IMG/VR virus record: IMGVR_UViG_3300029983_000007
Location: 124,001-188,000 of that record
Length of the DNA stretch: 64,000 nucleotides
Strand: one strand, 5' to 3'
Shown: positions 1-64,000 of the stretch, piece after piece
Numbering within the stretch: the stretch's first letter is position 1
How the letters are laid out: each line of letters starts with the position of its first letter
Made by a program: the position numbers and the translations under genes
The notes under the pieces: generated by a model
What the model was told of the DNA's origin: nothing
Databases searched by the model: none
The model's input: only the letters and a program-made list of their open reading frames with translations

Positions 1-1775
1 ATTGTCATAACTTTATACCCTTGCGTATTAAGCCAATCAACTAAAATTTGCCATCCTTTATTACTATCTTTACAAGGATAATGCCAATGTTTAGAGTTCG
101 CAGTTGAGAATTGCCCAATACAAATATATTTTTCTTTAATTGGTCTAACGCCTTCAGGAATTTCAATCTTTGGTATTATTTCTTCATATTCTAATCCAAG
201 AATATCACTTGCTGTTTTTTGTAATGGTATGGTTTTATAATCAATCGGATTTTTATTACTATCAAATGGTGAATACCATCCAATTTTATATTTAGCATAT
301 AAATTTTCTGTGTTTGCTTTTCCTGGATCAACAAATGTTATTTCTGGGTATTGTTTTATAAACCAACTATTCCAAAATGTTGAGCACTGAATATTACAAT
401 TATGTTTTTTTCTAAATTCTTCTACATATGGAAACCATGCTAATGTATCTCCAATTGATTTACTTTCTATTGTTATTAAAACATTTCTATTTGTTAAATC
501 AAAATCATGTGTAATTAATTCGTTATTATGAAATATATTAATTTTATACTCCTTATAACATTCATTATTTGTACGACACCAATTATTGTTATTTAATGTT
601 TTTTTGTATATAATTTCTTTTGTATTTTTATCTATTATTTCAACATCAAACTCAGATTTTACATCTCCAAGAATTTCTACATTTGCACCGTTAATAAAAC
701 TAATATTATAATCATATTGTGGTTCTATTAATTTTTGAATTGTTTTATTAAGATTAAGTGTGTCATTATATTCTGTTGTTAATCTTGATTCAAATGTTAC
801 ATTATTATCTATTCTTTTAATATTAAAATTATCCAAAATTCTTTTAGAATCTTTATCAACATTCATTGTTAAATATTTAATATTTTTGCATGAATCATAA
901 GTATCTAAATATGTATTAAGATTATTTAAATAAATAGGCATATTATATGATGTTGCTTCTTTAACAGCTAACGGGTTCAACTCTAATATAGAAGAATGAA
1001 TTAACAAATCAGATGCTTGGTAAAATGTATCAACGTCACTTCTTTCTCCATGTATTATACAATTAATTGGTTTATTATTTAACAAAGGTTTCCAATAATC
1101 TTCAAAATTTTCTGCTTGATTACCAACAAAGTGAAATTGTATTTTATAGTCTTTTAATTTTTCAGCTATTTCAAATACATATCCTTGATTTTTTCCTTTT
1201 GTGAATAACCCAACATTTAAAACATGAAAATACTCAGAATCAAATTTTAATTCGTCAATAGCTAATCCTTTATTTGCTATTAATTTTTCAGATGGATATT
1301 CAATAATAGAAGATGGAATATTGAATTTGTTATATTGTAGTTGTGAATATTTTGATACAAATAAAAATTTATCTGGGAAATATTTTTTTTTGCTAATATC
1401 AAAAGTTGAAGTATGAGTAGTTTCTATTATTTTATATGGTCTGTCATTTCTATATAACCAATTTATATGCTCATTTCTCATTCCAAAAATAAATATTTCT
1501 GGTATTTCTTCCATATGAATAATATCAGGATTGATATTATTAATTATATCTTCAAACAAATCACGCTTTGTTTCATTTTCATTATCTCCAAGCGAAATGA
1601 ATTTATCTCCTAATAACTCAATAAGTCTATTCCTCTGCACAACAAAACTCCAAGAAATTTGTCTATATTCAATAAGATATACATCATTTGTTTTTATTAA
1701 ATATTCTACTCTTTTAAGAGCTACCATCGGAAGTCCTCCTGTAGATCCGTGAGGAATTATTATAAGTATTTTCAT
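1..1775 (-). CDS. GT4 glycosyltransferase fused to an autotransporter strand-loop-strand O-heptosyltransferase (TibC/Aah-like) domain; runs off the window
   Basis: Not in the ORF track; translated by hand from ATG 1775. MKILIIIPHGSTGGLP...HVLNVGLFTKGKNQ...FYQASDLLIHSSILELNPLAVKEA is GT4-like. It is followed by VLITIESKSIGDTLAWFPYVEEFRKKHNC, which resembles the TibC/Aah LGDxxxWFPYxExF motif. The frame is open to base 1. Confidence 0.8.
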   Translation of the reverse strand, partial: MKILIIIPHGSTGGLPMVALKRVEYLIKTNDVYLIEYRQISWSFVVQRNRLIELLGDKFISLGDNENETKRDLFEDIINNINPDIIHMEEIPEIFIFGMRNEHINWLYRNDRPYKIIETTHTSTFDISKKKYFPDKFLFVSKYSQLQYNKFNIPSSIIEYPSEKLIANKGLAIDELKFDSEYFHVLNVGLFTKGKNQGYVFEIAEKLKDYKIQFHFVGNQAENFEDYWKPLLNNKPINCIIHGERSDVDTFYQASDLLIHSSILELNPLAVKEATSYNMPIYLNNLNTYLDTYDSCKNIKYLTMNVDKDSKRILDNFNIKRIDNNVTFESRLTTEYNDTLNLNKTIQKLIEPQYDYNISFINGANVEILGDVKSEFDVEIIDKNTKEIIYKKTLNNNNWCRTNNECYKEYKINIFHNNELITHDFDLTNRNVLITIESKSIGDTLAWFPYVEEFRKKHNCNIQCSTFWNSWFIKQYPEITFVDPGKANTENLYAKYKIGWYSPFDSNKNPIDYKTIPLQKTASDILGLEYEEIIPKIEIPEGVRPIKEKYICIGQFSTANSKHWHYPCKDSNKGWQILVDWLNTQGYKVMT

Positions 1776-1834
1776 TGTACATTATTTATTTTTAATTTTT
1801 ATTCTAACTTTTATGATAAGTTTATAATTTTAAT

Positions 1835-1872
1835 AAAAAAAGCATCATTGACAAATCAATGATGCTTTTTTT
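1835..1872. terminator. Intrinsic terminator, bidirectional form
   Basis: A7-gcatcattga-caaa-tcaatgatgc-T7, downstream of nadE. Confidence 0.85.
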
Positions 1873-1886
1873 AAAAATTTAATATA

Positions 1887-3653
1887 TTAATCAATTGAAA
1901 CGTTATTAACAGGCTTGTATTTGTTAATTAATGTTTCTCTATTACTAAATCCTCTGCTTCTTGGACTCATGATAACAATAGGAGAACTTTGAGCAGCTTT
2001 ATAAACTGAAATTTTCATTTTACTAACAGCAAAATTTACTTGCTCATTCCATTGTTTGATATCATATTTATAAACTTCCTCCATTTTAGGGAAATAGTCA
2101 ATATTTAATGAATGATTTTTATAATCTAAAATCAAATCATCTCGTGTTTTTCTATCTCTAATTAAAGATGCACATATTCCACTTTGCACCCAATAATCAA
2201 TAGGATCTTCATTTGCATCAGGTAATTCTGCTGCAGGTTTAAATTTACCATTATATAAATCAAAAGGTACAATCTCATCTTTATACAATTCTGTGTTTAT
2301 ATAATCTGACAATTCATACAATTCAACTTTTGTCAAATCACCAATAATAGCATGAACACCAATTGATCCAATATCATGAAATGAAGCCCAGCCAAGAACT
2401 ATTTCAGTGTGATTTCCAGTTGATACAATACCACTTTTAAATCTGTGAGTATCTTCTAATCCTAACACAGTTCTTAGTACAGCATGAATTGATGCTTTAC
2501 CTGTATCACTTAATTCAGGTGAATCACTCATATGAATTTTATCAACTTCTAATATTTCATTGACTGTTGATTGAATAGGTTGCCAGTATGTATTTGTTCC
2601 TAATTTTTCGTCTAATTGAGTTACATAATCTTTTGATTTAGTATTCAATGAAGATGGATTAGATATAAATATTGTATGTTCTTTACCCATAGCACGATAA
2701 ACTAATGCTGCTACAATAGATGAATCAAGTCCTCCTGACACATGAACTTGAGCATTTTCAATTCCTGATAATTTGAAAAATTCTTTTTGTTCAAATAGAA
2801 TTGCATCAGTAATTTCTTTATATTTACTATCATCGCTACCTACTATTGGTTCACTTTTTTTTAGTCTGAATGTTTCAGTTGTTTCTTTAAATTTAGGTAG
2901 TTCTTTAACTAATCTACCATAACTATTATAGACAAGAGAACCTCCATCGTAAATTATAATATTTTTAACAATATCTCCACAACCAACAGAATTTAATGAT
3001 ACTACTGGAACCATATTATTTTTTGCAATTTTAGAAAATAAATTTTTTCTGATTTTTTGCTTACCATAATAAAAATATGATTGATTAGGTATAATTAAAA
3101 TTTCTGCCCCCATATTAACCATTTCTTGTGGTATGTCTCTATGATGGTTCATAAACCAAGAATCTTCACAAATTGGTATTCCTATGATAGTTTTACCTGC
3201 ATTTGGTAAGTAAACTTCAAAAACTTTAGTTTCAGTTCCTTCTGTGAAATATTTTCTATCTTCATGATGATCTGTATCTGCTAACAATTGTTTATCATAG
3301 GTACGAATTCCATCTTTATCAATTACCGCTACTGAATTTTTCAATATAGGAAATCCATTTCTGTTATTACCATGTGATGAAACGAATCCAACAATAATAA
3401 TACCATGTAATCCTATTTCTTTTCTGAATTTTTGAATTTCTTTCAATTTTGTGATTTGATCACGAATGAAATCTTCTCTATCCCAAAGAGAACCACAACA
3501 ATAACCACTAATAGCAGTTTCTGGGAAAACTGATATATCTACAAAATTTTTACTATCTAATTTTAAACAATCCATAATTTTTTGGGTATTTCCAATTAAA
3601 TCACCAGTGACTGTATTAATCTGATGTAACGAAATATTTGCATTTTCAATCAT
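1887..3653 (-). CDS. nadE: Glutamine-dependent NAD+ synthetase
   Basis: Nitrilase-fold glutaminase triad motifs (FPE, YDKQLL, ICED) plus synthetase motifs SGGLDS, STGNHTE, GDLTK and PAAEL. Confidence 0.92.
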   Translation of the reverse strand: MIENANISLHQINTVTGDLIGNTQKIMDCLKLDSKNFVDISVFPETAISGYCCGSLWDREDFIRDQITKLKEIQKFRKEIGLHGIIIVGFVSSHGNNRNGFPILKNSVAVIDKDGIRTYDKQLLADTDHHEDRKYFTEGTETKVFEVYLPNAGKTIIGIPICEDSWFMNHHRDIPQEMVNMGAEILIIPNQSYFYYGKQKIRKNLFSKIAKNNMVPVVSLNSVGCGDIVKNIIIYDGGSLVYNSYGRLVKELPKFKETTETFRLKKSEPIVGSDDSKYKEITDAILFEQKEFFKLSGIENAQVHVSGGLDSSIVAALVYRAMGKEHTIFISNPSSLNTKSKDYVTQLDEKLGTNTYWQPIQSTVNEILEVDKIHMSDSPELSDTGKASIHAVLRTVLGLEDTHRFKSGIVSTGNHTEIVLGWASFHDIGSIGVHAIIGDLTKVELYELSDYINTELYKDEIVPFDLYNGKFKPAAELPDANEDPIDYWVQSGICASLIRDRKTRDDLILDYKNHSLNIDYFPKMEEVYKYDIKQWNEQVNFAVSKMKISVYKAAQSSPIVIMSPRSRGFSNRETLINKYKPVNNVSID

Positions 3654-3680
3654 AATATGTGAATGTTTTTAATTTTACTA

Positions 3681-3712
3681 CAAAAATACATATAATAATT
3701 GACATAAACAAA
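3681..3712 (-). promoter_or_regulatory. Bacteroidota housekeeping-sigma (-33/-7) promoter
   Basis: Minus strand TTTG-N20-TATTTTTG, 28 nt upstream of nadE. Confidence 0.7.
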
Positions 3713-3794
3713 AAATTCATAATATAATTATGAATTTAATCGAGTAATTAAATATAGTTGTGAAATCTTTTATTATTTTTATTTAATGTGTTAT

Positions 3795-6428
3795 TTACAC
3801 TCTTATCAAACGAAGAGGACAACCAAAAGTTTTTAACACTGCAATAGTAGCATTCGTATTAGAATTATAATTTAAATCCATAGCACCACCATTTATAGAA
3901 GCAGTTTCAAAAATAGTCCAAATTAATGATCTGTTATTTAGTGCTTGATTATTAGATGCCCTATAGCCAGTGCCTAATGCACTAAAACCACTACTATTAT
4001 CAGCATTCGTATTTGGAGTTAACCAATAAGTTAGTCCTTCTTTCTTTAGTTTTCCACCTACAACACCAATTCCACCTAAATAAGTACTAAGAGTATTATA
4101 ATTAGCTATATCTGGAACTTTCCAACCCCAAGGAGTTGATGGATTAGCAGCATTATAGTAATCTATGTCCATTTGTAATAATTTAACAGCAAACCAATTA
4201 TATAATTTACCGTATACAGCTCCAATAGCAGCATCATTATTATAATAACACCACATAGCTGCTGCTTTAACTGCTGCATAAGTTTTCTGTTCTACTGTGC
4301 CTGTGGTTTGTGCATAAATAGCATCATACAATTCTTGGGAATTTGACCAACCAACTTCTTGGAGAGATATATTATCTATAGAACCTAAAAATCCACTGGT
4401 ACTATTTATACCTATACTAGTAGATGTAGAAGTAACGTATAGATATCCAGTATATATACCAATACTTGTCTTTAAACCAGTAGGACTACCAAATAAAAGT
4501 TGAACATTTCCACTAATTATATTCTTTATTTCGTATGAGTACTTATACCAAGTATTAATTTTAATTACCATGCCTTGATAGATATAAATTCCATTTGTTG
4601 CTGAATCAATATCTATAAATCCTGATGTATTCCAAGTAGCAATACCCCCATTTAATATCCAATTATTTAAGTTAGTATCAAATCCTCCATTAACAACTTT
4701 TTCAACACTTACATTAGGTTGAACATTATTAATCAAATTACCCCGTGGTGTACATGTCATCTCACAATTAGAAGATTGCCATTGTTGAGTACCAATCGTT
4801 ACATTAGGTATTTCAGGATATAAATTCTTAATAAAATTTGACTCTGCTAAAACTTGCGTAGATGTTAATGCTTGTGAACGTATAATATGAGCTGCTATAG
4901 AACCTTTAAATGGCGTTTGATTAGTAATAGCCGTCATCAAACAACTAAAATTAATAGAAGTTATAACTATTGGTAAAGTTTCAAATAATGTACCATTAAT
5001 ATAAATATCTAGTGTATTATCACCTTTAGCAACTATAGTAATTATTGTATTTTTACCTATTAGAAAATCAACCTTTTTTAATGTTGCTGTTACTTGGGAC
5101 AGTGTATTTCTTATCTTTAAAGTTCCTGATAAATTATCAAATCCAAACAAACTTCCACTACTACTATTGTCACTAGCATAAAAATTGGAAGTAGGTTCCC
5201 TTGATGTTGTAACATTAACTAAAGTAGTCATACTCCAAGCATCCGTAGCGGAAAAACTAATTATTGGATGAATTAAATAATTCTGAGATCCGCTAGGATT
5301 CTTAATATATGGATTTTCATTTGGAGCAATAGTTCCAAGATAAAATGGATATGAAGAACCCCCAACACTAGATAAATCTAAAGGATCACCTGATAATACT
5401 TCTTTAATTGATACATTATCGATACTTAAAGTAGTAGTTCCAACAGCCATTAACCATAATGTTATGCTTGTAGCTACAAAAACCTCTGAAAATATACCAT
5501 TAGTTTTTCTTTGCGTTCCTACTCCAGTACTCGAATTTAACAGAATAGCACCTAATACATAATTAGAAATTTCAAATACTAATTTATATTGTTTTCCAAC
5601 AGTTAATATAGTACTCTGAGTTATATTTATTCCTGATGCTACGTTTAAAAAATTAGCAGTTCCTCCACTAATAGTAATACCTGCTCCTTTACTCCAAACT
5701 GTATCAGTATCAAATCCACCGTTAACGACTTTTTCAACAGTATCTAAAACCTCTGTTCCTTGTGAAGTAATAGAGTAAAGTTTTTTAATATTATTTGATG
5801 TATTAGCAATACTCCCCCCAACACCAAGCCAACCCAGTTTAATAGAATCGTACATATTATTTAACTTACACATTTTAATGTAAGAAGTTGTATTAACTTC
5901 CAATAATTCCCTAACTGAAATATTTTTAAAACTTGCTGATAATCCTAAAGTTGTTGTACTTATAACAAACCCTATGTATAAAACAGTTGAAGTTGAAGTA
6001 AAAATCATTGACGTACTGGAACTTGAAAGTAAAGTGTTATTTACAATAAGATGACTTAATGAGGAGTTTAAAGAAATACGATAAACTGCACTTGTATCGC
6101 CATACAAAAAATCAAAAGATACCTTATACTTTTTTCCTACTTTAGTATTAAAGGCTTGATAGAAATAGCCATAATTATTTGAACCATTGGTAATTTTTAA
6201 ATAACTTGCATCTAAACTTAAAATTGAGGCGTTACCTGTAACCCACCCTTCTATACTACTTCCACCACCATTGGTTACTAACTCAGGTCCGAAATTAGTG
6301 TTATCCCCTAACACTCCACCATCCGCTACAACCCTATCTTTATAGGTATTAAATAGAGATAATGCAGAATTATAAAAATTCCACATTACTCTACCTGCCA
6401 TTGCTAGTTGTTCTCTAAATAAACTCAT
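3795..6428 (-). CDS. Putative receptor-binding/fibre protein: three CBM-like repeats, LamG-like region, C-terminal Fib_succ_major (CLec-fold) domain
   Basis: Three E[LK]V[TV]NGG...W...S.[DK]N.S..E modules; VTIGTQQW, YGKLYNWFAV, GWKVP, GFSALGTGYR, FGCPLRLIR. Confidence 0.65.
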   Translation of the reverse strand: MSLFREQLAMAGRVMWNFYNSALSLFNTYKDRVVADGGVLGDNTNFGPELVTNGGGSSIEGWVTGNASILSLDASYLKITNGSNNYGYFYQAFNTKVGKKYKVSFDFLYGDTSAVYRISLNSSLSHLIVNNTLLSSSSTSMIFTSTSTVLYIGFVISTTTLGLSASFKNISVRELLEVNTTSYIKMCKLNNMYDSIKLGWLGVGGSIANTSNNIKKLYSITSQGTEVLDTVEKVVNGGFDTDTVWSKGAGITISGGTANFLNVASGINITQSTILTVGKQYKLVFEISNYVLGAILLNSSTGVGTQRKTNGIFSEVFVATSITLWLMAVGTTTLSIDNVSIKEVLSGDPLDLSSVGGSSYPFYLGTIAPNENPYIKNPSGSQNYLIHPIISFSATDAWSMTTLVNVTTSREPTSNFYASDNSSSGSLFGFDNLSGTLKIRNTLSQVTATLKKVDFLIGKNTIITIVAKGDNTLDIYINGTLFETLPIVITSINFSCLMTAITNQTPFKGSIAAHIIRSQALTSTQVLAESNFIKNLYPEIPNVTIGTQQWQSSNCEMTCTPRGNLINNVQPNVSVEKVVNGGFDTNLNNWILNGGIATWNTSGFIDIDSATNGIYIYQGMVIKINTWYKYSYEIKNIISGNVQLLFGSPTGLKTSIGIYTGYLYVTSTSTSIGINSTSGFLGSIDNISLQEVGWSNSQELYDAIYAQTTGTVEQKTYAAVKAAAMWCYYNNDAAIGAVYGKLYNWFAVKLLQMDIDYYNAANPSTPWGWKVPDIANYNTLSTYLGGIGVVGGKLKKEGLTYWLTPNTNADNSSGFSALGTGYRASNNQALNNRSLIWTIFETASINGGAMDLNYNSNTNATIAVLKTFGCPLRLIRV

Positions 6429-6431
6429 AAA

Positions 6432-9400
6432 TTACATCCCCCACCATAAATAAATTTGTCCTGCACTACGTATCTCACATTGTAAATAATTAGTACTTAG
6501 TGGTACGTAGTCACTTTGTAATGCTCCATAAATCCAATTACTTGTATACCCACTAAATATAGAAGTTGCTAATGTTCCCCCTGTCATAATAACCTTAAAG
6601 GGTTTTTTGATAATTGGATTCATTATAGTAAGAGCTTGATTAGTTCCCATAGTAACAGAGAACTCCTCTCCTGTAGTCATATCTATATTGAATCCTGGTA
6701 GAGCTACTGTTGTTATCGGCTGATTATATAATCCAACTATATTTCCATTGGCATCTACTTTAAACAAAGTTACCCATGTACCACTTCCTTTGGTGGCATT
6801 AGCTACAGTACACTTTTCAAACAATACAGTACTCATTTGATTAGAGTGTCGTATGTCACCTATTGCATCACCTACAGCTGTAGTTATTGATTGGTATACA
6901 TAACGGAGAGCTAAGTCGCGATAATTTCCTAATGTATTATTATTTATCTCTATAATCCCAGTTGTATTTTTTTGAAATGACTGAGTAGAATCGGTCATAG
7001 ACAACTTCGAATATATAATAACATTACTAGAAGTATTTATATAAAAGGAGTTAATACCCGATGTAGGAGAAAAAAACATAGCGTTACCAGAACCATCAAA
7101 TGAAAACCACTTATTATATACACCAAACCCAAATCCATTGTAATTAATACTAAAAGGACTACCAACAGTGATTGAAGTTGCACTAATATAAGTAGCAATA
7201 ATACGCTCCTCTGAATTGATTATAATTTTTGCACCAATCATTGCAGCACTAAATGCCGTACCGACACCAGTAATATTTACCCCACTTGTTGAAACAGTTC
7301 CAGTATTAATCCAAGGTGTAGTATGATAAATTATACCACCATTTTGAGAGACATAAGGAGTTATATCTGAACTACCATCAGCTTTTAAAAATTGATTTGA
7401 TGTGCCTCCAGATTTTATAAATGAATTAGAAATTGTATTTCCACTGGCGTCCACCTTAAACAAGTTTACCCATGTACCATTACCTTTCTCCACATTAGCA
7501 ACAGTACACTTTTCAAACAATATAGTACTTGCTTGATTAGACTGTCGTATATCACCGATTGAATCACCTGTTGATGTGCCTATTGATTGATAGACATAAC
7601 GAAGAGCCAAGTCACGATAATTTCCAGAGGTTCCATTATCAATAGATAATACACCAGCCAACGACCTAGAAAAAGAAGTATCTAATTGATACCCATAAAA
7701 CAATCTACCCGTTGATATATAAGCCACTGAGTTACTAGTTATACTAAAACTATTTCCGTTATTATAGCTACTAATAGTAAAAGATCCATCAGCACTTAAC
7801 TTCAATATTCGATTGTACACCGAGAACATAATACCATTATAATTAACGCTAAAAGCTAAATTAACAGTAATAGAAGTTGCACTAACATAGTTTACAATAA
7901 TACGTTCCTCTGAATTAATTATAATTTTTGCTCCAACCATTCCAGAAGTAAAGGCTGTACCTACACCAGTAATATTTACCCCACTTGTTGAAACTGTTCC
8001 TATGTTAATCCAAGGAGTAGTGTGATAAATCACACCACCATTTTGAGAGACATAAGGAGTTATATCTGAACTACCATCAGCTTTTAAAAATTGATTTGAT
8101 GTGCCTCCAGTTTTTATAAATGAGCCAGAAGTTAAGTTATTATTTCCTAAATTTACATTAGATGTTGCTCCTGTATATGTAACATAATTATTTGTAATAT
8201 TTTGAGTTAATATAGTAATTAAATTATTTAAAAAAGTGTCTCCTGATATTCTATCAAATGTTTCTCCTGTTAATAAGTTATAATTTTGTGTCGAAACAGG
8301 CAAATCAATTGGATCAACAGTTTCAAATCTTGTTGTACCAGAATTCCAATATGCCAAATAATTATTTATAGGATTTTCTTCTCTAGTAGAAAGTGGTTGT
8401 TCAAATCCAACATCTCCAACTCTAGCAACTCCAAATTTATCAAAAACTAATCTTCCATTATTTACACCATCGTAATTAATTGCTTCAATTCCAGTATATT
8501 CATTATTAGACAATCCAACTGTAGCCCCACTTCTTAGAAGAATATAATCTTTTGTTGTATATATTTGTTCTGAGTGTGTTTCATATGTTGAGCCAGATTG
8601 GGTAATATTACCATCAATATGTAATGTTCCACCGTTATCAGTATACACAAAAGGATTTGAACCATTTGGTTGATATAGTTGATAGTGAGTATGTCCAGTA
8701 TTAGACTTAGAATTTAATTGAATTTGAACATTAAATGTTATACCTGTTAAATAACCAATATTTACTTTTTCTATATCAGTTACATATTTTTTATTTTCAG
8801 AATCATTTATATCAGCAGTAGTAGCATCTTCTCCATTGATTATTAATCCTTTATAATCATATGTTATTTTAGTCCTAGTTGAACCAGTTATTGAATTGTT
8901 TGATGATAAAAATCCAACATGTCCTGAATTATCATAATCTAAATTACTTAATGATGAGTGATTTGTTACTGGAGTAGATACGAATACAGACGAAAATGCA
9001 GATTCAATACTAGTAGATGCTGATGCATTTTTTTGTACTATGATTTTACCAATTAAAAAACAAATTGTACTAATAAAAATAGGAACGGTTGGAGGTTGAG
9101 ATGATTTTGCTTCAGATTCAGTAACACAATCAGATGAATTTAATAATATAATTATTTCATTGTCAACTGATGATAATTGTCTATACACCCAATTAACAAC
9201 ATAATGTGTATCAGCAACTTCATTTAAATTCGCTCCATTATCATAATATAAATTATTATATTGAGTCACTCCCGTAGTTGTCCAAGTACCACCTGAATGA
9301 TACCATAATGTACAATTATTTATTGAAGATGAAGAAAATGACAGTGAAGTTCTAACTACACCGTTCCATGCTTTACCACTATCAATATTTATAATTCTTT

Positions 9401-10928
9401 CATTTGATTCACTAATAGACAATCCTGATTCCCAAGCAAAACGCTGAGTTTTTAAAAATCTAAGGTGAGTTTTATCAGGTAATCCATTACCTAAACTATT
9501 CCAATCTAAAAAACTTAAAATATTATTATCTCTATATATTGTTGAGATTGCAGTTGTATTAGACCAATTTACAGTACCTTGGTTTTCAATCGTATATATA
9601 GGTAATCCATTATTATAATTTACGCATAATGTACTAGAAACTTGATTTGTAGGAGTTAATGTTGATCCTGATATTGTATAATTATTTATATTTCCTGTAA
9701 AATCAATCGTTGAATATAGCATACAAACACAACTTCCAACTGTTATTGTTCCGTTGTAGTTATCTGTTATTATTGGATGTGTTATTAATCCAGAATAAGG
9801 ATGAGATGGAACTATCCAATCTCCATCTCCATTGAAATAATTATAATTATCACCTGACAATTTAGGTACAAATCCATGTTTACTTGTAGATACGTTATTT
9901 ATAATATTATCAGATATTACAATATTAGTATCTGTGTCACCAGCAATTCTATTTATAGTTTCGCCAGATATTAAATTATTTAAAAAGGTGTCTCCTGATA
10001 TTCTATTATAAGTTTCTCCGCTGATAGATAAGTTTGTTTGGTATGATATTGGTAAATCAATTGGATTAATAGTTTCAAATCTTGTTGTACCAGAATTCCA
10101 AATTGATAAATATTTATCTGTAGGAGTTTCTTCTCTGGTTGATAATGGTTGCTCGTAGCCAACATCACCAACCCTAGCAACTCCAAATTTATCGAAAGCT
10201 AATCTACCGTTATTTAATCCATCATATCTAATAACTTCTAAACCAGCGTATTCAGAATTAGATAATCCAGATGTGGATTCACTTCTTAATAATATGTAGT
10301 CATTATTTGTATATATTTGTCCAAAATGTGCGTCATTAGTTATTCCAGATTGAATAATATTTCCATCAATATGAAATGTTCCTGTATTATCAGTATATAC
10401 GAATGGATTTGTATTGTTTGGCTGATATAATTTATTATGATTGTGTCCACTATTTGAATAAATAGTAGAATCTAGTGAGCCATCGGCCTTTAAAAATTGT
10501 GTTTCTGTTCCTCCAATTATTGATATATCTCCAGATAGATTAATATTTCCTTTCACATCTAATGTTAATCCGTCAAATGTTAATCCGCTATTAGCATATG
10601 CTCCATTTGTAGTGCCATCAGATTTTAATATTCTATTATTACTATAATTTGTTACTGTATTAAATCCTGTTCCTGAACTTCCTGATGTACCATCTATTCC
10701 TGATGTTCCTGACGATCCTGACGATCCTGATGTTCCTGATGTTCCTGACGATCCTGATGTTCCTGATGTACCATCTATTCCTGATGTACCATCTATTCCT
10801 GATGTACCATCTGTACCTGATGTTGATGTCTTGCCAGATTCTACAATAGAATCCACTGTATATTTTAATTCATTTAATTTTCTTCTTACGTTTCCGCCTT
10901 CTTCATAATCTAATATCCATTCGGTCAT
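6432..10928 (-). CDS. Long tail-fibre-like virion protein with G-S-T triplet repeat and two internal duplications
   Basis: SGT/SGS/DGT triplets; QFLKADGS three times; LYQPN..NPFVYTDN...PIDLP twice; TPYVSQNGG...GNYRDLALRYVYQS twice. Confidence 0.7.
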   Translation of the reverse strand: MTEWILDYEEGGNVRRKLNELKYTVDSIVESGKTSTSGTDGTSGIDGTSGIDGTSGTSGSSGTSGTSGSSGSSGTSGIDGTSGSSGTGFNTVTNYSNNRILKSDGTTNGAYANSGLTFDGLTLDVKGNINLSGDISIIGGTETQFLKADGSLDSTIYSNSGHNHNKLYQPNNTNPFVYTDNTGTFHIDGNIIQSGITNDAHFGQIYTNNDYILLRSESTSGLSNSEYAGLEVIRYDGLNNGRLAFDKFGVARVGDVGYEQPLSTREETPTDKYLSIWNSGTTRFETINPIDLPISYQTNLSISGETYNRISGDTFLNNLISGETINRIAGDTDTNIVISDNIINNVSTSKHGFVPKLSGDNYNYFNGDGDWIVPSHPYSGLITHPIITDNYNGTITVGSCVCMLYSTIDFTGNINNYTISGSTLTPTNQVSSTLCVNYNNGLPIYTIENQGTVNWSNTTAISTIYRDNNILSFLDWNSLGNGLPDKTHLRFLKTQRFAWESGLSISESNERIINIDSGKAWNGVVRTSLSFSSSSINNCTLWYHSGGTWTTTGVTQYNNLYYDNGANLNEVADTHYVVNWVYRQLSSVDNEIIILLNSSDCVTESEAKSSQPPTVPIFISTICFLIGKIIVQKNASASTSIESAFSSVFVSTPVTNHSSLSNLDYDNSGHVGFLSSNNSITGSTRTKITYDYKGLIINGEDATTADINDSENKKYVTDIEKVNIGYLTGITFNVQIQLNSKSNTGHTHYQLYQPNGSNPFVYTDNGGTLHIDGNITQSGSTYETHSEQIYTTKDYILLRSGATVGLSNNEYTGIEAINYDGVNNGRLVFDKFGVARVGDVGFEQPLSTREENPINNYLAYWNSGTTRFETVDPIDLPVSTQNYNLLTGETFDRISGDTFLNNLITILTQNITNNYVTYTGATSNVNLGNNNLTSGSFIKTGGTSNQFLKADGSSDITPYVSQNGGVIYHTTPWINIGTVSTSGVNITGVGTAFTSGMVGAKIIINSEERIIVNYVSATSITVNLAFSVNYNGIMFSVYNRILKLSADGSFTISSYNNGNSFSITSNSVAYISTGRLFYGYQLDTSFSRSLAGVLSIDNGTSGNYRDLALRYVYQSIGTSTGDSIGDIRQSNQASTILFEKCTVANVEKGNGTWVNLFKVDASGNTISNSFIKSGGTSNQFLKADGSSDITPYVSQNGGIIYHTTPWINTGTVSTSGVNITGVGTAFSAAMIGAKIIINSEERIIATYISATSITVGSPFSINYNGFGFGVYNKWFSFDGSGNAMFFSPTSGINSFYINTSSNVIIYSKLSMTDSTQSFQKNTTGIIEINNNTLGNYRDLALRYVYQSITTAVGDAIGDIRHSNQMSTVLFEKCTVANATKGSGTWVTLFKVDANGNIVGLYNQPITTVALPGFNIDMTTGEEFSVTMGTNQALTIMNPIIKKPFKVIMTGGTLATSIFSGYTSNWIYGALQSDYVPLSTNYLQCEIRSAGQIYLWWGM
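10665..10823 (-). repeat. 9-nt-period coding repeat (collagen-like Gly-X-Y with Ser/Thr)
   Basis: tcctgatgt / tcctgacga / accatctat units encoding GTSGTDGTSGIDGTSGSSG... Confidence 0.9.
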
Positions 10929-10984
10929 ATACTAAGTATTTTTTGTTTGCGTAATTTCATTTAATATATATAAAAAAATAAAAT

Positions 10985-12211
10985 TTAATTTTTATGTATA
11001 ATAGGATGGTCTAGCCATTTAGTTGAATCTATCCATACTTTATTATCTTGCCAATATCCTTCTGAATAAATACTAATATCATAAATAATAAACAGCATAA
11101 CATAATAAACTATTTCATTTCCTATGCTATTTTTTAACGATATTTTTATACAATAATATCCAGGATAAATAATTTCTGGATATACAATATTATTATAATC
11201 TATAAATTTAGATCCTACTATTAAAATATTTGACTTATATTTATTAATTTCCTTATCAGTGTAATCTATTACATAATCTATTAAAATATTTATAATATCT
11301 AAATTAGTTATAATGTTTTTATCAAAATCATTAAGATTTAGTGTGAATCCACTACCGATATAAATTCCATCTGTTATTCCAGTCGCTATAGAAAAATCCA
11401 TAGTATTTCCTGTTAAACTTGATGTTAATATGTTAGTATCGAATATAATATTAGGAGGAGAATCATTAACTATAATATTATAAATATAACTTGATTTAGT
11501 AATGCCTACTGATCCAGAAACTAAAATGTGAATATAATAAACTCCGTATTTATTTATGCCATTAATTTTTTTAGCAGAACCTTCTTCATATAAATTGAAT
11601 ATTATATTATCTAATGATATTTTTTCACCAAAGCATTCAGTTATTCCACTAATAAACAAATATTTTAAACTATCTAATGTCCATCCAGATATTCCATTGT
11701 GATATAAATGTAAATATGCATCGTGTGGTTCATTATTACCTCCTCCAATCCAAGTTGTGCCACTTATAGGATAATTATAATATATAATAGGAGATATTAC
11801 ATTTGATTTTGTTTTTGTTGTTGTTGTTGTAGTTATATTTTTTATTGTTGTAGTTGTAGTTGTAGTTGTCTCTAAACTTTTAACTATATTCATAATAATA
11901 TATTGTTCAATATCAGTATTATATGAAAATTTAACACAATAATATCCTATTTTAGTAATATTATCAAATATTTGTTCATCATTAACGATTAATGTAGTTA
12001 ATTGATATTTATTTATATCTCCATCTATATAATCTATTAAATTATTTATAATATCAACTCTATTGATCGTGTTATTATCAAAATTACCAATAATCAATGT
12101 AAATCCACTATTTATATCAATATTTGATACAATATCTGAGCTTGAACCAGAAAAATAATTAGTGTTACCAGTTAAGCTATATAATATATATGGATTGTAA
12201 ATAATATTCAT
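10985..12211 (-). CDS. Putative virion structural protein with poly-Thr linker and internal duplication
   Basis: SGFTL...FD.N.I...DIIN.LIDY...GYYC.K occurs twice; TTTTTTT tracts; lies in the structural operon. Confidence 0.55.
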   Translation of the reverse strand: MNIIYNPYILYSLTGNTNYFSGSSSDIVSNIDINSGFTLIIGNFDNNTINRVDIINNLIDYIDGDINKYQLTTLIVNDEQIFDNITKIGYYCVKFSYNTDIEQYIIMNIVKSLETTTTTTTTIKNITTTTTTKTKSNVISPIIYYNYPISGTTWIGGGNNEPHDAYLHLYHNGISGWTLDSLKYLFISGITECFGEKISLDNIIFNLYEEGSAKKINGINKYGVYYIHILVSGSVGITKSSYIYNIIVNDSPPNIIFDTNILTSSLTGNTMDFSIATGITDGIYIGSGFTLNLNDFDKNIITNLDIINILIDYVIDYTDKEINKYKSNILIVGSKFIDYNNIVYPEIIYPGYYCIKISLKNSIGNEIVYYVMLFIIYDISIYSEGYWQDNKVWIDSTKWLDHPIIHKN

Positions 12212-12228
12212 GTTATATCAATTTAATT

Positions 12229-13098
12229 TTAGCAATCCATAACAACTCCATTTTTATACGTACAATCAGAAGTCAAATATATGCAAAAATTATTCTTATA
12301 TGAATTATATGCAAAAATCATTCTACAATATGCTTGTTCGTAATCATATTTGGTTAAAAACTTAATAGTGTAGTAAGTTGTTAAAGTACCTAAATATATA
12401 TAATATTTTGAAGTATCTGAACTTAATGATATAATAGTAGTATATGGTATGTGATATTTCAAATTCGTATATCCAGTACCAATTGACGAAACTACCCCGC
12501 TAATGATAAATTCCGTTGAGCCTGTTTGTCCAGTAGAATAATAGCAATCTACTTGATTAGTTATAATATCATTATAATATAAATTTGATATAGTTACAGC
12601 ACTACTTGGCTGAGGAGTAGGTGGCAAATTAATATTTGCTTGTAGAACATCTATTGCAACATCATAATCTGATGGATTATTCAAATAAATTTTTCCTATT
12701 TTATTTAGAATAGAACCATTTAAGAGTAGTAATCTACCAATTGGATATGTTGTTCCTGAATCAGAATCATAATAATAATTTATATTATATGTGTTTTGTT
12801 CATAGTAATAATAAGGATCATATGAACTTTCATTCACATTACTATAATTACCATTATATATAACTTTTATTAATAAAAATGTAGATTCTTCGATATCACC
12901 ATAATTTAATAAAAAATCTTCAGTGTATGCAGGTAGTATCAATCTTGCATTATAACATGATTCATAAAAAATTTCAATATCACTAAGACTTAAAACAGAA
13001 GATGTTTGAGGTCCGTCTGATGTTCTAAAATCTCTATTACAATTTTTTATTTCTCTTTTTGTTTGAGTACTAAGTATATTTGTTGTTATTTTAGCCAC
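12229..13098 (-). CDS. Putative structural protein, paralog of 13109-13882
   Basis: Start reassigned to GTG 13098 (MAKITT..., compare MAIITP...). Shares TFL.IKV.Y, DPYY.YE..YNINY and NP.DYDV..DVL.A with its neighbour. Confidence 0.6.
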   Translation of the reverse strand: MAKITTNILSTQTKREIKNCNRDFRTSDGPQTSSVLSLSDIEIFYESCYNARLILPAYTEDFLLNYGDIEESTFLLIKVIYNGNYSNVNESSYDPYYYYEQNTYNINYYYDSDSGTTYPIGRLLLLNGSILNKIGKIYLNNPSDYDVAIDVLQANINLPPTPQPSSAVTISNLYYNDIITNQVDCYYSTGQTGSTEFIISGVVSSIGTGYTNLKYHIPYTTIISLSSDTSKYYIYLGTLTTYYTIKFLTKYDYEQAYCRMIFAYNSYKNNFCIYLTSDCTYKNGVVMDC

Positions 13099-13108
13099 TA
13101 TATTTATA

Positions 13109-13882
13109 TTATATTTTATCCCAGTTACCAGCACTGGCATCAATTAATCTTAAAACATCAAATTGATTAAGAAATTGATATGAACTTGAATAATCTATTG
13201 TTTGAGTACTTTCAGGTATAATAGTTATAACTCCATTTAATATATTTTTTATAGTTAATATATTACCAGTTCCTGTAGATGATGGTAAATATAATGAATA
13301 TGTAGAGCCAGAATCTGTTGTTCCTGAACATCTTATATATTCATCTGATGTTGTTCCAGTATAAGTACTTGATATATCTTTTATATCATAATGTATTTGA
13401 TAATCAGGTGATATATTTGTTTCATCATCAAATTCAGAATCTACTGTCGCATGTAATACATCCAATACCACATCATAATCCAGTGGATTTGTTACATATA
13501 TTTGTGGTATTCTTTCTTCTGATGAGCCTGTCATTATTAATAATCTATTTAATGGTCTTAAAATTGGATCATTTTCAAAGTGATAATTTATATTATATTT
13601 TATTTCCTCATATTTATAATATGGATCAGTCAAACTATCATAAGTTACTTTTATCATTAAAAAAGTAACAGCTTTACCAATAAATCCATATAGTAATTTA
13701 TTAGATTCTCCTGCTTTTAAAACTATTCTTGATCTGTATTGTGATTCATATGGAATAGCTAAATCTTCTAAACTTAATTTGCTAATGATGTTCGGACCTT
13801 CAACCGCAATAAATGAGCAATTCCAATTTTTTATTGTTTTCTCTGTTGTGTTAATAAGAGAATTAGGTGTTATTATGGCCAT
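13109..13882 (-). CDS. Putative structural protein
   Basis: First gene after the late-type promoter at 13898-13908; paralog of the downstream gene; fibre-like C-terminus (YSLYLPSSTGTGNILTIKN). Confidence 0.6.
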   Translation of the reverse strand: MAIITPNSLINTTEKTIKNWNCSFIAVEGPNIISKLSLEDLAIPYESQYRSRIVLKAGESNKLLYGFIGKAVTFLMIKVTYDSLTDPYYKYEEIKYNINYHFENDPILRPLNRLLIMTGSSEERIPQIYVTNPLDYDVVLDVLHATVDSEFDDETNISPDYQIHYDIKDISSTYTGTTSDEYIRCSGTTDSGSTYSLYLPSSTGTGNILTIKNILNGVITIIPESTQTIDYSSSYQFLNQFDVLRLIDASAGNWDKI

Positions 13883-13894
13883 AATTGTGTTTTC

Positions 13895-13933
13895 TTTTAT
13901 ATATAAAATTTAGCATCCTAAAATTTATATATA
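13895..13933. promoter_or_regulatory. Divergent pair of putative late promoters (TTTATATATA)
   Basis: Motif on the minus strand at 13898-13908 and the plus strand at 13924-13933, each just upstream of a structural gene. Confidence 0.6.
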
Positions 13934-13956
13934 ATGTAAATATAAAATAATTAAAC

Positions 13957-16449
13957 ATGAAATATATTTATACTCCTAAATTTGATGGTACATTTACAAT
14001 GAGTTGGATAAGTACTACTGATTCTCCTGCTTATGAATCACATAATGTACGTGATTCTGTGCAATTTTCTATTTATGAACCATTGAAAAGTATATCATCA
14101 ATTACAAACATAAAATCTACTATACTAGGAGAAACAACTGAACATTATTTCAAACCATATTTTTCTTATAGTAACATAAGAAGTGGAGTTAGTTACAGTG
14201 AATCTATTCCTATTACTGGAATTACTCAAGATTATTGTCCTTTAAATTATTTATATTTAAATCTATCTTATTATAGGATTGATGAAAATATAGATACTAT
14301 ACCTTCACTGACAATAAATTCTATTGTAATTGAGGGTACTTATGATATTGAACAAACTGATACTATTGTTGATATTCCAGATTCTGGATCAACATCAGGA
14401 GGTTATTTAATAATTAAGCCTAAAAATATTTATAAAGTATTTAAATTAACAGGTTACGAAATATATGGAGTGAATACTAATAATTTAGAAATTAAATATA
14501 GATTTACTCAGGATAATGGTAGAACATATACATCATGGGAAAATTTAACAACAGAAAATATATCAACAGTAAAAATAAATCCAATAAGATTTGCTCAAGT
14601 TGAATATTCTGTTCATAAAAAAATAAATGGAATAGTATCTAAAGTTTATGATATTATATTATTAGGAGATTTTCAAAATATTAATAAAAATTATCTTAAA
14701 CTTAACAGATATGGAGTCAGAGAAGATTGTTCTGTTTTATATCCATCACTAAATACTGGAACAACAATTGATTATACTGATAATTCAAATTCTGTGTGTT
14801 TAAGTGGTATTACAACATATCAAACTGGAGGGTCAATAGATTATAATAGAGATTGGATAACAAAAGGATTGAGCTGTTATTTATCAGGAAATGTAATACC
14901 AAGCCTAAGTTCTCAAGCAAATAGTCCAGGTTTAAATTCTACTCAGACAGCGGCAGAATCAGGTATATTTAATCCATATGCTGGATCAATAAAGATTGGT
15001 AATTGGTATGCTTATTTAGCAAGTACAGTTGGCAAAATATTTGGATGGACAGTTGATTATCATTTGACAGATCCAGACGGAAAAGGAATTGATAGTATTC
15101 TTCATGAGTATCAATTATATAACATAGTAGATACACAAAAAATTAAAATAATAGTACCTGAAAATACATTTCCAGATAATCAAGTTCAAGTTAATGAATA
15201 TATGTTAGATATGATGGACACATTTCAAGTTATTATATTAAAAGATGAGTTTCATAATGCGTTTGGAATTGAAAAAAGACCATCACAAAAAGATATCATA
15301 TTTTTTTGTCAGGCAAATCGTATGTATAGAGTAAAAAGTGCTCAAGTAAAAAGAGATGTTATGTATATGGGAATTTATTATAATGTTGTACTTGAAAAAT
15401 ACGAAAAACTTGCAAATGAAAAAAACGTATCAAACAAATCAAAAAATCTTATAGAATCATTGACAAATAATAATACAATTGATTCATTATTTGGAGTAGA
15501 AATAAGAGAACAAGAAGATAAAATTGTAAGTAAACAATTAAAGCCAATTACACATGAAGTTTATAGATTAAATGTAAATCCAAAATTAGATATAATAAAA
15601 AAGGATATCTACAATTCTTTAAAAGATATAAAAATCGCAGATAGCTATTATAATTTAACATCATTACAATCTGGGATCACAGCAGTATCATATACATATA
15701 AAGATTCTAATTTAAAAGTTACTGACAATAGATCATTTAATGTATGGTTTAATTTTAATAATAGTTATGATTTAAATAAATCTATTGATGAAAATACTTT
15801 TATTTCTTATAATATTAACAACAGTAGTTATTTTGAATTTTTGAATAACTATGATTCAATTAATAGCAAAGGCTATAAATTATCATATTCAAATAATCAA
15901 ATATTATTAAATATAAATGATATAGATTATAGTTTGACTGCAACTGGTTTAACTACAAATGTTTGGTATGGATTAACTGTAAATTTAGATAATAGACAAA
16001 GAACTATAAGTTTAGATTTATTCAAAAGAAGATATAATTATAAAATAACTATGTTTACACATGATTATAAGAGTGTAATTGTAGACAACACAAACATAAA
16101 TGAAATAACACTTTACAAATCAAAAGGATATAGACCAGTCAAAAACACAGAAATTGCGATTAAGTTACCTGATAAAAGTTTATATAAACTTGCATCAATA
16201 AAATATGTTGATGGATATAATGATGTAGTTGTTCCATTAAATACATTCAGTATTGATAAAATAATAACAATAAATTCATCAGATATTAAATTAACAAATA
16301 TTAGAATATATGATGATGTGATACCAGAAGATTCTAAATCTAATTTATTATTACAGAGAGTTGTACAAGATTCAAATAATTTGATATTAGCAGATAATGC
16401 TACTAAAAAATTGTTCACTAAAAATATTTATAACAATAGATGGGAATGA
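13957..16449 (+). CDS. Neck/head-closure protein (T4 gp14-like core) with N- and C-terminal extensions, LamG-like C-terminus
   Basis: Central IDSILHEY...FHNAFGIEKRPSQKDIIFFCQANRMYRV resembles the gp14 RPxEGDLIYF motif; LTTNVWYGLTV...NIRIYD is LamG-like. Confidence 0.6.
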   Translation: MKYIYTPKFDGTFTMSWISTTDSPAYESHNVRDSVQFSIYEPLKSISSITNIKSTILGETTEHYFKPYFSYSNIRSGVSYSESIPITGITQDYCPLNYLYLNLSYYRIDENIDTIPSLTINSIVIEGTYDIEQTDTIVDIPDSGSTSGGYLIIKPKNIYKVFKLTGYEIYGVNTNNLEIKYRFTQDNGRTYTSWENLTTENISTVKINPIRFAQVEYSVHKKINGIVSKVYDIILLGDFQNINKNYLKLNRYGVREDCSVLYPSLNTGTTIDYTDNSNSVCLSGITTYQTGGSIDYNRDWITKGLSCYLSGNVIPSLSSQANSPGLNSTQTAAESGIFNPYAGSIKIGNWYAYLASTVGKIFGWTVDYHLTDPDGKGIDSILHEYQLYNIVDTQKIKIIVPENTFPDNQVQVNEYMLDMMDTFQVIILKDEFHNAFGIEKRPSQKDIIFFCQANRMYRVKSAQVKRDVMYMGIYYNVVLEKYEKLANEKNVSNKSKNLIESLTNNNTIDSLFGVEIREQEDKIVSKQLKPITHEVYRLNVNPKLDIIKKDIYNSLKDIKIADSYYNLTSLQSGITAVSYTYKDSNLKVTDNRSFNVWFNFNNSYDLNKSIDENTFISYNINNSSYFEFLNNYDSINSKGYKLSYSNNQILLNINDIDYSLTATGLTTNVWYGLTVNLDNRQRTISLDLFKRRYNYKITMFTHDYKSVIVDNTNINEITLYKSKGYRPVKNTEIAIKLPDKSLYKLASIKYVDGYNDVVVPLNTFSIDKIITINSSDIKLTNIRIYDDVIPEDSKSNLLLQRVVQDSNNLILADNATKKLFTKNIYNNRWE

Positions 16450-17306
16450 AATATATTAAGAAATATGAAATAGTAGATTATAAAGAAACAGATTTTGATG
16501 ATATAGATGAATATGATGGTTTTTTATATGCATATTCAGATAAACCGTTAAATAAAAAAAATGTTAATAAAGCTATAATATTTCCATATAATAGAGCTGA
16601 CGCATCAGATACCGCCAGTGAATATATCTATCAAATCAAATTAAAGAATCCGATATATAAAAAAACAAGACTTATTGATATGATAGATGACGATGATATT
16701 TTCAATGGAGGAAATATTATCAAAGATGATCATTCTAAATATTCTGGCTATTTCTTAAAGAATTGTTTTAATGATTGGCAAATTTATATAGAAGATGTAA
16801 ATGATATAATAAGTTTTAAACTTGTTGGCGGATTTGTGATGTACGATAAAAATAAGACTAACAGATTAAAAATAAAATATTCTGATGAAACTGATAGTTG
16901 GCTATATTTATATATCTCAGGGTCATTAAGATTACCAAAATTAACACAAAAAATAATAGATGAGTTGAAGCAATTCAGACCTACTGAATCAATAAAAATT
17001 TATAAAGGAATAGAAGAAGTTCAAATTGTACATTCATCAAAAGTAGATTATCCTTATAAAAAAGGACAAAGAATAGAATCATTTTTTAATTATCCAACTT
17101 CTTGGACTACTAACATATTAACAGCTATTAGATTTATTGATGACGAACCATCAACACCTCCATTTGTTGCATCTATGATAGTATCACCAGATGATATATT
17201 AGTTGATGTACAGATGTTACCGAAGAAATACTACCATACTAATCAAAGAGAAATTATAATGCTACCAGGTACATACGAATACAAATTAGTATGGGAAGTA
17301 AAATAA
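16446..17306 (+). CDS. Putative ADP-ribosyltransferase-fold protein with MKYIKKYE leader
   Basis: IYKG...PTSWTT...NQREIIM spacing is typical of R-S-E ART folds; ATGA-coupled to the neck gene. Confidence 0.5.
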   Translation: MKYIKKYEIVDYKETDFDDIDEYDGFLYAYSDKPLNKKNVNKAIIFPYNRADASDTASEYIYQIKLKNPIYKKTRLIDMIDDDDIFNGGNIIKDDHSKYSGYFLKNCFNDWQIYIEDVNDIISFKLVGGFVMYDKNKTNRLKIKYSDETDSWLYLYISGSLRLPKLTQKIIDELKQFRPTESIKIYKGIEEVQIVHSSKVDYPYKKGQRIESFFNYPTSWTTNILTAIRFIDDEPSTPPFVASMIVSPDDILVDVQMLPKKYYHTNQREIIMLPGTYEYKLVWEVK

Positions 17307-17332
17307 AAAAGAACCTTAATTAAGGTTCTTTT
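17307..17332. terminator. Bidirectional terminator
   Basis: Perfect palindrome aaaagaaccttaa/ttaaggttctttt between convergent genes. Confidence 0.85.
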
Positions 17333-17335
17333 ATT

Positions 17336-17821
17336 TTAATTTTCAATCATCTTTTTGATGTCTTTTGATAGATAATATCTAATTTTTTTATCCTTAATTT
17401 TAAATTCATACGCTTCAAATGTTTTTATTTGTTGTTGTAAATTACAAATAAAATTATTCAAATCTGCTATTGATTCTGTATATACTGGATCTGAATCCCA
17501 ATAATCAGGAAATCTTTTCTTAAAACTTTCTAATTCATTTTCTACAATTCTGACAGACAAATAAACATTCTTATCAAATATGTTTGATTTTATACTTATC
17601 ATATCTTTCATATGAACAGTAAATCTATGTACTAGATTATCTGTTTCTATTGTTTTTAGAAGCCCTATTGCATAAGCATCATTCTCAGAAATGACTATTG
17701 GCTTATTTTCTTTTACAATTGCTTGTATTTCTTGCTCATTTTTATCTTTAAGAACAAATCGCTTGTAGTCTGACCATAAGCAACGTCTAAAAATATCATC
17801 AATTGTTAATGTAATAATCAT
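17336..17821 (-). CDS. Hypothetical protein
   Basis: 161-aa ORF with its own promoter motif and terminator. Confidence 0.75.
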   Translation of the reverse strand: MIITLTIDDIFRRCLWSDYKRFVLKDKNEQEIQAIVKENKPIVISENDAYAIGLLKTIETDNLVHRFTVHMKDMISIKSNIFDKNVYLSVRIVENELESFKKRFPDYWDSDPVYTESIADLNNFICNLQQQIKTFEAYEFKIKDKKIRYYLSKDIKKMIEN

Positions 17822-17853
17822 ATAATATTTATGTTTTTTTTTTGTATTAATAA

Positions 17854-17881
17854 ATTATATGACTATTAATTTTTTTTGTTT
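17854..17881 (-). promoter_or_regulatory. Putative middle promoter AAAC-N18-TATAAT
   Basis: One of nine copies with identical spacing in this window. Confidence 0.65.
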
Positions 17882-17966
17882 AATTTTTTTTAATATATAC
17901 AATTAAATATCAAAGAATTTAGTACCTTTACAACGTCTAATAAAAATATATTAAAGTATTCATATT

Positions 17967-18722
17967 ATGAAATTTATAAAACATTATAATGAAGGTTACA
18001 ACATGACAGAAAAAATAACTGATATTAGAGAGTTTTTTTCAAATTTAAAACTGATAACATATCACTTTGAAGATTATCACATTTTCAATAAATTCAAAAA
18101 TGATATTGAAAAAGAACTAAATACAACATGTGGTATGTCATTTTTTGGCTTTACAATTAATGGAAGATTTTTTGATCCAATTATAGATACAGTAACCGTT
18201 GAATTACACAAAATGTTTGATATAATTGTCAATAATGATTATCAAGGCATATATGATGGATGTAATGAAAGAAAATTCGGTGGCAATAGATTTGAATATT
18301 ATGAAAGAAACACAAAATATTATTTATATTTAGAAAATCACATATCAAAGGTAATTTCAAGTAATGTTAATGATGATAGATTTACACCTTATTATGATAT
18401 TAGATTCAGAACAAGAATTTTCACAAACAGTGACAAAATAGAGGAAGAAAAAGAAACAAAAATAATTAATGATATCATAGATAAATATAATCTTAAAGAA
18501 AAATACGAGATTTTAATAGATAGTAGTGGTAGTAGACGTGAAATAAGAATAATTAGAAAAAATAGAATAATATTGAATTCCAAACAGAAAAAAGAAATTG
18601 AAAAAGCTAAATTATTTGGATTACAGAAATATGAAGAATTAAAAGAAAGAATTCCAGCACAGATAGAATATAATATTCTTATGGACAATATAATTAAAAA
18701 TAAAAATAAATTTAATTTGTGA
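17967..18722 (+). CDS. Hypothetical protein, MKFIKHYNE...KFNL tag class
   Basis: Terminal motifs; follows the late-type motif at 17888-17899. Confidence 0.75.
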   Translation: MKFIKHYNEGYNMTEKITDIREFFSNLKLITYHFEDYHIFNKFKNDIEKELNTTCGMSFFGFTINGRFFDPIIDTVTVELHKMFDIIVNNDYQGIYDGCNERKFGGNRFEYYERNTKYYLYLENHISKVISSNVNDDRFTPYYDIRFRTRIFTNSDKIEEEKETKIINDIIDKYNLKEKYEILIDSSGSRREIRIIRKNRIILNSKQKKEIEKAKLFGLQKYEELKERIPAQIEYNILMDNIIKNKNKFNL

Positions 18723-19540
18723 AAAATTACAATCAATATATCAAAGAATCTAATATGACTAAACTCACTCAACCAAGTGATGAGGAAATTAAAGACGCTG
18801 AAAAAATATTAGCAGAAGGAAAAGATCCTGATTCAAATATGAAAGATGTTGGTTGTTTTTATATAGATGTATCGGGCAAATATTCAGTTTATTATACTTT
18901 TTGGAGATGGAATCCAAAATCTGCAAATTGCTATTATATATGTAATCTAAGTACTGACTTTGTGACAGCAGTTAAAAAAGCTGCTAAAGCTTCAGGTAGA
19001 ATTCCAGTTGTTATTGATAGATTCGGTACATATGCTGGACTATTTCAAGCAGAAAAAAATAAAATATTATCATTCGGTAAATATCGTGGTCAAACAATAG
19101 GAGAAATATTCGTAACTGATCCTCAATATATTGTATATTTATCAAAAGATTTTCATGGTAATGCAGAGATGGCAAAAGAAATTCAAGATTATAAAAATTT
19201 ATTTTTTGAAACTTTAACTAAGAAAAATCAAGAAGAAAGTACTAGCAAATATATAGGAGAAGTAGGAACTAAAATTACAATAAAAGCTACAGTTTATAAT
19301 TTTAATGTGAATCAGAGTGCATTTGGACCACAATACACTGCGAAATTAACTGATGATGATGGAAATAGATATATAGCTTATAATATTGGCAGAACTCTTA
19401 GAAAAAATGATGTTGTATATATGACAGCAAAAGTAAAAGAGCATAAAGAAATAGTAGGAATTAAATTTACTTCTATATACTATTGTAAGATAACTAATGT
19501 ATTCAACTTAGATGATGATATGGCAAAATTCAATTTATAA
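18719..19540 (+). CDS. Tag-class protein with FGKY/H (DUF3820/ExoX-C-like) motif and OB-fold-like C-terminus
   Basis: LSFGKYRGQTIGEIFVTDPQYIVYL; SKYIGEVG.KI...FG...AKVKEH; ends AKFNL. Confidence 0.6.
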   Translation: MKNYNQYIKESNMTKLTQPSDEEIKDAEKILAEGKDPDSNMKDVGCFYIDVSGKYSVYYTFWRWNPKSANCYYICNLSTDFVTAVKKAAKASGRIPVVIDRFGTYAGLFQAEKNKILSFGKYRGQTIGEIFVTDPQYIVYLSKDFHGNAEMAKEIQDYKNLFFETLTKKNQEESTSKYIGEVGTKITIKATVYNFNVNQSAFGPQYTAKLTDDDGNRYIAYNIGRTLRKNDVVYMTAKVKEHKEIVGIKFTSIYYCKITNVFNLDDDMAKFNL

Positions 19541-19542
19541 TT

Positions 19543-19965
19543 ATGTTAATGTACGAAAGTTTTTTAGATTTTTTTAATAAAAAATCAAGTCCTTCTATTA
19601 AATTAGCAATATCAATAGTTTCTTTATTTAATTCAATTGATAATAATTTAAAATGTTATTATATAAAAAATAATAATTTAATATCAATAAAAAATAACAA
19701 TGAAATATTATTAACTATAATGTTTTATAAAATAAAAGTGAATGATAGTTATTATTTTGATGCTATTAAATTTGAAGAGTTAAATTTAGAAAAATATAAA
19801 AATATTAAAGATTTTATGATAGATGTTCTTGATGTTGGTGATATTATAACATTTAAACATATTGATATAAAAGAAAATGATATTCCTAATATCATAGATA
19901 ATTTAACCAAAGAAAATTATGATGATTTCTTAATTCAAATGAGTGCAAACAAATTCAACATATAA
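19543..19965 (+). CDS. Hypothetical protein, ...ANKFNI tag class
   Basis: Starts MLMYESF, ends SANKFNI. Confidence 0.7.
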   Translation: MLMYESFLDFFNKKSSPSIKLAISIVSLFNSIDNNLKCYYIKNNNLISIKNNNEILLTIMFYKIKVNDSYYFDAIKFEELNLEKYKNIKDFMIDVLDVGDIITFKHIDIKENDIPNIIDNLTKENYDDFLIQMSANKFNI

Positions 19966-20219
19966 AAAAAGACTGTCAAATGACAGTCTTTTTCTTTTAA
20001 TCTACCAATTTTACCCTTTCTATCATCAAATCTTTTTTCAAGATCAATTAAATGATAACTCCATTTGTTAGGAAAATCTAATAATCTTAAGTTTAATTTT
20101 TGCACATCTTTGTGTACTTCAGTTAATTTAGCTTCAATCAATATTGATGGAGCTTCGTAACCATTACGGTTTACGATTTCGACTCTCCAAAGTCGAGTTT
20201 TAGATATTGTTTTCATCAT
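19935..20219 (-). CDS. Hypothetical protein (3' end uncertain; reads through the terminator)
   Basis: ORF preceded by AAAC-N18-TATATT at 20267-20294. Confidence 0.45.
   Translation of the reverse strand: MMKTISKTRLWRVEIVNRNGYEAPSILIEAKLTEVHKDVQKLNLRLLDFPNKWSYHLIDLEKRFDDRKGKIGRLKEKDCHLTVFFYMLNLFALI
19966..19993. terminator. Bidirectional terminator
   Basis: aaaaagactgtca-aa-tgacagtcttttt. Confidence 0.8.
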
Positions 20220-20292
20220 CGTTAATGATGGCGATTGGTGGAGAATGTAAATTAATTTTCATAAGTAATATATCTAATTTTTTAAATAAAGT

Positions 20293-20793
20293 TTATTTCT
20301 TTATTGACATTGCAATATCATAGTACCTACGAGGATTGTTACATTCTAATTCAATTGCTAATTTTAAAAATTCTGTTGCAACTCCAGTATTATTAGGATA
20401 ACCAGTTTGAGATTTTTTGTAATCTCTAATAAATTTTCTTAATTTATTATCATCATCAGAATAAATTTCTTTGAAATCTTTCTTTTCTTTGACACTAAAT
20501 GATGATCCATCAATGAAATATTTTAAATATTTCAAAAAGTGATTATGGCTAAAAACTTCATAATCTGTTTCACATCCATTATAATAAAACATTTTATACC
20601 TAGATTTTTTTGTACCAATATTGTAATCTTCATTAAAAAAAAATTCTAATCTATTACTAGGTATTCTATTTTTATTATACATGAGATAAAATAATTTTCT
20701 TGTCATATCTCCATTATTAACACCATTTGGTATTTTTGATTCATTCCATTCTATGCTATCATATAAAAATTGTTCTTGATCCGTTAATATCAT
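20293..20793 (-). CDS. Hypothetical protein
   Basis: 166-aa ORF preceded by AAAC-N18-TATAAA at 20807-20834. Confidence 0.75.
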   Translation of the reverse strand: MILTDQEQFLYDSIEWNESKIPNGVNNGDMTRKLFYLMYNKNRIPSNRLEFFFNEDYNIGTKKSRYKMFYYNGCETDYEVFSHNHFLKYLKYFIDGSSFSVKEKKDFKEIYSDDDNKLRKFIRDYKKSQTGYPNNTGVATEFLKLAIELECNNPRRYYDIAMSIKK

Positions 20794-20908
20794 ATTGTTT
20801 TTGTTTTTTATAGTTTAAAATATTTGAGTTGTTTATTTTATAATACCATACCAATAGATTGTAAATTTAGGACTACAATATATTTATATATAGAATAAAA
20901 ATATTAAT

Positions 20909-21984
20909 GTGATAATAGATAAATTGTATAATATTAGTATAGGTTCTAAAAATTTTAATCATTTCAAAAAATTAAATTATAATTGTAAAGTTGGTGAAAC
21001 AATAGAAGTGAATTCAATAGATTTGATGAGTAATTGTAAAGTAATTGTTAATGCGAAATGTGATATTTGTGGGACAGAAACATCATTGGAATATAGATCA
21101 TATTTAAAAAATGTTAGTAAATATCCTATATATTGCTGTAGTACATCATGTTCAAAAATAAAAGAAGATAAAACAAAAAAGGAAATATATGGTGAAGAAT
21201 TTCAGAAAATAAGAGTCCAAAACATGAAGAAAACAAATAAGAAGAGATATGGAAATGAATGCTCATCTCAGATATTTAGAAATGAAAAAAATCAAGAAAC
21301 TTTTATAACTGAATTAAAAGAATTATATAAAAATAATGACTTTGATTATTCAAAAGTAAATTATATTAATAATTATACTAAAGTAGAAATAATATGTAAA
21401 GATCACGGCTCATTTGAAATAATACCTAATGCGTTATTAATAGGACAAGGATGTAAAAAATGTAATAAAGAAAGAATAAAAAATCAAGAATAAAAATATA
21501 TTTAGATAAATCAAATATTACACACAACAATAAATATGATTATTCTAAAGTTGATTATAATATACAAACAGAAAAAGTAACAATTATTTGTCCAATTCAT
21601 GGAGAATTTAAACAAATGATAAATCAACATTCAACTGGTCGTGGTTGCAAAAAATGTGGATATATTAACGTTAGATTAAAAAAATTGGAAATTATAGAAT
21701 CTAATTTTAAAAAAGGTTATCAAATAACTCCATATTTTAATCCTAATGCTTGTAAATTATTTGATGAAATTAGTAAAAAAGAAAATATATACATTCAACA
21801 TGCAATGAATGGAGGCGAATATCGTATAAAAGAATTAGGATATTGGATTGATGGATATGATATGAAAAATAATGTTGTATATGAATATGATGAAAAGGAA
21901 CATTTCATTAAAGGAATATTAAAGGAGAAAGATGTAGATAGACAAAAAGAAATTGAAAATTTTTTAGGTTGTACATTCATATGA
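20909..21984 (+). pseudogene. Frameshifted homing-endonuclease-like gene (CxxC finger, DUF723-like repeats, PD-(D/E)xK-like C-terminus)
   Basis: ORF1 (CDICG, FDYSKVNY...IICKDHG) stops at 21493. The -1 frame is open from 21469 (KYDYSKVDY...ICPIHGEF...YWIDGYD...VYEYDEKEH). One extra A in the A6 run at 21478-21483 would join the two. Confidence 0.7.
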
Positions 21985-22020
21985 ATTAAAGATTAAACTA
22001 TAGTTTAATCTTTAATTCAT
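21981..22020. repeat. Perfect 40-bp palindrome across convergent stop codons
   Basis: atgaattaaagattaaacta/tagtttaatctttaattcat. Confidence 0.95.
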
Positions 22021-23554
22021 CATATTTATATTGTTGTTTTTTATATAGTTCATCTCTTCTTGATTCATATTGTTTCCATAATATCGTTTTATATTCAGGA
22101 TGAAATATATCTACTAAATCAAAAACTATTAATTTAGTTTTTAATTTGTGTAGACGAAGACCACGCCCAATTGACTGTAATACTACCTGTCCGCTACGAA
22201 AACTATCTAGAAATATTATATTGTTTATAGCTTTTATCGACACACCTGTACTTAGTGTTCCGTAGCTGGCTACTAATATTTTAGGATTACCTGTAGTATC
22301 TTCCATTATTTTTTTTATATATTCTCTCTTTTCAGTACTTACACTACCGTCAATGAAAAACACATCTTTACCAATACAATTATCCTTTAAATGATTAAAT
22401 ATCTCAGTTCCATATGTAATAGTATGAAATAGTAATAATGAATTAGATTTAAATTTATCTGTCAAATTTTTAACAAAAGTCTTTCTTTTAGCTGAATTAT
22501 GAATGTATTCACGTTCCAGATCATACGCACGGCGCCCATCACTTTTCTTAACATTATAAACTCCTTCAGCAAACTTATGATTATCATGATGTAACATAAT
22601 AACTTTTATTTTAAGTTCAGCTATCAATCCTTTATCCATAAGTTTTTTTGCATTAATAGTTATAAGTTTAGGACCTAATAAAGATTGTATAGTCAATATC
22701 TCAACAGATGAATCAGAAGGATATGTACCTGACATTCCTGCCCGTATTTTAGCAATACCAAAAGTTTTTGTTAATATAGATTGAATTGTTGCAGCCTTCG
22801 CTGTATGAGCCTCATCACAAAAAACAATTTCAAATTGTGAAAACCAATCTTTTGGATATTTTTCTAATGATTGATAAGTGCCAATATATACATTAGGTAA
22901 TTTTTCTCCTTCTCTATATTTTCTTGGTTTATCACTCATAACTTCATCTATACGAATATCTAATGGAGTTTTATTATCATTATTAAAACCGTAGTTATAG
23001 TCATTCAAATCATTATAAAATTGAGTAACTAAACTTATACTTGGTACAATTAATAAAACCTTAGCCTTAGGATTTACTTTTTTTAAGTAATAAAAAAGTA
23101 ATGTACCAAATACTAATGATTTACCACCTGCAGTAGCAATTTCAATTAATCCGTATTGATGTTTTAATAATTGAAATATTGCATCTACTTGATGTTCATA
23201 AGGCATAAATGGTTTACCATCAGGAGTTTTATGATCTTTATAAAAATCATCAATAAATTCTTGTAATTTTTCTTTTGATATGTCTTTATTGCGTGGAAAT
23301 TGGTATTGATTTTCTATTATAAATTTGTAACCATACTCTTTGCAGCATTTATAAATTTCACCCCATAAACCGAAGTTAATCACGCCATCTGAGAAATAGC
23401 TAATTCCGCCATCCCAAACGCCGAGCTTAAACCTTTTCATAAAACGGTAATTATTAACTTTTCTTGTTAAGTATAATTTAAGTTGATTATATTCACCTTT
23501 TGTTGATTCAGTTAGAATTAATTTTGAATTATCTTTGTTTAGTTTAAATTTCAT
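21998..23554 (-). CDS. uvsW: UvsW-like SF2 DNA helicase
   Basis: WDGxI N-terminus, ATAGGKS, DEAH, GMSGT, STGVSI, QSIGRGLR. Confidence 0.9.
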   Translation of the reverse strand: MKFKLNKDNSKLILTESTKGEYNQLKLYLTRKVNNYRFMKRFKLGVWDGGISYFSDGVINFGLWGEIYKCCKEYGYKFIIENQYQFPRNKDISKEKLQEFIDDFYKDHKTPDGKPFMPYEHQVDAIFQLLKHQYGLIEIATAGGKSLVFGTLLFYYLKKVNPKAKVLLIVPSISLVTQFYNDLNDYNYGFNNDNKTPLDIRIDEVMSDKPRKYREGEKLPNVYIGTYQSLEKYPKDWFSQFEIVFCDEAHTAKAATIQSILTKTFGIAKIRAGMSGTYPSDSSVEILTIQSLLGPKLITINAKKLMDKGLIAELKIKVIMLHHDNHKFAEGVYNVKKSDGRRAYDLEREYIHNSAKRKTFVKNLTDKFKSNSLLLFHTITYGTEIFNHLKDNCIGKDVFFIDGSVSTEKREYIKKIMEDTTGNPKILVASYGTLSTGVSIKAINNIIFLDSFRSGQVVLQSIGRGLRLHKLKTKLIVFDLVDIFHPEYKTILWKQYESRRDELYKKQQYKYDELKIKL

Positions 23555-23729
23555 TTAATGCCTTTAATTTTTCTTTTCTTATGATAGAATTTGCTTTATT
23601 GTAATAATCTTGATAATATTCTTTATTTGTTATGAAAAATTCACTTATATGATATTTATTAGTTTTGATTCCAAATTTATAAGCTAATTCATCAATATAA
23701 ATTTTATATGCCAACTCATCTAATATCAT
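23544..23729 (-). CDS. Small hypothetical protein, RxxKL tag class
   Basis: Ends IIRKEKLKALNEI. Confidence 0.65.
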   Translation of the reverse strand: MILDELAYKIYIDELAYKFGIKTNKYHISEFFITNKEYYQDYYNKANSIIRKEKLKALNEI

Positions 23730-23952
23730 TTATCAATTCTAATTTCTTTTTTCTAATTTGTATAATACAAACACTATTAATATGTTTATTAATAATATTA
23801 GTTAACAATTCAATAGATATTATATCATTTACATCATAAATATACTCAGAATCATCTAAATGAGTTATTATAACTCTAGGTTTCCAAGTTGCTTCAGCTA
23901 TCATTGATGCTGATTTAATTCCATATTTTTTTAATTCTTCGTCGCTTAACAT
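23716..23952 (-). CDS. Small hypothetical protein, RxxKL tag class
   Basis: Ends QIRKKKLELINDIR. Confidence 0.65.
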   Translation of the reverse strand: MLSDEELKKYGIKSASMIAEATWKPRVIITHLDDSEYIYDVNDIISIELLTNIINKHINSVCIIQIRKKKLELINDIR

Positions 23953-24410
23953 TATTTATATCCTCCTAAAATATTTGCAAGTTCAATTTTAGCTTTAACA
24001 GAATAGTTTATTGATTCTAAATTTTTAGATGTATCTCTTAAAAAATTAACATGTTCATCTAATTCATTTATAAAACATTGATAATCAGACAAATCAGCTT
24101 CAATCAATCTTAATTTTTCTGTACCAGAAGTTTTAACTTGGTATGATGTTGCATAGAATTCAAATTTATCTTTTGTTAGTACTTTCATTTTTTGAACAAG
24201 TTTATGTATTTTTACACTATAATTTTTTATTTCTTCTACTACCATTTGTCTTTGACTTATTGCTTCAGCTTGAATATCTGCGATATTCATCAAATTATCA
24301 TGTATTAATCTACCTGTCAATTTATTTACAATTGCAATCCATTGTTTACTAGATTCTAACATCTTTTTTTGTAATTTTTGACGTGAATCTAAATCTTCGT
24401 TTTCAGACAT
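23952..24410 (-). CDS. uvsY: UvsY-like recombination mediator
   Basis: About 152-aa helical protein (start moved to ATG 24410) with KFEFY...LIEADL...FLRDT.KNL..INYSVK; upstream of uvsW. Confidence 0.6.
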   Translation of the reverse strand: MSENEDLDSRQKLQKKMLESSKQWIAIVNKLTGRLIHDNLMNIADIQAEAISQRQMVVEEIKNYSVKIHKLVQKMKVLTKDKFEFYATSYQVKTSGTEKLRLIEADLSDYQCFINELDEHVNFLRDTSKNLESINYSVKAKIELANILGGYK

Positions 24411-24459
24411 AGTTATTACTTTATTTTTATTTTTATGTATTATAAATAACTGGTATAGT

Positions 24460-25194
24460 TTAAATTTTTGTGAAATTAAGATCAAAATAATAGTCAAAAT
24501 TATATTGGCTAGATGGTTTATTTTGATTATACAACAGAGTTATGTTATTAAAATTGTAAGGATCATAACCTTGTACACTAACATTGGTTAGATTTTCAGT
24601 TTTATACACATCAGGATTAAATTTTGGATTATATTGTAATATAATATTATTATAAATAGTTTGGTTTGTTATACTATAATAACTCACATAAAATTGTACA
24701 GAATCTAATCTATATCTACTGAATATATTACTATTTATATATTCATATATAGCATTATTTATATCATTTGAATAGATATCGTCTTGTCTTATAATTTTAA
24801 ATACTCTTTGTTCTTTTATTTTGAAAAATAAATAATCTTTTAATATTTGAGAGCCATTAATATTTATTTGCCATCTTGTATTATTATTCTTATCTGATTC
24901 TGTTTGACTATATGGTATAATTACTTGATTATTATCTTTTAAATCTGATAAATTTTCATTAAAATTAACTTCCCATCCATCAGGTATTGTATTGATGTCA
25001 TAGTATTGATATCCATTATTCCCATTGGTTGTATCATTTACAATTTGACTAAATTTTATAGCGTCATCATTAATTGAGATTTTATCTTCTGTATAAATTA
25101 TTTTACCACCAAAAAAAGTTCTTAATTCTGTTTGATTCATTGTACCTGGTATAGAGTTTACAGAAAATTTCTTTAATATCAAATTGCTTTTCAC
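24460..25194 (-). CDS. Hypothetical protein, probably structural
   Basis: 244-aa N/Y-rich ORF at the end of the structural operon. Confidence 0.65.
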   Translation of the reverse strand: MKSNLILKKFSVNSIPGTMNQTELRTFFGGKIIYTEDKISINDDAIKFSQIVNDTTNGNNGYQYYDINTIPDGWEVNFNENLSDLKDNNQVIIPYSQTESDKNNNTRWQININGSQILKDYLFFKIKEQRVFKIIRQDDIYSNDINNAIYEYINSNIFSRYRLDSVQFYVSYYSITNQTIYNNIILQYNPKFNPDVYKTENLTNVSVQGYDPYNFNNITLLYNQNKPSSQYNFDYYFDLNFTKI

Positions 25195-25210
25195 TATTTA
25201 TTGATTTTTT

Positions 25211-25558
25211 TTATAAGTTAAATTTGTTAGCAACGAATTCAGATTCATCTACATTGATAACTCCTCCAAATTTATAACCTTTTTCATCCATCCATTTATC
25301 ATTTATACCTCCATTATAATACTCATATCCCCATTTTTTAAGAGGTTCATATTCTGGATGATAAACAATATACATATAATTTCTTCTATAATCTTTTATT
25401 GTTAATACATTTTCCAATGCATAATTAACATAATTTTGAATTCTGTCTTTAGGACAATTGAGTTTTTTTAAAGAATTTTTGAATCTTTTATCAGTTGGTA
25501 CTAGCCAGTATGTTGTTTCATTGTATAATTCATCTTCAAAGAATTTTAAGTATTTCAT
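25211..25558 (-). CDS. Tag-class small protein, paralog 1 of 3
   Basis: MKYLKFFE...YWLVPTDKRF...ANKFNL. Confidence 0.75.
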   Translation of the reverse strand: MKYLKFFEDELYNETTYWLVPTDKRFKNSLKKLNCPKDRIQNYVNYALENVLTIKDYRRNYMYIVYHPEYEPLKKWGYEYYNGGINDKWMDEKGYKFGGVINVDESEFVANKFNL

Positions 25559-25560
25559 TA

Positions 25561-25890
25561 TTATATATTAAATTTGTTAGCAACTAATTCAGATTCATCT
25601 ATGTTTACTGTACCCATAAATTTAAATTTATTTTCGTTGTAATAATCATCAGTCATTTTATTTCTATATTCATTCCAACCCCATTTAAAATCTACATTAG
25701 AATTATAATTGGTTTCGTCATAGCCAATAAATACATATTTATGTTCTTTTAAACTGCTACTATCTAAAAAACCCCTTATTTTTCTATCAGTACAATTTAT
25801 TTGTTTTAATGATGTTACAAATCTATCATCAGTTGGAAGCAACCAATACATTTTTTTGCTATTTTTTTCAAATTGCTTAATATATTTCAT
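25561..25890 (-). CDS. Tag-class small protein, paralog 2 of 3
   Basis: MKYIKQFE...YWLLPTDDRF...ANKFNI. Confidence 0.75.
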   Translation of the reverse strand: MKYIKQFEKNSKKMYWLLPTDDRFVTSLKQINCTDRKIRGFLDSSSLKEHKYVFIGYDETNYNSNVDFKWGWNEYRNKMTDDYYNENKFKFMGTVNIDESELVANKFNI

Positions 25891-26231
25891 TATATGTTAA
25901 ATTTATTTGCTTCTAATTCATATTCATTCATATTTACTGTACCCATAAATTTATAATTATTAATTTCATAAAAATTATCAGTCAGATTATCTTCATATTC
26001 TGTCCAACCCCATTTATCATCTTCAACATTACCTCGATTTGGATTATATCCAATAAATATATATTTTGAATTAATACTCCTATTACTCAAAAAACCTTTA
26101 ATTCTATTTTCGCTACACTTTATTTGTCTCAAAGAGTCTTCAAATCTTTCATCAGTTGACATTAGCCAATGTCTACATGAATCATATAAATTAGAGTCAA
26201 AAACATCTTCAAATATTTTAATATACTTCAT
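25890..26231 (-). CDS. Tag-class small protein, paralog 3 of 3
   Basis: MKYIKIFE...HWLMSTDERF...ANKFNI. Confidence 0.75.
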   Translation of the reverse strand: MKYIKIFEDVFDSNLYDSCRHWLMSTDERFEDSLRQIKCSENRIKGFLSNRSINSKYIFIGYNPNRGNVEDDKWGWTEYEDNLTDNFYEINNYKFMGTVNMNEYELEANKFNI

Positions 26232-27868
26232 ATTTTAAATTTTAGGTTACCAGAGTCGTATATTCTGTATATTTTTCTATCAATCATAATTTGATGTTCA
26301 GTTTTATTTTTATCAAAACCTTGCTTGACTAATAAATCTTTTCTGAAGTTAAATCTATGATGTCTGATTCCGTCAATTATATAGTAATAATTTGGTTGTG
26401 TTTTTCCGTCATATTTAAATCCAAGAGTTTCATATAATTTACCTTGACTAAAACTTCTATCAGCGTATGTGGATATTTCATTTGGTTTATAATTTTTCAT
26501 GAAATATTTAAATAATCTTGATGCACCGCCAACAACGTTAGTATTTAATTTATTACAGAAACGTAATAGTTCATATTCACCTTTATTTGTTGATTTTTTA
26601 CCCATTGCTATACGTCTATTACCGAAAGTCATCAGACTAACTAATTCATCATTATAAAATAATCCAATTTTAACTTTTGATCCGACAAATCCTTGAATGT
26701 GATTGGTATCAAGAAATTCTCTAACCAACTTATTGTCAATTATTTCTTTAATTTCGCATTTTCTCGCATATAATTTAATAGTATTTTTACCTAATTTATT
26801 TAATATTATTGATTTAACGATTTCTTGTTTATATAACCAATCATCTTCCCATATATGAATTAATTGTATTCCTTGTTTTTCACACAACTCAGTTTTATTT
26901 AAATGATAATTATTTTCTTTGTGCAATTCATTATGCCAATATACTCCATTGAATTCAAACGCTATTTTTAAATCTGGTATATAAATATCTAATTCATATG
27001 GATTTAAAATAGTTCTATCATTGTATATTATATTAATCTTACAATTGTTTTTTATAAAAATGTGTAATTGAGTTTCATATCCACTATTTGAAAATGATCC
27101 AATTGGATTACATACAGTACAAATAACAGTCTTAGAAATTTTCCTATTATATAAAATATTAGCTACAATATTAAAATTGTGATTTTTTTTACAATCACAT
27201 TTAAATGTATAAATATTATCAATCAATGATATAATATTATTATTTTCATATAATTTTAATATTTTTTTAGTCCTATTTTTTTTTATTTTATCTTTTATTT
27301 CTAAAAATGAAAATGGATTATCAAACCCATGATTTTTTAAATTTGTTTCTTTTATTTTTTCTTTTATTTTTTCTGACTGCATTAGAATACCATTAAATCT
27401 GTCATTCATTGTGTTTTTGAATTTTAATTTAATTTCATTTGATTGCATAGGATTTAATACCTTATAATTATTGAAAGTGGTTTTTTCTTTTTTTAATTTA
27501 ATATCATTTAATTTAGAAACGTTATCAACTCCATATTTTTCTAAACAAGTTCTTTTTGATTTTACTGAATTATTATAATTTTCAACTCCATATTTTTCTA
27601 AGTTGGTTTTTTTAGATTTAAAATTGAAGCATTTTTTACAAGTGTAAATATCATATTTTGATATATTTTTATTATATTTTTGATAAGTTATGATTTTTTC
27701 ATTGTCACAAATGTCACATTTTACCAACAATTTAACCGCACTATTGATTGGTAATTGTGATATCAGTATTTCAATATTATCTCCACTTGATATGTTATTA
27801 TACCATTTTTTATAGTGAGATATTGTTTTATTACTAACTTTTATGTTTATTGTATTTTCTACTATCAT
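26228..27868 (-). CDS. Free-standing homing-endonuclease-like protein (KYGV repeats, PD-(D/E)xK core, Hef-like C-terminus)
   Basis: VKCDIC, LEKYGVEN repeats, ELDIYIPDLKIAFEFNGVYWH, LIHIWEDDW, YELLRFC, YADRS; paralog of 45687-47573. Confidence 0.75.
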   Translation of the reverse strand: MIVENTINIKVSNKTISHYKKWYNNISSGDNIEILISQLPINSAVKLLVKCDICDNEKIITYQKYNKNISKYDIYTCKKCFNFKSKKTNLEKYGVENYNNSVKSKRTCLEKYGVDNVSKLNDIKLKKEKTTFNNYKVLNPMQSNEIKLKFKNTMNDRFNGILMQSEKIKEKIKETNLKNHGFDNPFSFLEIKDKIKKNRTKKILKLYENNNIISLIDNIYTFKCDCKKNHNFNIVANILYNRKISKTVICTVCNPIGSFSNSGYETQLHIFIKNNCKINIIYNDRTILNPYELDIYIPDLKIAFEFNGVYWHNELHKENNYHLNKTELCEKQGIQLIHIWEDDWLYKQEIVKSIILNKLGKNTIKLYARKCEIKEIIDNKLVREFLDTNHIQGFVGSKVKIGLFYNDELVSLMTFGNRRIAMGKKSTNKGEYELLRFCNKLNTNVVGGASRLFKYFMKNYKPNEISTYADRSFSQGKLYETLGFKYDGKTQPNYYYIIDGIRHHRFNFRKDLLVKQGFDKNKTEHQIMIDRKIYRIYDSGNLKFKI

Positions 27869-27898
27869 TTTATAAATATTAATTTATGTTTGTTATTA

Positions 27899-27926
27899 AT
27901 TATAAAAATTTATTCATGTTTTGTTT
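27899..27926 (-). promoter_or_regulatory. Putative middle promoter AAAC-N18-TATAAT
   Basis: Exact spacing; 30 nt upstream of the endonuclease start. Confidence 0.55.
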
Positions 27927-30900
27927 TTATTCATATTTTGTTTTTATAGGATCTATTATATATTCAACATGAGAATAATTAGAAAATACATTATTATTCA
28001 TGTTTTGGTCAATATTAGTTATAACATAAAAATCTTTATCCCATGATGAATTGAATATAAATCTTGAACTAAATTCATATCCATATTCATCTACCATTGG
28101 ATAAATTGATAAATCTGTATCAATATTTTTTAATTTTAATGGAGAAGATATTGGATTAACTTTTGAATATATTAATTCTTCTATTCTTCCAAAGTTTTCG
28201 TATGTAGTATCAAATTTATAATTCGAATTCCATGATTTTATTGTATCACCAGATAAATAAAGAGATACATTATTAAAAATTGATATATTATTAAATATTG
28301 GTTCATATGAGCCGTTGTATCTATAAATTGAATTTGTTGATGATACACCATTTGATGTGTTCATTATAGTTTCATTATTATTCAAATACATAGTTCTTGC
28401 TAAAGGATCAGTTACATTATATTTTTGTTTTTTATTATTGTCATAATAAATTTGATATTTATCATAAATGTTTGCTGATGGTCCTTTTATTGCGTTTTTA
28501 ATATATGAATTTTTACTAGTTTCTAATAATTTAGGATCATTCAAAGTGAAAATAAAAGGTGGATAATTATGAATCCAATCTGATACATTTTTCATTGTAC
28601 CTCCGGTTATATTCATAGGAAAAGTATATCCAGATTGTCCATGTGAATTTACGTAATAATATGTTATACCAGAATCAAATTCTGATAGAGTATTCATATC
28701 ATCAAATGCATCAAATATATTTGATGCTACAATTAAAGATGGATCAAAATCAGTAACATTTGCAGGATAAGATAAACTATGTCCTTCCAATGTTTTAGAA
28801 TTATACAATCCAAATTTTTCTCCAAAAACAGCAACATTGTTTATATTTATGTACTCTTGTTGAATTGGAATTTTAACATTAATTATAATTAAAAAATTCT
28901 TAAATTTTTCATTTAAAATTACATGAATTGAATTTGATGAAATATCTATTACGTTATTATTAGATAATCCGTTTTCATATGTTGAATTATATACACCATC
29001 AGTATAATATTCATATACATCATTAAGAATTATTGAAAATTTATAATTATTGAAATTTTTACTATTATCTGCTACAATATTTGTTATTTTTCCATTAATA
29101 TCTCTTGATATATTTGATACATTTAATGCATTTATATTTAATCCTTTAAATAAGGTATTGGATGCACTATAATTATCACCTGATTGTAATGTTGAGTATT
29201 TTAATGTTTGCTTAACGTAATCTATATCATCAATAGTAAAATTTGATTTGTTTTTGAAAAAATAATCAAAATAATCAAAGTCAGAATTTAAATATAAATC
29301 TAAGTTGAATTTTTTACTAAAGCTTTCCATAAAATCAACTTCAATATTAGTAGTTTGATTTAGATATTTAACTGTATTGCCTGTATTACCTGAGAAAAAA
29401 TTACCTATTCTATAAAAATAATCTAAGTTCTTTTCAACTTCATTTGGCTTTAAACTAAATACATTGCAAGTAGAATTGAATGTATCACCAATATTAAATG
29501 AATTATTTAGTTTATAAGGATAATCACAATTAGAATTTGAGCCAGCAAATCCCCATTTTACTACTGATGGATTTTTTCTCCATATTTTAGTTAAATTATT
29601 AAATGATATTTCATAGAGTTCATCATCTGAAACATATTCAGATGAAACATTCATTACTTGATATTGTCCATCTTCTCCTCTTGGATGTGTCATATATGAT
29701 TTAGTTAATGAAGACGTATCAGTATAATCCACAGCATATAGTTTTTGTTCATCTGTTGAAGTATATGTATCTTTTTCATAATCGAAATCTGCAAAATGCG
29801 TATTGACTCTATTAAAATCAAAATCTTTAATATCACTAAATTTTACTCTATAAACAGGATAAACTATTGGTTTATTTCCATATGTATATATTTCCTTTTT
29901 TATATAATATGTACTATCTTTTCCGCCTTTCCAATATTCCAATCCTGTTGAATATGAATTTATCGCATAATCACTTTGTATAAAATAATTACCGTTTTTA
30001 TTTTTTAAAACATGATATATTCCATCTATTTGAATTAAGTATAAATCTGCATACATTGATTCTATAGAATTTCCTGAATAATATGGATCTATGTTGAAGT
30101 TTGATGTATAACCAGATATATGATTAGTCACACCAGAAGGATTATTAATAACATTACATTTATAATTATAACCATTTGTATAATTAATATTACAAGTTCT
30201 ATCATTAGAAACATTGAAAGTATAACCACTCATATCAATATTACTAACTATTCTATATGTATTAACACCTTTGTTATTTACTCTTATAACGTTATAAAAT
30301 TCATTATCATAATCAGAACCAGTAAGTTGAACCCAATATTTCTTATCTAAAAAGAATCCTTCAACAAAAGGAGATTCACGACTTTCTATAAATGTGTTAC
30401 CTGACATATGTCCAAATATATTATTTTTCAAAGTGAATCCACTTTTCAATTCAGGAGTGACATATGATGTTAAATTAGTTATTAGTTCTAATTTATCAGC
30501 ATAAAAACCATAATATCTATTTATAGAATAATTATTTATATTTATAGGATTAGCAGGTACGTCATCAAATAAAAATTTCAAATTTAATATATGTGGAAAT
30601 ATTAAATTATTATTTTCAAAAGATTTAATAATTTCATTTTCAAGTTTAAAATGTGGCTGCTCATATTTTAGTATAGATTGTAAGAAATTAGATTTATTTA
30701 CATAACTACCATTTTTATAATCAATACCATAAAATTTTGAATATTCATATTGTCTAAAATCTAAATCAAATGATCTTTCTGGAAATGATGTATTATTTTT
30801 AAAATTGTCATAAAAAAATAATCCTAAATTTGTATTATATCTCATATCTATTAAAGATACACATTTCCATTTATCTACTATTTGAGTATGAAAGTTATCT

Positions 30901-31361
30901 TTATTTAATTTACTTGCACCTAAATCATCATCTTCTGTTTCATAAGGTGCTGCGCCATCAACTCTTAATATAACAAATCCATCAGGTAAATTATCTTTTC
31001 TTATGAATAATGGAGCTAAATATTCAAAATTCTCATTATACCAATTATCTTCTACAGATTTTGCTCCACTCCAATAAATATCATCAAATTGTTTATTATA
31101 TTTATCAAATACATTAGTAACATCTGAATCATATTTTACATCAAATGCTAATTGTGATGATAAACCATCATAATAATTTACTATTTGATTTTCATATAAT
31201 TTATTTTTAGAAATAGGATAATGTTTATATTTTTGATTAGATAACTGAGTATTAGTATCAAATGACTCTAAATATAGTTTATAATCAGAACTAACAACTA
31301 ATTTTATATTAGTTGTTAGTGCTGGATTAGTTCTTAATAATTGAAAACTGTTATTTATCAT
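27927..31361 (-). CDS. Large putative virion structural protein
   Basis: 1144 aa, N/Y/F-rich, late operon, 11 [ST]GxT motifs; no family recognised. Confidence 0.6.
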   Translation of the reverse strand: MINNSFQLLRTNPALTTNIKLVVSSDYKLYLESFDTNTQLSNQKYKHYPISKNKLYENQIVNYYDGLSSQLAFDVKYDSDVTNVFDKYNKQFDDIYWSGAKSVEDNWYNENFEYLAPLFIRKDNLPDGFVILRVDGAAPYETEDDDLGASKLNKDNFHTQIVDKWKCVSLIDMRYNTNLGLFFYDNFKNNTSFPERSFDLDFRQYEYSKFYGIDYKNGSYVNKSNFLQSILKYEQPHFKLENEIIKSFENNNLIFPHILNLKFLFDDVPANPININNYSINRYYGFYADKLELITNLTSYVTPELKSGFTLKNNIFGHMSGNTFIESRESPFVEGFFLDKKYWVQLTGSDYDNEFYNVIRVNNKGVNTYRIVSNIDMSGYTFNVSNDRTCNINYTNGYNYKCNVINNPSGVTNHISGYTSNFNIDPYYSGNSIESMYADLYLIQIDGIYHVLKNKNGNYFIQSDYAINSYSTGLEYWKGGKDSTYYIKKEIYTYGNKPIVYPVYRVKFSDIKDFDFNRVNTHFADFDYEKDTYTSTDEQKLYAVDYTDTSSLTKSYMTHPRGEDGQYQVMNVSSEYVSDDELYEISFNNLTKIWRKNPSVVKWGFAGSNSNCDYPYKLNNSFNIGDTFNSTCNVFSLKPNEVEKNLDYFYRIGNFFSGNTGNTVKYLNQTTNIEVDFMESFSKKFNLDLYLNSDFDYFDYFFKNKSNFTIDDIDYVKQTLKYSTLQSGDNYSASNTLFKGLNINALNVSNISRDINGKITNIVADNSKNFNNYKFSIILNDVYEYYTDGVYNSTYENGLSNNNVIDISSNSIHVILNEKFKNFLIIINVKIPIQQEYININNVAVFGEKFGLYNSKTLEGHSLSYPANVTDFDPSLIVASNIFDAFDDMNTLSEFDSGITYYYVNSHGQSGYTFPMNITGGTMKNVSDWIHNYPPFIFTLNDPKLLETSKNSYIKNAIKGPSANIYDKYQIYYDNNKKQKYNVTDPLARTMYLNNNETIMNTSNGVSSTNSIYRYNGSYEPIFNNISIFNNVSLYLSGDTIKSWNSNYKFDTTYENFGRIEELIYSKVNPISSPLKLKNIDTDLSIYPMVDEYGYEFSSRFIFNSSWDKDFYVITNIDQNMNNNVFSNYSHVEYIIDPIKTKYE

Positions 31362-31391
31362 TTTTAATATATTTTTTATAATTTATTACAT

Positions 31392-34300
31392 TTAATTTAC
31401 ACTACTTCTTAATGACGAAGTTTTGTTTCTAAATACGTTAAATATAATTTCAAATTCAAATGGTCTGCTTAAACTTTCAGATTCAACAAATATTCTTAAT
31501 TTTCTTGTAACAGATGGTGATGTAGACAAATTGGTAGGAAATGTAACTGTTTCATTTGTACCTCCTGATAATTTGAAAAATATTTTAATTGGTAATATAA
31601 ATTTGTTATTAGAATTTATTAATTTTACTCCACTATTATCTGAATAAACAAAATCTTTAATATTATCAATATATGGATGAATTGTAACAGGAAAATCTGT
31701 TTCATAATCATTATCAGATGACCAAGTAATTCCAGTCCAATTGATATCATTAAATATATTTATCGGATCAGAATATGTACCTCCTGAATTTGGAACTGTT
31801 GTACCAGTCAATCCAACATTCCAGTTTTTGGAATATAAAACTTGACCTAATCCAGTAGAATTATATGTTTTACCTGAATTGTATATAGCATTTGTTCCTG
31901 ATGTATCAGAAATCCAAACAAATTGATTATCTACTTGTGTTCTAAGAAGATCATCAGAATCAATATAAGATGCTAATGAACCATTTGAATATTGATGATT
32001 ATAGAATCTATTATCTCCAGTAATATCAGGTACATATTTTCTATATGAAAGTAATCCTAATTGAGAAGCTTTAGATATATTATCAAATTCTAAATAATAT
32101 TCACTTGTAGAATAAATATTATTATAATATGTTCTTGTATTATTAGATATCTCAGCATAATTTTCACATATAACCTTTTGAGTTACAGATGCTCCGTTTC
32201 TTATAATAATACTATTAGAATTTTGATAAAGACTAATTGAAAGTTCACCTTTAGCATTTGAAACAATTTCTTCAAGAGCAGTAATTCTATCTGTTAATAA
32301 TTTCAAATAATCATTTAACATTATAATATTACCAGAACTATCTTTAACAGATGTTCCTACATTTACATCAGTGTGAGCAACATATAAATCATTCACATAA
32401 TATGATTGTTGTAAATGTGTTGTCAATCCTTTTGAATTGAAGTCACTTTCTATTTGTGAATATATTTGTTCGTTTTGTGCTGATTGTAGAATAGTAGAAT
32501 TTTCATTACCTACCTGAGCAAGATTAGTTGGAAAATCAATTGTCATAATATCTGACCAATCAGAAACAATAAGAGAGTCTGGAAATCCAACTTCTGATAC
32601 AGATTTAATTCTAATTTCAACTGTTTCATTTGGTTGTAGTGAAATGTCTAATTGATTTACTTTTGGAGAATTTGCGTCAGATACATTTTCAACATCCCAT
32701 GTCCATGCATCTAAAGCTCTATTGTATGTTCTTTTTCTTGCCTCTGTCATATATTGATTCCAATTAGAGAAATAACCAGTTTCAGTTACATTTTGAGTTG
32801 TTACACTTGGATTAAGATATGCTTTAGTTTGATCTGTAATATCACCAGTAGATGTAGAATTTGTATATATTGTTTCCGTTATATTCAAATTGAAGCCTTC
32901 TGTTGTAGGTTCAGAACCTCCAGTAGCTTTGTATCTATATTGAACAATGAACTGAACTACTTCTTGCTTTTGTTGTTCCCCTACTGTATTTATAATTACA
33001 GGTTCAGGAACACTCCAAAAACCTCTAACTCTAAATTTTGCTGTTACGCTTGAAATAGAACCAGTGTTTTCTGCATTGATTTGACTAACAATTGATGTGT
33101 ATGATTTAGTTAGTGATGATTGTTGACTTATTAACGTGCTTAGTTTATTTTGACTTGCTTGTTTATCTGAAGTAGATTTGTATTGTTTTGTACTAAGCTC
33201 TTTATTTTGTTCAACTATAGCATCGCTTAATTGTTCTAATTGTGATTTTATAGATACCTTTTGAGTATTTAAATTTTGAATTTTTGCAGAATCTGCTGTA
33301 TCAGTTAAATGTTTATTTATTTGTATAACTTTAAAATTACTAGATACCAAATTTGGTATATTTGGAGTGACACCAAATTTACTAGGAATATTTTTAGAAA
33401 TTAAATCTTTTAATATCGAACCATAATCAAATACAGTGTCACTATAAAATTTAGTCATTGAAACTGTACTATTAGTATCTAAGACTAAATTGTTACTATA
33501 AAAAGATGTACCATAAGACCATGTTGAAGATACAACATTTGCATCAGTATTAATAGGTTTAATAAATACAACATTATATTCGTCGTATCCAATAGATATT
33601 TTTATTGTTTTAGATGGTAATACAGGACTATATATCTTCAATCCTTGTGTTAGTATTGGTACTGGTTCAAGTCCCTCCACTCTCTCTAAAATAACTCTAT
33701 AATTACTTTTAGCTGTACTAACTTCTTTAATATACCATAATGTAGATGAATCTTTTTTATTTATTATCAATTCATCTCCAACTGATAATTGTCTGGTGTT
33801 ACCAGTATAATCATAATATGTTATTGAGCCTAATACATACCACATTTTATTATTAATTGTATCATTATCAATACCTACAACATCAAATATTCCATGATAT
33901 TGAAGTTTATCATAATCTAATTCAAATATTTGTTCATCATAAGGTTGATTTTTATGAAAAACTCCAGTGTTTTTAACATTAGTGTACCATGAAGTTAAAT
34001 CATCTATAAAAACATCATTTCTGTTTAAGAAATTAGTTTCAAAATCAGATTTTGAATTTGCTCCATCAGATGTCAAATTACCATATTGATCTTTTTGAAA
34101 ATTTATAATATATCTACGTGATAATACTTTTTTAACTTTCTGATCAATTTTATCAGTTAAATCAAGTTGTATTGCAAGCATAGGATCATAAAGTGATTCA
34201 AAAAATGAATTATTTATTGATGTGAATTTTTTGATACTATCTAAACTATCAATAGGACTAGGTTCACTATTCAAATCATCTACATATATCCTTCTCATTG

Positions 34301-34571
34301 TTGTACCATCAGATACATAAGCTGTACTATCTGCTAATCCTGCTAATTTTTGAATATTTCTATTTGCAATATCTAACTCATTTTTTAATTGTCCAACTGT
34401 TGGAAATTGATATGATGATGTTGTTCCATCTGTATTCATTAAGTTAACGTTAACAACAGAATTTCTACTTGTTACAACATCAGTTAATTTTGTCATAACT
34501 TCCATAGAATTCTTATTTAATACAGCCATTTGTTCAGCTAACGATACCATGCTGTTTTGTTGATTTATCAT
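31392..34571 (-). CDS. Large putative virion structural protein with central coiled coil
   Basis: 1059 aa; late-type motif at 34594-34603; Fn3-like VEIRIKSVSEVG...SDWS. Confidence 0.6.
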   Translation of the reverse strand: MINQQNSMVSLAEQMAVLNKNSMEVMTKLTDVVTSRNSVVNVNLMNTDGTTSSYQFPTVGQLKNELDIANRNIQKLAGLADSTAYVSDGTTMRRIYVDDLNSEPSPIDSLDSIKKFTSINNSFFESLYDPMLAIQLDLTDKIDQKVKKVLSRRYIINFQKDQYGNLTSDGANSKSDFETNFLNRNDVFIDDLTSWYTNVKNTGVFHKNQPYDEQIFELDYDKLQYHGIFDVVGIDNDTINNKMWYVLGSITYYDYTGNTRQLSVGDELIINKKDSSTLWYIKEVSTAKSNYRVILERVEGLEPVPILTQGLKIYSPVLPSKTIKISIGYDEYNVVFIKPINTDANVVSSTWSYGTSFYSNNLVLDTNSTVSMTKFYSDTVFDYGSILKDLISKNIPSKFGVTPNIPNLVSSNFKVIQINKHLTDTADSAKIQNLNTQKVSIKSQLEQLSDAIVEQNKELSTKQYKSTSDKQASQNKLSTLISQQSSLTKSYTSIVSQINAENTGSISSVTAKFRVRGFWSVPEPVIINTVGEQQKQEVVQFIVQYRYKATGGSEPTTEGFNLNITETIYTNSTSTGDITDQTKAYLNPSVTTQNVTETGYFSNWNQYMTEARKRTYNRALDAWTWDVENVSDANSPKVNQLDISLQPNETVEIRIKSVSEVGFPDSLIVSDWSDIMTIDFPTNLAQVGNENSTILQSAQNEQIYSQIESDFNSKGLTTHLQQSYYVNDLYVAHTDVNVGTSVKDSSGNIIMLNDYLKLLTDRITALEEIVSNAKGELSISLYQNSNSIIIRNGASVTQKVICENYAEISNNTRTYYNNIYSTSEYYLEFDNISKASQLGLLSYRKYVPDITGDNRFYNHQYSNGSLASYIDSDDLLRTQVDNQFVWISDTSGTNAIYNSGKTYNSTGLGQVLYSKNWNVGLTGTTVPNSGGTYSDPINIFNDINWTGITWSSDNDYETDFPVTIHPYIDNIKDFVYSDNSGVKLINSNNKFILPIKIFFKLSGGTNETVTFPTNLSTSPSVTRKLRIFVESESLSRPFEFEIIFNVFRNKTSSLRSSVN

Positions 34572-34662
34572 GTTTAATAATTTAATTTTTATCTATATAT
34601 AAAAAAATTCTATTTCATATGAAATAAAATAATGCAAGATCATGATATATATTACTATATAA

Positions 34663-35286
34663 TTATATATTATATTTTTCCGAATTTATAATAGCATCTT
34701 CAGCTCCTTTATAATATTTTTTCAATTCCTTTGGTACCCCGTATTTTACTAACATTATATCTTTATCTATTGAATCTTTAATGATATCTATAAACCCTTT
34801 ATCTTTAGATTCAAGAATTTTCATGAAATTTTTTATATGTTCAATGATAGGATATAATTTTAACATAAGATGATAATTACATTCTTTAGTTGCTCTTATC
34901 ATGTTTTTAGTATGCATTTCACTATCTCCTGAATTACCTGAAATATAATAATTGAATTTTCCAAATTTATTCTCTAAACAATTTCCACGATATCTAATAA
35001 TAATACTCATAGCATACATATTTCGCCATCTAACTTTAATATTAGTTAGAAGTCCTCTAATTTTAACATATCCGTTATCATCTCTTTCATGGTTGAAGAA
35101 CATAATGTTTCTTTCTAATTCCATGTCAGCAACCTTTAAATTATTTTTGTATAGTTTTTCTAAATCTTTTTTGGTAGGAGTTAATAACTTAGCCATATCA
35201 TCTGATATGTATAATATATTATTACTAATATAAAATGGTTGTTGATCAATAATATTATCATTCTCAAAATATCTTAGGTATTTCAT
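34663..35286 (-). CDS. Tag-class protein
   Basis: MKYLRYFE...SEKYNI. Confidence 0.75.
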   Translation of the reverse strand: MKYLRYFENDNIIDQQPFYISNNILYISDDMAKLLTPTKKDLEKLYKNNLKVADMELERNIMFFNHERDDNGYVKIRGLLTNIKVRWRNMYAMSIIIRYRGNCLENKFGKFNYYISGNSGDSEMHTKNMIRATKECNYHLMLKLYPIIEHIKNFMKILESKDKGFIDIIKDSIDKDIMLVKYGVPKELKKYYKGAEDAIINSEKYNI

Positions 35287-35633
35287 ATGTTAAATTTTTT
35301 AGATTTTGATATTTCTGGATGTTCTTTATTTAGCCATTTTTTATATTCAATTAGATTACTATATGGTAATTTAGTATCATAACAACGAAGTTCAGTTATA
35401 GAATCTGGTAATATAGGTAACTCAGATAAATTATAATTATGTGAACATTTTAAATGTTTTAATGTTGATGGTAATTTAGGTAATTTAGTTAAATTGTTAT
35501 TATTGCAATATAATGTTATTAAAGTGCTTGGCAATTTAGGTAATTCTGTTAACCCTTGTCCTGAATAATCTAATGTGGTTATCTTTCCATTTATACCTTG
35601 TTCTATCTTTTCAAAATATTTTAAGTATTTCAT
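35283..35633 (-). CDS. Tag-class leucine-rich-repeat protein
   Basis: MKYLKYFE; LTELPKLPSTL..L.C..N repeats; ends KKFNI. Confidence 0.75.
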   Translation of the reverse strand: MKYLKYFEKIEQGINGKITTLDYSGQGLTELPKLPSTLITLYCNNNNLTKLPKLPSTLKHLKCSHNYNLSELPILPDSITELRCYDTKLPYSNLIEYKKWLNKEHPEISKSKKFNI

Positions 35634-35950
35634 ATGTTAAATTTATTTGTGTTAGTTTTTAAAACAAAATCTTTTGATTCAGTATTATTCAATTTTCTTA
35701 TTATAAATATCGGTCTAACTTCATCAAGCACTTTATCATTATAAAATAACAATTTATATGTTACAATATAATGATCTTCATGTTCGTCATCTTTGTAATC
35801 ATTTACCTGAATTATTATAGCATGGTCATCATCAATTCCATTAGTAGCATAACTAAAATAATAATCTTTTATTAAAGGTAAATCTACTAAAACATAATCA
35901 CCTATTTCATATTCTTCTTCATTATATTCAAATTTTTTCAAGTATTTCAT
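35630..35950 (-). CDS. Tag-class small protein (SH3/KOW-like)
   Basis: MKYLKKFE...YEIGDYVLV...TNKFNI. Confidence 0.7.
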   Translation of the reverse strand: MKYLKKFEYNEEEYEIGDYVLVDLPLIKDYYFSYATNGIDDDHAIIIQVNDYKDDEHEDHYIVTYKLLFYNDKVLDEVRPIFIIRKLNNTESKDFVLKTNTNKFNI

Positions 35951-36276
35951 ATATTAAATTTATTTGAGTGTTTTTCTATTTCTACTTCTTCTAATTCTTT
36001 CTTTGATAGTTTAATATCACCATTATATTTATAATATTTATATGTATTATCATTTAATGATGCGTCCCAATATACATTATCATTTTTTATTTCCATTACA
36101 ATATATAATACACTATCAAAAATATCAGAATCAGAAAAAAAATAAATAATACTATCTATTGTTTTATCAGGACATCCAATTTTTTTCAAAGATTTTTTAA
36201 TAATAATAGGATCATAAATAACTGACCAATATTCACCATAATCATTATTGGACTCAAATTTCTTTAAGTATTTCAT
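35947..36276 (-). CDS. Tag-class small protein, distantly similar to the 25211-26231 trio
   Basis: MKYLKKFE...YW...SLKKIGCP...SNKFNI. Confidence 0.7.
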   Translation of the reverse strand: MKYLKKFESNNDYGEYWSVIYDPIIIKKSLKKIGCPDKTIDSIIYFFSDSDIFDSVLYIVMEIKNDNVYWDASLNDNTYKYYKYNGDIKLSKKELEEVEIEKHSNKFNI

Positions 36277-36971
36277 TTTACAATTAGTATAAATTTTATA
36301 GGATCACCTTCATCATCAACACTACATTCAACTTTATTTCTCCACATTTTTTTAGATGTCCAATTATCCAACGTTCTGAATAGACGATTCATATTTATAT
36401 CATCATCTGTGAATTGATCTCTTGTTATATAAATAATCACTTTATTGTCAGATATTTCTACTTTTGTTTTCTTCTTACCTTTATAAAAATTTTCACAATC
36501 TTGTTTTATCTTTGATAGTATAGGTAATTTTTTAGAGTCAGTGTTTTGTATAATCTTATTGACAAATTGCATTGATTTATATTTAGATATTGAACCAAAG
36601 AAGTCTTTTGTAAACATAAATTCTCCAACAACATAACTTCTTTGAGTATCTAAATCTAAGAAGCCATATCTCAATATAGAATTTTCTTTTATACCAAAAA
36701 AGAATGCTAATTTATTATCTTTTATTTGTAGTAGTATATCATATGCCGATGCTAATGAATGTTTATATTTAAAAATATCAACATAATCTTCTATTCCTGT
36801 TATAGTTTCAGTAGAGAAAAATACGTGATATTTGTATAATTTTCTATATGTATCATTTGAAATGAAATGATAGTCATGATTTGATACTATCTGAAGATAA
36901 GTTAAGAATGAGTGCTTACCAGATAATGTATATGTTTCATTTAGTGAATATTTTTGAAATTTTGTTATCAT
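36273..36971 (-). CDS. Hypothetical protein with MITKF...LNE leader and no KFNI tail
   Basis: 232-aa ORF within the coupled array. Confidence 0.7.
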   Translation of the reverse strand: MITKFQKYSLNETYTLSGKHSFLTYLQIVSNHDYHFISNDTYRKLYKYHVFFSTETITGIEDYVDIFKYKHSLASAYDILLQIKDNKLAFFFGIKENSILRYGFLDLDTQRSYVVGEFMFTKDFFGSISKYKSMQFVNKIIQNTDSKKLPILSKIKQDCENFYKGKKKTKVEISDNKVIIYITRDQFTDDDINMNRLFRTLDNWTSKKMWRNKVECSVDDEGDPIKFILIVK

Positions 36972-36973
36972 TA

Positions 36974-37291
36974 TTATATGTTAAATTTTTGTGCTGCTAA
37001 AAATGCTAATAATTCTTCTTTGCTTTCTGCCCAATACATAATTTTTGATATCGAATAATAACCATTATATGAACTATCATCAAATTTTATATATTTGGAT
37101 GTATATGATTCAACATGAGGCATATATACTCTGCCTATTATAATATCGTCACCAGATCTTTTATAATTAAAATAATGATTATCTAATATAACATAGTCTT
37201 TATCTTCTGGGTAGTCATTTTTATCAAGATTCGCATTATTACTAACACTTCTTTCGTGTACTTCTTCAAATAATTTAAAATCTGTTATCAT
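36974..37291 (-). CDS. Tag-class small protein
   Basis: Start moved to ATG 37291 (ATGA overlap): MITDFKLFEE...AQKFNI. Confidence 0.7.
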   Translation of the reverse strand: MITDFKLFEEVHERSVSNNANLDKNDYPEDKDYVILDNHYFNYKRSGDDIIIGRVYMPHVESYTSKYIKFDDSSYNGYYSISKIMYWAESKEELLAFLAAQKFNI

Positions 37292-37611
37292 ATATTGTAT
37301 TTGTTTGCAATAAAAGATGCCGCTAATAAATCTAAATCTAAGCAATCATCAAGATTATCTGAACTATATATAGCATGTTCTCTTACTTCTGAATATGAAA
37401 ACTCATATTTCTGTTTGTCTATTCTTGTTACTCTGTTATAATCATATTCACTTGGATCATTATAATACTTATATAACCGTGTCATATGAACAAAGTGTTC
37501 ATCAATACTATTAACTTCCAATATTATAATACAAGTTTTCATTTTCCATAATACATATTTCTTTATGTTTAGTATATCTTCGTTGTTTTCAAATTTTTTA
37601 ATATATTTCAT
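37288..37611 (-). CDS. Tag-class small protein
   Basis: MKYIKKFE...ANKYNI. Confidence 0.75.
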   Translation of the reverse strand: MKYIKKFENNEDILNIKKYVLWKMKTCIIILEVNSIDEHFVHMTRLYKYYNDPSEYDYNRVTRIDKQKYEFSYSEVREHAIYSSDNLDDCLDLDLLAASFIANKYNI

Positions 37612-37976
37612 AGATTAAACTTTTTTGAATTTTTTATAGTCATAATTTGATTATATTCAGTTGGATATGTCTCTTTCAAATAATCATAAATTTCTGTCAT
37701 TTGCTCAATTGTTAAATTATTAATAAATCCTACCTGATATGTATCTGTTATTGTAAAATCTTCAATTTCTGCAAATAAATCATTACCAGAAAAATCATTT
37801 TTTATATGAACGTTTTTAATAATATTATTTTTGCTATAATATATTTTTTTATCTATTATGTCAACGCTACCACCTATTAAATCAACTAAATTAAATATTT
37901 CTATAGTTAATAATAGTCTTGTTCTACCGTTAGTGAATTCTTCGTTTAATTTATAATTATCGAATTTTGTTATCAT
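37608..37976 (-). CDS. Tag-class small protein
   Basis: Start ATG 37976: MITKFDNYKLNEE...SKKFNL. Confidence 0.7.
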   Translation of the reverse strand: MITKFDNYKLNEEFTNGRTRLLLTIEIFNLVDLIGGSVDIIDKKIYYSKNNIIKNVHIKNDFSGNDLFAEIEDFTITDTYQVGFINNLTIEQMTEIYDYLKETYPTEYNQIMTIKNSKKFNL

Positions 37977-38319
37977 AGTTGAATTTTTCAAATGTTTTTA
38001 TATGTTTATTCTCTCCCATTAAAGTATTAGGTACATTCTGTGTATCAGTTTGATTAAAAACGTTATTTTTAGTCTGAACTTTGAACTTATCATAAAGTGT
38101 TTTAGCTATTTTATTAATGTCTAAATCATTCATTGTTGCTTGATTGATATAATTACTTATTTCACTTCTTATTTCATCAGACTGATTGAATATTTCATCA
38201 TTGAATGTTTGAACTTCACTTTTCTTAATTTCCTTATCTTGGGAAATCAATCTCTTAATTTCTTCTTGAACCAAATCAAAATATTTTTTTACTAAATCTT
38301 CATTTCTTGTATCAATCAT
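37957..38319 (-). CDS. Acidic helical protein with a KHIKTFE motif near its C-terminus (possible head core/scaffold-type)
   Basis: First gene after the late-type motif at 38338-38347; ends GENKHIKTFEKFNYDNKIR. Confidence 0.6.
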   Translation of the reverse strand: MIDTRNEDLVKKYFDLVQEEIKRLISQDKEIKKSEVQTFNDEIFNQSDEIRSEISNYINQATMNDLDINKIAKTLYDKFKVQTKNNVFNQTDTQNVPNTLMGENKHIKTFEKFNYDNKIR

Positions 38320-38383
38320 AATAGACTGTTTTTTCTTTATATATAAATAAAAAAAAACTTAAAACTTTTTTAATAATAGAATT

Positions 38384-39517
38384 ATGATGAAATTTTTAAT
38401 TATAATATCATTAGTAATATTGATACCATGTATATTATTTATACTATATGTGTTATTTACTGAAATATATTCAAAATATATTAGCAGGAGAAATTTTATA
38501 ATTCTTAAAAAAAATATTACATCATTAAATAAAAATGTTAAAGAATTAAAAAATATAATTGTAGATTTGCCTTGTGCGTTATTGAGTAGTTATAATGAAT
38601 CAGTGAGTAATAAAATAACAGATGATATTGTAACAATCGAATATTATAGAAAATTACAATGTGTTTATGATTCATTGATTGAATATAAGAAAATTATTAA
38701 TAGTATTAACAATTCAATATTATTAATATCTAATAGCAAATCTGACATTCTTAATTATATACAATATAATTATCCTTATTGTGAAAATTATATTAAAGAA
38801 GAATTGAATAAATTTTTAACTGAAATTAATATTGATAATAGTAAGGATTATACTAAAAGTAGAATGCATAGGTTGATTAATGAGCAGAAAATATTAGACA
38901 ATAAATTGAATATGTTTTTAAATAAAATAGTAAAGATTAATAACATAATAACAGATTATAAAAATATAAATATTAAAATATCAGAACTGAATAACTTAAA
39001 TTTATTGTGGCTTAAAAATAAAAAAAAATTAGAATCTATTAAAGTTGGAAATAGATATAATTCTCTTATTAAGCCTGATTTTAACTATTATGTTGATAAT
39101 ATGAAAAACAATTTGGAGTTAAGCTTGAAATATTTAAATGATGAAGATTTAAATAATTCATTGTTATGTTATGGTTATTGTTCTACTAGCGTTTCATTAT
39201 TAACAAAAACATATGATTCTATGTCAAAATTGCTGTTGGATTATAATAATAGTAATAAGTATATTAAATTAAACAGCAAATGTATAATTAATATACGAAC
39301 AAAAATTGATGATATTATATTTAAGTTAGGTGTTAAAAATTCTAATAGAATACTTTATGACGAATATAAAAATGATATATTAATTTATAAAAACCTTCTA
39401 AATTTTGATAAAATTTCTGCATCAGAAAAACATAAAGATATTGTTAAGAATCTTGAAAAATTATTAATCAATATAGAAATTGAAATTGCACTATATTATA
39501 AAAACAAAAAAATGTAG
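38384..39517 (+). CDS. Membrane-anchored coiled-coil hypothetical protein
   Basis: N-terminal hydrophobic helix followed by heptad-rich sequence. Confidence 0.65.
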   Translation: MMKFLIIISLVILIPCILFILYVLFTEIYSKYISRRNFIILKKNITSLNKNVKELKNIIVDLPCALLSSYNESVSNKITDDIVTIEYYRKLQCVYDSLIEYKKIINSINNSILLISNSKSDILNYIQYNYPYCENYIKEELNKFLTEINIDNSKDYTKSRMHRLINEQKILDNKLNMFLNKIVKINNIITDYKNINIKISELNNLNLLWLKNKKKLESIKVGNRYNSLIKPDFNYYVDNMKNNLELSLKYLNDEDLNNSLLCYGYCSTSVSLLTKTYDSMSKLLLDYNNSNKYIKLNSKCIINIRTKIDDIIFKLGVKNSNRILYDEYKNDILIYKNLLNFDKISASEKHKDIVKNLEKLLINIEIEIALYYKNKKM

Positions 39518-39534
39518 ATTTCTCTACATTTTTT
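39506..39534. terminator. Bidirectional terminator
   Basis: aaaaaatgtaga-tttc-tctacatttttt. Confidence 0.75.
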
Positions 39535-39535
39535 A

Positions 39536-40303
39536 TTATTTATAATCTTTAGGTGTTACTATTTTAATGTTTTTGTTATAATATATAATATATAAATTAT
39601 TATAGAAAGTGTGTGTTATTAATTCATTATAGTAATATTCTTTTATTTTATCTATATCTCCTCTGATATTAGCAGTACCATTTAGAAATTGTTTTATTTC
39701 TATTTTACCTAAATCTTGCCATGCACCAACTTTATTTTCTACTTCTTTACATTTTTCATTGAAAATTAAATTATAAAATGTTTCAAATTGTCCAGAATCT
39801 TTACCAAAGCTTATTTTTATGAATTTTTTATCAAAATTATAAACATCTACATTAGTGTAACTTCTAGTGTGTATATATGATTTGAAATCCTTATCATTGA
39901 GATTATATCTTTCTTTGAATTTGAACCATTCAATAACCTCAATTATGTTATCATTTTCAAGTTGAGGTAATTTAGCTCTATCATCAAATTTTAATGAAAA
40001 TATACTTTTAATTAATTCAAAAATTTTATCATCAGGCTTAATTTTAGAAAAATGTGAACTTATTACGTTATCTGCCTCTGAATAATTTTTTATTTTATAT
40101 GAATCAGAATAAAAACTCTGAGGAACATCTACTCTTAATGTATTATATTTTTGTATTAGTTTCTCAATTTTATTTTTGTGAAACCTATCTTGATTTTGTA
40201 CATAACCAAATCCTTGATCATATAATGCACTAAATATTGTATCTAAATCCTTTTCTGAATTTATTTGAGGAACTTTGAATTCTTCTTCTTTATTATTTTC
40301 CAT
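39536..40303 (-). CDS. Hypothetical protein
   Basis: 255-aa ORF; late-type motif upstream. Confidence 0.7.
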   Translation of the reverse strand: MENNKEEEFKVPQINSEKDLDTIFSALYDQGFGYVQNQDRFHKNKIEKLIQKYNTLRVDVPQSFYSDSYKIKNYSEADNVISSHFSKIKPDDKIFELIKSIFSLKFDDRAKLPQLENDNIIEVIEWFKFKERYNLNDKDFKSYIHTRSYTNVDVYNFDKKFIKISFGKDSGQFETFYNLIFNEKCKEVENKVGAWQDLGKIEIKQFLNGTANIRGDIDKIKEYYYNELITHTFYNNLYIIYYNKNIKIVTPKDYK

Positions 40304-40355
40304 AAAAATTGATTCTCATTTTTTTATATATATTAATAAATGATATTCAAATTTT

Positions 40356-40748
40356 ATGTTAGATAAATATTTAGATTTTATAAATGAAAATTTCAATATA
40401 ACTGAAGGTTATGTTAATCATCCATCTGTTGTGTATTGGAGTGAAAATGCTGATAGCTTGTTAAACGATAATTGGTTTGATATTTCTGTTAATAGATATA
40501 GTCCTCCTGTATATATCATTAAATTTAGAGTAGGAGATAATGATAAGGATCAATATAATTATTATAATGTGGTGATTGAAAAAGGAACAACAGATACTTA
40601 TTATATGGAAAATCCTGAACCTTTTATTGAAAAATTTAAAACAGAATTTTTAAAACATCCATTAGATTATATTGACAACATGAAATATGATCCTAAAGCA
40701 TTAGGTGATTTGGGTCATATTAGAAATTCATCTAAATTCAATCTATAA
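40356..40748 (+). CDS. Tag-class small protein
   Basis: MLDKYLDFINE...SSKFNL. Confidence 0.7.
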   Translation: MLDKYLDFINENFNITEGYVNHPSVVYWSENADSLLNDNWFDISVNRYSPPVYIIKFRVGDNDKDQYNYYNVVIEKGTTDTYYMENPEPFIEKFKTEFLKHPLDYIDNMKYDPKALGDLGHIRNSSKFNL

Positions 40749-40749
40749 T

Positions 40750-40980
40750 ATGAAAATAGAAAGATTTAATGAAGATCATGAATTTGATGTTAAACTAAAT
40801 GAATTAAACAATAAACTTTATAGTATAATTTTCAATGAATTAGAACTTGAGAGTGTTCAATATACTGATGATGTGCAAATATCATATGATAGTGTACGTA
40901 ATGCATGTGATAAAATTATATCATATTTTGGAGGTGAGTTCTTATTATCTGCACTTGATACTAAAAAATTTAATTTATAA
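40750..40980 (+). CDS. Tag-class small protein
   Basis: Start moved to ATG 40750: MKIERFNE...TKKFNL. Confidence 0.7.
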   Translation: MKIERFNEDHEFDVKLNELNNKLYSIIFNELELESVQYTDDVQISYDSVRNACDKIISYFGGEFLLSALDTKKFNL

Positions 40981-41008
40981 AAAAAGTTCAGATTTCTCTG
41001 AACTTTTT
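40979..41008. terminator. Bidirectional terminator
   Basis: aaaaagttcaga-tttc-tctgaacttttt. Confidence 0.8.
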
Positions 41009-41009
41009 C

Positions 41010-41837
41010 TTATATAGCTAACTCCAACGGAGATTTTATTTTTTCTATTCCTTCAATTCCAATTATTTCAAAATCATTTATAGTATAATCATAGAAATTT
41101 TTATTCTCTTTTAATATTAATTGTGGTTGAATTTCTAATGGTGTTCTTTCTAATAATTCTTCTAAAGCATCAAAATGTCTATCATATACATGAAGATTTT
41201 GTGTTAAATGACAAAATTTACCAACATTATATCCTAGATGTCCAGCAATCATCATTTGAAATGCCGTATACTGACATTTGTTTATTGCGCCAGCAGTTAA
41301 ATAATCATTGGATCTTTGTGTTAATGTCATATCTAAATAATATTCATTGTTTATTTTTCTAACTGACCATAATGTTTCATATGCACAAGGAAATAAACCT
41401 GGATTTTTAAATTCATCATATTGATACATATTAATAATATGACGACGACCAAATGGATCATTTTTTAATCCTTCTAATAATTTATTCATTAAGTCATATT
41501 TTTTAATAGTATGTCCATACCTATTTCCAATTGTTAAATCTCCAATATTCCACTCGTCCCACCATTTTATTCCAATATCATGGGCTACATCTAATGAGCT
41601 TGTTTGATTTTGATATATCCAAAATATTTCTTTTATTCCAGTTTTTATTGCTGTGTTTCTCAATGTTGGAATTGGAAATTCGCCTTTTGAAATATCATAT
41701 TCCTCAAATACTTGAGTTATAAATTTTGTATAAGCCTCTGTACCATCTTTATATCTTGGTCTTGGATTCTCATCAAAACAACCTTCAGTTTTGATTTTAT
41801 TTAAATTTTCTATGTAATATTTATCTGCTTTATTCAT
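41010..41837 (-). CDS. thyA: Thymidylate synthase
   Basis: PFGRRHI, LFPCAY, QRSNDY, NLHVYDRH, C-terminal LAI. Confidence 0.93.
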   Translation of the reverse strand: MNKADKYYIENLNKIKTEGCFDENPRPRYKDGTEAYTKFITQVFEEYDISKGEFPIPTLRNTAIKTGIKEIFWIYQNQTSSLDVAHDIGIKWWDEWNIGDLTIGNRYGHTIKKYDLMNKLLEGLKNDPFGRRHIINMYQYDEFKNPGLFPCAYETLWSVRKINNEYYLDMTLTQRSNDYLTAGAINKCQYTAFQMMIAGHLGYNVGKFCHLTQNLHVYDRHFDALEELLERTPLEIQPQLILKENKNFYDYTINDFEIIGIEGIEKIKSPLELAI

Positions 41838-41853
41838 TTTGTTATTTGCGTTT

Positions 41854-42690
41854 TTAAAAATTCATATATAATGACTCATAAATCATTGAGTCATTGCTAT
41901 TTCCTGTTACTCTTCTGAATGATGAATTACCAGATTTCAAATATTCATGATTAGTATAATTTATAGGTATTTCTATTGTGAAATCATTGCCATCTTTAAT
42001 TTTGCCATCATATGATAATATATATGTAAATTCGTTATTATTTATCCAATTGAAGAAACCATTAGTATCAAAATTACCAAAATACATACCTTTTGTTGCA
42101 TTGTAAGGTGGATCTAAATAGAAAAAATCATCTTTATTGGTATTTTTATATTCATCAAATGAACAATGTTTAAATGTGACATTATTATTGTTTAATAAAT
42201 CTGATGCGCCTAATACAATATCATAAAAAGATTTAGGATTTATGCCTGGCCTTGTAAAGTGACAACTGCTATTAAATTTTCCACTATTGTTATACCTTGG
42301 CATACCATTTGTAGTGGTTCTCATTATGAACATAAAATCTATTGGATTATGTTCTATATTATATCTACTTCTTATTAATTCAAAAAAATCCTTCCTGTGT
42401 TGAATATCTGAATAATTAAACTCAGTCCATAATTCAGTATATCCTTTCATTAACTCTACTGGTTTTTCTTTTATGAAATTCCATAGATTAATTAAATCTT
42501 CATTTAAGTCTGAACATTGAAATTTGTAAAATTTAGATTTATCATCTCTATTTAACAGCTCAATTAAAACAGATGATGAATCACAGAATGGTTCATAATA
42601 TGTTTCAAATGATTTATTAGGTATTTTATTGCAAATGTTTTCAGATTGTGATCTTTTAGATCCACTCCATTTTATTATTTGTTTATTCAT
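41854..42690 (-). CDS. Dam/D12-family DNA adenine methyltransferase (atypical motif I)
   Basis: IKWSGSK, YYEPFCDSSSV, SDLNEDLI, RYNNSGKFN, YLDPPY. Confidence 0.85.
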   Translation of the reverse strand: MNKQIIKWSGSKRSQSENICNKIPNKSFETYYEPFCDSSSVLIELLNRDDKSKFYKFQCSDLNEDLINLWNFIKEKPVELMKGYTELWTEFNYSDIQHRKDFFELIRSRYNIEHNPIDFMFIMRTTTNGMPRYNNSGKFNSSCHFTRPGINPKSFYDIVLGASDLLNNNNVTFKHCSFDEYKNTNKDDFFYLDPPYNATKGMYFGNFDTNGFFNWINNNEFTYILSYDGKIKDGNDFTIEIPINYTNHEYLKSGNSSFRRVTGNSNDSMIYESLYMNF

Positions 42691-43033
42691 TGTTGTCTTC
42701 TAGTAATCTCAATTTTAATTCTCTTAATAATCTATTCCAATATGGCTTAATTTCATCATAGTGTATATCTTTTATTACTGTGTTAATTTCCTTTATTGTA
42801 TTATAAGATTCAATAGGTAATGTGTAACCAGCTATTGGATAAATAATTTCAATATTACTATCACCTATTTGTATAGGTAAATATAGTTCACGTATAATAT
42901 AATTTTCTTTTAATTCTTCATCTGAAGATATATTTGTATTTATAATGTAATTTTGTATTATTTCTTCTGACTGATATCTTGTTAATCCTGATACATTTAT
43001 TTTGTATACCATTATTAATAGTTCCTTTTTCAT
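42683..43033 (-). CDS. Hypothetical protein, RxxKL tag class
   Basis: Ends LLRELKLRLLEDNNE. Confidence 0.65.
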   Translation of the reverse strand: MKKELLIMVYKINVSGLTRYQSEEIIQNYIINTNISSDEELKENYIIRELYLPIQIGDSNIEIIYPIAGYTLPIESYNTIKEINTVIKDIHYDEIKPYWNRLLRELKLRLLEDNNE

Positions 43034-43034
43034 A

Positions 43035-43214
43035 TTATAATTTATTTAATTTTTCTAATTTATCTTTTCTTGTGACTGTATCTACAATTAGAACGGTGCC
43101 TTCTGCACATTTTATTTTATCAATTATACATTTACAATTTTTTAATTCTATATTTATTTCATCTAAATCTTTTTGCTTACTATAATATCCTCCTATTAAA
43201 ATTGCTTTCATCAT
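43035..43214 (-). CDS. 59-aa hypothetical protein, RxxKL tag class (not in ORF track)
   Basis: MMKAILIGGYY...VTRKDKLEKLNKL; AAAC-N18-TATAAT at 43236-43263 upstream. Confidence 0.65.
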   Translation of the reverse strand: MMKAILIGGYYSKQKDLDEINIELKNCKCIIDKIKCAEGTVLIVDTVTRKDKLEKLNKL

Positions 43215-43267
43215 AATTCATCTATTTTTTTTTAAATTATAGTCATTAAATATATTATAGTTTAATT

Positions 43268-43297
43268 AAAAATATACAAAAATATACAAAAATATAC
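43268..43297 (+). repeat. Three tandem 10-bp direct repeats (aaaaatatac)
   Basis: Read directly; lies between divergent promoters. Confidence 0.9.
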
Positions 43298-43321
43298 AAC
43301 TAAATATTTATATATAGTGGT

Positions 43322-43450
43322 ATGAAAGCAAAAGAAATATTAGATAAATATAAAATAAGTAGAAATACTTTATGTAATTGGGTTAAAAAAGGATTGATTG
43401 AAGTAGATAAAACTCCATCTGGTAGATATATTTACATAGATGGAAAATAA
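43322..43450 (+). CDS. 42-aa MerR-like winged HTH resembling the IS607 TnpA DNA-binding domain (not in ORF track)
   Basis: MKAKEILDKYKISRNTLCNWVKKGLIEVDKTPSGRYIYIDGK. Confidence 0.7.
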   Translation: MKAKEILDKYKISRNTLCNWVKKGLIEVDKTPSGRYIYIDGK

Positions 43451-43464
43451 CGACGACGATAAAT

Positions 43465-44394
43465 ATGAAATTCACAACTGAAGATTTTGTTATAAAATCA
43501 AAAGATGCTCATGGAGATAAATATGATTATAGTTTAGTAAATTATATAAATAAAAGAAGTAAAGTTAATATAATTTGTCCAATTCATGGAGAATTTGAAC
43601 AAATTGCATATTATCATTATTATTTTAAACAAGGCTGTCAAAAATGTAAAGTAAATAAGCAATTGACAACTGAAGAATTTATAGAAAGAGCAAAATTAAT
43701 ACATGAAGATAAATATGATTATAGTTTAGTAAACTATATAAATGCATATACTAAAGTTGATATTATTTGTAAAAAACATGGAATTTTTTCAATTCGTCCT
43801 GCTGATCATATTAATAATAAGAAAATTAATTGTAGTATGTGTAGTTTAGGATATAAAAAAAATAATAAAATTACAACTGAAGAATTTATTAAACATGCTA
43901 ATGATGTTCATCATTATAAATATAATTATTCAAAAACAAATTATAAAAATTCAAAATGTAAAATAACAATAATTTGTGAAAAGCATGGTGAATTTGAACA
44001 AAATGCTTCAAGTCATATATCAGGTAAAGGTTGTCCTAATTGTAATACAAGTTTAGGCGAAAATAAAATAGAGAATTATTTAAAAAATAATAATATTGCT
44101 ATTGAAAAACAAAAAAAATTTGAATTATGTAAAAATATTAATTATTTGCCTTTTGATTTTTATTTAACTGATTTTAATATTTGTATTGAGTACGACGGTA
44201 TTCAGCATTTTGAAGTAATTGAATATTTTGGAGGTGAAAATAGTTTAAAAGAAAATAAAATAAGAGATAATATAAAAAATGAATATTGTAAAAATAACAA
44301 TATTCATTTAATTAGAATCTCTTATAAAGAAAAAATAGAAGAAAAATTAAATCACGAATTAGCTAATTTTTTAAATAATTCAGATCTTTTTTGA
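43465..44394 (+). CDS. Homing-endonuclease-like protein (three DUF723-like repeats plus Vsr/DUF559-like nuclease)
   Basis: TTEEFI..A...H..KYDYS.V.Y...IIC..HG.F three times; SLGE, LPFDFY, IEYDGIQH, D..KN.YC...I.LIRI. Confidence 0.75.
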   Translation: MKFTTEDFVIKSKDAHGDKYDYSLVNYINKRSKVNIICPIHGEFEQIAYYHYYFKQGCQKCKVNKQLTTEEFIERAKLIHEDKYDYSLVNYINAYTKVDIICKKHGIFSIRPADHINNKKINCSMCSLGYKKNNKITTEEFIKHANDVHHYKYNYSKTNYKNSKCKITIICEKHGEFEQNASSHISGKGCPNCNTSLGENKIENYLKNNNIAIEKQKKFELCKNINYLPFDFYLTDFNICIEYDGIQHFEVIEYFGGENSLKENKIRDNIKNEYCKNNNIHLIRISYKEKIEEKLNHELANFLNNSDLF

Positions 44395-45572
44395 TTTGTT
44401 ATACCAATTTCGTAATTATCTCTTATATGTTCAAATAAATTTTCTCCATGCTCTTTTATTTTTTCTGGATTATCAACGTAATATTGCATAATCTCTTTCC
44501 AACGTAATGGACTATCTTTATCTTCATCAACTAAGAATCCTTTTTGTTTTCCATCAATTTTACCTTCAATGTCATCAATTGTGTAAGGACCGTAATTACT
44601 ACATATAATTGGACAATGATGAGCTCCAGCTTCTACTACTTTCAATTGACTTTTTACCATATTAAAAGAATTGTGACCCTTTAATGGAGTTATAACTACA
44701 TCTGCATCATTGTACATTGTACCGTATAATAATATTGGTTTAGTGAAACGTCTTTGGTAAAACTCATCTTTAAATTCATCATTGACTCCATAGTTATCTC
44801 TTCCATTGTCATCTCCTTGTCTGAGCCATGTGTTATATTTACCATTTAAAATATATCTATAATTATTTGTAAATATTGATTCAAAAAATGTCCATGGACT
44901 TCTATTTATATTATCCTTTATTATTCCATTAGGAGTAGACATACGCAAATCAAATCCACACATAAACATTTGAGAATTTTTTATGAATGATTTGTCTAAT
45001 TTTTCAAAAGATGTTTTTAATAATCTTAAATCTACAAGGTGTGTTATTCCACCTCCCCATAAAAATCTAACTTTATCTGAAGGCTTTTTATTTGAACACC
45101 ATTGTTGCTCTTTTAAGTTGACAGAATTTGGAGCTATTAATATATTGCTATTAAACTCTCTAATTTTATCTGCTAAAATTTCAGTTGTGGTTGTTATTGC
45201 ATCAGCATCACGAAGTTGCTGTTCTATAATAGATTGAGAATTATTTTGCTTCCATAGCCTATAATTAGGGTGGTCATTAGATAAAATCCAATAGTCATCT
45301 ACATCATATACTTTTTTTATATTGTGCTTTTTAATGATAGCATCAAACACATCTTTAGCTCTTGGTTCAGGAAAAGGAATTGGTTTATTGAATACTATAA
45401 TCTTATATTGACTTAGAAAATTCTCATCAAATAATGGTAGTGTACTATCCATAAATAATCTAATATCTACTTGGATATCAGGATCATTGAAGCATGAGTA
45501 TGGTGATAACAATCTCCACATACCAACACCATCGCAATCTGAGTTAAGAACTAAAACTTTAAATTTGTTCAT
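44352..45572 (-). CDS. GT-B (GT4-like) glycosyltransferase
   Basis: DGVGMWRL, YDVDDYW, ADAITTTT, WGGG.TH..DL, FN.VKSQLKVVEAG...PIICS. Confidence 0.8.
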   Translation of the reverse strand: MNKFKVLVLNSDCDGVGMWRLLSPYSCFNDPDIQVDIRLFMDSTLPLFDENFLSQYKIIVFNKPIPFPEPRAKDVFDAIIKKHNIKKVYDVDDYWILSNDHPNYRLWKQNNSQSIIEQQLRDADAITTTTEILADKIREFNSNILIAPNSVNLKEQQWCSNKKPSDKVRFLWGGGITHLVDLRLLKTSFEKLDKSFIKNSQMFMCGFDLRMSTPNGIIKDNINRSPWTFFESIFTNNYRYILNGKYNTWLRQGDDNGRDNYGVNDEFKDEFYQRRFTKPILLYGTMYNDADVVITPLKGHNSFNMVKSQLKVVEAGAHHCPIICSNYGPYTIDDIEGKIDGKQKGFLVDEDKDSPLRWKEIMQYYVDNPEKIKEHGENLFEHIRDNYEIGITNQKRSELFKKLANS

Positions 45573-45678
45573 TTAATTAATATTATTATTTTTTGTGTAA
45601 TATTATAATAAAAAGTTGGATATTGATGATTTGTGATATTAAACTTTTTATATATGTTATTATAAAATAAAAAAAATG

Positions 45679-47585
45679 AAAAGTTTATGTTAATAACAAA
45701 AGAAATTGAAATTTTCAATAAAATTATACCTATATCTGAATTGTCTTTACATAGTCATAAAAAAATTGTGGTTAAATGTGATAATTGTGATACTATTAAA
45801 GAGATTACATATCAATCTTATAATAATTCAACTAATAATAATTCAACTGATTATTATTGTCATAATAAGGAATGCATTAATAAAAAAAGAATAATATCAA
45901 CAAGAGAAAAATATGGTGTTGATAATGTTTCTCAATTAAAAATGATAAAAGATAAAAAAATACAAACATGTTTAGATAATTTTGGTGTTAAATTTCCAAC
46001 TCAATCAGATAAAGTAAAATCGAAAAGTAAAAATACAAATTTAGAGAAATATGGAGTAGAATGGCAAACTCAATCTAATAATTTTAAAGAAAAAAGTAAA
46101 ATTACAAATTTAGAAAGATATGGAACTGAAAGCGCAATGCAATCTGATATAATTAAAAATAAGGTTAAAAATACTTGTTTAATTAAATATGATGTAGATT
46201 CATATATGAAAACATATGATTTTAAAAATAAATCTATAATCACAAATTTGAAAAATTTTGGAGTAAAATATCCATCTCAAAATAATCAGATTCAAGATAA
46301 AATAAAAAAAACTAATATTATAAGATATGGTGTAGAAAGACCAACTCAAAATGAAAAAATAAAAATAAAAATAAAAAATTCATATCAGTATAATTTTGGT
46401 GTAAATAATATTAAAAATGTAAAAAATTTGAAAGATAAATTACAAAAAACTAATTTATACAGATATAATACTGATTTTTATTCTCAGTCTGAACAATATA
46501 AAAAAATAGTTAAAAATAGAAAAATTATTTTATTATCCAAAAAATACAACTTAAAAATTGAAGATATAGTAGATGATAATATTGTATTGGTTTGTGATAA
46601 ATGTGATAATAAATTTGTCGCTACATATCAACAATTATACAATAGATTTCTTTATAATACTCCTTTGTGTACTATTTGTAATCCGATTGAATCTTTGTCT
46701 TATGTTGAAACAGAATTTCAAGAATTTATTTCAAAAAATTATAATGGAAAAATATTTTTAAACAATAGAAAAATAATTAAGCCTAATGAATTAGATGTTT
46801 ATTTACCTGAATTAAATTTAGCGTTTGAATTTAATGGATTATATTGGCATTCCGAACGTTATAAAGATGATAATTATCATTTAATAAAAACTGAAATGTG
46901 TGAAAAATTAGATATACAATTGTTGCATATTTGGGAAGATGATTGGAATTTCAAAAAAGATATAGTAAAATCAATAATATTAAATAAATTAGGTAAAAAT
47001 AGTAATAAAATATATGCCAGAAAATGTAAAATAAAAGAAATAAGTGATACTAAATTACTTAGACATTTTCTTGATACTAATCATATTCAAGGTTATATAA
47101 ATTCAAAAATTAATATAGGTTTATTTTATAATGATGAATTATTTAGCCTGATGACTTTTGGTAGCAAACGAAAGATTATGAATTCTTTGTCCAATGATGA
47201 TGAATTTGAAATCTATAGATTTTGTAATAAATTGAATACTAATATTATAGGTGGAGCTAGTAAATTGTTTTCTTTTTTTATTAAAAATTATAATTTTTCA
47301 AAAATCATAAGCTATTCTGATAGATCATATTTTAATGGTAATAATTATTTAAAATTAGGATTTAAATTTTATAGTAATACGTCTCCAAATTATTATTATA
47401 CAATAAAAGGTAAAAGAGAATATAGATTTAAATTTAGAAAAGATATATTAATTAAGGAAGGTTATGATTCTAATAAGACTGAACAACAAATTATGTTAGA
47501 TAGAAATATTTTTAGAATATATAATTCTGGTAATTTGAAATTTATATATGAAAAAAGAAAAAGTTTATGTTAATAACAAAAGAAA
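45679..47585 (+). mobile_element. Endonuclease gene bracketed by 27-bp direct repeats
   Basis: aaaagtttatgttaataacaaaagaaa at 45679-45705 and 47559-47585. Confidence 0.55.
45687..47573 (+). CDS. Free-standing homing-endonuclease-like protein (KYGV repeats, PD-(D/E)xK core, Hef-like C-terminus)
   Basis: About 9 [KR][YF]GV-type repeats; ELDVYLPELNLAFEFNGLYWH; LLHIWEDDW; YSDRS. Confidence 0.75.
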   Translation: MLITKEIEIFNKIIPISELSLHSHKKIVVKCDNCDTIKEITYQSYNNSTNNNSTDYYCHNKECINKKRIISTREKYGVDNVSQLKMIKDKKIQTCLDNFGVKFPTQSDKVKSKSKNTNLEKYGVEWQTQSNNFKEKSKITNLERYGTESAMQSDIIKNKVKNTCLIKYDVDSYMKTYDFKNKSIITNLKNFGVKYPSQNNQIQDKIKKTNIIRYGVERPTQNEKIKIKIKNSYQYNFGVNNIKNVKNLKDKLQKTNLYRYNTDFYSQSEQYKKIVKNRKIILLSKKYNLKIEDIVDDNIVLVCDKCDNKFVATYQQLYNRFLYNTPLCTICNPIESLSYVETEFQEFISKNYNGKIFLNNRKIIKPNELDVYLPELNLAFEFNGLYWHSERYKDDNYHLIKTEMCEKLDIQLLHIWEDDWNFKKDIVKSIILNKLGKNSNKIYARKCKIKEISDTKLLRHFLDTNHIQGYINSKINIGLFYNDELFSLMTFGSKRKIMNSLSNDDEFEIYRFCNKLNTNIIGGASKLFSFFIKNYNFSKIISYSDRSYFNGNNYLKLGFKFYSNTSPNYYYTIKGKREYRFKFRKDILIKEGYDSNKTEQQIMLDRNIFRIYNSGNLKFIYEKRKSLC

Positions 47586-47614
47586 CAAAAATATAATATA
47601 AATATATTAACATG

Positions 47615-47646
47615 TTTGGTAGTTAATAAAAATGGTATTATCTTTG
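47615..47646 (+). promoter_or_regulatory. Bacteroidota housekeeping-sigma (-33/-7) promoter
   Basis: TTTG-N20-TATCTTTG. Confidence 0.75.
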
Positions 47647-47729
47647 TCTTAAGTTTTAAATGTAGTATAATATTTTAAACTTTGTAGCATAGTATATAAA
47701 AATTATATTTATAAAAAACAGTAGAAAAT

Positions 47730-48446
47730 ATGAAAACTTACAAAACTATCTTTTTATTTGCTTCACTTATTGTTATAATGATACTTAGTTATTTAAATTT
47801 TAATTTGGAACATAATGAAATAACATCTAATTATGATGTTACAAATTACAATTCTGATATTAAAACTTATACTTTTTCATCAGGTGAAAATAAAACTTAT
47901 CACTCAAATGACAACTATTCAGATAATACAGATTTCATGACTAATGATTTTGGTATAGAATCAACTAATGAATCTTATCGTAATTCAATTGAAAATATTT
48001 CAACAAATCATTCTTTAAATAGTAATTATTCTGATTATAAAGAGTCATCATATTCTCACAATTCAAATAATATGAATTCTAATAATATTTCAATTCCTAT
48101 TATTAGTTCACATAGTTCACATAGTTCACCAAAAAATGTTGGCTCTGAATATTCTGAAAATTTAACATCAGTGAGTACAACAACAAGTCCAGAAATAGAT
48201 GCTGTAAATTATGCTAATGGTCCTTCAAAATGTGAACCTGTGAAATGTGGTCATAATGTGTGGATTGATGGATATTGGGAATATCATCATCATCATCATA
48301 AAACATGGATTTGTGGATATTGGAAATGGATAGATGAAGATTGTAATCCATCAGTTCCAGTTGGAGATGGTACTTTAATATTAATATCATTATTGATAAT
48401 TTATGCTCCTATAAAAATTATAAAATTTAAAAAAACAAGCAATTAA
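47730..48446 (+). CDS. Exported S/N-rich protein with WxxGxW repeats, His5 and a PID-CTERM-like sorting tail
   Basis: N-terminal hydrophobic segment; WIDGYWEYHHHHHKTWICGYWKW; VPVGDG-TM-KKT tail. Confidence 0.6.
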   Translation: MKTYKTIFLFASLIVIMILSYLNFNLEHNEITSNYDVTNYNSDIKTYTFSSGENKTYHSNDNYSDNTDFMTNDFGIESTNESYRNSIENISTNHSLNSNYSDYKESSYSHNSNNMNSNNISIPIISSHSSHSSPKNVGSEYSENLTSVSTTTSPEIDAVNYANGPSKCEPVKCGHNVWIDGYWEYHHHHHKTWICGYWKWIDEDCNPSVPVGDGTLILISLLIIYAPIKIIKFKKTSN

Positions 48447-48449
48447 AAA

Positions 48450-49676
48450 ATGAAAAAACTTTTATTATTAATATTTTTGATGACATCATTTTCAATTTTT
48501 TCAGAAAATGATAGTAACAAATTGTCGATTTCTGCTGATTGTGGATTGAATGTGTTTGATGGCGATGTTAATCAGACATATAAAGATATATTTCCAACAT
48601 CACTTTCTAATATTACTTATGGCGTTGAATTAGATTACTCTTTGACTCGTATTGGAGGAATATCTATTGATTATTTTTATGTGCCTTTTATTTCTAATGT
48701 TGGTGATTATTTGTCAATTAGAACTAAATTTGATAATATTAATTTAAATGGATATATTAATTTCACAAATCTTATATATCCTGATAAAAATTATAAGTTA
48801 TTGGTGATAGGATATGCTGGTGTTGGATTTTCAAAGTATAATTTTGATACAAAATTTATACCATTAGATAAAAATAATCATTTGAATCAAGCAACAATTT
48901 ATGGTACTCTTCAAAATCAATCAACGCCAATTAAATATGGATTAGCTGCAACTTTTCCTATCTCATTCTCTATTGAATATCCAATAACAAGTAATTTTAA
49001 CCTTGGTTGTAAAGTTCGTTATGTATATACAAATAAAGATAATCTTGAAGGACTTTTATATCAATATGCAGTTGTTGATAATAATGTTGTTTCTCCTATT
49101 CCTACTGTATATAAAGGTGTTTCTGATGATGGTATTGGTATGTGTACTTTATTTTTAAGATATAATTTCAAATCAAAGAAATCTAAATTCATTGAGATTA
49201 AAAAAGATATAGAAAGTAAATTTGAAGATAAAAATTGTTGTGGTAATACATACATAACAAATAATTATATAAATTCTAATATTTATAATGGCTGTAAAAA
49301 TTGTAATGATAGTTTAACATATGTTAAAAATAATGGAATAAATGATAATTTTGTAAATAGAATTCCAAGTGTTTACTTTGATTTCAATAAATACAATTTA
49401 GATAATGAATCATTAAAAACTATTAGTCACATAGCAGAAATCATGCACAAATATCCTAATTATAGTGTTGAAATTAGAGGTTATTGTGATTATATGGGTA
49501 ATGTACCATACAATGAAACATTGAGCTTAAACAGAGTAAATATGGTTAAAAATGTATTAATTAATAAATATAATATTTCAGAATATCATATTATTGCAAA
49601 TGGATTAGGTAAGATTGATATACCAAAGATGAAGTATAGAATTAATAGACGTTGTGATTTCTTCTTATTTAGATAA
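48450..49676 (+). CDS. OmpA-family outer-membrane protein
   Basis: Signal peptide, beta-barrel-like N-domain, SVYFDFNKY...GYCD..G...YN..LS..R...NRRCDF. Confidence 0.88.
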   Translation: MKKLLLLIFLMTSFSIFSENDSNKLSISADCGLNVFDGDVNQTYKDIFPTSLSNITYGVELDYSLTRIGGISIDYFYVPFISNVGDYLSIRTKFDNINLNGYINFTNLIYPDKNYKLLVIGYAGVGFSKYNFDTKFIPLDKNNHLNQATIYGTLQNQSTPIKYGLAATFPISFSIEYPITSNFNLGCKVRYVYTNKDNLEGLLYQYAVVDNNVVSPIPTVYKGVSDDGIGMCTLFLRYNFKSKKSKFIEIKKDIESKFEDKNCCGNTYITNNYINSNIYNGCKNCNDSLTYVKNNGINDNFVNRIPSVYFDFNKYNLDNESLKTISHIAEIMHKYPNYSVEIRGYCDYMGNVPYNETLSLNRVNMVKNVLINKYNISEYHIIANGLGKIDIPKMKYRINRRCDFFLFR

Positions 49677-49683
49677 AAAATTA

Positions 49684-49717
49684 AAAAATTTCATCATTAA
49701 AAATGATGAAATTTTTT
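49684..49717. terminator. Terminator
   Basis: aaaaatttcatcatt-aaa-aatgatgaaattttt. Confidence 0.7.
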
Positions 49718-49763
49718 AATTCAATTTTTTTTATTATCTTTGTATTATATAAAAAAATTAAAT

Positions 49764-50204
49764 ATGGAAATTAAAGAAAATAGATTATTAAAATTGAAAA
49801 TGATAACTGCTATTAATTTAATTCGTAGCGAGTTAAAACTAAGAAATTTAGATTTCACTAATAATGTTGGATTATTTGAGATAACAATTAAAGGAAATAG
49901 TTTTTTTGCTGAAATTGATGGAGGTGAAGAAATACAATGTTGGATTAGAATATCTAAAGATAATTATTTTGATTTGTGTGAAAATGGTATAAATATTTCA
50001 GATTTTATAAAAAACCTGACTATCATAATTTCTAATTTTGAGAAATTTTATAAATTAAAAGAAAATATTGATAATGAACTGTATAAGTTAAGATATAATT
50101 TTGAAAAGTGTGTTGGTGAATCTGGTATTAATAATGTAGTTGTTAACGATGATTTTTTTGATGATATGATATTTGAGAATTTAATAACTTGTTATGAAAT
50201 TTGA
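49764..50204 (+). CDS. Hypothetical protein
   Basis: Start ATG 49764; -7 box TATCTTTG at 49735-49742. Confidence 0.65.
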   Translation: MEIKENRLLKLKMITAINLIRSELKLRNLDFTNNVGLFEITIKGNSFFAEIDGGEEIQCWIRISKDNYFDLCENGINISDFIKNLTIIISNFEKFYKLKENIDNELYKLRYNFEKCVGESGINNVVVNDDFFDDMIFENLITCYEI

Positions 50205-50697
50205 AATTATGATAAATAATAATTGGTTATTTGGTATAATGATATCTGATTTCATAATTTATAATCTGACTATATTGATATTATATGGTTTTTTGACATC
50301 CATATCAGTAAGTTATTATTCATTGCCTGAAAAATTTAGAAATGTAATATTCTTACTATTTTGTTGGAGTTATGCAATGCCTGCTATGATTATGTCAAAT
50401 ACTCCTTTGATGTTTTTTTCTGGATTTTTTATATGTGGGGTAGGAATTTTTAGTGATTTTAGAATTTCAAAATATGATTCTAATATGCATCAAGTGTCAG
50501 CAGCTTTGGCTATAACATTCAGTCAATTATCTATTCTTTTAGAATTTAATCAATGGCAAGTAAATATAGTATTCTTAATACTTGGCGGTATATTATTTGC
50601 TTTAACGACAAAATTTAAACAATGGATGACAATATTAGAAATAATATCATTTTTGTGTATAGCATATGTCTTATTTCAATCCAGAATTAATACCTAA
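50194..50697 (+). CDS. Multi-pass membrane protein
   Basis: About 6 hydrophobic helices; SISVSYY, H..SA motifs. Confidence 0.7.
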   Translation: MKFEIMINNNWLFGIMISDFIIYNLTILILYGFLTSISVSYYSLPEKFRNVIFLLFCWSYAMPAMIMSNTPLMFFSGFFICGVGIFSDFRISKYDSNMHQVSAALAITFSQLSILLEFNQWQVNIVFLILGGILFALTTKFKQWMTILEIISFLCIAYVLFQSRINT

Positions 50698-50712
50698 TAA
50701 ATATCAATAATT

Positions 50713-50994
50713 ATGAAAGGAATATCAAGAAATTTTTATATGACATTAGTTGTCATTCAGATTGCATTTGTGTTCTTATGGTATGCAAATTTCAATTTGC
50801 TTTATATTCTATCTTGGATAGGAAAAGGAAGTGATTATAATCCTTTGAAGTTGTTTTTACCATTGATTGTTTATGGAGTAATTAGAATATTATATTGGTT
50901 TGCTGATCCTCTATCTGAATTATTTTCTATTATACTTAGATGGGTAGTTATTATTGGAGTTTTTTATCTTTTTTTCTGGCTTTTTCTTAAATAA
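50713..50994 (+). CDS. Small membrane protein
   Basis: Three hydrophobic segments. Confidence 0.65.
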   Translation: MKGISRNFYMTLVVIQIAFVFLWYANFNLLYILSWIGKGSDYNPLKLFLPLIVYGVIRILYWFADPLSELFSIILRWVVIIGVFYLFFWLFLK

Positions 50995-50999
50995 TTAAA

Positions 51000-51335
51000 A
51001 TGAAGATATTGGATAAATTTTCACATTTTATAAAAAAAACGTATTATTATTTTAAGTGGGGTAGTGTACTTTATCCTATTTCTAATAAATTAGATTTTTT
51101 ATTGGTGTATTTGGAAAAATTTGAAATTGTTTCTATAGAAATATCAAATTATGAGTGTGTAATTGTATTTGGAGATTATTCGAAATTAATTTTTTGGAAT
51201 GCAAATAGATGGTATGGATGGATGAATTCAGGACAAATGTATTTTAGTAATGGAAAATCAATTAAATGGTCAAGTAAATCACCATCTTGTGAGGTTTTAT
51301 ATAAATATAGAAAATTGATAAATAATAATAAATAA
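51000..51335 (+). CDS. Paralog 1 of 3 (no RxxKL tail)
   Basis: FWNANRWYGWMNSG...KSPS. Confidence 0.7.
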   Translation: MKILDKFSHFIKKTYYYFKWGSVLYPISNKLDFLLVYLEKFEIVSIEISNYECVIVFGDYSKLIFWNANRWYGWMNSGQMYFSNGKSIKWSSKSPSCEVLYKYRKLINNNK

Positions 51336-51772
51336 TGATAAAATTTAAAAAAATTTTTAAAAAAATTTTTAAAAAAATAGTAAGACCATTTGAATTGTTT
51401 TATTATAATATTAGTTGGGGTATGAGATTAAATAGACTGGATAAGAATTTAGATATTTTGTTAATATATTTAAAATCTGTCAAAATTGAGTTGATTCAAT
51501 TAAATGAATATAATTGTATAATAAAATTTACTGATAATTCAGAACTAACTTTTTGGACTGCAAATAGGTGGTATGGATTTATGAATTCAGGACAAATGAA
51601 TTTTAGTAATGGTAAATCAATTTCATGGTCAAGTAAATCTCCATCTTATGAAGTGCTACATGAATATAAGAAATTAATTAAAAAACACGAAAAATCAACA
51701 AAGGTAGATTTTTATGAATATTTGCCTATAAAATTACTCAGAAAAGAAAAATTAAAAAAAATTAAATTATGA
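51335..51772 (+). CDS. Paralog 2 of 3, RxxKL tag class
   Basis: FWTANRWYGFMNSG; ends LPIKLLRKEKLKKIKL. Confidence 0.7.
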   Translation: MIKFKKIFKKIFKKIVRPFELFYYNISWGMRLNRLDKNLDILLIYLKSVKIELIQLNEYNCIIKFTDNSELTFWTANRWYGFMNSGQMNFSNGKSISWSSKSPSYEVLHEYKKLIKKHEKSTKVDFYEYLPIKLLRKEKLKKIKL

Positions 51773-52191
51773 ATAAATTACTAAAAAGTATATATTATCG
51801 TATTTTATGGTTCAAATTGAGATCTCATAAATGTTATGATGCTCTTGATATTTTGACTATATATTTAAAAAATGTAGAAATATCCAAAATTACACTTGAT
51901 AGATCTAATTATAAAATATTTTTTTTAGATGGATCAAGATTAAAATTTAGTAATTGTGATAGATGGCCTGGCTGGATGTCCAATGGAGATATGACATTTC
52001 ATAATGGTAAAATTATGTCATGGTATGATAAATCACCATCATATGAAACATTATTTAAATTTAAAAATTTTATATTGAATTATGAAAAAAAAGAAGCAAA
52101 AAGGATACTATATGAGGAAAAAATAAAATTTGATGATTGTTTACCTATAAAATTACTCAGAAAAGAAAAATTAAAAAAAATTACAAAATAA
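51769..52191 (+). CDS. Paralog 3 of 3, RxxKL tag class
   Basis: DRWPGWMSNG; ends LPIKLLRKEKLKKITK. Confidence 0.7.
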   Translation: MNKLLKSIYYRILWFKLRSHKCYDALDILTIYLKNVEISKITLDRSNYKIFFLDGSRLKFSNCDRWPGWMSNGDMTFHNGKIMSWYDKSPSYETLFKFKNFILNYEKKEAKRILYEEKIKFDDCLPIKLLRKEKLKKITK

Positions 52192-52709
52192 TGGGATTAG
52201 CTATATCATATTTTAGTAGAATTAAATTAAAAGATAATGCAGATATTGAAGATGATGAATATTATATTGAAAATGATAAATATTTCATGTATCAATTAGG
52301 TTCATTAAAGAATGGTCAAAGTTGTGAAAAAACATTTGAATCTGTACAAGGACATTTTAGTGCTGGTTCATATTCTGGTTATGGTGTTTGGAGAAAAAAT
52401 TTAATAGAAATGCTAGGTTATGTTTGTATTCAGGATGTTTGTAATGATTTTGATACTAATATTAGATTGATTAAATTAAAAGAAATTGAAACTGGTAATA
52501 AAATAAGAATTAAACCATTTTATGAGATTATTTGTTTCAGTGATTGTGACGGAGCTATAGGTCCTGAGGTATCAAAAAAATTATATGAAGATTTTGTAGA
52601 GTTTGATAATATTGCAAGTATGCAAGGTGATTATTTTTATGAATTATATTCTAATTTTAAAACTGCATTTGAAGTAGCATCAGATAATGGAGCTGTTTTT
52701 TTTTATTAA
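52191..52709 (+). CDS. Hypothetical phage protein
   Basis: Start ATG 52191 (TAATG overlap); FSAGSYSGYG.WR, FSDCDGAIGP; internal IRLIKLKEI. Confidence 0.7.
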   Translation: MGLAISYFSRIKLKDNADIEDDEYYIENDKYFMYQLGSLKNGQSCEKTFESVQGHFSAGSYSGYGVWRKNLIEMLGYVCIQDVCNDFDTNIRLIKLKEIETGNKIRIKPFYEIICFSDCDGAIGPEVSKKLYEDFVEFDNIASMQGDYFYELYSNFKTAFEVASDNGAVFFY

Positions 52710-52754
52710 AAATAAACAAAACACAAAAAACTTATTACAAATAACAAAAAACGT

Positions 52755-52919
52755 ATGGCACATATTTTAGGATTTATTATTTTAATAGTGATAACAATTT
52801 TAGTTGGTAATGATGCAGAGAAAAGAGGAATGAGTGGATTTGGATGGGGTGCTGGAGTGTTCTTTTTGATGATAATCTTTCTACCTTTGTATTTTATAGT
52901 TAGAAAACCACTGTTATAA
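52755..52919 (+). CDS. 54-aa two-helix membrane protein (PLDc_N-like; not in ORF track)
   Basis: MAHILGFIILIVITILVGNDAEKRGMSGFGWGAGVFFLMIIFLPLYFIVRKPLL. Confidence 0.7.
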   Translation: MAHILGFIILIVITILVGNDAEKRGMSGFGWGAGVFFLMIIFLPLYFIVRKPLL

Positions 52920-52950
52920 AAAAAAGAGAGATTTTAAATCTCTCTTTTTT
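52920..52950. terminator. Bidirectional terminator
   Basis: aaaaaagagagattt-t-aaatctctctttttt. Confidence 0.75.
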
Positions 52951-53272
52951 GTTTTTTTATTAAATGAAGTTCATCTAACCATTGTATAAATTTTAATCTA
53001 TCTTCAGGTATACCTCTAAAAAATTTGCCACCAATGTTGATATATGATTTATTTTCTTTGCTATATCTTAAAATTTCAAAATAACCAATATCTTCGTCTT
53101 CGTCATATTCTAATGTAATTTTAATTGTTGAAAATTTTTTACCTGGATAAACAAATTTGTGTTCATCCCACAATGAGTTCCAAGCTTTTCCAACCTGTGA
53201 ATATGTCATCTTATATTGTTTAATTTCTTTGTCTGTGTATTGCTCAGATTCAAATGTTTTTAAGTGCTTCAT
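52934..53272 (-). CDS. Small protein with MKHLKTFE leader (no KFNI tail)
   Basis: Late-type motif at 53278-53287 immediately upstream. Confidence 0.7.
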   Translation of the reverse strand: MKHLKTFESEQYTDKEIKQYKMTYSQVGKAWNSLWDEHKFVYPGKKFSTIKITLEYDEDEDIGYFEILRYSKENKSYINIGGKFFRGIPEDRLKFIQWLDELHLIKKQKREI

Positions 53273-53289
53273 GTTATTATATATTAAAA

Positions 53290-55194
53290 TTATTTTATTT
53301 TTTTCTTTAATGAATCAAGTTCTTGTAACCACATATCAGTTTCAGTAGTAGATAATATTTTATCTATCTCAATTTTTATTTTTTCGTAAGTGTCTTTTAA
53401 CTCAGATAATTTTTCTGTTGATAAACTAATTAATGATATATTAATTAAATAATCATAACTATCTTTATACATTTCAATTTTGTTATTTTCAATCTGTGAT
53501 ATTATTTTTTCTTTTGTTTTATTTTCAAAAATTATATCTTTTTTTAATACACAATTGATAAATTTCATTTTATTTATAATATACTTTTTCTGCTCTTCAA
53601 ATTTGTATAATATATTTTTCTTTCTCAAATTATAAAAATTTGTTCTTATTTTAACAAAATCATCAATTATATCATATTGATCTTTATAAAAATATATTTT
53701 ACCTTCTTCATTGAACAAATTCATATTATTAATACTTATATAAGAATCAAGATTGAATTTTTTAATTATCATTTCATCTGTTAATTCACTCAATATATCT
53801 TCTGATATAGTAATTACAATGTTTATGCTATCATCTGTACAATAATTATCATAATCTTTGATGTATTTTTCATCTATGAGTTTATCTAAATATTCAAAGT
53901 ATTTATCATTCCACATCATTATTGGTAATTCTAAAATGCTTAGTTTATTTTTGCCTAATTTCTTAAATATTCCTCTTGATATATATCTTTTATTATTTAA
54001 ATCAGGAATAATTTCACCTTTGAATCCATTATACCAAGGTATTAACTCTATGTTTTTCTTACTCTTTTTCAAATAATTTTGAATATATGTTATTACATCA
54101 GTAGGATTGAATGATGGTATGTTAGTTGACCAACCAGTACCTATACCTTCAGCATTATTTATTAATATCATAGGTATTATTGGTATATAATTTTTTGGCT
54201 CTATTTTGTATCCATCATCAATAAGATATTCTAATAAATCATCATCTTCTGATTTGAATATATATTTAGTTATTTCGTTTAATTTGGTGAATATATATCT
54301 AGGAGCAGATGCGTCTTTTCCTCCTTTTAATCTGGATCCAAATTGTCCTACTGGTTCCAACAGATTTAAGTTGTTTGATCCTATGAAATTTTGAGACATT
54401 GAAATTATTGCTTGTTCTAAAGATGTTGATCCATTATGATATGCTGATAAACTTATAATATCACCACATAATTGGCTTACTTTAATTTCATTTTTAAAAT
54501 TCTTTTTTAGTAAAGTGTAAAGTATTTTTCTTTGAGATGGTTTTAATCCATCTATCATTGATGGTATTGATCTTATATTATCCGCCATACTAAACTCTAT
54601 GAATTCATTATTGAAAAACGAGTCATATGTTTGTTTTGTTTTAAATTTATCAAAATCTACATTAGACTTATAATTTAATAACCATTCTTTCCTATCCTCT
54701 ACTCTTTTTTTGTTGAATGCCAAATCTATCATATCTCTTTCTTTGATTATATCAGATGAGTTGAATTTTATTAAATGCTTATTTAAATCTTTAAAAAATA
54801 ATTTAATCTCAAATGGCTCCAAAGTACCAAGACCTTTTAACCATTTTAAGTGCCATTCAGAATATTCTGTTTTGCTTTTCCATTTTTGATAATCATATGT
54901 ATTATAAAAATATTGTGTTTTACCCTTTTTTGTAGCTTTTACTACTGGGGTAATAAATTGATATAAAAACTCAAGTTGTAATAATTCGGGCCAGTATTTA
55001 TCAAAAAAATTTAGTAGAAGCCCAGATATGTGAGAACCGTCACAATTATGAACCAATATATTATCTATTTTATTTTTAGATATAAAAAACGAATTATCAT
55101 CTTCTACTTTAATGTCATACATTATAGTATCTTTGCTTTCTTTTTTTATTTCATCAATATTTAATATTTCATAATCATTTAGATTTATTTTCAT
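53290..55194 (-). CDS. Type IIA topoisomerase C-half carrying a 50-aa C-intein at its N-terminus
   Basis: MYDIKVEDDNSFF...ILVHN/CDGSHISGLL; KGLGT, RSIPSMIDGLKPSQRK, catalytic ASAPRYIFT, GIGTGWST. Confidence 0.92.
   Translation of the reverse strand: MKINLNDYEILNIDEIKKESKDTIMYDIKVEDDNSFFISKNKIDNILVHNCDGSHISGLLLNFFDKYWPELLQLEFLYQFITPVVKATKKGKTQYFYNTYDYQKWKSKTEYSEWHLKWLKGLGTLEPFEIKLFFKDLNKHLIKFNSSDIIKERDMIDLAFNKKRVEDRKEWLLNYKSNVDFDKFKTKQTYDSFFNNEFIEFSMADNIRSIPSMIDGLKPSQRKILYTLLKKNFKNEIKVSQLCGDIISLSAYHNGSTSLEQAIISMSQNFIGSNNLNLLEPVGQFGSRLKGGKDASAPRYIFTKLNEITKYIFKSEDDDLLEYLIDDGYKIEPKNYIPIIPMILINNAEGIGTGWSTNIPSFNPTDVITYIQNYLKKSKKNIELIPWYNGFKGEIIPDLNNKRYISRGIFKKLGKNKLSILELPIMMWNDKYFEYLDKLIDEKYIKDYDNYCTDDSINIVITISEDILSELTDEMIIKKFNLDSYISINNMNLFNEEGKIYFYKDQYDIIDDFVKIRTNFYNLRKKNILYKFEEQKKYIINKMKFINCVLKKDIIFENKTKEKIISQIENNKIEMYKDSYDYLINISLISLSTEKLSELKDTYEKIKIEIDKILSTTETDMWLQELDSLKKKIK
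55045..55194 (-). other. Split intein, C-fragment (IntC)
   Basis: Block F YDIKV, block G VHN, followed by +1 Cys. Confidence 0.9.
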
Positions 55195-55345
55195 CTTTAT
55201 TCATATCTTTTTTTATTAAGTGCTCAATATATTTTGATTTGTTTATATTATTATCTTCACAAATTTCATCTAATATATTATCTAATTCAATATTTATAGA
55301 TACTGATAATGTTTTCTTTTTGTCTGTTATTGTTGGTCTTCCCAT
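55175..55345 (-). CDS. 56-aa ribbon-helix-helix protein with GRP hook (not in ORF track)
   Basis: MGRPTITDKKKTLSVSINIELDNILDEICEDNNINKSKYIEHLIKKDM...; overlaps the topo C-half start. Confidence 0.75.
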   Translation of the reverse strand: MGRPTITDKKKTLSVSINIELDNILDEICEDNNINKSKYIEHLIKKDMNKDENKSK

Positions 55346-55359
55346 TGTGTTTTTGTTTT

Positions 55360-55425
55360 TATATATAAAATATTAACTAATTTGTTTGAAAATAGATAAA
55401 AATGAAACTTTTTTATTTATATATA
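55360..55425. promoter_or_regulatory. Divergent promoter region of the RHH cassette
   Basis: Minus strand AAAC-N18-TATATA at 55360-55387; plus strand TTTATATATA at 55416-55425. Confidence 0.6.
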
Positions 55426-55444
55426 CTATAAAAATGCTAAGAAT

Positions 55445-55606
55445 ATGAAAAAACCAATCACAAAAAGAAAAGTTTCTATCTCAATAAATAGTGAAGTATA
55501 TAATTATATTGAAGATAGATTTGAAAATAAATCTAAATATATTGAATATTTAATATATCAAGATATATTAAAATGTGGCAAATTAAAAAAAGATATAATA
55601 TTATGA
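55445..55606 (+). CDS. 53-aa ribbon-helix-helix protein (not in ORF track)
   Basis: MKKPITKRKVSISINSEVYNYIEDRFENKSKYIEYLIYQDIL...; ATGA-coupled to the endonuclease. Confidence 0.75.
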   Translation: MKKPITKRKVSISINSEVYNYIEDRFENKSKYIEYLIYQDILKCGKLKKDIIL

Positions 55607-56430
55607 TATTAGATACTGAAATATTATTTAATGTGAGTAATAAAAATAAAGCACATTTGATATGCAAAGGTTATGATGTGACTCACAAAGATGTTATAAT
55701 TAAAGTTGAAGATTTGCCTACATATAGTCATTATAAAATAAAAGTAAAATGCGATATATGTGGAACTGAAAAATATTTAGGAAATCATAAATATATGAAA
55801 AACACAAGACTTAATACTAAAGATTATTGTTGTTGTCAAAAATGTGGAGTTAATAAATTACTTGATACATTTAAAGAAAATTACGGGTGTATAAGTAGTC
55901 AACATCCTAATATCAAATTAAAGCAAGAGAAAACAAATATCGAAAGATATGGTAGTAAATCTTGTCAATCAAATAAAGAAATTAAACAAAAATCATATGA
56001 TACTATGATAAAAAAATATGGTGTAAAATATTCATTACAGAATAATGAAATAAAAAAAAAGTTTATGTTAAAAATAGATGATACTGTTAAAAAAACTAAT
56101 ATTACAAAAGTTCAAAGAGGAGTAATGGTAGATTATGATAATTTTAGTTCATTTAAAGATTATAGAAAATTAGTTGATATAGAAACAAGAAGAAACAAAA
56201 AACTATTATATGAAGAATGGAATGGACTTGATTTTTATGATAATGAATATATTGGTGAAAATTTAAATTTAAATTATAGAGATAAATTATATCCATCTAT
56301 AGATCATAAAATATCAATATTGAATGGATTTTTAGATGATATTGATCCTTATAGTATTGGTAATATTACGAATTTGTGTATAACAACAAGAACAAATAAC
56401 TCAAAGAAGAATTCTAAAAATGTGTTCTAA
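55603..56430 (+). CDS. HNH-like homing endonuclease lying antisense between the split-intein halves
   Basis: Start ATG 55603; VKCDICG, YG repeats, PSIDHKIS...NLCITTRTNNSKK. Confidence 0.75.
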   Translation: MILDTEILFNVSNKNKAHLICKGYDVTHKDVIIKVEDLPTYSHYKIKVKCDICGTEKYLGNHKYMKNTRLNTKDYCCCQKCGVNKLLDTFKENYGCISSQHPNIKLKQEKTNIERYGSKSCQSNKEIKQKSYDTMIKKYGVKYSLQNNEIKKKFMLKIDDTVKKTNITKVQRGVMVDYDNFSSFKDYRKLVDIETRRNKKLLYEEWNGLDFYDNEYIGENLNLNYRDKLYPSIDHKISILNGFLDDIDPYSIGNITNLCITTRTNNSKKNSKNVF

Positions 56431-56442
56431 ATATTATTAAAT

Positions 56443-56476
56443 AAAAGAAAGAGATAAATAATTATCTCTTTCTTTT
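56443..56476. terminator. Bidirectional terminator between the endonuclease and the topo N-half
   Basis: aaaagaaagagataa-ataa-ttatctctttctttt. Confidence 0.75.
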
Positions 56477-58264
56477 TAATATTTTATCAGTAATTAATAT
56501 TTCTTTGACTTTTACTAATATAATTTCATTGTTTCTTAATATTGGAATCTCATGATTTTCACTAAATGTATATTCATATCCATTGATATTTAATTTTATT
56601 ATATTAGTCTTGTGAGTTTCAATTATATTGAGTATTTTTTTCCATTCATTGTTGTGTGTTAAAACTTCATCGTCATAATTAATATCTTTTATTGCTACAT
56701 ATCCTCTTTTAGTTAGAACTAACGTATTTTCTTCTATACAATCAGCATCTGTCATCATTATAACTTTACCGTATCTTAATGTTCTTGTTGATGTGTATTG
56801 TTTACCAAATTCTAATCCTAATATTTTTATAATTGAAGTAATTTCATCGTTTTCTCTCATTTTTTGTATAGAAACATCCCTTACATTCAATGGTTTACCC
56901 TTAAGAGGGTATATTCCATAATAGTCATTTCCAACAACTGATAATCCTGCACGAGCTGTTGATTTTGCTGAATCTCCTTCAGTTAGTATTAATCCACATT
57001 TCATGCTATGTGGTTGCTTACCTGCCATATTAGCATCATCAAGCTTCGCTATTTTAACTTTAATTTTCTGATTATTCTGAGTTGATTTCTTAGCATCTTG
57101 TAATTCTTTGAATGATGCAAAATTTACTATGTCATTTTTTATTTGAGATGACATAAGTTTTTTGATAAATGAATCTGAAACAGTTACATCTTTGATGATT
57201 TCAGTTATCATTCTTGTAGTTAGATTTTCTTTTGTTTGTGTTTCAAATGATGGATTAGGAATTTTACAACTAAGAAATAAAAATAAATGATTTTTGATCA
57301 TTGATTGTTTAACGCTTGTTGATTTTATTTTATCATCAAGTGATTTGGTGATTTGATTAGTTATGTAATTAACATGAGTACCTCCAATATGAGTAGATAT
57401 TCCATTTACCATTGATACTTGTTGAAACATATCATTAGGTGTGCGTGCTATACCGACTTCCCAGTTCTCATTTATTTTTTCGTAGAAGAACTCTTCATCA
57501 TCATTGATAAACATCTTCATGTAATCTTTAAATGACTTGATAGGTATTAATACATCATTATAGTAGACTTTAACTCCAGTGCTATAAGCTGCAATGTCAA
57601 TAGCTCGTTTTAAAAATATTGATTGAATTTCATCTGTTATTTCAGTTAGATTAAATTTTTCAAAATCTGGATAATATGTAATTTTTGTGTAATTTTTGTC
57701 TGATGTAGTTATTTTTGGCTTAGTTTTATCAGACATATTATTGGTGAATGTTTGAATGTATTTATGCTTACCATCTGCAGTTTCAATTGTAAATTTCTTT
57801 GAGAATATGTTAGTTGTTTTTATTCCAATTCCATGTGTACCACCAACCATCCTTTTATCATCGTCCGTGAAATTCTCCCCCGTGAGCAAATTTCCGAAAA
57901 TCAACTCACACACATAAATTTTATGTTCTTTGTGCATAACAATAGGTACTCCTGGTCCGTCGTTTTCAATTGTTATGTGGTCTTTATCTACGTTTATCTT
58001 GATGTATTTGACTTGACCATCTGTTCTGATGTAATGATCTGATGCATTGGTTAATGCTTCATCGAATAGTTTAATAAATCCTGCATTATAATTTACTTCT
58101 TTATATACAAATTTGTTGTCTTTAATTTCATTAATATCTTCAAATACATACATTTTGGTTGGTTCAGTATATATATTTCCAATATACATTCCTGGTTTTT
58201 TTAATACGTGTTCAATTGGTGTTAATTTCTTATATCTATCCTCTATTGTTTTTTTATTCATCAA
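56462..58264 (-). CDS. Type IIA topoisomerase N-half (GHKL ATPase plus part of TOPRIM) ending in a 92-aa N-intein
   Basis: HVLKKPGMYIG, DEALTNA.D, NDGPGVP, GGTHGIG.K, LTEGDSAK, PLKGKPLNV, IMMTDAD/CIEENT. Confidence 0.92.
   Translation of the reverse strand: MMNKKTIEDRYKKLTPIEHVLKKPGMYIGNIYTEPTKMYVFEDINEIKDNKFVYKEVNYNAGFIKLFDEALTNASDHYIRTDGQVKYIKINVDKDHITIENDGPGVPIVMHKEHKIYVCELIFGNLLTGENFTDDDKRMVGGTHGIGIKTTNIFSKKFTIETADGKHKYIQTFTNNMSDKTKPKITTSDKNYTKITYYPDFEKFNLTEITDEIQSIFLKRAIDIAAYSTGVKVYYNDVLIPIKSFKDYMKMFINDDEEFFYEKINENWEVGIARTPNDMFQQVSMVNGISTHIGGTHVNYITNQITKSLDDKIKSTSVKQSMIKNHLFLFLSCKIPNPSFETQTKENLTTRMITEIIKDVTVSDSFIKKLMSSQIKNDIVNFASFKELQDAKKSTQNNQKIKVKIAKLDDANMAGKQPHSMKCGLILTEGDSAKSTARAGLSVVGNDYYGIYPLKGKPLNVRDVSIQKMRENDEITSIIKILGLEFGKQYTSTRTLRYGKVIMMTDADCIEENTLVLTKRGYVAIKDINYDDEVLTHNNEWKKILNIIETHKTNIIKLNINGYEYTFSENHEIPILRNNEIILVKVKEILITDKILKRKR
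56465..56740 (-). other. Split intein, N-fragment (IntN)
   Basis: Block A CIEENTLV, GYVAIKDI..DDEVLTH, block B FSENH, then stop. Confidence 0.9.
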
Positions 58265-58286
58265 ATTTTAATTAATTTTTACATTG

Positions 58287-58314
58287 TATATATCTTAAAA
58301 ATTATGTAAAGTTT
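58287..58314 (-). promoter_or_regulatory. Putative middle promoter AAAC-N18-TATATA
   Basis: Upstream of the topo N-half. Confidence 0.65.
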
Positions 58315-58372
58315 TGATTTATAATATAAAGAGTGAAAATATGATGATTTACAATGATATATATGTTAAAAA

Positions 58373-58687
58373 TTAAATATTATTTAATTTTTCTATCTTC
58401 AATTTTCTACATATTTTTTGATGGTATGATTCTATAAATTTTTCAAAATCTTCAAAATTTAGAAATTCTTGTTTAAGTTCAACATGAGGATAAGGTGCTG
58501 TACTATATATGTTTTTATGAAAACATATTACTTCATTAGAGTATTCATCCATATATGAATTTATGTTTATATAGCCACCATTTTCTCTTATGATATAATA
58601 ATTTGAACATCTAAGTTTATAGCCAATTGATGTTATAAGTTTTAATACACGGTCATCAATGTAATCTTTGCTTAAATGATCATTCAT
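58373..58687 (-). CDS. Small protein, RxxKL tag class, paralog of the next gene
   Basis: KLI.SIGYK, ENGGYININ, EFLNF; ends RKLKIEKLNNI. Confidence 0.7.
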   Translation of the reverse strand: MNDHLSKDYIDDRVLKLITSIGYKLRCSNYYIIRENGGYININSYMDEYSNEVICFHKNIYSTAPYPHVELKQEFLNFEDFEKFIESYHQKICRKLKIEKLNNI

Positions 58688-58983
58688 AATAAGTTTTTTA
58701 ATTTTAGTTTTCTGAATATTCTTTTATGATATTCTTTTATGAATGTTTCAAAATTTTTAAAATTTAAAAATTCTTTTGAATAAACTTTGATTTCATTTGC
58801 TATTTGGTAATATTTACTGAATGATATAATTTTATCACCATCATTTAGTACATAAAAATTTATATTTATATATCCATTTTCTTCAAATAACGTAAATTTA
58901 TCAAATCTATTTTTATAACCTATAGACTCAATTAATTTGATGCATTTTTTGTCGTAATATTCTCTATATCTAAAATCAATCAT
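58684..58983 (-). CDS. Small protein, RxxKL tag class
   Basis: Ends RKLKLKNLL; AAAC-N18-TATATA at 59014-59041. Confidence 0.7.
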   Translation of the reverse strand: MIDFRYREYYDKKCIKLIESIGYKNRFDKFTLFEENGYININFYVLNDGDKIISFSKYYQIANEIKVYSKEFLNFKNFETFIKEYHKRIFRKLKLKNLL

Positions 58984-59233
58984 GTGATGTTATTATGCTT
59001 ATAATTAAAAATTTATATATTATTATTTTGATGACATGTTTTTGATATTTGTTAAATAAATGACTAAAATATATAATAAATATGTTTTTATTTTTTTTAT
59101 TGAAATAGTTTATTTACTTTTGTGAAGTAATTGAATTATAATAATATTTATAATAATATTATTAATTAGTTTTTAATTTAAATTATTATGTATATCTTTG
59201 TATTGTAATATAAAAACTTAATAATGAATTTTT

Positions 59234-59431
59234 ATGAATGAACTAAAAATTGCAAAAATATTAAAACACACTATGATATTAGAATATGTGTGTGAAAAAA
59301 ATAAAACTAAAATAACTTCAATAATTGAAAATCCTGAAATAAGTGATGGACAATATTATGAGGACTGGCATTATAAGTATATTAAAATAAAATGTGAATC
59401 TTGTGGTGAATTACATAAATTTGAAATTTAA
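59234..59431 (+). CDS. Small zinc-ribbon-like protein
   Basis: YVCEK...IKCESCGELH; -7 boxes at 59115-59122 and 59193-59200. Confidence 0.6.
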   Translation: MNELKIAKILKHTMILEYVCEKNKTKITSIIENPEISDGQYYEDWHYKYIKIKCESCGELHKFEI

Positions 59432-59458
59432 TTATTTAATTATTTAATTGTATAAAAA

Positions 59459-59947
59459 ATGAACTTAAAAGAAAAAATTGAAATTAGGAAAGCTTATTTT
59501 AAAGCTAAGAAACAAAAATTCCGTCGTGATACACAAAGGTTGGCTATCAAATTTTTTAAGTTTTTTTCTATTAGCAATAATAGAATTGATCAAGTCAACA
59601 ACAGTGAAAATGAAGTAATAAGTTTTTGTAGACGACTTATTAGAAATCAAGAAACTGTTTTGTCAATGACTCCAACAACACACAAAAGGATAATTGAAAA
59701 CAAGAAAACTGGTACCTATATTATAATTAGGAATATGCAAGTTCTGGTTTATCATAAAGGAACTGCATTTCCTCCAACTTTAATTTCCGATAAAAAATAT
59801 CAATATCTTTTAGAAATATTTGATGATAAAAAAGAAACAATTGAACAAGATAAAGAAAATGATATTCAAAATGAAGTAAAGCATTCATTTAAAAAAATCT
59901 ATGATTCTTTGGTTGAACTTGATAATATTGAAAACTCTATAAAATAA
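59459..59947 (+). CDS. Hypothetical protein
   Basis: 162-aa ORF in operon. Confidence 0.7.
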   Translation: MNLKEKIEIRKAYFKAKKQKFRRDTQRLAIKFFKFFSISNNRIDQVNNSENEVISFCRRLIRNQETVLSMTPTTHKRIIENKKTGTYIIIRNMQVLVYHKGTAFPPTLISDKKYQYLLEIFDDKKETIEQDKENDIQNEVKHSFKKIYDSLVELDNIENSIK

Positions 59948-59952
59948 TAAAA

Positions 59953-60255
59953 ATGAAAAAGATTAATAAAAATAAGTTCAAGACTTTATATTATACTGGA
60001 TTGGGTATGTATTCTGCTGTAGCATTTTGTGTTATTATTGTTGTTGTATCTGTTATTACATTTGCTTATAACAAAATTGAAGATAAGCATAAAGCTGAAA
60101 TTGATGCTGCTTCTTATAAAACAGAAATTCCATTAGTTAAGAAGATTATTTATGATACTATTCCAGTGTATGATACAATAAGACCTGTACCTCACTACAG
60201 AACAAAGACTTTTTCTCCTATTATTACAAATAAAGAATTGAAAGATAGCTTATAA
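59953..60255 (+). CDS. Single-pass membrane protein
   Basis: One TM helix; YDTI repeats. Confidence 0.65.
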   Translation: MKKINKNKFKTLYYTGLGMYSAVAFCVIIVVVSVITFAYNKIEDKHKAEIDAASYKTEIPLVKKIIYDTIPVYDTIRPVPHYRTKTFSPIITNKELKDSL

Positions 60256-60273
60256 TTTTTAAATCTAAATTAC

Positions 60274-60474
60274 ATGAAAAAGATAACATTTAATAGAGTG
60301 ATTATAACGTTAGTTTGCATTACTTATTTAATTACTGCTATATTATTTATTTTAGCATTTCCTTTATCAGGTAAAGACAATCAAGTGTATCTAGATTATA
60401 CTGTAATATTTGGTATGATTGTACCTGTAATTTTAGCAGCAATTTTTTTAATTTGTACAATTTGGACAGATTAA
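60274..60474 (+). CDS. Small two-helix membrane protein
   Basis: Two hydrophobic segments. Confidence 0.65.
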   Translation: MKKITFNRVIITLVCITYLITAILFILAFPLSGKDNQVYLDYTVIFGMIVPVILAAIFLICTIWTD

Positions 60475-60502
60475 TAATGTAACATTATTTGATAATTTTA
60501 TT

Positions 60503-60531
60503 AAAAAAGTCAGGCTTAGACCTGACTTTTT
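60503..60531. terminator. Bidirectional terminator
   Basis: aaaaaagtcagg-cttaga-cctgactttttt; a degenerate inverted copy follows at about 60536-60563. Confidence 0.8.
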
Positions 60532-60547
60532 TAATTTTTTGTCAGGA

Positions 60548-60757
60548 CTAAGCTTGACTTTTTATTATGTTATCTAACTTTTTCTTTCTTTCAATTCGTA
60601 AATCATACTTATCAAAATCTTTTGTGTATTTATCAATATTACACCAATTGTCGTTTTCGTATATGTATAATGAATAATTGTTTTTATTATAATATAAATC
60701 TCCTTCAATTGGATTATCGGAAAGTTCTGATATTTTATCGTAATTGAATATAGGCAT
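60548..60757 (-). CDS. Small protein, RxxKL tag class
   Basis: NPIEGDLYYN...YIY...W; ends ERKKKLDNIIKSQA. Confidence 0.65.
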   Translation of the reverse strand: MPIFNYDKISELSDNPIEGDLYYNKNNYSLYIYENDNWCNIDKYTKDFDKYDLRIERKKKLDNIIKSQA

Positions 60758-61043
60758 TTTCTATCTCTTTTAACTTTATTAGTTTTGATATTCTATCAAA
60801 TCTATTTATGTTTATTTTTAAATCCTCATGAGTATACATAGTTCTTATGTAAACATCAACAATTGGATATTCACAATTGACTCTATAATTCAATATTTTT
60901 GAACTGTTAATATATTCATTTGTTAAATATTTTGAAATGTCATACATTAATTGAGCATCTTTAAATTTTGGATTTAACACTAAATTGTTAACTAAATTAT
61001 TTAGATTTTCTGTTATCTCATCGTACATTTTTTTATCTTCCAT
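60735..61043 (-). CDS. Small protein, RxxKL tag class
   Basis: DRISKLIKLKEIE near the C-terminus. Confidence 0.65.
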   Translation of the reverse strand: MEDKKMYDEITENLNNLVNNLVLNPKFKDAQLMYDISKYLTNEYINSSKILNYRVNCEYPIVDVYIRTMYTHEDLKININRFDRISKLIKLKEIENAYIQLR

Positions 61044-61569
61044 TTAATGATATTAATTTTAATCTTCTTTTTTCTGTTTTAATTCTTTCTGGTAGATTTA
61101 TTATAGTTTTTTCATAATCAACTCCTTCTTTTCTTCTATTAAATTTTCCAGTTATCATATCTATACCTGATTTTTTATTTATTAATTCATTATAGAAAAA
61201 AATTTCATTGTTTTTGAAATTTTCTATTTTGCTACAACCTTTGATTGGATTTGATATATTGTCAAATACTAATTTACCATCTATGTAAAATTTGTATATA
61301 GTTGTGTTGTTTATGTAACAATCATGTGCAACATTATATCTAGTGTGAGCTGGACCATAAAGATTGTGTAGCTTACCATGTTTTAAATGGTACTCATAAC
61401 CATCAAATAATATATGAGTAATATCCTTCAAATTGAACTCTATGTACTCATATAAGTCATAAAATGACTTAAAATCTTTTTTATATAATCTACCTGTGAC
61501 GGCATCTATAGATAAAAAAGATTCAAAGTCAATCTTACATTCAACATCTAAAAATTTATACATTATCAT
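61033..61569 (-). CDS. Hypothetical protein with LHxxxGPA motif, RxxKL tag class
   Basis: HGKLHNLYGPA; ends KRRLKLISLNGR. Confidence 0.65.
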   Translation of the reverse strand: MIMYKFLDVECKIDFESFLSIDAVTGRLYKKDFKSFYDLYEYIEFNLKDITHILFDGYEYHLKHGKLHNLYGPAHTRYNVAHDCYINNTTIYKFYIDGKLVFDNISNPIKGCSKIENFKNNEIFFYNELINKKSGIDMITGKFNRRKEGVDYEKTIINLPERIKTEKRRLKLISLNGR

Positions 61570-61816
61570 GTGATAACAATTTATTTAATTTTTGTTTTCT
61601 GATTTCTTTTTCAGTGTAGAAATAATCAGGAAAATTCCAACGAACATTTGAACGTCCTTTTTCTTTAGAGAAAACTTCAAATCCTGCATCATCTGACATC
61701 ATAACATGATATTCTACTATTTTAGATATCTCATAATAATGATCTTTGTATATACATGAATCTGATGTTGTTAATGATTTTTTACAAAGATACTTTTTAT
61801 TGAGCAGGTATTTCAT
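61556..61816 (-). CDS. Small beta-rich family member, RxxKL tag class
   Basis: YLCKK...Y.I...YFYTEKEIRKQKLNKL. Confidence 0.7.
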   Translation of the reverse strand: MKYLLNKKYLCKKSLTTSDSCIYKDHYYEISKIVEYHVMMSDDAGFEVFSKEKGRSNVRWNFPDYFYTEKEIRKQKLNKLLSHDNV

Positions 61817-62063
61817 AATTTAATTTATTTAATTTATCTTTTCTTTCATCTTTTATTGTTCCAAAGTATTCATAAAAATAATCATAATGCATATTATTCT
61901 CTAATGAGAATACTATATTACCAATATCATTAGTCATTATTACTTCACCATGATGCTGATATATAACTCTGTATTTTTTGCCTTTTTCAAAATAGGTTCT
62001 ATTATTCATTATAGATATTATTGGTTTTTTACAATAATATAAATCATCAATCTTTGGATTCAT
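61797..62063 (-). CDS. Small beta-rich family member, RxxKL tag class
   Basis: YYCKK...FEKGKKY...YFGTIKDERKDKLNKL. Confidence 0.7.
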   Translation of the reverse strand: MNPKIDDLYYCKKPIISIMNNRTYFEKGKKYRVIYQHHGEVIMTNDIGNIVFSLENNMHYDYFYEYFGTIKDERKDKLNKLNYEIPAQ

Positions 62064-62346
62064 TATCTAAATCACTTTTTAAATAATTAGCTAATCTTTG
62101 AATTTTATATGCATCATCAGGATTAAAAATAAATTCATCAAATGCTCCATATTTGCACCTATATCCAAATATATATTTAACTCCGTGTTTTAATCTACTC
62201 CAAAATGAACCTCTATTTAAAAGTACATGAGCATAGCACATTGGATAACTTTTACCAGTTTCATTTGTATCTTCATCATATAAGAACACAATTTGATGAT
62301 CTGTTGAATGACAACTACAAATTAATATATCTTCTTTCTTTTTCAT
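62047..62346 (-). CDS. Hypothetical protein (CxCxxxxH)
   Basis: LICSCHSTDHQ; FWSRLK..VKYIFGY. Confidence 0.7.
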   Translation of the reverse strand: MKKKEDILICSCHSTDHQIVFLYDEDTNETGKSYPMCYAHVLLNRGSFWSRLKHGVKYIFGYRCKYGAFDEFIFNPDDAYKIQRLANYLKSDLDNESKD

Positions 62347-62513
62347 AATTTAATATTTTTTTTTAATAATTCTTCTAACTCGTTTATAGTATTTTCACAT
62401 AATATAGTTTGTTCTCTTACTCTAAATCCTCTTGTCCACGAGTATTTTTTGTCTGTTAAATGTAATTGTTCTTTTCTTAATTCAATTAATCTATTTTCAA
62501 TCAATTCTTCCAT
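62343..62513 (-). CDS. 56-aa hypothetical protein (not in ORF track)
   Basis: MEELIENRLIELRKEQL...; fills the gap and is ATGA-coupled to the next gene. Confidence 0.55.
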   Translation of the reverse strand: MEELIENRLIELRKEQLHLTDKKYSWTRGFRVREQTILCENTINELEELLKKNIKL

Positions 62514-62811
62514 TATTTAATTTTTCTAATTTTCTTTTTCTATATCCTTGATGATCACTAAAATATTCAGAAAATAGATTGTTTTTTCTATCTGTTTCAA
62601 GCCAAAATGCATACTTATCATCATCAGTATAATTTATTGATATTATAACTTCATCTGATTTGCTATCATTGTACATAGTTTTAGTAGCAGATTTTGTGTG
62701 ATTAACAGTGTATATGTTATTTTCTTTGAATATTAATTTTTCATCAGATTTTCTATATACATCTTTTGTACAATAAACTTTATCTCCTGCGTTTAGTATT
62801 TTTACTGACAT
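62497..62811 (-). CDS. Small beta-rich family member, RxxKL tag class
   Basis: GDKVYC...EYF...YRKRKLEKL. Confidence 0.7.
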   Translation of the reverse strand: MSVKILNAGDKVYCTKDVYRKSDEKLIFKENNIYTVNHTKSATKTMYNDSKSDEVIISINYTDDDKYAFWLETDRKNNLFSEYFSDHQGYRKRKLEKLNNGRID

Positions 62812-63077
62812 TCTATAAATAATTTTTCTAATTTCATTTTTCTATATTCTTTTATGCTCATAAAATATTCATAATAATTCCATCCATATGCATTTTTTAG
62901 ATTAAGAGTATAAAAAAACCCATTACTTTCAATTGAAACTAAACTTTCTATACCTTTCTGCTTATACACAAAATGAACAATGTATACATTGTTCATTTTC
63001 ATGACTAATGTATTATCAAAATCATAAAAATCATTTATGCAATAAACTTTATCTCCTTGCTTTGGTATTAACTTCAT
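62802..63077 (-). CDS. Small beta-rich family member, RxxKL tag class
   Basis: GDKVYC...EYF...YRKMKLEKL. Confidence 0.7.
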   Translation of the reverse strand: MKLIPKQGDKVYCINDFYDFDNTLVMKMNNVYIVHFVYKQKGIESLVSIESNGFFYTLNLKNAYGWNYYEYFMSIKEYRKMKLEKLFIECQ

Positions 63078-63400
63078 TGTTTCAATATATTTAATAATTT
63101 TCTTTTTCTTTTTTTACTAATCCATTTATTTCTATTAAAATCAAATACATTTTTTATAATATTGTCACTTGGATTATTTGTGACAGTTTTGCATTCTTTT
63201 AAATCAATCCAACAATGTGATATTCCATCTTCTGAAACATAACCATAAAAACCAGGTAGATAACAACGAGTATCATGATCTGGTATATCATATTCAGTAA
63301 TCAATTTAAATTCTTGAACCTTACCAATAGGTTCAACTGTTGAATTGAATGTAAAGTGAATAATATTACAATCTTTTATCCATTCTTCTATTTCTGTCAT
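63074..63400 (-). CDS. Small protein, RxxKL tag class
   Basis: Ends KKRKRKLLNILKQ. Confidence 0.7.
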   Translation of the reverse strand: MTEIEEWIKDCNIIHFTFNSTVEPIGKVQEFKLITEYDIPDHDTRCYLPGFYGYVSEDGISHCWIDLKECKTVTNNPSDNIIKNVFDFNRNKWISKKRKRKLLNILKQ

Positions 63401-63432
63401 ACTATATAAAGTTAATTAAAAATAATGAGATT

Positions 63433-63609
63433 TTACTCATTATTATCATTTTTTTTGTTATCTTTGTTTATTAAGTATGTAATATATTCTGATTTTGATA
63501 AATTATTTTCAATTAAATAAGTTTCTAATTTTTCATTTAACTCTTTGTCAATAGTAATACTCATCGTTGTTTTTTTATTTTCCTTTTTTGGTCTACCTAC
63601 GTCTGACAT
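63433..63609 (-). CDS. 58-aa ribbon-helix-helix protein with GRP hook (not in ORF track)
   Basis: MSDVGRPKKENKKTTMSITIDKELNEKLETYLIENNLSKSEYITYLINKD...; homolog of 55175-55345. Confidence 0.75.
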   Translation of the reverse strand: MSDVGRPKKENKKTTMSITIDKELNEKLETYLIENNLSKSEYITYLINKDNKKNDNNE

Positions 63610-63622
63610 ATTGTTTTTTATT

Positions 63623-63667
63623 TTTATAGTAAAATAGAAAAAAATGGTTTATTTTTATTTATATATA
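63623..63667. promoter_or_regulatory. Divergent promoter region of the second RHH cassette
   Basis: Minus strand AAAC-N18-TATAAA at 63623-63650; plus strand TTTATATATA at 63658-63667. Confidence 0.6.
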
Positions 63668-63688
63668 ACAATAAAATAACAATTTAAT

Positions 63689-63853
63689 ATGAAGAAAATT
63701 AAAACTAAAGTAGCAATATCAATCGCAATAGATAAAGGAATGAATGAATATCTATCAGAAAACTTTGAAAATAAGTCAAAATATATTGAGCATTTGATAT
63801 ATAAAGATTTAGTTGAAAATAATATAATAGAAGAAAATAAATATAAAATGTAA
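63689..63853 (+). CDS. 54-aa ribbon-helix-helix protein (not in ORF track)
   Basis: MKKIKTKVAISIAIDKGMNEYLSENFENKSKYIEHLIYKDL...; homolog of 55445-55606. Confidence 0.75.
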   Translation: MKKIKTKVAISIAIDKGMNEYLSENFENKSKYIEHLIYKDLVENNIIEENKYKM

Positions 63854-64000
63854 TGGGTAAAAAATCAAAAAATGATGTTTTTATTAAAAAGGCAATAGAG
63901 GTACATGGTAATAAATATGACTATAGTTTAGTAGAATATAAACATAATCAAACAAATGTTGAAATTGTGTGTAATGATTGCGGATATAAGTTTCTAAGGA
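63853..64000 (+). CDS. DUF723-like repeat endonuclease, 5' part (runs off the window)
   Basis: TAATG-coupled start; FIKKAIEVHGNKYDYSLVEY...VEIVCNDCG. Confidence 0.65.
   Translation, partial: MGKKSKNDVFIKKAIEVHGNKYDYSLVEYKHNQTNVEIVCNDCGYKFLR

Follow-up and report, generated by a model that had tools for sequence, protein, structure and literature searches.

An uncultured jumbo phage encodes a BAHT-family glycosyltransferase and carries a candidate acceptor sequon in fibre-like proteins

Bacterial autotransporter heptosyltransferases (BAHT), such as TibC of ETEC and Aah of DAEC, are cytoplasmic enzymes that place heptose on adhesins, and they are known only as partners of autotransporter adhesins in Gram-negative bacteria. 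Their substrate is a single beta-helix with 19-aa repeats, which is modified at many sites in strand-loop-strand positions. In the literature consulted, no linear consensus is reported for the E. coli enzymes, only a strand-loop-strand structural motif or weak Asn preferences (PMC3835316, PMC5000012). Glycosylation of a phage's own particle is documented mainly for mycobacteriophages (Freeman et al. 2023, PMC10527164, as cited in PMC12619734). In those Actinobacteria phages, phage-encoded glycosyltransferases of other families modify the C-termini of capsid and tail-tube subunits; no BAHT or dispersed short tag appears in the sentence of PMC12619734 that cites this work. HMW1C-type cytoplasmic N-glycosyltransferases also place many single sugars on large secreted or exposed beta-rich adhesins (PMC4550697). 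They read the short linear tag N-x-S/T, but make an N-linkage on Asn, belong to family GT41, use UDP-hexose and are not homologous to BAHTs. The general O-glycosylation system of Bacteroidota uses a short motif, D-(S/T)-(A/I/L/V/M/T), across many proteins, but it is host-encoded, periplasmic and lipid-linked, whereas phage virion proteins assemble in the cytoplasm.

We analysed a 64,000-nucleotide stretch (the window; positions 124,001 to 188,000 of IMG/VR record IMGVR_UViG_3300029983_000007) of a 330-kb phage contig. A megablast search found no near-identical known phage. An initial annotation had proposed that a TibC/Aah-like transferase encoded here O-glycosylates a [ST]-G-x-T sequon in structural proteins. 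The relevant features are as follows.

1..1775 (-): first 591 codons of an 820-aa GT4-BAHT bifunctional glycosyltransferase; the 3' end of the gene lies beyond window position 1
6432..10928 (-): 1498-aa collagen-repeat, tail-fibre-like protein (Pfam Collagen, PHROG tail-fibre families and phrog_34297); candidate acceptor
10985..12211 (-): 408-aa predicted chain of Ig/cadherin-like beta-sandwich domains with a poly-Thr linker; candidate acceptor
12229..13143 (-): 304-aa protein of unknown family, with an N-terminus similar to the next protein
13109..13882 (-): 257-aa protein of unknown family
13957..16449 (+): 830-aa protein with no Pfam or PHROG family
27927..31361 (-): 1144-aa beta-rich protein, orthologue of Sphingomonas phage PAU gp265 (here famB); candidate acceptor
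31392..34571 (-): 1059-aa protein, orthologue of PAU gp264 (phrog_29329; here famA); candidate acceptor
44352..45572 (-): 406-aa phage glycosyltransferase

We first assessed the family of the transferase. The full protein (L005:10001-12463, on the locus L005 that carries the complete gene) has a GT4/GT1 domain at about aa 1-340 (Pfam Glycos_transf_1 at aa 175-285, E 1e-11), a BAHT domain at aa 359-710 and a 105-aa C-terminal extension. It scored 308 bits against the TIGR04414 equivalog model (cutoff 200), covering positions 15-371 of 374, while the window fragment alone scored 175 bits because the gene is cut. A peptide that the initial annotation had singled out in this product was present and lies in the TibC/Aah-type domain. 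In phmmer alignments to the TibC structures 4RB4 and 4RAP (E 3e-60), the catalytic base Asp110 and the sugar-nucleotide-binding residues Thr226, Lys230, Arg286 and Trp305 (TibC numbering, PMC4358343) were all identical. The four iron-finger cysteines (339, 342, 358 and 370) were also conserved, and are invariant in ten phage BAHT domains.

The phage enzyme differs from TibC in several respects. The beta-hairpin thumb that builds the TibC dodecamer is 9 residues shorter here (relative to TibC residues of about 267-275), so the mode of substrate handling may differ. TibC Pro300, the D,D-heptose selectivity residue, is Gly, so the donor is uncertain. Pfam scans of 28 window ORFs showed no ADP-heptose synthesis gene; relatives suggest a Bacteroidota host, and a supply of ADP-heptose from such a host would be an assumption. 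There is no autotransporter partner. The next gene, just outside the window, instead encodes a 676-aa TIG-domain protein (L005:12499-14529), a difference of context rather than of enzyme family. The candidate acceptors are at least seven unrelated phage proteins rather than one beta-helix, and they carry a strict linear tag, whereas no consensus is known for Aah or TibC. The 406-aa glycosyltransferase matched phage glycosyltransferase family phrog_7162 (E 5e-44), with a Pfam Glyco_trans_1_4 match below threshold (22 bits, cutoff 27) and no PDB sequence match. It might extend the glycan, or might serve something else, such as DNA or the host surface.

To determine whether the motif was enriched beyond composition, we counted [ST]GxT per protein. 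We observed 24, 8, 4, 3, 6, 11 and 6 motifs in the seven proteins from 6432-10928 to 31392-34571, in the order listed, against 4.1, 0.45, 0.28, 0.22, 0.50, 0.47 and 0.90 expected (each p<=0.003, 1000 residue shuffles). The observation in the initial annotation is therefore confirmed, with every hand count exact. Pooled, the seven proteins hold 62 motifs against 6.9 expected (Poisson p 4e-37), whereas the other 55 ORFs of at least 100 aa hold 2 against 4.7. NadE, UvsW and both topoisomerase halves hold 0, as had been stated. Of all [ST]G dipeptides, 62 of 130 are followed by xT in the seven proteins and 2 of 74 elsewhere. By eye, about five of the 24 sites in the 1498-aa protein are internal duplicates, leaving roughly 19 independent sites there. 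Enrichment did not extend to every neighbour: the 877-aa Gly/Ser/Thr-rich protein at 3795-6428 has only 1 against 1.7, while the 676-aa TIG-domain protein has 11 against 1.7.

We next scanned all 8000 a-b-x-c patterns without prior choice. SGxT (39 against 3.6, p 9e-27) and TGxT (23 against 3.3, p 1e-12) ranked first and second; the next pattern had p about 1e-4. Position 1 is S (10.8x) or T (7x) only, position 2 is G only (9x), and position 4 is T (9x), with S at 2.2x. The usual turn formers N-G and D-G were not enriched (0.6x and 2.1x). Serine codons TCT, TCA and AGT at the motif were mixed as in the background. Together with the residue shuffles and per-protein expectations, this rules out a DNA-level or compositional artefact and places the signal at the protein level. 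All-against-all BLAST of the seven proteins found similarity only between the 257-aa and 304-aa proteins (44% identity over about 150 aa). A single repeated domain is therefore rejected as the source of the counts, although internal duplication accounts for the duplicates in the 1498-aa protein and for the two-module layout of the 408-aa protein.

To assess whether the motif tracks the enzyme across related phages, as the initial annotation had suggested should be examined, we compared famA and famB orthologues chosen only by orthology. In LR756501, which has a GT4 gene and a GT4-BAHT gene, SGxT and TGxT were again the top two patterns (16 against 2.0). LR745206, LR756502, LR756500, PAU and pT24 showed no enrichment (1-5 against 1-2.4), and none of them had a BAHT hit at E<=0.01 in a search of 50,697 phage records. 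LR756504, which has a stand-alone 389-aa BAHT, had 0 against 1.7. Among complete genomes of the clade, enrichment was thus present in 2 of 2 with GT4-BAHT, 0 of 5 without BAHT and 0 of 1 with a stand-alone BAHT, but in the famB tree the enriched sequences form essentially one clade with LR756504 as sister, so enzyme and motif may have arisen together once, and this represents about one independent event, possibly plus one loss. A de-enriched subclade lies inside the enriched clade (contigs behind loci L140, L141 and L143). All transferase-centred loci of this clade have motif-rich neighbours, and all 36 homologues of the 408-aa protein are enriched (4-20 against 0.2-1.2).

BAHT alone is not sufficient for enrichment. 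Microcystis phage Mel-JY01 encodes a 1226-aa protein with a GT1-family domain fused to BAHT, but its genome shows 38 motifs against 27.8 expected; the genes next to this BAHT gave no Pfam hit, and so no ADP-heptose pathway gene. About 70 marine-type BAHT contigs showed no enrichment within 10 kb either side, and the protein after BAHT in marine contigs has no homology to the TIG-domain protein. The absence of enrichment in the whole Mel-JY01 genome and in the large structural proteins of PAU, pT24 and four megaphages also rules out a general property of phage fibres.

We then compared site positions between the two enriched lineages. Only 2 of the 11 (this phage) and 12 (LR756501) famB sites, and 0 of the 6 and 4 famA sites, share alignment columns. 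Across 47 famB homologues, 66 different columns are used, and density stays about 10-20 times chance across 40-78% identity. Motif density is thus being maintained rather than inherited.

Structure prediction was performed with AlphaFold2 for the 408-aa protein (mean pLDDT 79.5) and the 1144-aa protein (pLDDT 72.8, pTM 0.77). Foldseek against the PDB matched the 408-aa model to sidekick and cadherin Ig strings. The 1144-aa model had no PDB match, and only uncharacterised PAU-gp265-like viral models were found in BFVD (best match Gp265-like, TM 0.69). By DSSP on these models, which assigns secondary structure rather than solvent exposure, 17 of 19 sites lie in coil or straddle a strand edge, including two-residue hairpins at S320-G-N-T323 and S1037-G-D-T1040, and two lie inside strands.

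We propose that the BAHT domain of a cytoplasmic two-domain enzyme O-glycosylates the Ser/Thr at position 1 of [ST]GxT tags, most likely with a heptose from ADP-heptose. In this view, the tags sit at loop/strand junctions and tight beta-hairpins of many unrelated fibre-like, Ig-like and baseplate-like proteins. The fused GT4 domain, and perhaps a nearby GT6 and the 406-aa glycosyltransferase, would then add further sugar, before or during virion assembly. We consider this account somewhat more likely than not. What our analysis establishes is the family of the enzyme and its intact catalytic residues, the strong, position-specific, protein-level enrichment in a defined protein set, its restriction in orthologues to the clade where the enzyme is found, the continuing gain and loss of sites at high density, and their location in coil or at strand edges in models. 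That the motif is the acceptor of this enzyme, which residue is modified, that any residue carries a glycan at all, the sugar and its transfer from ADP-heptose, the presence of the proteins in the virion and the purpose of the coat are inferences.

The interpretation in the initial annotation is thus only partly supported. Its assignment of the transferase to the TibC/Aah family, fused to a GT4 domain, holds, as do the reality of the motif and its confinement to mutually unrelated large beta-rich proteins in the clade where the enzyme occurs. In the models the motif sits in coil or at strand edges, as BAHT acceptors do. Its claim that the coat covers much of the virion is not supported: capsid, sheath and tube lie outside the window, virion membership of five of the seven proteins is inferred only, and a search for a major capsid protein via the PAU annotation found none in the stretch examined. 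The proposed roles in shielding, stability or receptor mimicry are likewise not supported by our data. Its statement that TibC/Aah act on Ser-Gly loops is looser than the literature, which reports a structural motif only (PMC3835316).

Two alternative explanations, both unlikely to a similar degree, remain. The motif could be a purely structural device, a favoured beta-hairpin or strand-start cap that spread in the fibre and baseplate proteins of one jumbo-phage clade, with the transferase inherited alongside and acting on something else. The mapping of enrichment to one clade, the position of sites at hairpins and strand starts, the conservation of several sites within a repeated roughly 100-aa module of the 408-aa family, and the absence of the motif from phages with other BAHTs are consistent with this. 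However, orthologues with the same folds in BAHT-less phages carry unrelated residues at those columns, sites turn over while density stays high, the motif occurs in at least seven unrelated protein families, and a hydroxyl residue is required at position 1 while the classic turn formers are not enriched.

Alternatively, the tag could be read by a different partner: the GT4 domain as priming enzyme, the GT6 or the 406-aa glycosyltransferase, a kinase or other modifier, or an assembly chaperone encoded elsewhere in the 330-kb genome, most of which lay outside our analysis. GT4 and BAHT are always linked in the enriched clade, so genomics cannot separate them, the stand-alone BAHT of LR756504 goes with no motif, and a GT6 gene and a second glycosyltransferase lie nearby. 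Against this, BAHT is the only domain here whose family is known to glycosylate protein serines at strand-loop-strand sites (PMC4358343, PMC3835316). GT4 enzymes usually extend glycans, and the Mel-JY01 fusion without the motif indicates that a GT4-type domain is not sufficient either.

Least likely is that the transferase modifies host envelope proteins or polysaccharide during infection, for example for superinfection exclusion, as proposed for glycosyltransferase clusters of jumbo cyanophages, which Iyer et al. read as cell-surface modification systems (PMC7824862); although BAHT homologues are very common in marine viral contigs without the motif signal, this leaves the motif, its clade-restricted enrichment and its turnover unexplained, and the transferase gene sits among the motif-rich fibre genes in every locus of the clade.

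If the proposed reading is wrong, there is still an unexplained, strongly selected four-residue motif in one phage clade. A broader reading, which we regard as about as likely as not, is that a clade of uncultured jumbo phages, with relatives that infect mainly Bacteroidota, carries the first linear sequon for the BAHT family. The tag set would evolve quickly, much as N-glycan sites do on animal-virus glycoproteins. Because thousands of GT4-BAHT fusions exist in viral metagenomes, protein O-glycosylation of virions could be widespread in environmental phages, with other tags still to be read. If our reading is right, BAHTs become a major, unstudied class of phage enzymes, with matches in at least 592 stretches in IMG/VR and 1923 GT4-BAHT-like proteins in metagenomes. 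The family would also gain a four-residue acceptor tag that can be tested directly with peptides and would be useful for glyco-engineering in E. coli, which already makes ADP-heptose. Virion proteins of uncultured phages could then be predicted to be glycosylated from sequence alone, which bears on receptor binding, particle stability and recognition by hosts or grazers.

The window (positions 124001-188000) lies on a 330,208-bp IMG/VR contig, IMGVR_UViG_3300029983_000007, with the offset taken from the locus ranges. Its GC content is 21-32%, and a search of 50,697 phage records returned no near-identical DNA match. The conserved large proteins of the window tie it to the 460-735-kb "uncultured phage" genomes LR745206 and LR756500-LR756504, to the Lak phages of Prevotella, to Tenacibaculum, Flavobacterium and Chryseobacterium jumbo phages, and to Sphingomonas phage PAU. 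These data suggest that a Bacteroidota host is likely, although it is inferred from the relatives alone. In addition to the genes described below, the window encodes NadE, UvsW, ThyA, a DNA methyltransferase, an OmpA-domain protein, several homing endonucleases and a split topoisomerase II. The topoisomerase II is divided into two genes with a homing-endonuclease-like ORF between them (53290-55194 (-), 55573-56430 (+) and 56462-58264 (-)), and large HNH or homing-endonuclease ORFs also lie at 26228-27868, 43465-44394 and 45687-47573. A 408-aa phage protein at 48450-49676 (+) carries a C-terminal OmpA-family peptidoglycan-binding domain.

To determine whether the [ST]GxT motif is over-represented, we counted it in each ORF and compared the counts with expectations from composition. 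Every hand count in the initial annotation was exact, and the observation on which it rested therefore holds.

[ST]GxT motifs in the seven motif-rich proteins of the window (observed; expected)
6432-10928 (-), 1498-aa protein with collagen repeats: 24; 4.1
10985-12211 (-), 408-aa protein predicted to be Ig/cadherin-like: 8; 0.45
12229-13143 (-), protein of no known family: 4; 0.28
13109-13882 (-), protein of no known family: 3; 0.22
13957-16449 (+), protein of no known family: 6; 0.50
27927-31361 (-), 1144-aa protein, orthologue of PAU gp265: 11; 0.47
31392-34571 (-), 1059-aa protein, orthologue of PAU gp264: 6; 0.90

Each protein was enriched upon residue shuffling (P <= 0.003). Pooled, the seven proteins hold 62 motifs against 6.9 expected (P = 4e-37), while the other 55 ORFs hold 2 against 4.7. 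Nearly half of all [ST]G dipeptides in the seven proteins are followed by xT (62 of 130), compared to 2 of 74 elsewhere. In a scan of all 8000 a-b-x-c patterns without any prior, SGxT (P = 9e-27) and TGxT (P = 1e-12) were the two most over-represented patterns, with the next best at about P = 1e-4. By eye, about five sites in the 1498-aa protein are internal duplicates.

We observed that each fixed position of the motif is selective. Position 1 accepts S (10.8-fold) or T (7-fold), with no other residue above 2.1-fold; N and D, which make the commonest Gly turns, are not favoured. Position 2 is G only (9-fold), and position 4 is T (9-fold), with S weak at 2.2-fold. Position x is free, and the flanks lean to I/L/N/Q before the motif and to F/Y/W/L and then N/D after it. 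Serine at position 1 uses the codons TCT, TCA and AGT in background proportions. The signal is therefore selected at the protein level and is not a DNA motif.

We next assessed the transferase encoded at 1-1775 (-), whose product is cut by the window edge. On the parent contig, the full 820-aa protein has a GT4/GT1 domain (Pfam), a BAHT domain and a 105-aa tail. The BAHT domain passes the NCBIfam equivalog model for "autotransporter strand-loop-strand O-heptosyltransferase" (308 bits against a cutoff of 200). Alignment to the TibC crystal-structure sequences (E = 3e-60) showed that the catalytic base Asp110, the ADP-heptose contacts Thr226, Lys230, Arg286 and Trp305, and all four iron-finger cysteines are kept (residue roles from PMC4358343). 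Asp110 corresponds to the Asp in the peptide that the initial annotation had singled out in this protein. There are two differences from TibC: the beta-hairpin "thumb" that builds the TibC dodecamer is 9 residues shorter, and Pro300, which sets heptose stereoselectivity, is Gly.

Just beyond the window, past position 1, the transferase is followed by a 676-aa TIG-domain protein with 11 motifs against 1.7 expected, a conserved 303-aa protein (phrog_4417) and a GT6-family glycosyltransferase (12499-16344 of L005, the parent contig region around the transferase). Together these look like one glycosylation gene block. ORF 44352-45572, which encodes a 406-aa protein, is a member of a phage glycosyltransferase family, and any connection to the proposed glycosylation system would be conjectural. 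A second contig (L012), which encodes a 100% identical transferase, carries two different ORFs (894 and 825 aa, with few motifs) where this phage has the 1498-aa collagen-like fibre at 6432-10928. This looks like a fibre-cassette swap between near-identical phages.

We then asked what the motif-bearing proteins are. The 1498-aa protein has collagen repeats and tail-fibre PHROG matches. The 408-aa protein models well (pLDDT 79.5) as a string of Ig/cadherin-like sandwiches. Although a gene call on record for this ORF is 302 aa (P0121), homologues of 400-417 aa align over the full 408 aa, so the longer start looks right. A poly-threonine linker with low model confidence (residues about 113-137) runs between its Ig-like domains and recurs in homologues; such runs could be further O-glycosylation sites, independent of the tag. 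The 1059- and 1144-aa proteins, the orthologues of PAU gp264 and gp265, are adjacent in all relatives and beta-rich, and the pT24 orthologue of the latter is annotated "tail collar domain". Except for one pair, the seven proteins share no detectable similarity. Virion membership is thus likely for two proteins, and is inferred for the rest from size, beta-rich composition and neighbourhood. An 877-aa Gly/Ser/Thr-rich protein with a Fib_succ_major domain (3795-6428 (-)), located between NadE and the fibre genes, has only 1 motif against 1.7 expected and serves as an internal negative control.

To determine whether the motif co-occurs with the enzyme, we searched sequenced phages for BAHT and found it to be rare. 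At E <= 0.01, it is present only in LR756501 (with LR756503, a second record of the same length that gave identical hits), LR756504 and Microcystis phage Mel-JY01. We took the gp264- and gp265-like orthologues from complete genomes by orthology alone and repeated the unbiased scan. Prevotella phage Lak-A2 could not be used as a control, because standard-code ORF calling breaks up the region around its gp264-like match, which would fit the recoding reported for Lak phages.

[ST]GxT in the gp264- and gp265-like orthologues (genome; transferase genes; observed vs expected in the two orthologues; whether SGxT and TGxT are the top two patterns)
This phage; GT4-BAHT fusion; 17 vs 1.4; yes
LR756501; a GT4 gene next to a GT4-BAHT gene; 16 vs 2.0; yes
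LR745206; none; 2 vs 1.0; no
LR756502; none; 5 vs 1.6; no
LR756500; none; 1 vs 1.6; no
PAU; none; 1 vs 1.0; no
pT24; none; 4 vs 2.4; no
LR756504; stand-alone 389-aa BAHT; 0 vs 1.7; no

Every transferase-centred locus of this clade in IMG/VR has motif-rich neighbours; these loci have enzyme identity of 64-100%, plus more distant ones at 41-49%. Among 120 metagenomic homologues of the 1144-aa protein, most carry 7-15 motifs against about 0.5 expected.

To assess how independent this evidence is, we examined a tree of 57 gp265-like proteins. Almost all enriched sequences fall in one well-supported clade, in which this phage and LR756501 sit in different subclades. LR756504 is the sister of this clade, and the BAHT-less megaphages lie in the other major clade. 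The co-occurrence is therefore roughly one evolutionary event. A second event is possible, because a subclade inside the enriched clade (L140, L141 and L143; IMG/VR contigs 3300028603_000074, 3300025121_000035 and 3300028601_000028) has gp265-like proteins with only 1-2 motifs and may have lost the enzyme. What makes the association more than shared history is turnover. Between this phage and LR756501, only 2 of 11 and 12 sites in gp265-like proteins, and none of 6 and 4 in gp264-like proteins, occupy the same alignment columns, and BAHT-less orthologues carry unrelated residues at those columns. Across 47 homologues the motif occupies 66 different columns, about 11 of them common and many of them singletons. 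A tenfold excess that persists while individual sites come and go means that the motif itself is under continuing selection in this clade.

We mapped the 19 sites of the 408- and 1144-aa proteins onto their AlphaFold2 models using DSSP, with local pLDDT mostly 75-94. Seventeen sites lie in coil or straddle a strand edge, and the common arrangement is a loop, then S/T, then G-x-T opening the next strand. Two sites are textbook two-residue hairpins (S320-G-N-T323 and S1037-G-D-T1040), while two others (188 and 910) lie inside strands.

BAHT homologues are very common in viral metagenomes. At least 592 stretches in IMG/VR match, and 1923 proteins in the metagenome protein set match the 820-aa enzyme at E <= 1e-20. 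The best 120 listed nearly all combine GT1/GT4-family and BAHT matches, some with extra methyltransferase, GT2 or GT25 domains, and JGI already labels them by the TIGR04414 name. Most of these are 40-47% identical and come from contigs of 30-37% GC; within 10 kb of them we observed no [ST]GxT excess, only collagen-like proteins. On marine-type BAHT contigs (L050, L071, L078, L083, L092-L094, L096 and L102), very long Gly-Ser/Thr collagen-like proteins with SGxS, GTxG and GSxG patterns at 5-10-fold lie next to BAHT genes, and may be the acceptors in those phages. Mel-JY01 has a GT1-BAHT fusion and no excess in its whole genome.

Overall, our data show a BAHT-GT4 enzyme with intact catalytic residues, and a selected, clade-restricted S/T-G-x-T tag at strand edges of many unrelated large phage proteins. 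From these we infer, rather than demonstrate, that the BAHT domain transfers a heptose, or a related ADP-sugar, to the position-1 hydroxyl in the cytoplasm, that GT4, and possibly GT6 or the 406-aa enzyme, extend the glycan, and that the products are exposed parts of the particle. The glycan may serve stability or folding, as for AIDA-I and TibA, or masking or adhesion. We consider this explanation somewhat more likely than not. A purely structural motif and a different reader of the tag are both unlikely alternatives, with little to choose between them. A transferase aimed at the host is the least likely. The proposal in the initial annotation of a phage-encoded, sequon-directed virion glycosylation system is thus supported only in part.

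BAHT protein O-heptosylation and phage virion glycosylation are both already known, and the system proposed here differs in joining a phage BAHT-GT4 enzyme to a linear tag. We found no paper on phage BAHTs or on such a tag in a literature collection that lacks many subscription journals. Because Mel-JY01 in its whole genome, and the 40-47% identical metagenomic homologues within 10 kb, show no [ST]GxT excess, the tag, if it is one, belongs to one enzyme subfamily. Other phage BAHTs may read structure only, as in E. coli, or may read other tags.

What the first reader, a model, noticed from the sequence alone, without database searches (positions are those of the whole stretch)
17854..63650. 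Bipartite phage promoter AAAC-N18-TATAWW with invariant spacing
Seen: nine copies on the coding strand just upstream of starts, all with an 18-nt spacer: 17854-17881, 20267-20294, 20807-20834, 27899-27926, 43236-43263, 55360-55387, 58287-58314, 59014-59041 and 63623-63650. Near matches precede the GT fusion (1796-1823, TAAAAA), uvsY (24434-24461, TACATA) and 45687 (TAAAAT). The targets are replication, recombination and accessory genes. The motif does not match the Bacteroidota -33/-7 consensus. Established: an AAC core at -35 is typical of ECF-type sigma factors. Inference: a phage-encoded sigma factor defines a middle class.
Basis: partly seen in the sequence, partly recalled or inferred. 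Interest (0 to 1): 0.6.

Follow-up and report, generated by a model that had tools for sequence, protein, structure and literature searches.

The report
Megaphage promoter class AAAC-N18-TATA
A two-part promoter signal (AAAC, exactly 18 bases, TATA) sits in front of the replication and recombination genes of this giant Bacteroidota phage and of its relatives up to the 735-kb record holder; these phages all carry one small ECF-type sigma factor gene, which is the likeliest reader of the signal.

Summary
In the 330-kb contig that holds the window, AAAC-N18-TATA is the top spacing-specific pair among all 4-mer pairs in 219 upstream regions (24 hits against 3.2 at other spacings, P = 2e-13). The window holds about 13 plausible sites, not nine.

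The same pair ranks first in an 82%-identical relative's spacer count, in the 735-kb phage LR756501 (58 against 6.4, P = 1e-34), in LR756502, and in 40 more IMG/VR loci. It is absent from a Ralstonia jumbo phage.

It is one of three promoter classes:
- Host Bacteroidota type, TTTG-N19/20-TAnnTTTG, before runs of small ORFs.
- This class, before topoisomerase II, ThyA/methylases, the UvsW operon and UvsX.
- A TTAATATATA class with no -35 element.

No sigma gene lies in this contig, which is incomplete. LR756501 and three other genomes over 630 kb each carry one ECF-type sigma. A 208-aa ortholog lies on a 235-kb contig that very probably belongs to this phage.

The link between sigma and promoter, and the "middle" timing, are inferred. 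No RNA run was listed, so start sites could not be mapped.

The parts
17854..17881 (-). Class A promoter (AAAC-N18-TATAAT), 33 nt upstream of the 161-aa ORF 17336-17821.
   Evidence: In G003 the AAAC and TATAA are kept while the spacer has substitutions. The LR756501 ortholog also has a class A site.
20267..20294 (-). Class A promoter, 48 nt upstream of the 94-aa ORF 19935-20219.
   Evidence: The LR756501 ortholog LR_590412-590627 also carries a class A site.
20807..20834 (-). Class A promoter (ends in aACTATAAA), 14 nt upstream of the 166-aa ORF 20293-20793.
26376..26403 (-). Candidate internal class A promoter (TTACTATATAAT), inside the 3' end of 26228-27868 and 145 nt before the start at 26231.
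   Evidence: It matches the extended -10 form TTACTATA seen in 32 sigma-bearing loci. Function uncertain.
27899..27926 (-). Class A promoter, 31 nt upstream of the DUF7487 gene 26228-27868. This heads a nine-gene minus-strand run that ends with UvsW (21998-23554).
   Evidence: Not conserved at the same place in G003.
43236..43263 (-). Class A promoter, 22 nt upstream of a 59-aa ORF. It heads the run 42683-43033, DNA methyltransferase 41854-42690 and thymidylate synthase 41010-41837.
45659..45686 (-). Class A match, 87 nt upstream of the 406-aa ORF 44352-45572. It overlaps the divergent near match 45641-45668 (+), which lies before the DUF7487 gene 45687-47573.
55360..55387 (-). Class A promoter, 15 nt upstream of a 56-aa ORF and 166 nt upstream of the topoisomerase II gene 53290-55194.
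55405..55432 (+). Class A match on the plus strand, 13 nt upstream of a 53-aa ORF that is followed by 55573-56430.
58287..58314 (-). Class A promoter, 23 nt upstream of the topoisomerase II large-subunit gene 56462-58264.
   Evidence: A class A site lies next to the LR756501 region that matches this protein (679571-681064; site listed before a start at 681070), with an unrelated spacer.
59014..59041 (-). Class A promoter, 31 nt upstream of ORFs 58684-58983 and 58373-58687.
   Evidence: In G003 the AAAC and TATATA are kept while the spacer has changes.
62383..62410 (-). Class A match (ATACTATAAA), 37 nt upstream of the 99-aa ORF 62047-62346.
63623..63650 (-). Class A promoter (TTTTACTATAAA), 14 nt upstream of a 58-aa ORF that heads a run of small minus-strand ORFs.
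1796..1823 (-). Near match (AAAC-N18-TAAAAA), upstream of the glycosyltransferase gene 3-1775.
   Evidence: This relaxed pattern is not clearly above chance in the window (24 against 16).

Best explanation
These sites are promoters of a phage-specific class. The most likely mechanism is that host RNA polymerase core, carrying a phage-encoded ECF-type (group 4) sigma factor, reads them.

Proposed recognition:
- The sigma-4 domain reads the AAAC at about -35.
- The sigma-2 domain reads (A/C)TATAww at about -10.
- The short rigid ECF linker would explain why the spacing is fixed at 18 nt.
- Transcription would start about 6-8 nt after the hexamer, in the conserved A-rich stretch, giving leaders of about 10-25 nt.

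The class drives the DNA replication, recombination and nucleotide genes: topoisomerase II subunits, ThyA and methylases, the UvsW operon, and UvsX. It sits between two other classes: host-sigmaA-type promoters before runs of small ORFs (early), and a TTAATATATA class (probably late).

Shown: the motif, its fixed spacing, its position before starts, its conservation across very distant relatives, the three classes, and the presence of one ECF sigma gene family wherever the motif was found.

Inferred: that this sigma reads the motif, that the sigma-bearing 235-kb contig is part of this genome, the start sites, and the temporal order.
For: Motif statistics:
-.
- Independent replication in G003 (82% nt identity; 24 intergenic at N18 against 2-8).
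- LR756501, 53% aa identity in topo II: 58 against 6.4, P = 1e-34.
- LR756502: 21 against 4.8.
- G007: 13 against 2.3.
- Forty further sigma-bearing IMG/VR loci: 17 against 2.5 and 53 against about 7.

Conservation:
- Core positions are 92% identical against 81% for spacer and flanks in 11 aligned G000/G003 sites, P = 0.006.

Sigma factor:
- LR756501 has one Sigma70_r2 match, an ECF-type protein (TIGR02937, 56 bits, cut-off 42.9).
- A compact 208-aa ortholog is on G007 and G006 (73.7 bits).
- Orthologs are in LR756504, LR756502 and LR745206. None is in the Ralstonia phage RsoM2USA, which also lacks the motif.
- The sigma-4 recognition helix (TNLSTIKSQIKKGR) is invariant across the family, matching the invariant AAAC.

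No alternative reader was found in G000, G007 or LR756501:
- No beta or beta' RNA polymerase, MotA or AsiA.
- No T4 gp55 homolog.

Literature:
- ECF promoters share an AAC core at -35, adhere closely to consensus, and sigmaW sites read tGAAACnTTTt (PMC5758882).
- Class A sites often read AAACTTTT.

Evidence that G007 belongs to the same phage:
- Its sub-contig G006 comes from the sample that holds a 100%-identical sister contig of this one.
- Same GC content.
- Complementary gene content against LR756501: 80 matches only in G000, 47 only in G007, 5 in both.
- The sigma variants fall into three groups that co-occur by sample with the three UvsW lineages.
Against: - No sigma gene lies in this contig. 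Physical linkage of G007 to it is not shown.
- The -10 element is TATA-type, not the CGT-type of characterised ECF sigmas (PMC5758882).
- ECF sigma genes are usually autoregulated, but no class A site lies within 720 nt upstream of the sigma gene in G007.
- Conservation of class A at orthologous genes between LR756501 and this phage is only partial (3 of 10; Fisher P = 0.27).
- A second non-host class (TTAATATATA) has no identified factor. One detectable sigma must therefore serve two classes, or an undetected factor exists.
- The one sigma-negative control has another host phylum and another GC content.
- No RNA run was listed, so no start site or timing data exist.
Confidence: 0.6

Rival explanations
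1. The sites are real promoters but are read by a host-encoded ECF sigma factor. Bacteroidota carry many of these, and the phage would be exploiting one. The phage sigma would then have another regulon, for instance the TTAATATATA class.
For: The AAC-type -35 element is generic to ECF sigmas (PMC5758882). The phage sigma scores about equally against the Bacteroidetes-type ECF model TIGR02985 (76.8 bits) and SigW, so host ECFs could be similar. The sigma gene is not autoregulated by class A.
Against: The motif is kept unchanged in phages that differ by up to 60% in protein sequence and in GC content (22-32%), and so presumably have different hosts. The phage sigma's recognition helix is invariant across the same set. 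Host ECF regulons are normally held off by anti-sigma factors.
Confidence: 0.12
2. Sigma appropriation in the T4 middle-promoter manner. The TATA element would be read by the same factor that reads the TTAATATATA class, or by a modified host sigma. AAAC would be the binding site of a separate phage activator placed at a fixed distance.
For: The -10 parts of class A (aTATAww) and of the no-(-35) class (TTAATATATA) share ATATA and sit at the same distance from start codons. Only one sigma is detectable for two non-host classes. T4 relatives use this logic (own knowledge).
Against: No MotA or AsiA homolog is present in G000, G007 or the complete LR756501. The AAAC position relative to TATA is that of a -35 element, not of a -30 MotA box. 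An ECF sigma with an AAC-reading type of domain is present in every motif-bearing genome tested.
Confidence: 0.13
3. The sites are weak variants of host sigmaA promoters, or a compositional artefact of AT-rich intergenic DNA.
For: The genome is 24% GC. TATA-like strings are common, and the motif carries only about 12 bits.
Against: The excess is confined to one spacing. It ranks first among all pairs tested at 20 spacings (348 passed the count filter) and recurs in five independent genome sets, including two at 31-32% GC. Host-type promoters in the same genome have a quite different consensus and a different spacing.
Confidence: 0.03

Closest known systems
ECF (group 4) sigma-dependent promoters, e.g. 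Bacillus subtilis sigmaW (tGAAACnTTTt ... CGTA)
   Same: Both have an AAAC/AAC core at -35, a frequent T-run just downstream of it, close adherence to consensus and a rigid spacer. The cognate sigma has only sigma-2 and sigma-4 domains (about 200 aa) and passes the TIGR02937 cut-off.
   Different: The -10 element is (A/C)TATAww, not CGT-type. The sigma is phage-encoded and falls below the cut-off of every named ECF subfamily. No autoregulatory site and no recognisable anti-sigma lie next to it. Some relatives carry a ~90-aa insertion inside the sigma-4 helix-turn-helix.
Phage-encoded sigma cascades (SPO1 gp28 and gp33/34; T4 gp55 late promoters TATAAATA)
   Same: A phage-specified promoter class takes over from host-type early promoters and drives a functional gene module. 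The genome is T4-like in UvsW, UvsX and topoisomerase II.
   Different: No gp55 homolog was detected. The class has a -35 element, unlike T4 late promoters. The sigma is ECF-type. The SPO1 and T4 details come from my own knowledge and were not tested here.
T4 middle promoters (MotA box at -30 plus sigma70 -10, with AsiA)
   Same: Both are a bipartite class in front of replication, recombination and nucleotide genes, and probably intermediate in timing.
   Different: The sequence differs, the upstream element sits at the -35 position, and no MotA or AsiA homologs are present.
Bacteroidota sigmaA promoters (-33 TTTG / -7 TAnnTTTG)
   Same: This class is present in the same genome as a separate class, with the expected 19-20 nt spacing. 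It fixes the host phylum, in agreement with the Bacteroidetes host predicted for the Mahaphage clade (PMC7162821).
   Different: Class A shares neither element nor spacing with it.

Membership tests
ECF (group 4) sigma-dependent promoter | -35 element with a conserved AAC core | tested here: met
   AAAC is the most informative block of the aligned sites in G000 and LR756501. The AAC core is typical of ECF promoters (PMC5758882).
ECF (group 4) sigma-dependent promoter | Rigid spacer within the ECF range (14-17 bp between the elements) | tested here: inconclusive
   The spacing is effectively invariant: 30 intergenic hits at N18 against 4 and 2 at N17 and N19. Whether it equals a 16-17 bp ECF spacer depends on where the -10 element is taken to begin. 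AAAC-N16-nATA would align with sigmaW TGAAAC-N16-CGTA, a spacing I recall from memory rather than from a tool result.
ECF (group 4) sigma-dependent promoter | Group-specific -10 element, CGT-type in the best studied groups | tested here: not met
   The -10 is (A/C)TATAww. No CG is enriched at the two positions before TATA.
ECF (group 4) sigma-dependent promoter | A cognate ECF sigma (sigma-2 plus sigma-4 only) encoded by the same genome | tested here: inconclusive
   Absent from this 330-kb contig. Present once in LR756501 and in three other closed genomes. Also present on G007, which is probably but not provably part of this genome.
ECF (group 4) sigma-dependent promoter | Autoregulation: the sigma gene is preceded by its own promoter type | tested here: not met
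   No AAAC-N18-TATA, nor the relaxed form, lies within 720 nt upstream of the sigma gene in G007. By eye, none lies in the 83-nt gap before the LR756501 sigma gene either.
ECF (group 4) sigma-dependent promoter | Transcription starts 5-9 nt downstream of the -10 and depends on the sigma | not testable with these tools
   No RNA run was listed for this sequence. The only indirect hint is a conserved A-rich stretch 5-8 nt after the hexamer.
Housekeeping sigma70-type promoter (TTGACA-N17-TATAAT) | TTGACA-like -35 and a tolerated spacing of 16-18 | tested here: not met
   The -35 is wAAACw, so only the AC would be shared, and the spacing is fixed. The host-type class in this genome is TTTG/TAnnTTTG.
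Bacteroidota sigmaA promoter | -33 TTTG and -7 TAnnTTTG, 19-21 nt apart | tested here: not met
   Class A has neither element. A separate set of sites does: 19 and 17 intergenic hits at N19 and N20 against 0-3 at other spacings.
T4 middle promoter (MotA/AsiA sigma appropriation) | MotA and AsiA homologs encoded, and a MotA box centred at -30 | tested here: not met
   PF09158 gives only a sub-threshold match containing stop codons. PF09010 gives none in G000, G007 or LR756501.
T4 late promoter (gp55/gp33/gp45) | A gp55 homolog, and a promoter consisting of a -10 element only | tested here: not met
   phrog_234 and phrog_12791 are absent from G000, and phrog_234 from G007 and LR756501. Class A needs the AAAC at a fixed distance.

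The most novel reading that the evidence does not exclude
AAAC-N18-TATAww, together with a phage-specific ECF-type sigma, would be a conserved regulon of the whole Mahaphage-type clade of Bacteroidota megaphages, the largest known phages.

This ECF-like sigma would have evolved a TATA-type -10 specificity. In one sub-lineage it also tolerates a ~90-aa insertion inside the sigma-4 helix-turn-helix. It would take the replication module away from the host sigmaA.

A bolder reading is also not excluded. Only one sigma is detectable in a closed 735-kb genome, so the same sigma could read the no-(-35) TTAATATATA class as well, in a -35-independent mode.
Probability: 0.45. Interest if true: 0.7.

Novelty: new variant of a known kind. 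Interest (0 to 1): 0.6.

Why it matters
Nothing is known about how the largest phages (over 600 kb, Bacteroidota hosts, uncultured) schedule their genes. The paper describing them mentions sigma and anti-sigma genes but reports no phage promoter analysis (PMC7162821).

- A three-class promoter grammar lets one sort roughly a thousand mostly unknown genes per genome into probable temporal and functional classes from sequence alone.
- One class is conserved from 24% to 32% GC genomes and has an obvious candidate sigma. It gives a testable pair: a 208-aa protein and a 28-bp site.
- It also offers an orthogonal sigma/promoter pair for Bacteroidota genetics, where standard promoters do not work.

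Tried and rejected
- RNA evidence: no RNA run was listed for window 53300-59290.
- Sigma in the contig: Sigma70_r2, r4_2, TIGR02937, the T4 gp55 families and the LR756501 sigma protein all gave no hit in G000.
- Synteny guess: in LR756501 the sigma gene sits next to an ExoX-like_C gene. I tested whether the window ORFs 17967-18722 and 18719-19540 are a diverged sigma. They are not.
- Circularity: the sister contig continues past our end into sequence that does not match our start, so the contig is not a permuted complete genome. That record is not held for the genome search.
- Megablast of the window against annotated phages gave no match.
- A seeded EM run on upstream regions drifted to a mixture of the other two classes. 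This was useful for discovering them but useless as a class A model.
- Promoter class at orthologous genes between LR756501 and this phage: too few pairs, not significant for class A (3 of 10, P = 0.27).
- Promoter of the sigma gene: no class A, B or C pattern upstream. A four-lineage alignment shows conserved blocks, including an inverted repeat, but no assignable promoter.
- T7-like RNA polymerase search: the control genomes were silent, so that blank is uninformative.
- Literature searches found no description of this motif or of promoters in these phages.

Full report
**What the window is.** The window is bases 124001-188000 of a 330,208-bp IMG/VR viral contig with 24% GC (JGI 3300029983, Ga0302284_1000002). 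The contig is linear and CheckV rates it 46% complete.

It is T4-like in several genes:
- a UvsW helicase;
- two topoisomerase II subunits;
- thymidylate synthase and DNA methylases;
- T4_Y16D and Phage_30_3 domains.

The closest public genome is LR756501, the 735,411-bp "uncultured phage". It has 53% aa identity in the topoisomerase large subunit, and the 636-, 642- and 635-kb genomes follow. These are the largest phage genomes described. They belong to the Mahaphage clade and are predicted to infect Bacteroidetes (PMC7162821).

The contig is not complete. A 326-kb sister contig from another sample is 100% identical over the 13.9 kb that could be compared. By its coordinates it overlaps ours from about position 143,400 to our end. 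It then runs on for about 139 kb into sequence that does not match our start.

- All nine listed copies are present on the minus strand, 14-48 nt before a minus-strand start.
- The window has 17 exact matches against 7.95 expected; no shuffle reached 17.
- Over the whole contig, intergenic matches number 30 at a spacer of 18 against 2-15 at spacers 12-24.
- Matches within 80 nt upstream of a same-strand start number 25 against 0-10. Spacers 17 and 19 give 4 and 2.
- The smaller counts at 16 and 20 are largely the same sites read two bases off, through TATATA.
- I counted every 4-mer/4-mer pair at spacings 8-27 in 219 upstream regions. AAAC-N18-TATA ranked first, with 24 against a mean of 3.2 at other spacings (Poisson P = 2e-13).
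- Aligned sites show information only at AAAC, at the base before TATA (A or C in 23 of 26) and at TATAww. The hexamers are TATAAT 8, TATAAA 8, TATATA 7 and TATATT 3.
- Eleven of the 26 upstream sites in the contig lie inside the finding's span, so the class is concentrated in this replication and recombination region.
Four exact matches are probably chance.

**It is one of three promoter classes.**
- *Class B, host type.* An EM run and k-mer statistics on the upstream regions brought out TATCTTTG as the most over-represented 8-mer (18 against 1.1). Its upstream partner gives TT[TG]G-N19/20-TAnnTTTG, with 19 and 17 intergenic hits against 0-3 at other spacings. This is the Bacteroidota housekeeping promoter. 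It precedes long runs of small ORFs, up to 21 in a row, as well as some metabolic genes.
- *Class C.* This class is TTAATATATA / TTATATATA with no -35 signal, 16-24 nt before starts. In LR756501 it is the strongest contiguous signal (TTAATATA 102 against 23; ATATATAG 57 against 13). It is independent of AAAC: only 13 of 153 sites have AAAC at the right distance. Among the ten class C genes I scanned, only a tail-fibre-like protein and a protein with a peptidase domain looked virion-related; a DnaB-like helicase and an ATPase also scored, so a late or structural role is a guess.
- *Class A, the finding.* It precedes both topoisomerase II genes, the ThyA/methylase run, the nine-gene run ending in UvsW, several DUF7487 genes and, on the companion contig, UvsX.

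Its "uvsY" label could not be verified.

**Conservation.**
- A relative from IMG/VR, G003 (256 kb, collinear, 82% nt identity where alignable), shows the same N18 peak: 24 intergenic against 2-8.
- At 11 sites that align between the two genomes, the eight core positions are 92% identical against 81% for spacer and flanks (P = 0.006). In several cases AAAC and TATA are intact around a mutated spacer.
- In LR756501, whose intergenic DNA is unalignable with ours and which has 32% GC, AAAC-N18-TATA is again the top pair (58 against 6.4, P = 1e-34).
- There the sites read wAAAC(T-rich)...aTATAww, followed by an A-rich stretch 5-8 nt later. They lie 15-24 nt before the ATG.
- One such site in LR756501 lies next to the region that matches our topoisomerase large subunit, as in our window.
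- The first 400 kb of LR756502 give the same top pair, 21 against 4.8, with some N17.

**The sigma factor.**
- This contig has no match to Sigma70_r2, r4_2, TIGR02937 or the T4 gp55 families.
- The closed genome LR756501 has exactly one Sigma70_r2 match. It is a 289-aa protein with sigma-2 and sigma-4 domains that passes the ECF superfamily model TIGR02937 (56 bits, cut-off 42.9). It is closest to SigW, SigM, RpoE and Bacteroidetes-type ECF models, but below all their cut-offs.
- It has more than 160 homologs in metagenomes, many on contigs of 100-736 kb.
- In IMG/VR, 47 loci encode a relative. Forty of them, taken in two groups, again show AAAC-N18-TATA: 17 against 2.5 and 53 against about 7. 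They also show an extended form, AAACA-N13-TTACTATA, that several of our sites match.
- LR756504, LR756502 and LR745206 each have a compact ortholog.
- The next-closest phage by topoisomerase, the Ralstonia phage RsoM2USA, has neither the sigma nor the motif.

**Does our phage have the sigma?** A 208-aa version (TIGR02937, 73.7 bits, full length) lies on IMGVR_UViG_3300028864_000014 (G007, 235,318 bp). It also lies on a 52.7-kb contig, 99.996% identical to part of G007, from sample 3300029998. That is the same sample that yielded the sister contig of our phage.

Several lines suggest G007 is another part of this genome:
- G007 has 24.4% GC and no nucleotide overlap with our contig.
- Its gene content is complementary to ours when both are compared with LR756501: 80 proteins match only G000, 47 only G007 and 5 both.
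- The three pieces (330 + about 139 + 235 kb) add up to about 705 kb, which is the length CheckV expects.
- The sigma genes fall into three variants (100, 99 and 94% identical). Each variant was found in the same samples as the matching UvsW lineage.
- G007 also carries class A and class B sites.

I therefore think it very probable, but not proven, that this phage encodes the sigma.

**Mechanism.** Neither contig of this phage, nor the closed relative, has a beta or beta' RNA polymerase, MotA, AsiA or gp55 homolog. The T7-like search was uninformative. Transcription must therefore use the host core enzyme.

The most economical reading is a cascade. Host sigmaA reads class B. The phage ECF-type sigma reads class A. 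Class C is read by an unidentified factor or by the same sigma.

Points in favour of ECF recognition:
- The AAC core, the T-run after it and the fixed spacing fit ECF promoters (PMC5758882).
- The most conserved stretch of the sigma family is the sigma-4 recognition helix, which fits an unchanging -35 element.

Points against membership:
- The -10 element is TATA-type rather than CGT-type.
- There is no class A site before the sigma gene.
- No recognisable anti-sigma lies next to it.

The sites work like ECF promoters in geometry. I do not file them as a member of any characterised ECF group.

**Limits.**
- Gene calls are my own crude longest-ORF calls. The spacing statistics do not depend on them much, but distances to starts and class lists do.
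- Temporal order is an analogy.
- No RNA run was listed.
- The negative control is a phage of another phylum.

**Verdict.** This is a new variant of a known kind, a phage sigma regulon, and I found no description of it in the literature searched.

Noticed in passing
window 3681-3712 (-), 47615-47646 (+), 49712-49742 (+), 59170-59200 (+): Host-type Bacteroidota promoters (TTTG-N19/20-TAnnTTTG, often TATCTTTG). They lie before the NadE-like gene 1887-3653, ORF 47730-48446, the ORF at about 49740, and the small-ORF run starting at 59234. Contig-wide the spacing peak is 19 and 17 hits against 0-3. This fixes the host phylum and marks a probable early class.
   Followed up: partly
window 10964-10973, 13897-13906, 13925-13934, 34593-34602, 38337-38346, 40324-40335, 55417-55426, 63659-63668 (both strands; palindromic core): A third promoter-like class, TTAATATATA / TTATATATA, with no -35 element, 16-24 nt before starts and often serving divergent gene pairs. 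It is the strongest contiguous signal in LR756501 (TTAATATA 102 against 23). No gp55 homolog is detectable even in that closed genome, so its factor is unknown.
   Followed up: partly
L041:895-1764 (-) in LR756501; alignment A1: The LR756501-type sigma (about 290 aa) carries a ~90-residue insertion inside the sigma-4 helix-turn-helix, between ...YKDIAD and the recognition helix NLSTIKSQIKKGR. The 208-aa version of our lineage lacks it; the two BLAST segments are 2-162 and 254-283. The -35 motif is the same in both groups.
   Followed up: partly
L105:10986-11717 (+), two ORFs downstream of the sigma gene on G007: A rhomboid-family intramembrane protease (PF01694, 114 bits) is encoded close to the ECF-type sigma. 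ECF systems are usually controlled by proteolysis of a membrane anti-sigma, so the neighbourhood is suggestive. The 86-aa ORF between the two genes has no Pfam match.
   Followed up: no
G000 end (330208); L010:1-7223: The contig is a fragment. A 100%-identical sister contig (Ga0302271_10000001, 326 kb) runs about 139 kb beyond our end. Together with the 235-kb sigma-bearing contig, the genome would be about 705 kb, among the largest phage genomes known.
   Followed up: partly
alignment A2 (L105:9640-9990 and three relatives): Upstream of the sigma gene, four lineages keep conserved blocks, including an inverted repeat (ACTATGTAACATAGT) and a TTGAAC...ATTATCAG stretch. No class A, B or C promoter is present. 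The sigma gene may be under a separate operator-type control.
   Followed up: no
window 26228-27868 (-), 45687-47573 (+), 55573-56430 (+): Three paralogous genes of the DUF7487 / phrog_3339 / phrog_12131 kind, labelled 'homing endonuclease' in PHROGs. Each sits just behind a class A site or near match. Their role is unclear.
   Followed up: no
window 27927-31361 (-), 31392-34571 (-): Two adjacent ORFs of 1144 and 1059 aa have no Pfam match. The second matches only an unknown-function PHROG (phrog_29329) and has a class C site upstream.
   Followed up: no
window 1887-3653 (-): A fused CN-hydrolase / NAD synthase (NadE-like) gene lies under a host-type promoter. NAD+ synthesis genes have been reported in gut jumbo phages (PMC11662467, seen).
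   Followed up: no
   Followed up: partly

What the first reader, a model, noticed from the sequence alone, without database searches (positions are those of the whole stretch)
23544..63400. Second, mutually exclusive C-terminal tag R-x-x-K-[LI]-x-x-[LI] on early/middle small proteins
Seen: 16 ORFs carry this basic amphipathic helix at or near the C-terminus (low coordinates 23544, 23716, 42683, 43035, 51335, 51769, 58373, 58684, 60548, 60735, 61033, 61556, 61797, 62497, 62802, 63074). One internal copy occurs in 52191-52709. They span many unrelated cores. None has the MKYxKxFE leader or the KFNI tail, and they lie behind AAAC-N18-TATAWW or host-type promoter motifs. Inference: a shared docking helix that recruits many accessory proteins to one hub (host or phage complex, membrane, DNA or protease). 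Together with the KFNI class this would form a two-channel protein addressing system.
Basis: partly seen in the sequence, partly recalled or inferred. Interest (0 to 1): 0.78.

Follow-up and report, generated by a model that had tools for sequence, protein, structure and literature searches.

The report
Shared C-terminal tag on phage proteins
In this very AT-rich huge phage from peat, and in about fifty related viral contigs, roughly a third of the small proteins, which otherwise look unrelated, end in the same short helical motif (R-K-x-K-L-x-K-L-N); selection acts on the protein, which points to one shared but still unknown binding function.

Summary
All 16 listed ORFs carry R-x-x-K-[LI]-x-x-[LI] 1-11 residues from the C-terminus, against 0.5 expected from shuffled C-termini. 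The tighter consensus is [IL]-K-x-[LI]-R-K-x-K-L-x-K-[LI]-N.

It is not a window oddity. One DNA pattern for the motif hits 98 sites in 49 IMG/VR contigs. Ninety-three lie in frame in ORFs of 40 or more codons, 80 of them within 12 codons of the stop. Only 1 of 55 hits in cellular genomes does so. With tails removed, 270 tagged proteins fall into 174 BLAST clusters.

Selection acts on the protein. Leu and Arg positions use all synonymous codons, whole codons vary at the x positions, and operon-last genes keep the motif. Internal copies exist, and less AT-rich relatives carry variants.

The A-rich translation-start artefact is rejected as the cause. The next gene's ATG does pile up directly after the motif.

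AlphaFold2 puts the motif in a C-terminal helix on two different folds. The conserved residues share one face that mixes Arg/Lys with Leu, so it is not a classic amphipathic or membrane helix.

The best reading is a portable docking helix for one common partner. That partner is unknown, and "early/middle" timing and a "two-channel addressing system" are unproven.

The parts
23544..23729 (-). 61-aa ORF; tail RKEKLKAL at nt 23556-23579, 3 aa before the stop. The helicase gene's ATG starts 1 nt after the L8 codon.
   Evidence: tail HMM 16.6 bits; ESM Atlas model of aa 36-61 matches long single helices
23716..23952 (-). 78-aa ORF; tail RKKKLELI at nt 23731-23754, 4 aa before the stop.
   Evidence: HMM 13.1 bits
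42683..43033 (-). 116-aa ORF upstream of a D12-class adenine methyltransferase gene. Atypical tail RELKLRLL at nt 42701-42724. Orthologues in L001 and L009 keep it.
   Evidence: tail HMM below about 5 bits
43035..43214 (-). 59-aa ORF; tail RKDKLEKL at nt 43047-43070, an exact match to the DNA consensus. AAAC-N18-TATAAT lies upstream at 43236-43263.
51335..51772 (+). 145-aa ORF; tail RKEKLKKI at nt 51740-51763. Paralogue of 51769 and of the tail-less 51000.
51769..52191 (+). 140-aa ORF; tail RKEKLKKI at nt 52159-52182.
51000..51335 (+). 111-aa paralogue of 51335 and 51769 (53% and 40% identity) that stops before the tail. It is a natural tail-less version.
58373..58687 (-). 104-aa ORF; tail RKLKIEKL at nt 58385-58408. 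It is the last gene of its string, followed by a gap of about 110 nt with a promoter-like motif, and still has a full tail. AF2 gives a beta-sheet plus helix fold, with the tail at the end of helix 78-102.
58684..58983 (-). 99-aa paralogue of 58373; tail RKLKLKNL at nt 58690-58713, 1 aa before the stop.
60548..60757 (-). 69-aa ORF; tail RKKKLDNI at nt 60566-60589. It is the last gene of the array and is followed by a hairpin terminator at 60500-60558.
60735..61043 (-). 102-aa ORF; weak tail RISKLIKL at nt 60771-60794, 11 aa before the stop.
   Evidence: HMM 6.9 bits
61033..61569 (-). 178-aa ORF; tail RRLKLISL at nt 61045-61068.
   Evidence: HMM 6.6 bits; no Pfam match
61556..61816 (-). 86-aa ORF; tail RKQKLNKL at nt 61577-61600.
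   Evidence: HMM 18.3 bits
61797..62063 (-). 88-aa ORF; tail RKDKLNKL at nt 61821-61844.
   Evidence: HMM 19.9 bits
62497..62811 (-). 104-aa ORF of the SH3-like family; tail RKRKLEKL at nt 62518-62541.
62802..63077 (-). 91-aa ORF of the SH3-like family; tail RKMKLEKL at nt 62820-62843. AF2 (pLDDT 90.7) gives a small beta-barrel plus helix 75-90 that carries the motif.
63074..63400 (-). 108-aa ORF, first tagged gene of the 63400-60548 array; tail RKRKLLNI at nt 63086-63109.
   Evidence: tail HMM below about 5 bits
52191..52709 (+). 172-aa ORF with an internal copy RLIKLKEI at nt 52464-52487, followed by 73 aa. The copy resembles the tail of 60735 and is conserved in L010. It may be a fusion of a tagged gene with a downstream ORF.

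Best explanation
The motif is a portable C-terminal alpha-helical module of about 15 residues: [IL]-K-x-[LI]-R-K-x-K-L-x-K-[LI]-N. It is selected at the protein level and sits on many structurally different small proteins of a clade of AT-rich huge phages. These phages are Mahaphage-like, and their hosts are probably Bacteroidota.

Shown: the motif is real and in frame, it is nearly always terminal, and it is present on at least 174 BLAST-distinct cores. It is independent of the downstream gene, predicted helical, and outside the conserved fold of at least one core.

Inferred: one helix face (I-4, L-1, R1, K4, L5, L8, I11, flanked by K-3, K2, K7 and N9) docks into an acidic and hydrophobic groove of a single common partner. 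That partner would be a phage or host protein or complex. The variable cores would then be brought to, or regulated by, the same hub.

Residues after L8/N9 are unconstrained, so the next gene's start codon has moved right up to the motif's edge.
For: - Positional enrichment is 16 observed against 0.5 expected. The tail HMM gives 16 window hits against 0 in block shuffles.
- The DNA pattern finds 98 sites in 49 IMG/VR contigs. Ninety-three lie in frame in ORFs of 40 or more codons, and 80 are within 12 codons of the stop. In 596 Gb of cellular genomes only 1 of 55 hits does so.
- Negative controls: the T4 early region has 0 hits among 59 small ORFs, and a Lak-A1 region has 0.
- 270 of 904 unique proteins are tagged. 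Their tail-less cores form 174 clusters, and an SH3-like core HMM covers only 18 of these.
- Codons: L5 uses all six Leu codons at the background ratio, R1 uses all six Arg codons, and whole codons vary at x3 and x6.
- Thirty-three operon-last tails keep the positions that the regex does not demand: K2 88%, K7 55%, K-3 39%.
- In homologous pairs with 47% core identity, K2 is 83% identical, x3 and x6 are 47-49%, and positions 10-12 are 26-32%.
- Less AT-rich relatives carry variants: R-[ND]-x-K-[LI]-x-x-I-L in LR745206 and K-R-T-K-L-I-D-K-V-L in LR756501.
- AF2 places the motif in a helix on two folds: an SH3/Tudor-like barrel (helix 75-90, pLDDT 90.7) and a beta-sheet plus helix fold (helix 78-102).
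- Foldseek matches to SH3 and KOW proteins mostly end at residue 59-75, before the helix.
- On a helical wheel the conserved positions share one face and the free positions lie opposite. This geometry follows directly from the logo.
Against: - No partner was identified and there is no experimental data.
- The helix has high pLDDT in the SH3-like family (blocks 94 and 82). It may pack on its own barrel there. I had no coordinates to measure burial.
- A tail-less paralogue (51000-51335) exists, so the tail can be lost.
- The tail also makes the next gene's upstream region more A-rich: 0.64, against 0.56 after untagged genes. Eighty-four percent of tagged genes overlap the next gene. A second, RNA-level benefit therefore cannot be excluded.
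- AGA at R1 and TTA at L8 are somewhat over-used. Part of this comes from how the loci were ascertained.
- Cluster counts rest on BLAST of short, fast-evolving AT-rich proteins. Some 'unrelated' cores may be remote homologues.
Confidence: 0.45

Rival explanations
1. Polyanion (DNA or RNA) binding helper. The basic tail adds non-specific or groove-binding affinity for nucleic acid to many small nucleic-acid-binding proteins.
For: - Tail net charge is about +3.8, while the cores are neutral.
- Both modelled cores resemble small folds often used for nucleic-acid binding: SH3/Tudor/KOW-like and PUR-alpha/PC4-like (TM about 0.46, probability 0.9).
- One longer tagged protein has a weak gp32-like match (E 4e-4).
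Against: - The fold matches are weak (E above 0.01).
- Leu/Ile at positions 5 and 8 and the hydrophobic positions -4, -1 and 11 are as conserved as the basic residues, and they lie on the same face. Electrostatic tails do not need that.
- One identical helix on a third of the small proteins would give them all the same specificity.
Confidence: 0.18
2. A structural or oligomerisation element. The helix caps its own domain or pairs with tails of other copies as a short coiled coil, and no external hub exists.
For: - The helix has high AF2 confidence in the SH3-like family.
- In 58373 the tail continues a long helix that packs on the sheet.
- Hydrophobic spacing of 3-4 residues.
Against: - The invariant R1 and K4 sit in the middle of the hydrophobic stripe, which disfavours homomeric coiled coils.
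- The same residues are conserved on cores with different folds.
- Confidence drops along the tail of 58373, from 91 to 74 to 66.
- Structural neighbours of the barrel lack the helix.
Confidence: 0.15
3. A timing or degradation tag. The tail is recognised by a protease or adaptor, so that a whole class of small proteins is removed together. This is a special case of docking.
For: The tail lies near the C-terminus and mixes basic and hydrophobic residues. From memory, this resembles the ClpX C-motif-2 class (MuA-type).
Against: - The distance to the free C-terminus varies from 1 to 12 residues, and the sequence there is unconstrained.
- Several families carry the motif internally, with 40-170 residues after it.
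- No protease gene was seen in the window.
Confidence: 0.08
4. A DNA-level junction used for recombination, that is, cassette shuffling or tandem duplication at conserved gene ends. The peptide would be a by-product.
For: - The motif lies at gene junctions in dense same-strand arrays of paralogues.
- The best PDB neighbour of one core is an integron cassette protein. This is a curiosity only.
Against: - Tail DNA copies in the window are only 64-90% identical over 20-58 nt.
- Synonymous and whole-codon variation is present.
- The motif is always in frame 0.
Confidence: 0.05
5. An artefact of the next gene's A-rich, Shine-Dalgarno-less translation start region, which is overprinted on the upstream C-terminus.
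For: - Starts in this clade have no SD and an A-rich -20 to -10 region.
- Eighty-four percent of tagged genes overlap the next gene.
- The next ATG starts -1 or +1 nt from the L8 codon in 79 of 207 cases.
- N9 reaches 86% when AAT+G forms that ATG.
- Upstream A content is highest after tagged genes.
Against: - Operon-last tails are equally conserved.
- Leu and Arg are held through synonymous, less A-rich codons.
- The TT of the Leu codons falls on A-preferred positions.
- Untagged junctions reach normal A content without the motif.
- Internal copies exist.
- The DNA consensus never occurs upstream of operon-first genes or in other frames.
- N9 is still 31-33% without the overlapping ATG.
Confidence: 0.04

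Closest known systems
Terminal targeting peptides that load unrelated cargo into HK97-fold shells: encapsulin cargo-loading peptides and the T4 capsid-targeting sequence (from my own knowledge)
   Same: A short terminal peptide is shared by otherwise unrelated proteins. It is portable and sits outside the folded core.
   Different: - Those peptides differ in sequence. Encapsulin tags are Gly/Ser/Leu-rich and extended, and the T4 tag is N-terminal and cleaved.
- Nothing here shows packaging.
- The tagged genes lie among DNA-metabolism genes, not structural ones.
Hub-binding short linear motifs of replication proteins: clamp-binding motifs and partners of the SSB acidic tail (from my own knowledge)
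   Same: Many different proteins use one short, usually terminal, motif to reach one hub.
   Different: - The consensus here is basic and Leu-rich and helical. It is not QL[SD]LF-like or PIP-like.
- About 30% of small ORFs carry it, far more than any known clamp or SSB interactome in a phage.
- The partner is unknown.
Basic helices that bind acidic, hydrophobic grooves, for example calmodulin-binding helices (from my own knowledge)
   Same: A helix with interleaved Arg/Lys and Leu/Ile at spacings of 3-4 residues.
   Different: No calmodulin-like protein is known or was found here. The hydrophobic moment is low.
Hyperplastic small-gene regions and multigene families of large viruses: T4-type plastic regions and multigene families of large eukaryotic DNA viruses (from my own knowledge)
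   Same: Dense arrays of fast-evolving small paralogous genes of unknown function.
   Different: In those arrays the conserved elements are intergenic DNA or whole-domain homology. Here it is one in-frame peptide shared across non-homologous cores. The T4 early region has none.
SH3/Tudor/KOW-like small beta-barrel phage proteins
   Same: The core of 62497 and 62802 and their family has this fold by AF2 and Foldseek. The family has 4115 clusters at 50% identity.
   Different: This applies to only 18 of the 174 tagged clusters. The C-terminal helix with the motif lies outside the region shared with known barrels. There is no Pfam or PHROG membership.

Membership tests
Short linear motif or targeting peptide shared by unrelated proteins | The same short motif occurs on cores without detectable homology. 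| tested here: met
   Tail-less cores form 174 BLAST clusters. About 11 independent cores lie in the window. Two different AF2 folds carry the motif.
Short linear motif or targeting peptide shared by unrelated proteins | Position-specific amino-acid conservation with free intervening and flanking positions, maintained through synonymous codons. | tested here: met
   Logo; codon usage; conservation in homologous pairs.
Short linear motif or targeting peptide shared by unrelated proteins | A defined binding partner or destination. | not testable with these tools
   No interaction or localisation data exist, and no multimer prediction was available.
Membrane-targeting amphipathic helix (MinD/FtsA type) | A high hydrophobic moment with a purely hydrophobic face. 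| tested here: not met
   Mean hydrophobic moment is 0.20, against 0.30 for shuffled tails. Mean hydrophobicity is -0.45. R1 and K4 lie within the Leu stripe.
C-terminal degron (ssrA or ClpX C-motif type) | The motif lies at a fixed position next to the free C-terminus. | tested here: not met
   One to twelve unconstrained residues follow the motif. Several families carry it internally.
Translation-initiation region of the downstream gene (A-rich, no SD) | The motif depends on a downstream start and is conserved at nucleotide level, not amino-acid level. | tested here: not met
   Operon-last tails are equally conserved. Synonymous Leu and Arg codons are used. The consensus is absent from other frames and from intergenic leaders.
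DNA recombination site at cassette ends (attC or PeSL-like) | Near-identical DNA copies, independent of reading frame. | tested here: not met
   Copies are 64-90% identical and always in frame 0. Inverted-repeat structure was not examined.
Coiled-coil oligomerisation helix | A regular heptad with hydrophobic a and d positions over several heptads. | tested here: inconclusive
   The helix spans only about 4 turns, and either register puts R1 or K4 in a core position. This follows from the geometry of the logo. No oligomer prediction was possible.
SH3/Tudor/KOW-like beta-barrel (core of 62497 and 62802 only) | A five-stranded small barrel fold. | tested here: met
   AF2 pLDDT is 90.7 with 6 strands. 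Foldseek probabilities are 0.9-1.0 to Tudor, SH3, KOW and NifZ proteins, but E is above 0.01 and TM is 0.4-0.6.
Any Pfam, PHROG or PDB sequence family | A significant profile match. | tested here: not met
   The 16 window proteins have no match that reaches significance in Pfam (limit 0.1) or PHROGs (limit 0.01): the best single-protein E-values are 0.0024 and 0.00047, each family is matched by only one protein, and no family is shared. Of 30 longer tagged proteins, only one matches DUF6794 and one matches gp32 weakly. The PDB profile search is empty.

The most novel reading that the evidence does not exclude
The RK helix and the K-F-N-[IL] end are two sorting or docking codes of a phage-encoded protein-addressing system. 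Under this reading, hundreds of small proteins of huge Bacteroidota phages are routed by a terminal peptide to two different hubs or destinations. Candidates include a replication or transcription factory, the capsid interior with its ejected proteome, or a host machine. The KFN motif can also occur as internal repeats.
Probability: 0.12. Interest if true: 0.9.

Novelty: new variant of a known kind. Interest (0 to 1): 0.64.

Why it matters
Most genes of huge phages are small ORFs with no homologues and no handle for study. Here one 15-residue peptide is shared by about 30% of the small ORFs in the window. It is also found on at least 270 distinct proteins from 49 viral contigs. A single experiment could therefore assign a common partner or destination to hundreds of dark-matter proteins at once. 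That experiment is a tail-peptide pull-down, or a structure-prediction screen against phage and host proteomes.

The work also gives a clean, testable case of a short linear motif that spreads across unrelated phage proteins. It shows how gene overlap is shaped by protein constraint, because the next gene's start codon abuts the last constrained codon.

Tried and rejected
- Megablast of a 6.6-kb stretch against GenBank phages found nothing.
- tblastn of three small tagged proteins against phages found nothing.
- Pfam and PHROGs on the 16 proteins gave only isolated weak single-protein matches (best E 0.0024 and 0.00047), none shared.
- Pfam on 30 longer tagged proteins gave one DUF6794 match and one weak gp32 match.
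- A PDB profile search gave one spurious hit.
- Literature searches for the motif strings, and for huge-phage small-protein motifs, found nothing relevant.
- An ESM Atlas search with the tail alone scored 0.44 or less. It was uninformative except that the segment is modelled as one helix.
- The translation-start artefact was tested in several ways and rejected as the cause.
- The membrane amphipathic helix reading was rejected on hydrophobic moment.
- DNA-level recombination repeats are not supported.
- tRNA and Rfam scans of the window were empty.
Model coordinates are not exposed, so burial of the conserved face could not be measured.
They are not used as evidence.
- Caveat on gene calls: they are greedy ATG-ORFs of 40 aa or more, not a trained gene finder.
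- Caveat on ascertainment: the 71 viral loci were found by a DNA pattern with fixed AT-rich codons. This inflates the tagged fraction and the AGA/AAA/TTA usage there.

Full report
**What the window is.** The 64-kb window has 20-33% G+C, about 23% over most of it. It carries tail-fibre-like genes, a helicase, a split T4-type topoisomerase II, thymidylate synthase, a D12 adenine methyltransferase and two large HNH-type homing-endonuclease-like genes. No GenBank phage is similar at the DNA level.

By protein, the nearest relatives are the 634-735-kb uncultured huge phages LR756501-4 and LR745206. Their authors place these in the Mahaphage clade and predict that they replicate in Bacteroidetes (PMC7162821). 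The window belongs to, or is near-identical with, the 330-kb IMG/VR contig IMGVR_UViG_3300029983_000007. It is found in peat metagenomes.

- Of 23 regex hits in 83 ORFs, 16 lie in the last 20 residues.
- Shuffling only the last 20 residues, which keeps the Lys-rich composition, gives 0.5 on average and at most 4 in 2000 trials.
- With tails removed, three paralogue groups appear and eight cores are singletons. The count of independent cases is therefore about 11.
- The paralogue 51000-51335 lacks the tail.
- No tagged protein has the K[FY]N[IL] end or the MKYxKxFE start.

**The motif outside the window.** A DNA pattern for R-K-x-K-L-x-K-L-N with the common codons matches 98 sites in 71 stretches from 49 IMG/VR contigs.
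- Ninety-three of the 98 lie in frame in an ORF of 40 or more codons. Eighty are within 12 codons of the stop and 13 are internal. Five are short or cut by a locus end.
- The same pattern in 596 Gb of bacterial and archaeal genomes gives 55 scattered single hits, and only one has that geometry.
- In window plus loci, 270 of 904 distinct ORF products carry the tail. That is 259 of 739 products under 200 aa, but this fraction is inflated by how the loci were found. In the window it is 16 of 55.
- Tail-less cores form 174 BLAST clusters.
- The largest family runs from MFKxGDKVVCID to RFISLKEYRKQKLxKL. It has 4115 clusters at 50% identity in metagenomes, no name and no Pfam family. A core HMM of that family covers only 18 of the 174 clusters.
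- The extended logo is [IL]-4, K-3, x, [LI]-1, R1, K2, x, K4, L5, x, K7, [LI]8, N9, x, [IL]11.
- Stretches of LR745206 (29% G+C) and LR756501 (31% G+C) have arrays of small ORFs that end in variants: R-[ND]-x-K-[LI]-x-x-I-L and K-R-T-K-L-I-D-K-V-L.
- The T4 early region (59 small ORFs) and a 42-kb Lak-A1 stretch (25% G+C) have none.

- L5 is encoded by all six Leu codons in background proportion (TTA 62% against 64%).
- R1 uses all six Arg codons. AGA is over-used, partly because of ascertainment.
- K positions follow the background AAA/AAG ratio.
- At x3 and x6 whole codons vary.
- In the window the DNA consensus with up to three mismatches is found essentially only in frame 0 at ORF ends. 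It is never found upstream of operon-first genes.

There is a real link to the downstream gene.
- Eighty-four percent of tagged genes overlap the next gene, with a median overlap of 11 nt. For untagged small genes the figure is 44%.
- The next ATG starts at -1 or +1 nt from the L8 codon in 79 of 207 cases, and never inside codons 1-8.
- Starts in this clade have no Shine-Dalgarno sequence and an A-rich -20 to -10 region.
- Leaders after tagged genes are the most A-rich, at 0.64 against 0.56-0.58.

Even so, the downstream start does not make the motif.
- The 33 tails with no closely following same-strand gene, including 58373 and 60548 in the window, keep the positions that the regex does not demand: K2 88%, K7 55%, K-3 39%.
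- N9 falls from 86% to 31-33% when it is not part of an AAT+G start, but this is still about three times background.
- Several families carry the motif internally.

I read the pile-up of start codons at the motif's 3' edge as genome compaction stopping at the last constrained codon. In line with this, residues 10-12 are less conserved than the cores: 26-32% against 47% identity in homologous pairs. K2 is 83% identical. In SH3-like arrays the common extension C-S-N-Q-E-I-K is simply the other-frame reading of the next gene's M-F-K-x-G-D start. This follows directly from the sequence.

**Structure.** AlphaFold2 was run on two tagged proteins.
- For 62802 (30-sequence alignment, pLDDT 90.7) it gives a small beta-barrel followed by helix 75-90, which holds the motif (R79-L86).
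- Foldseek finds SH3, Tudor, KOW and NifZ-type barrels with probability 0.9-1.0. These matches have weak E-values and TM of 0.4-0.6. Most aligned ranges stop at residue 59-75, before the helix.
- For 58373 (pLDDT 81) it gives a helix, five strands and a 25-residue C-terminal helix 78-102. Confidence falls from 91 to 66 across the tail. The best, weak neighbours are PUR-alpha and PC4-like folds.

The same tail therefore ends two different folds. On a helical wheel at 100 degrees per residue, I-4, L8, R1, L5, L-1, I11 and K4 fall within one arc, and K-3, N9, K2 and K7 flank it. The four free positions lie opposite. This geometry follows from the logo.

Because Arg and Lys sit inside the Leu stripe, the Eisenberg hydrophobic moment (0.20) is lower than for shuffled tails (0.30), and mean hydrophobicity is -0.45. 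This is not a membrane-type amphipathic helix. The cores are neutral and the tail carries about +3.8.

**Interpretation.**
- Shown: a protein-level, portable, helical C-terminal module on many different cores. It is specific to one clade of huge phages and independent of the downstream gene.
- Inferred, and my preferred mechanism (confidence 0.45): the mixed basic and Leu face docks into an acidic, hydrophobic groove of one common partner.
- Rivals are a nucleic-acid-binding helper (0.18), an intramolecular or oligomerisation helix (0.15), a degradation or timing tag (0.08), a recombination junction (0.05; tail DNA copies are only 64-90% identical) and the translation-start artefact (0.04).

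Nothing supports 'early/middle' timing. AAAC-N18-TATAWW is enriched, 17 matches against 8 expected, and precedes several RK strings. The copy at 27899-27926 heads a string that contains both KFNI-class and RK-class genes. A related family (L005, L041) has the RK motif at residues 39-46. One member has four or five internal L-K-D-S-N-K-F-N-V-F-T-P repeats. This suggests that the KFN signature is also a linear motif, and that the two motifs are not strictly exclusive at the motif level.

**Comparison with known systems and novelty.** I found no family, paper or annotated protein that describes this motif. In kind it resembles shared terminal peptides, such as encapsulin cargo tags, the T4 capsid-targeting sequence, and clamp or SSB hub motifs. 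It differs from them in sequence, in being a basic Leu-rich helix, and above all in prevalence. I rate it a new variant of a known kind.

Noticed in passing
In window plus loci 43 proteins end this way, and KFNI, KFNL and KYNI are by far the commonest C-terminal 4-mers among untagged proteins.
   Followed up: partly
L005:1842-2495 (+); L041 several genes, e.g. 11545-12078, 12075-12443; L002:239-748: A multi-copy family carries the RK motif at residues 39-46, followed by 80-170 more residues. The L005 member has 4-5 internal repeats of the type L-K-D-S-N-K-F-N-V-F-T-P. The L041 members have L-S-D-T-T-K-L-N-V-Y-T repeats. The KFN-type signature therefore also occurs as an internal repeat.
   Followed up: partly
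window 55175-55345 (-), 55445-55606 (+), 63433-63609 (-), 63689-63853 (+): Four small paralogues sit in two divergent pairs and share the signature N-K-S-K-Y-I-E-x-L-I. They look like ribbon-helix-helix regulators, judged from the sequence pattern only. One pair sits at the head of the 63400-60548 RK array.
   Followed up: no
window 26228-27868 (-) and 45687-47573 (+): There are two large paralogous HNH-type homing-endonuclease-like genes (phrog_3339, E about 1e-127), one in each orientation.
   Followed up: no
window 53290-55194 (-) and 56462-58261 (-): The T4-type topoisomerase II is encoded in two separate genes. Between them lie a divergent pair of small regulator-like genes and a DUF7487 gene at 55573-56430.
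   Followed up: no
window, 17 sites, e.g. 27899-27926, 43236-43263, 45659-45686, 55360-55387, 58287-58314, 59014-59041, 63623-63650: AAAC-N18-TATAWW occurs 17 times against 8 expected (0 of 100 shuffles reach 17). Most sites lie in intergenic DNA upstream of minus-strand gene strings. It is a plausible promoter class.
   Followed up: partly
window and loci L001-L071, gene starts: There is no Shine-Dalgarno signal (G at or below 0.1 at every position). Instead A is enriched at -20 to -10, up to 0.65. This fits a Bacteroidota-type translation start.
   Followed up: partly
arrays in L032, L037 and L043 (e.g. L037:4555-4791 and 4767-5009): In SH3-like gene arrays the residues after the tail (C-S-N-Q-E-I-K) are the alternative-frame reading of the next gene's conserved M-F-K-x-G-D-K start. 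The overlaps are about 25 nt. A conserved peptide end is thus created by overprinting.
   Followed up: partly
L072 (LR756501) 2900-3247, 3248-3472, 19401-19916: Small ORFs of the 735-kb phage end in another shared acidic-aromatic tail, roughly D-P-Y-G-E-E-[DN]-W-[DE]-K. Shared C-terminal signatures may be a general habit of this clade.
   Followed up: no
window 60500-60558: A strong hairpin with T-runs on both sides lies between the convergent gene 60274-60474 (+) and the end of the RK array at 60548 (-). It is probably a bidirectional terminator.
   Followed up: no
window 49764-50204 (+), aa 7-14; orthologue L010:3745-4176: A motif-like stretch (R-L-L-K-L-K-M-I) lies at the N-terminus of a 146-aa protein and is kept in the orthologue. 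The tail HMM scores it at 8 bits. Its meaning is unclear.
   Followed up: no
window 1887-3653 (-): A 588-aa NAD-synthetase-like gene (phrog_36784, E 4e-39) lies next to the tail-fibre-like genes.
   Followed up: no
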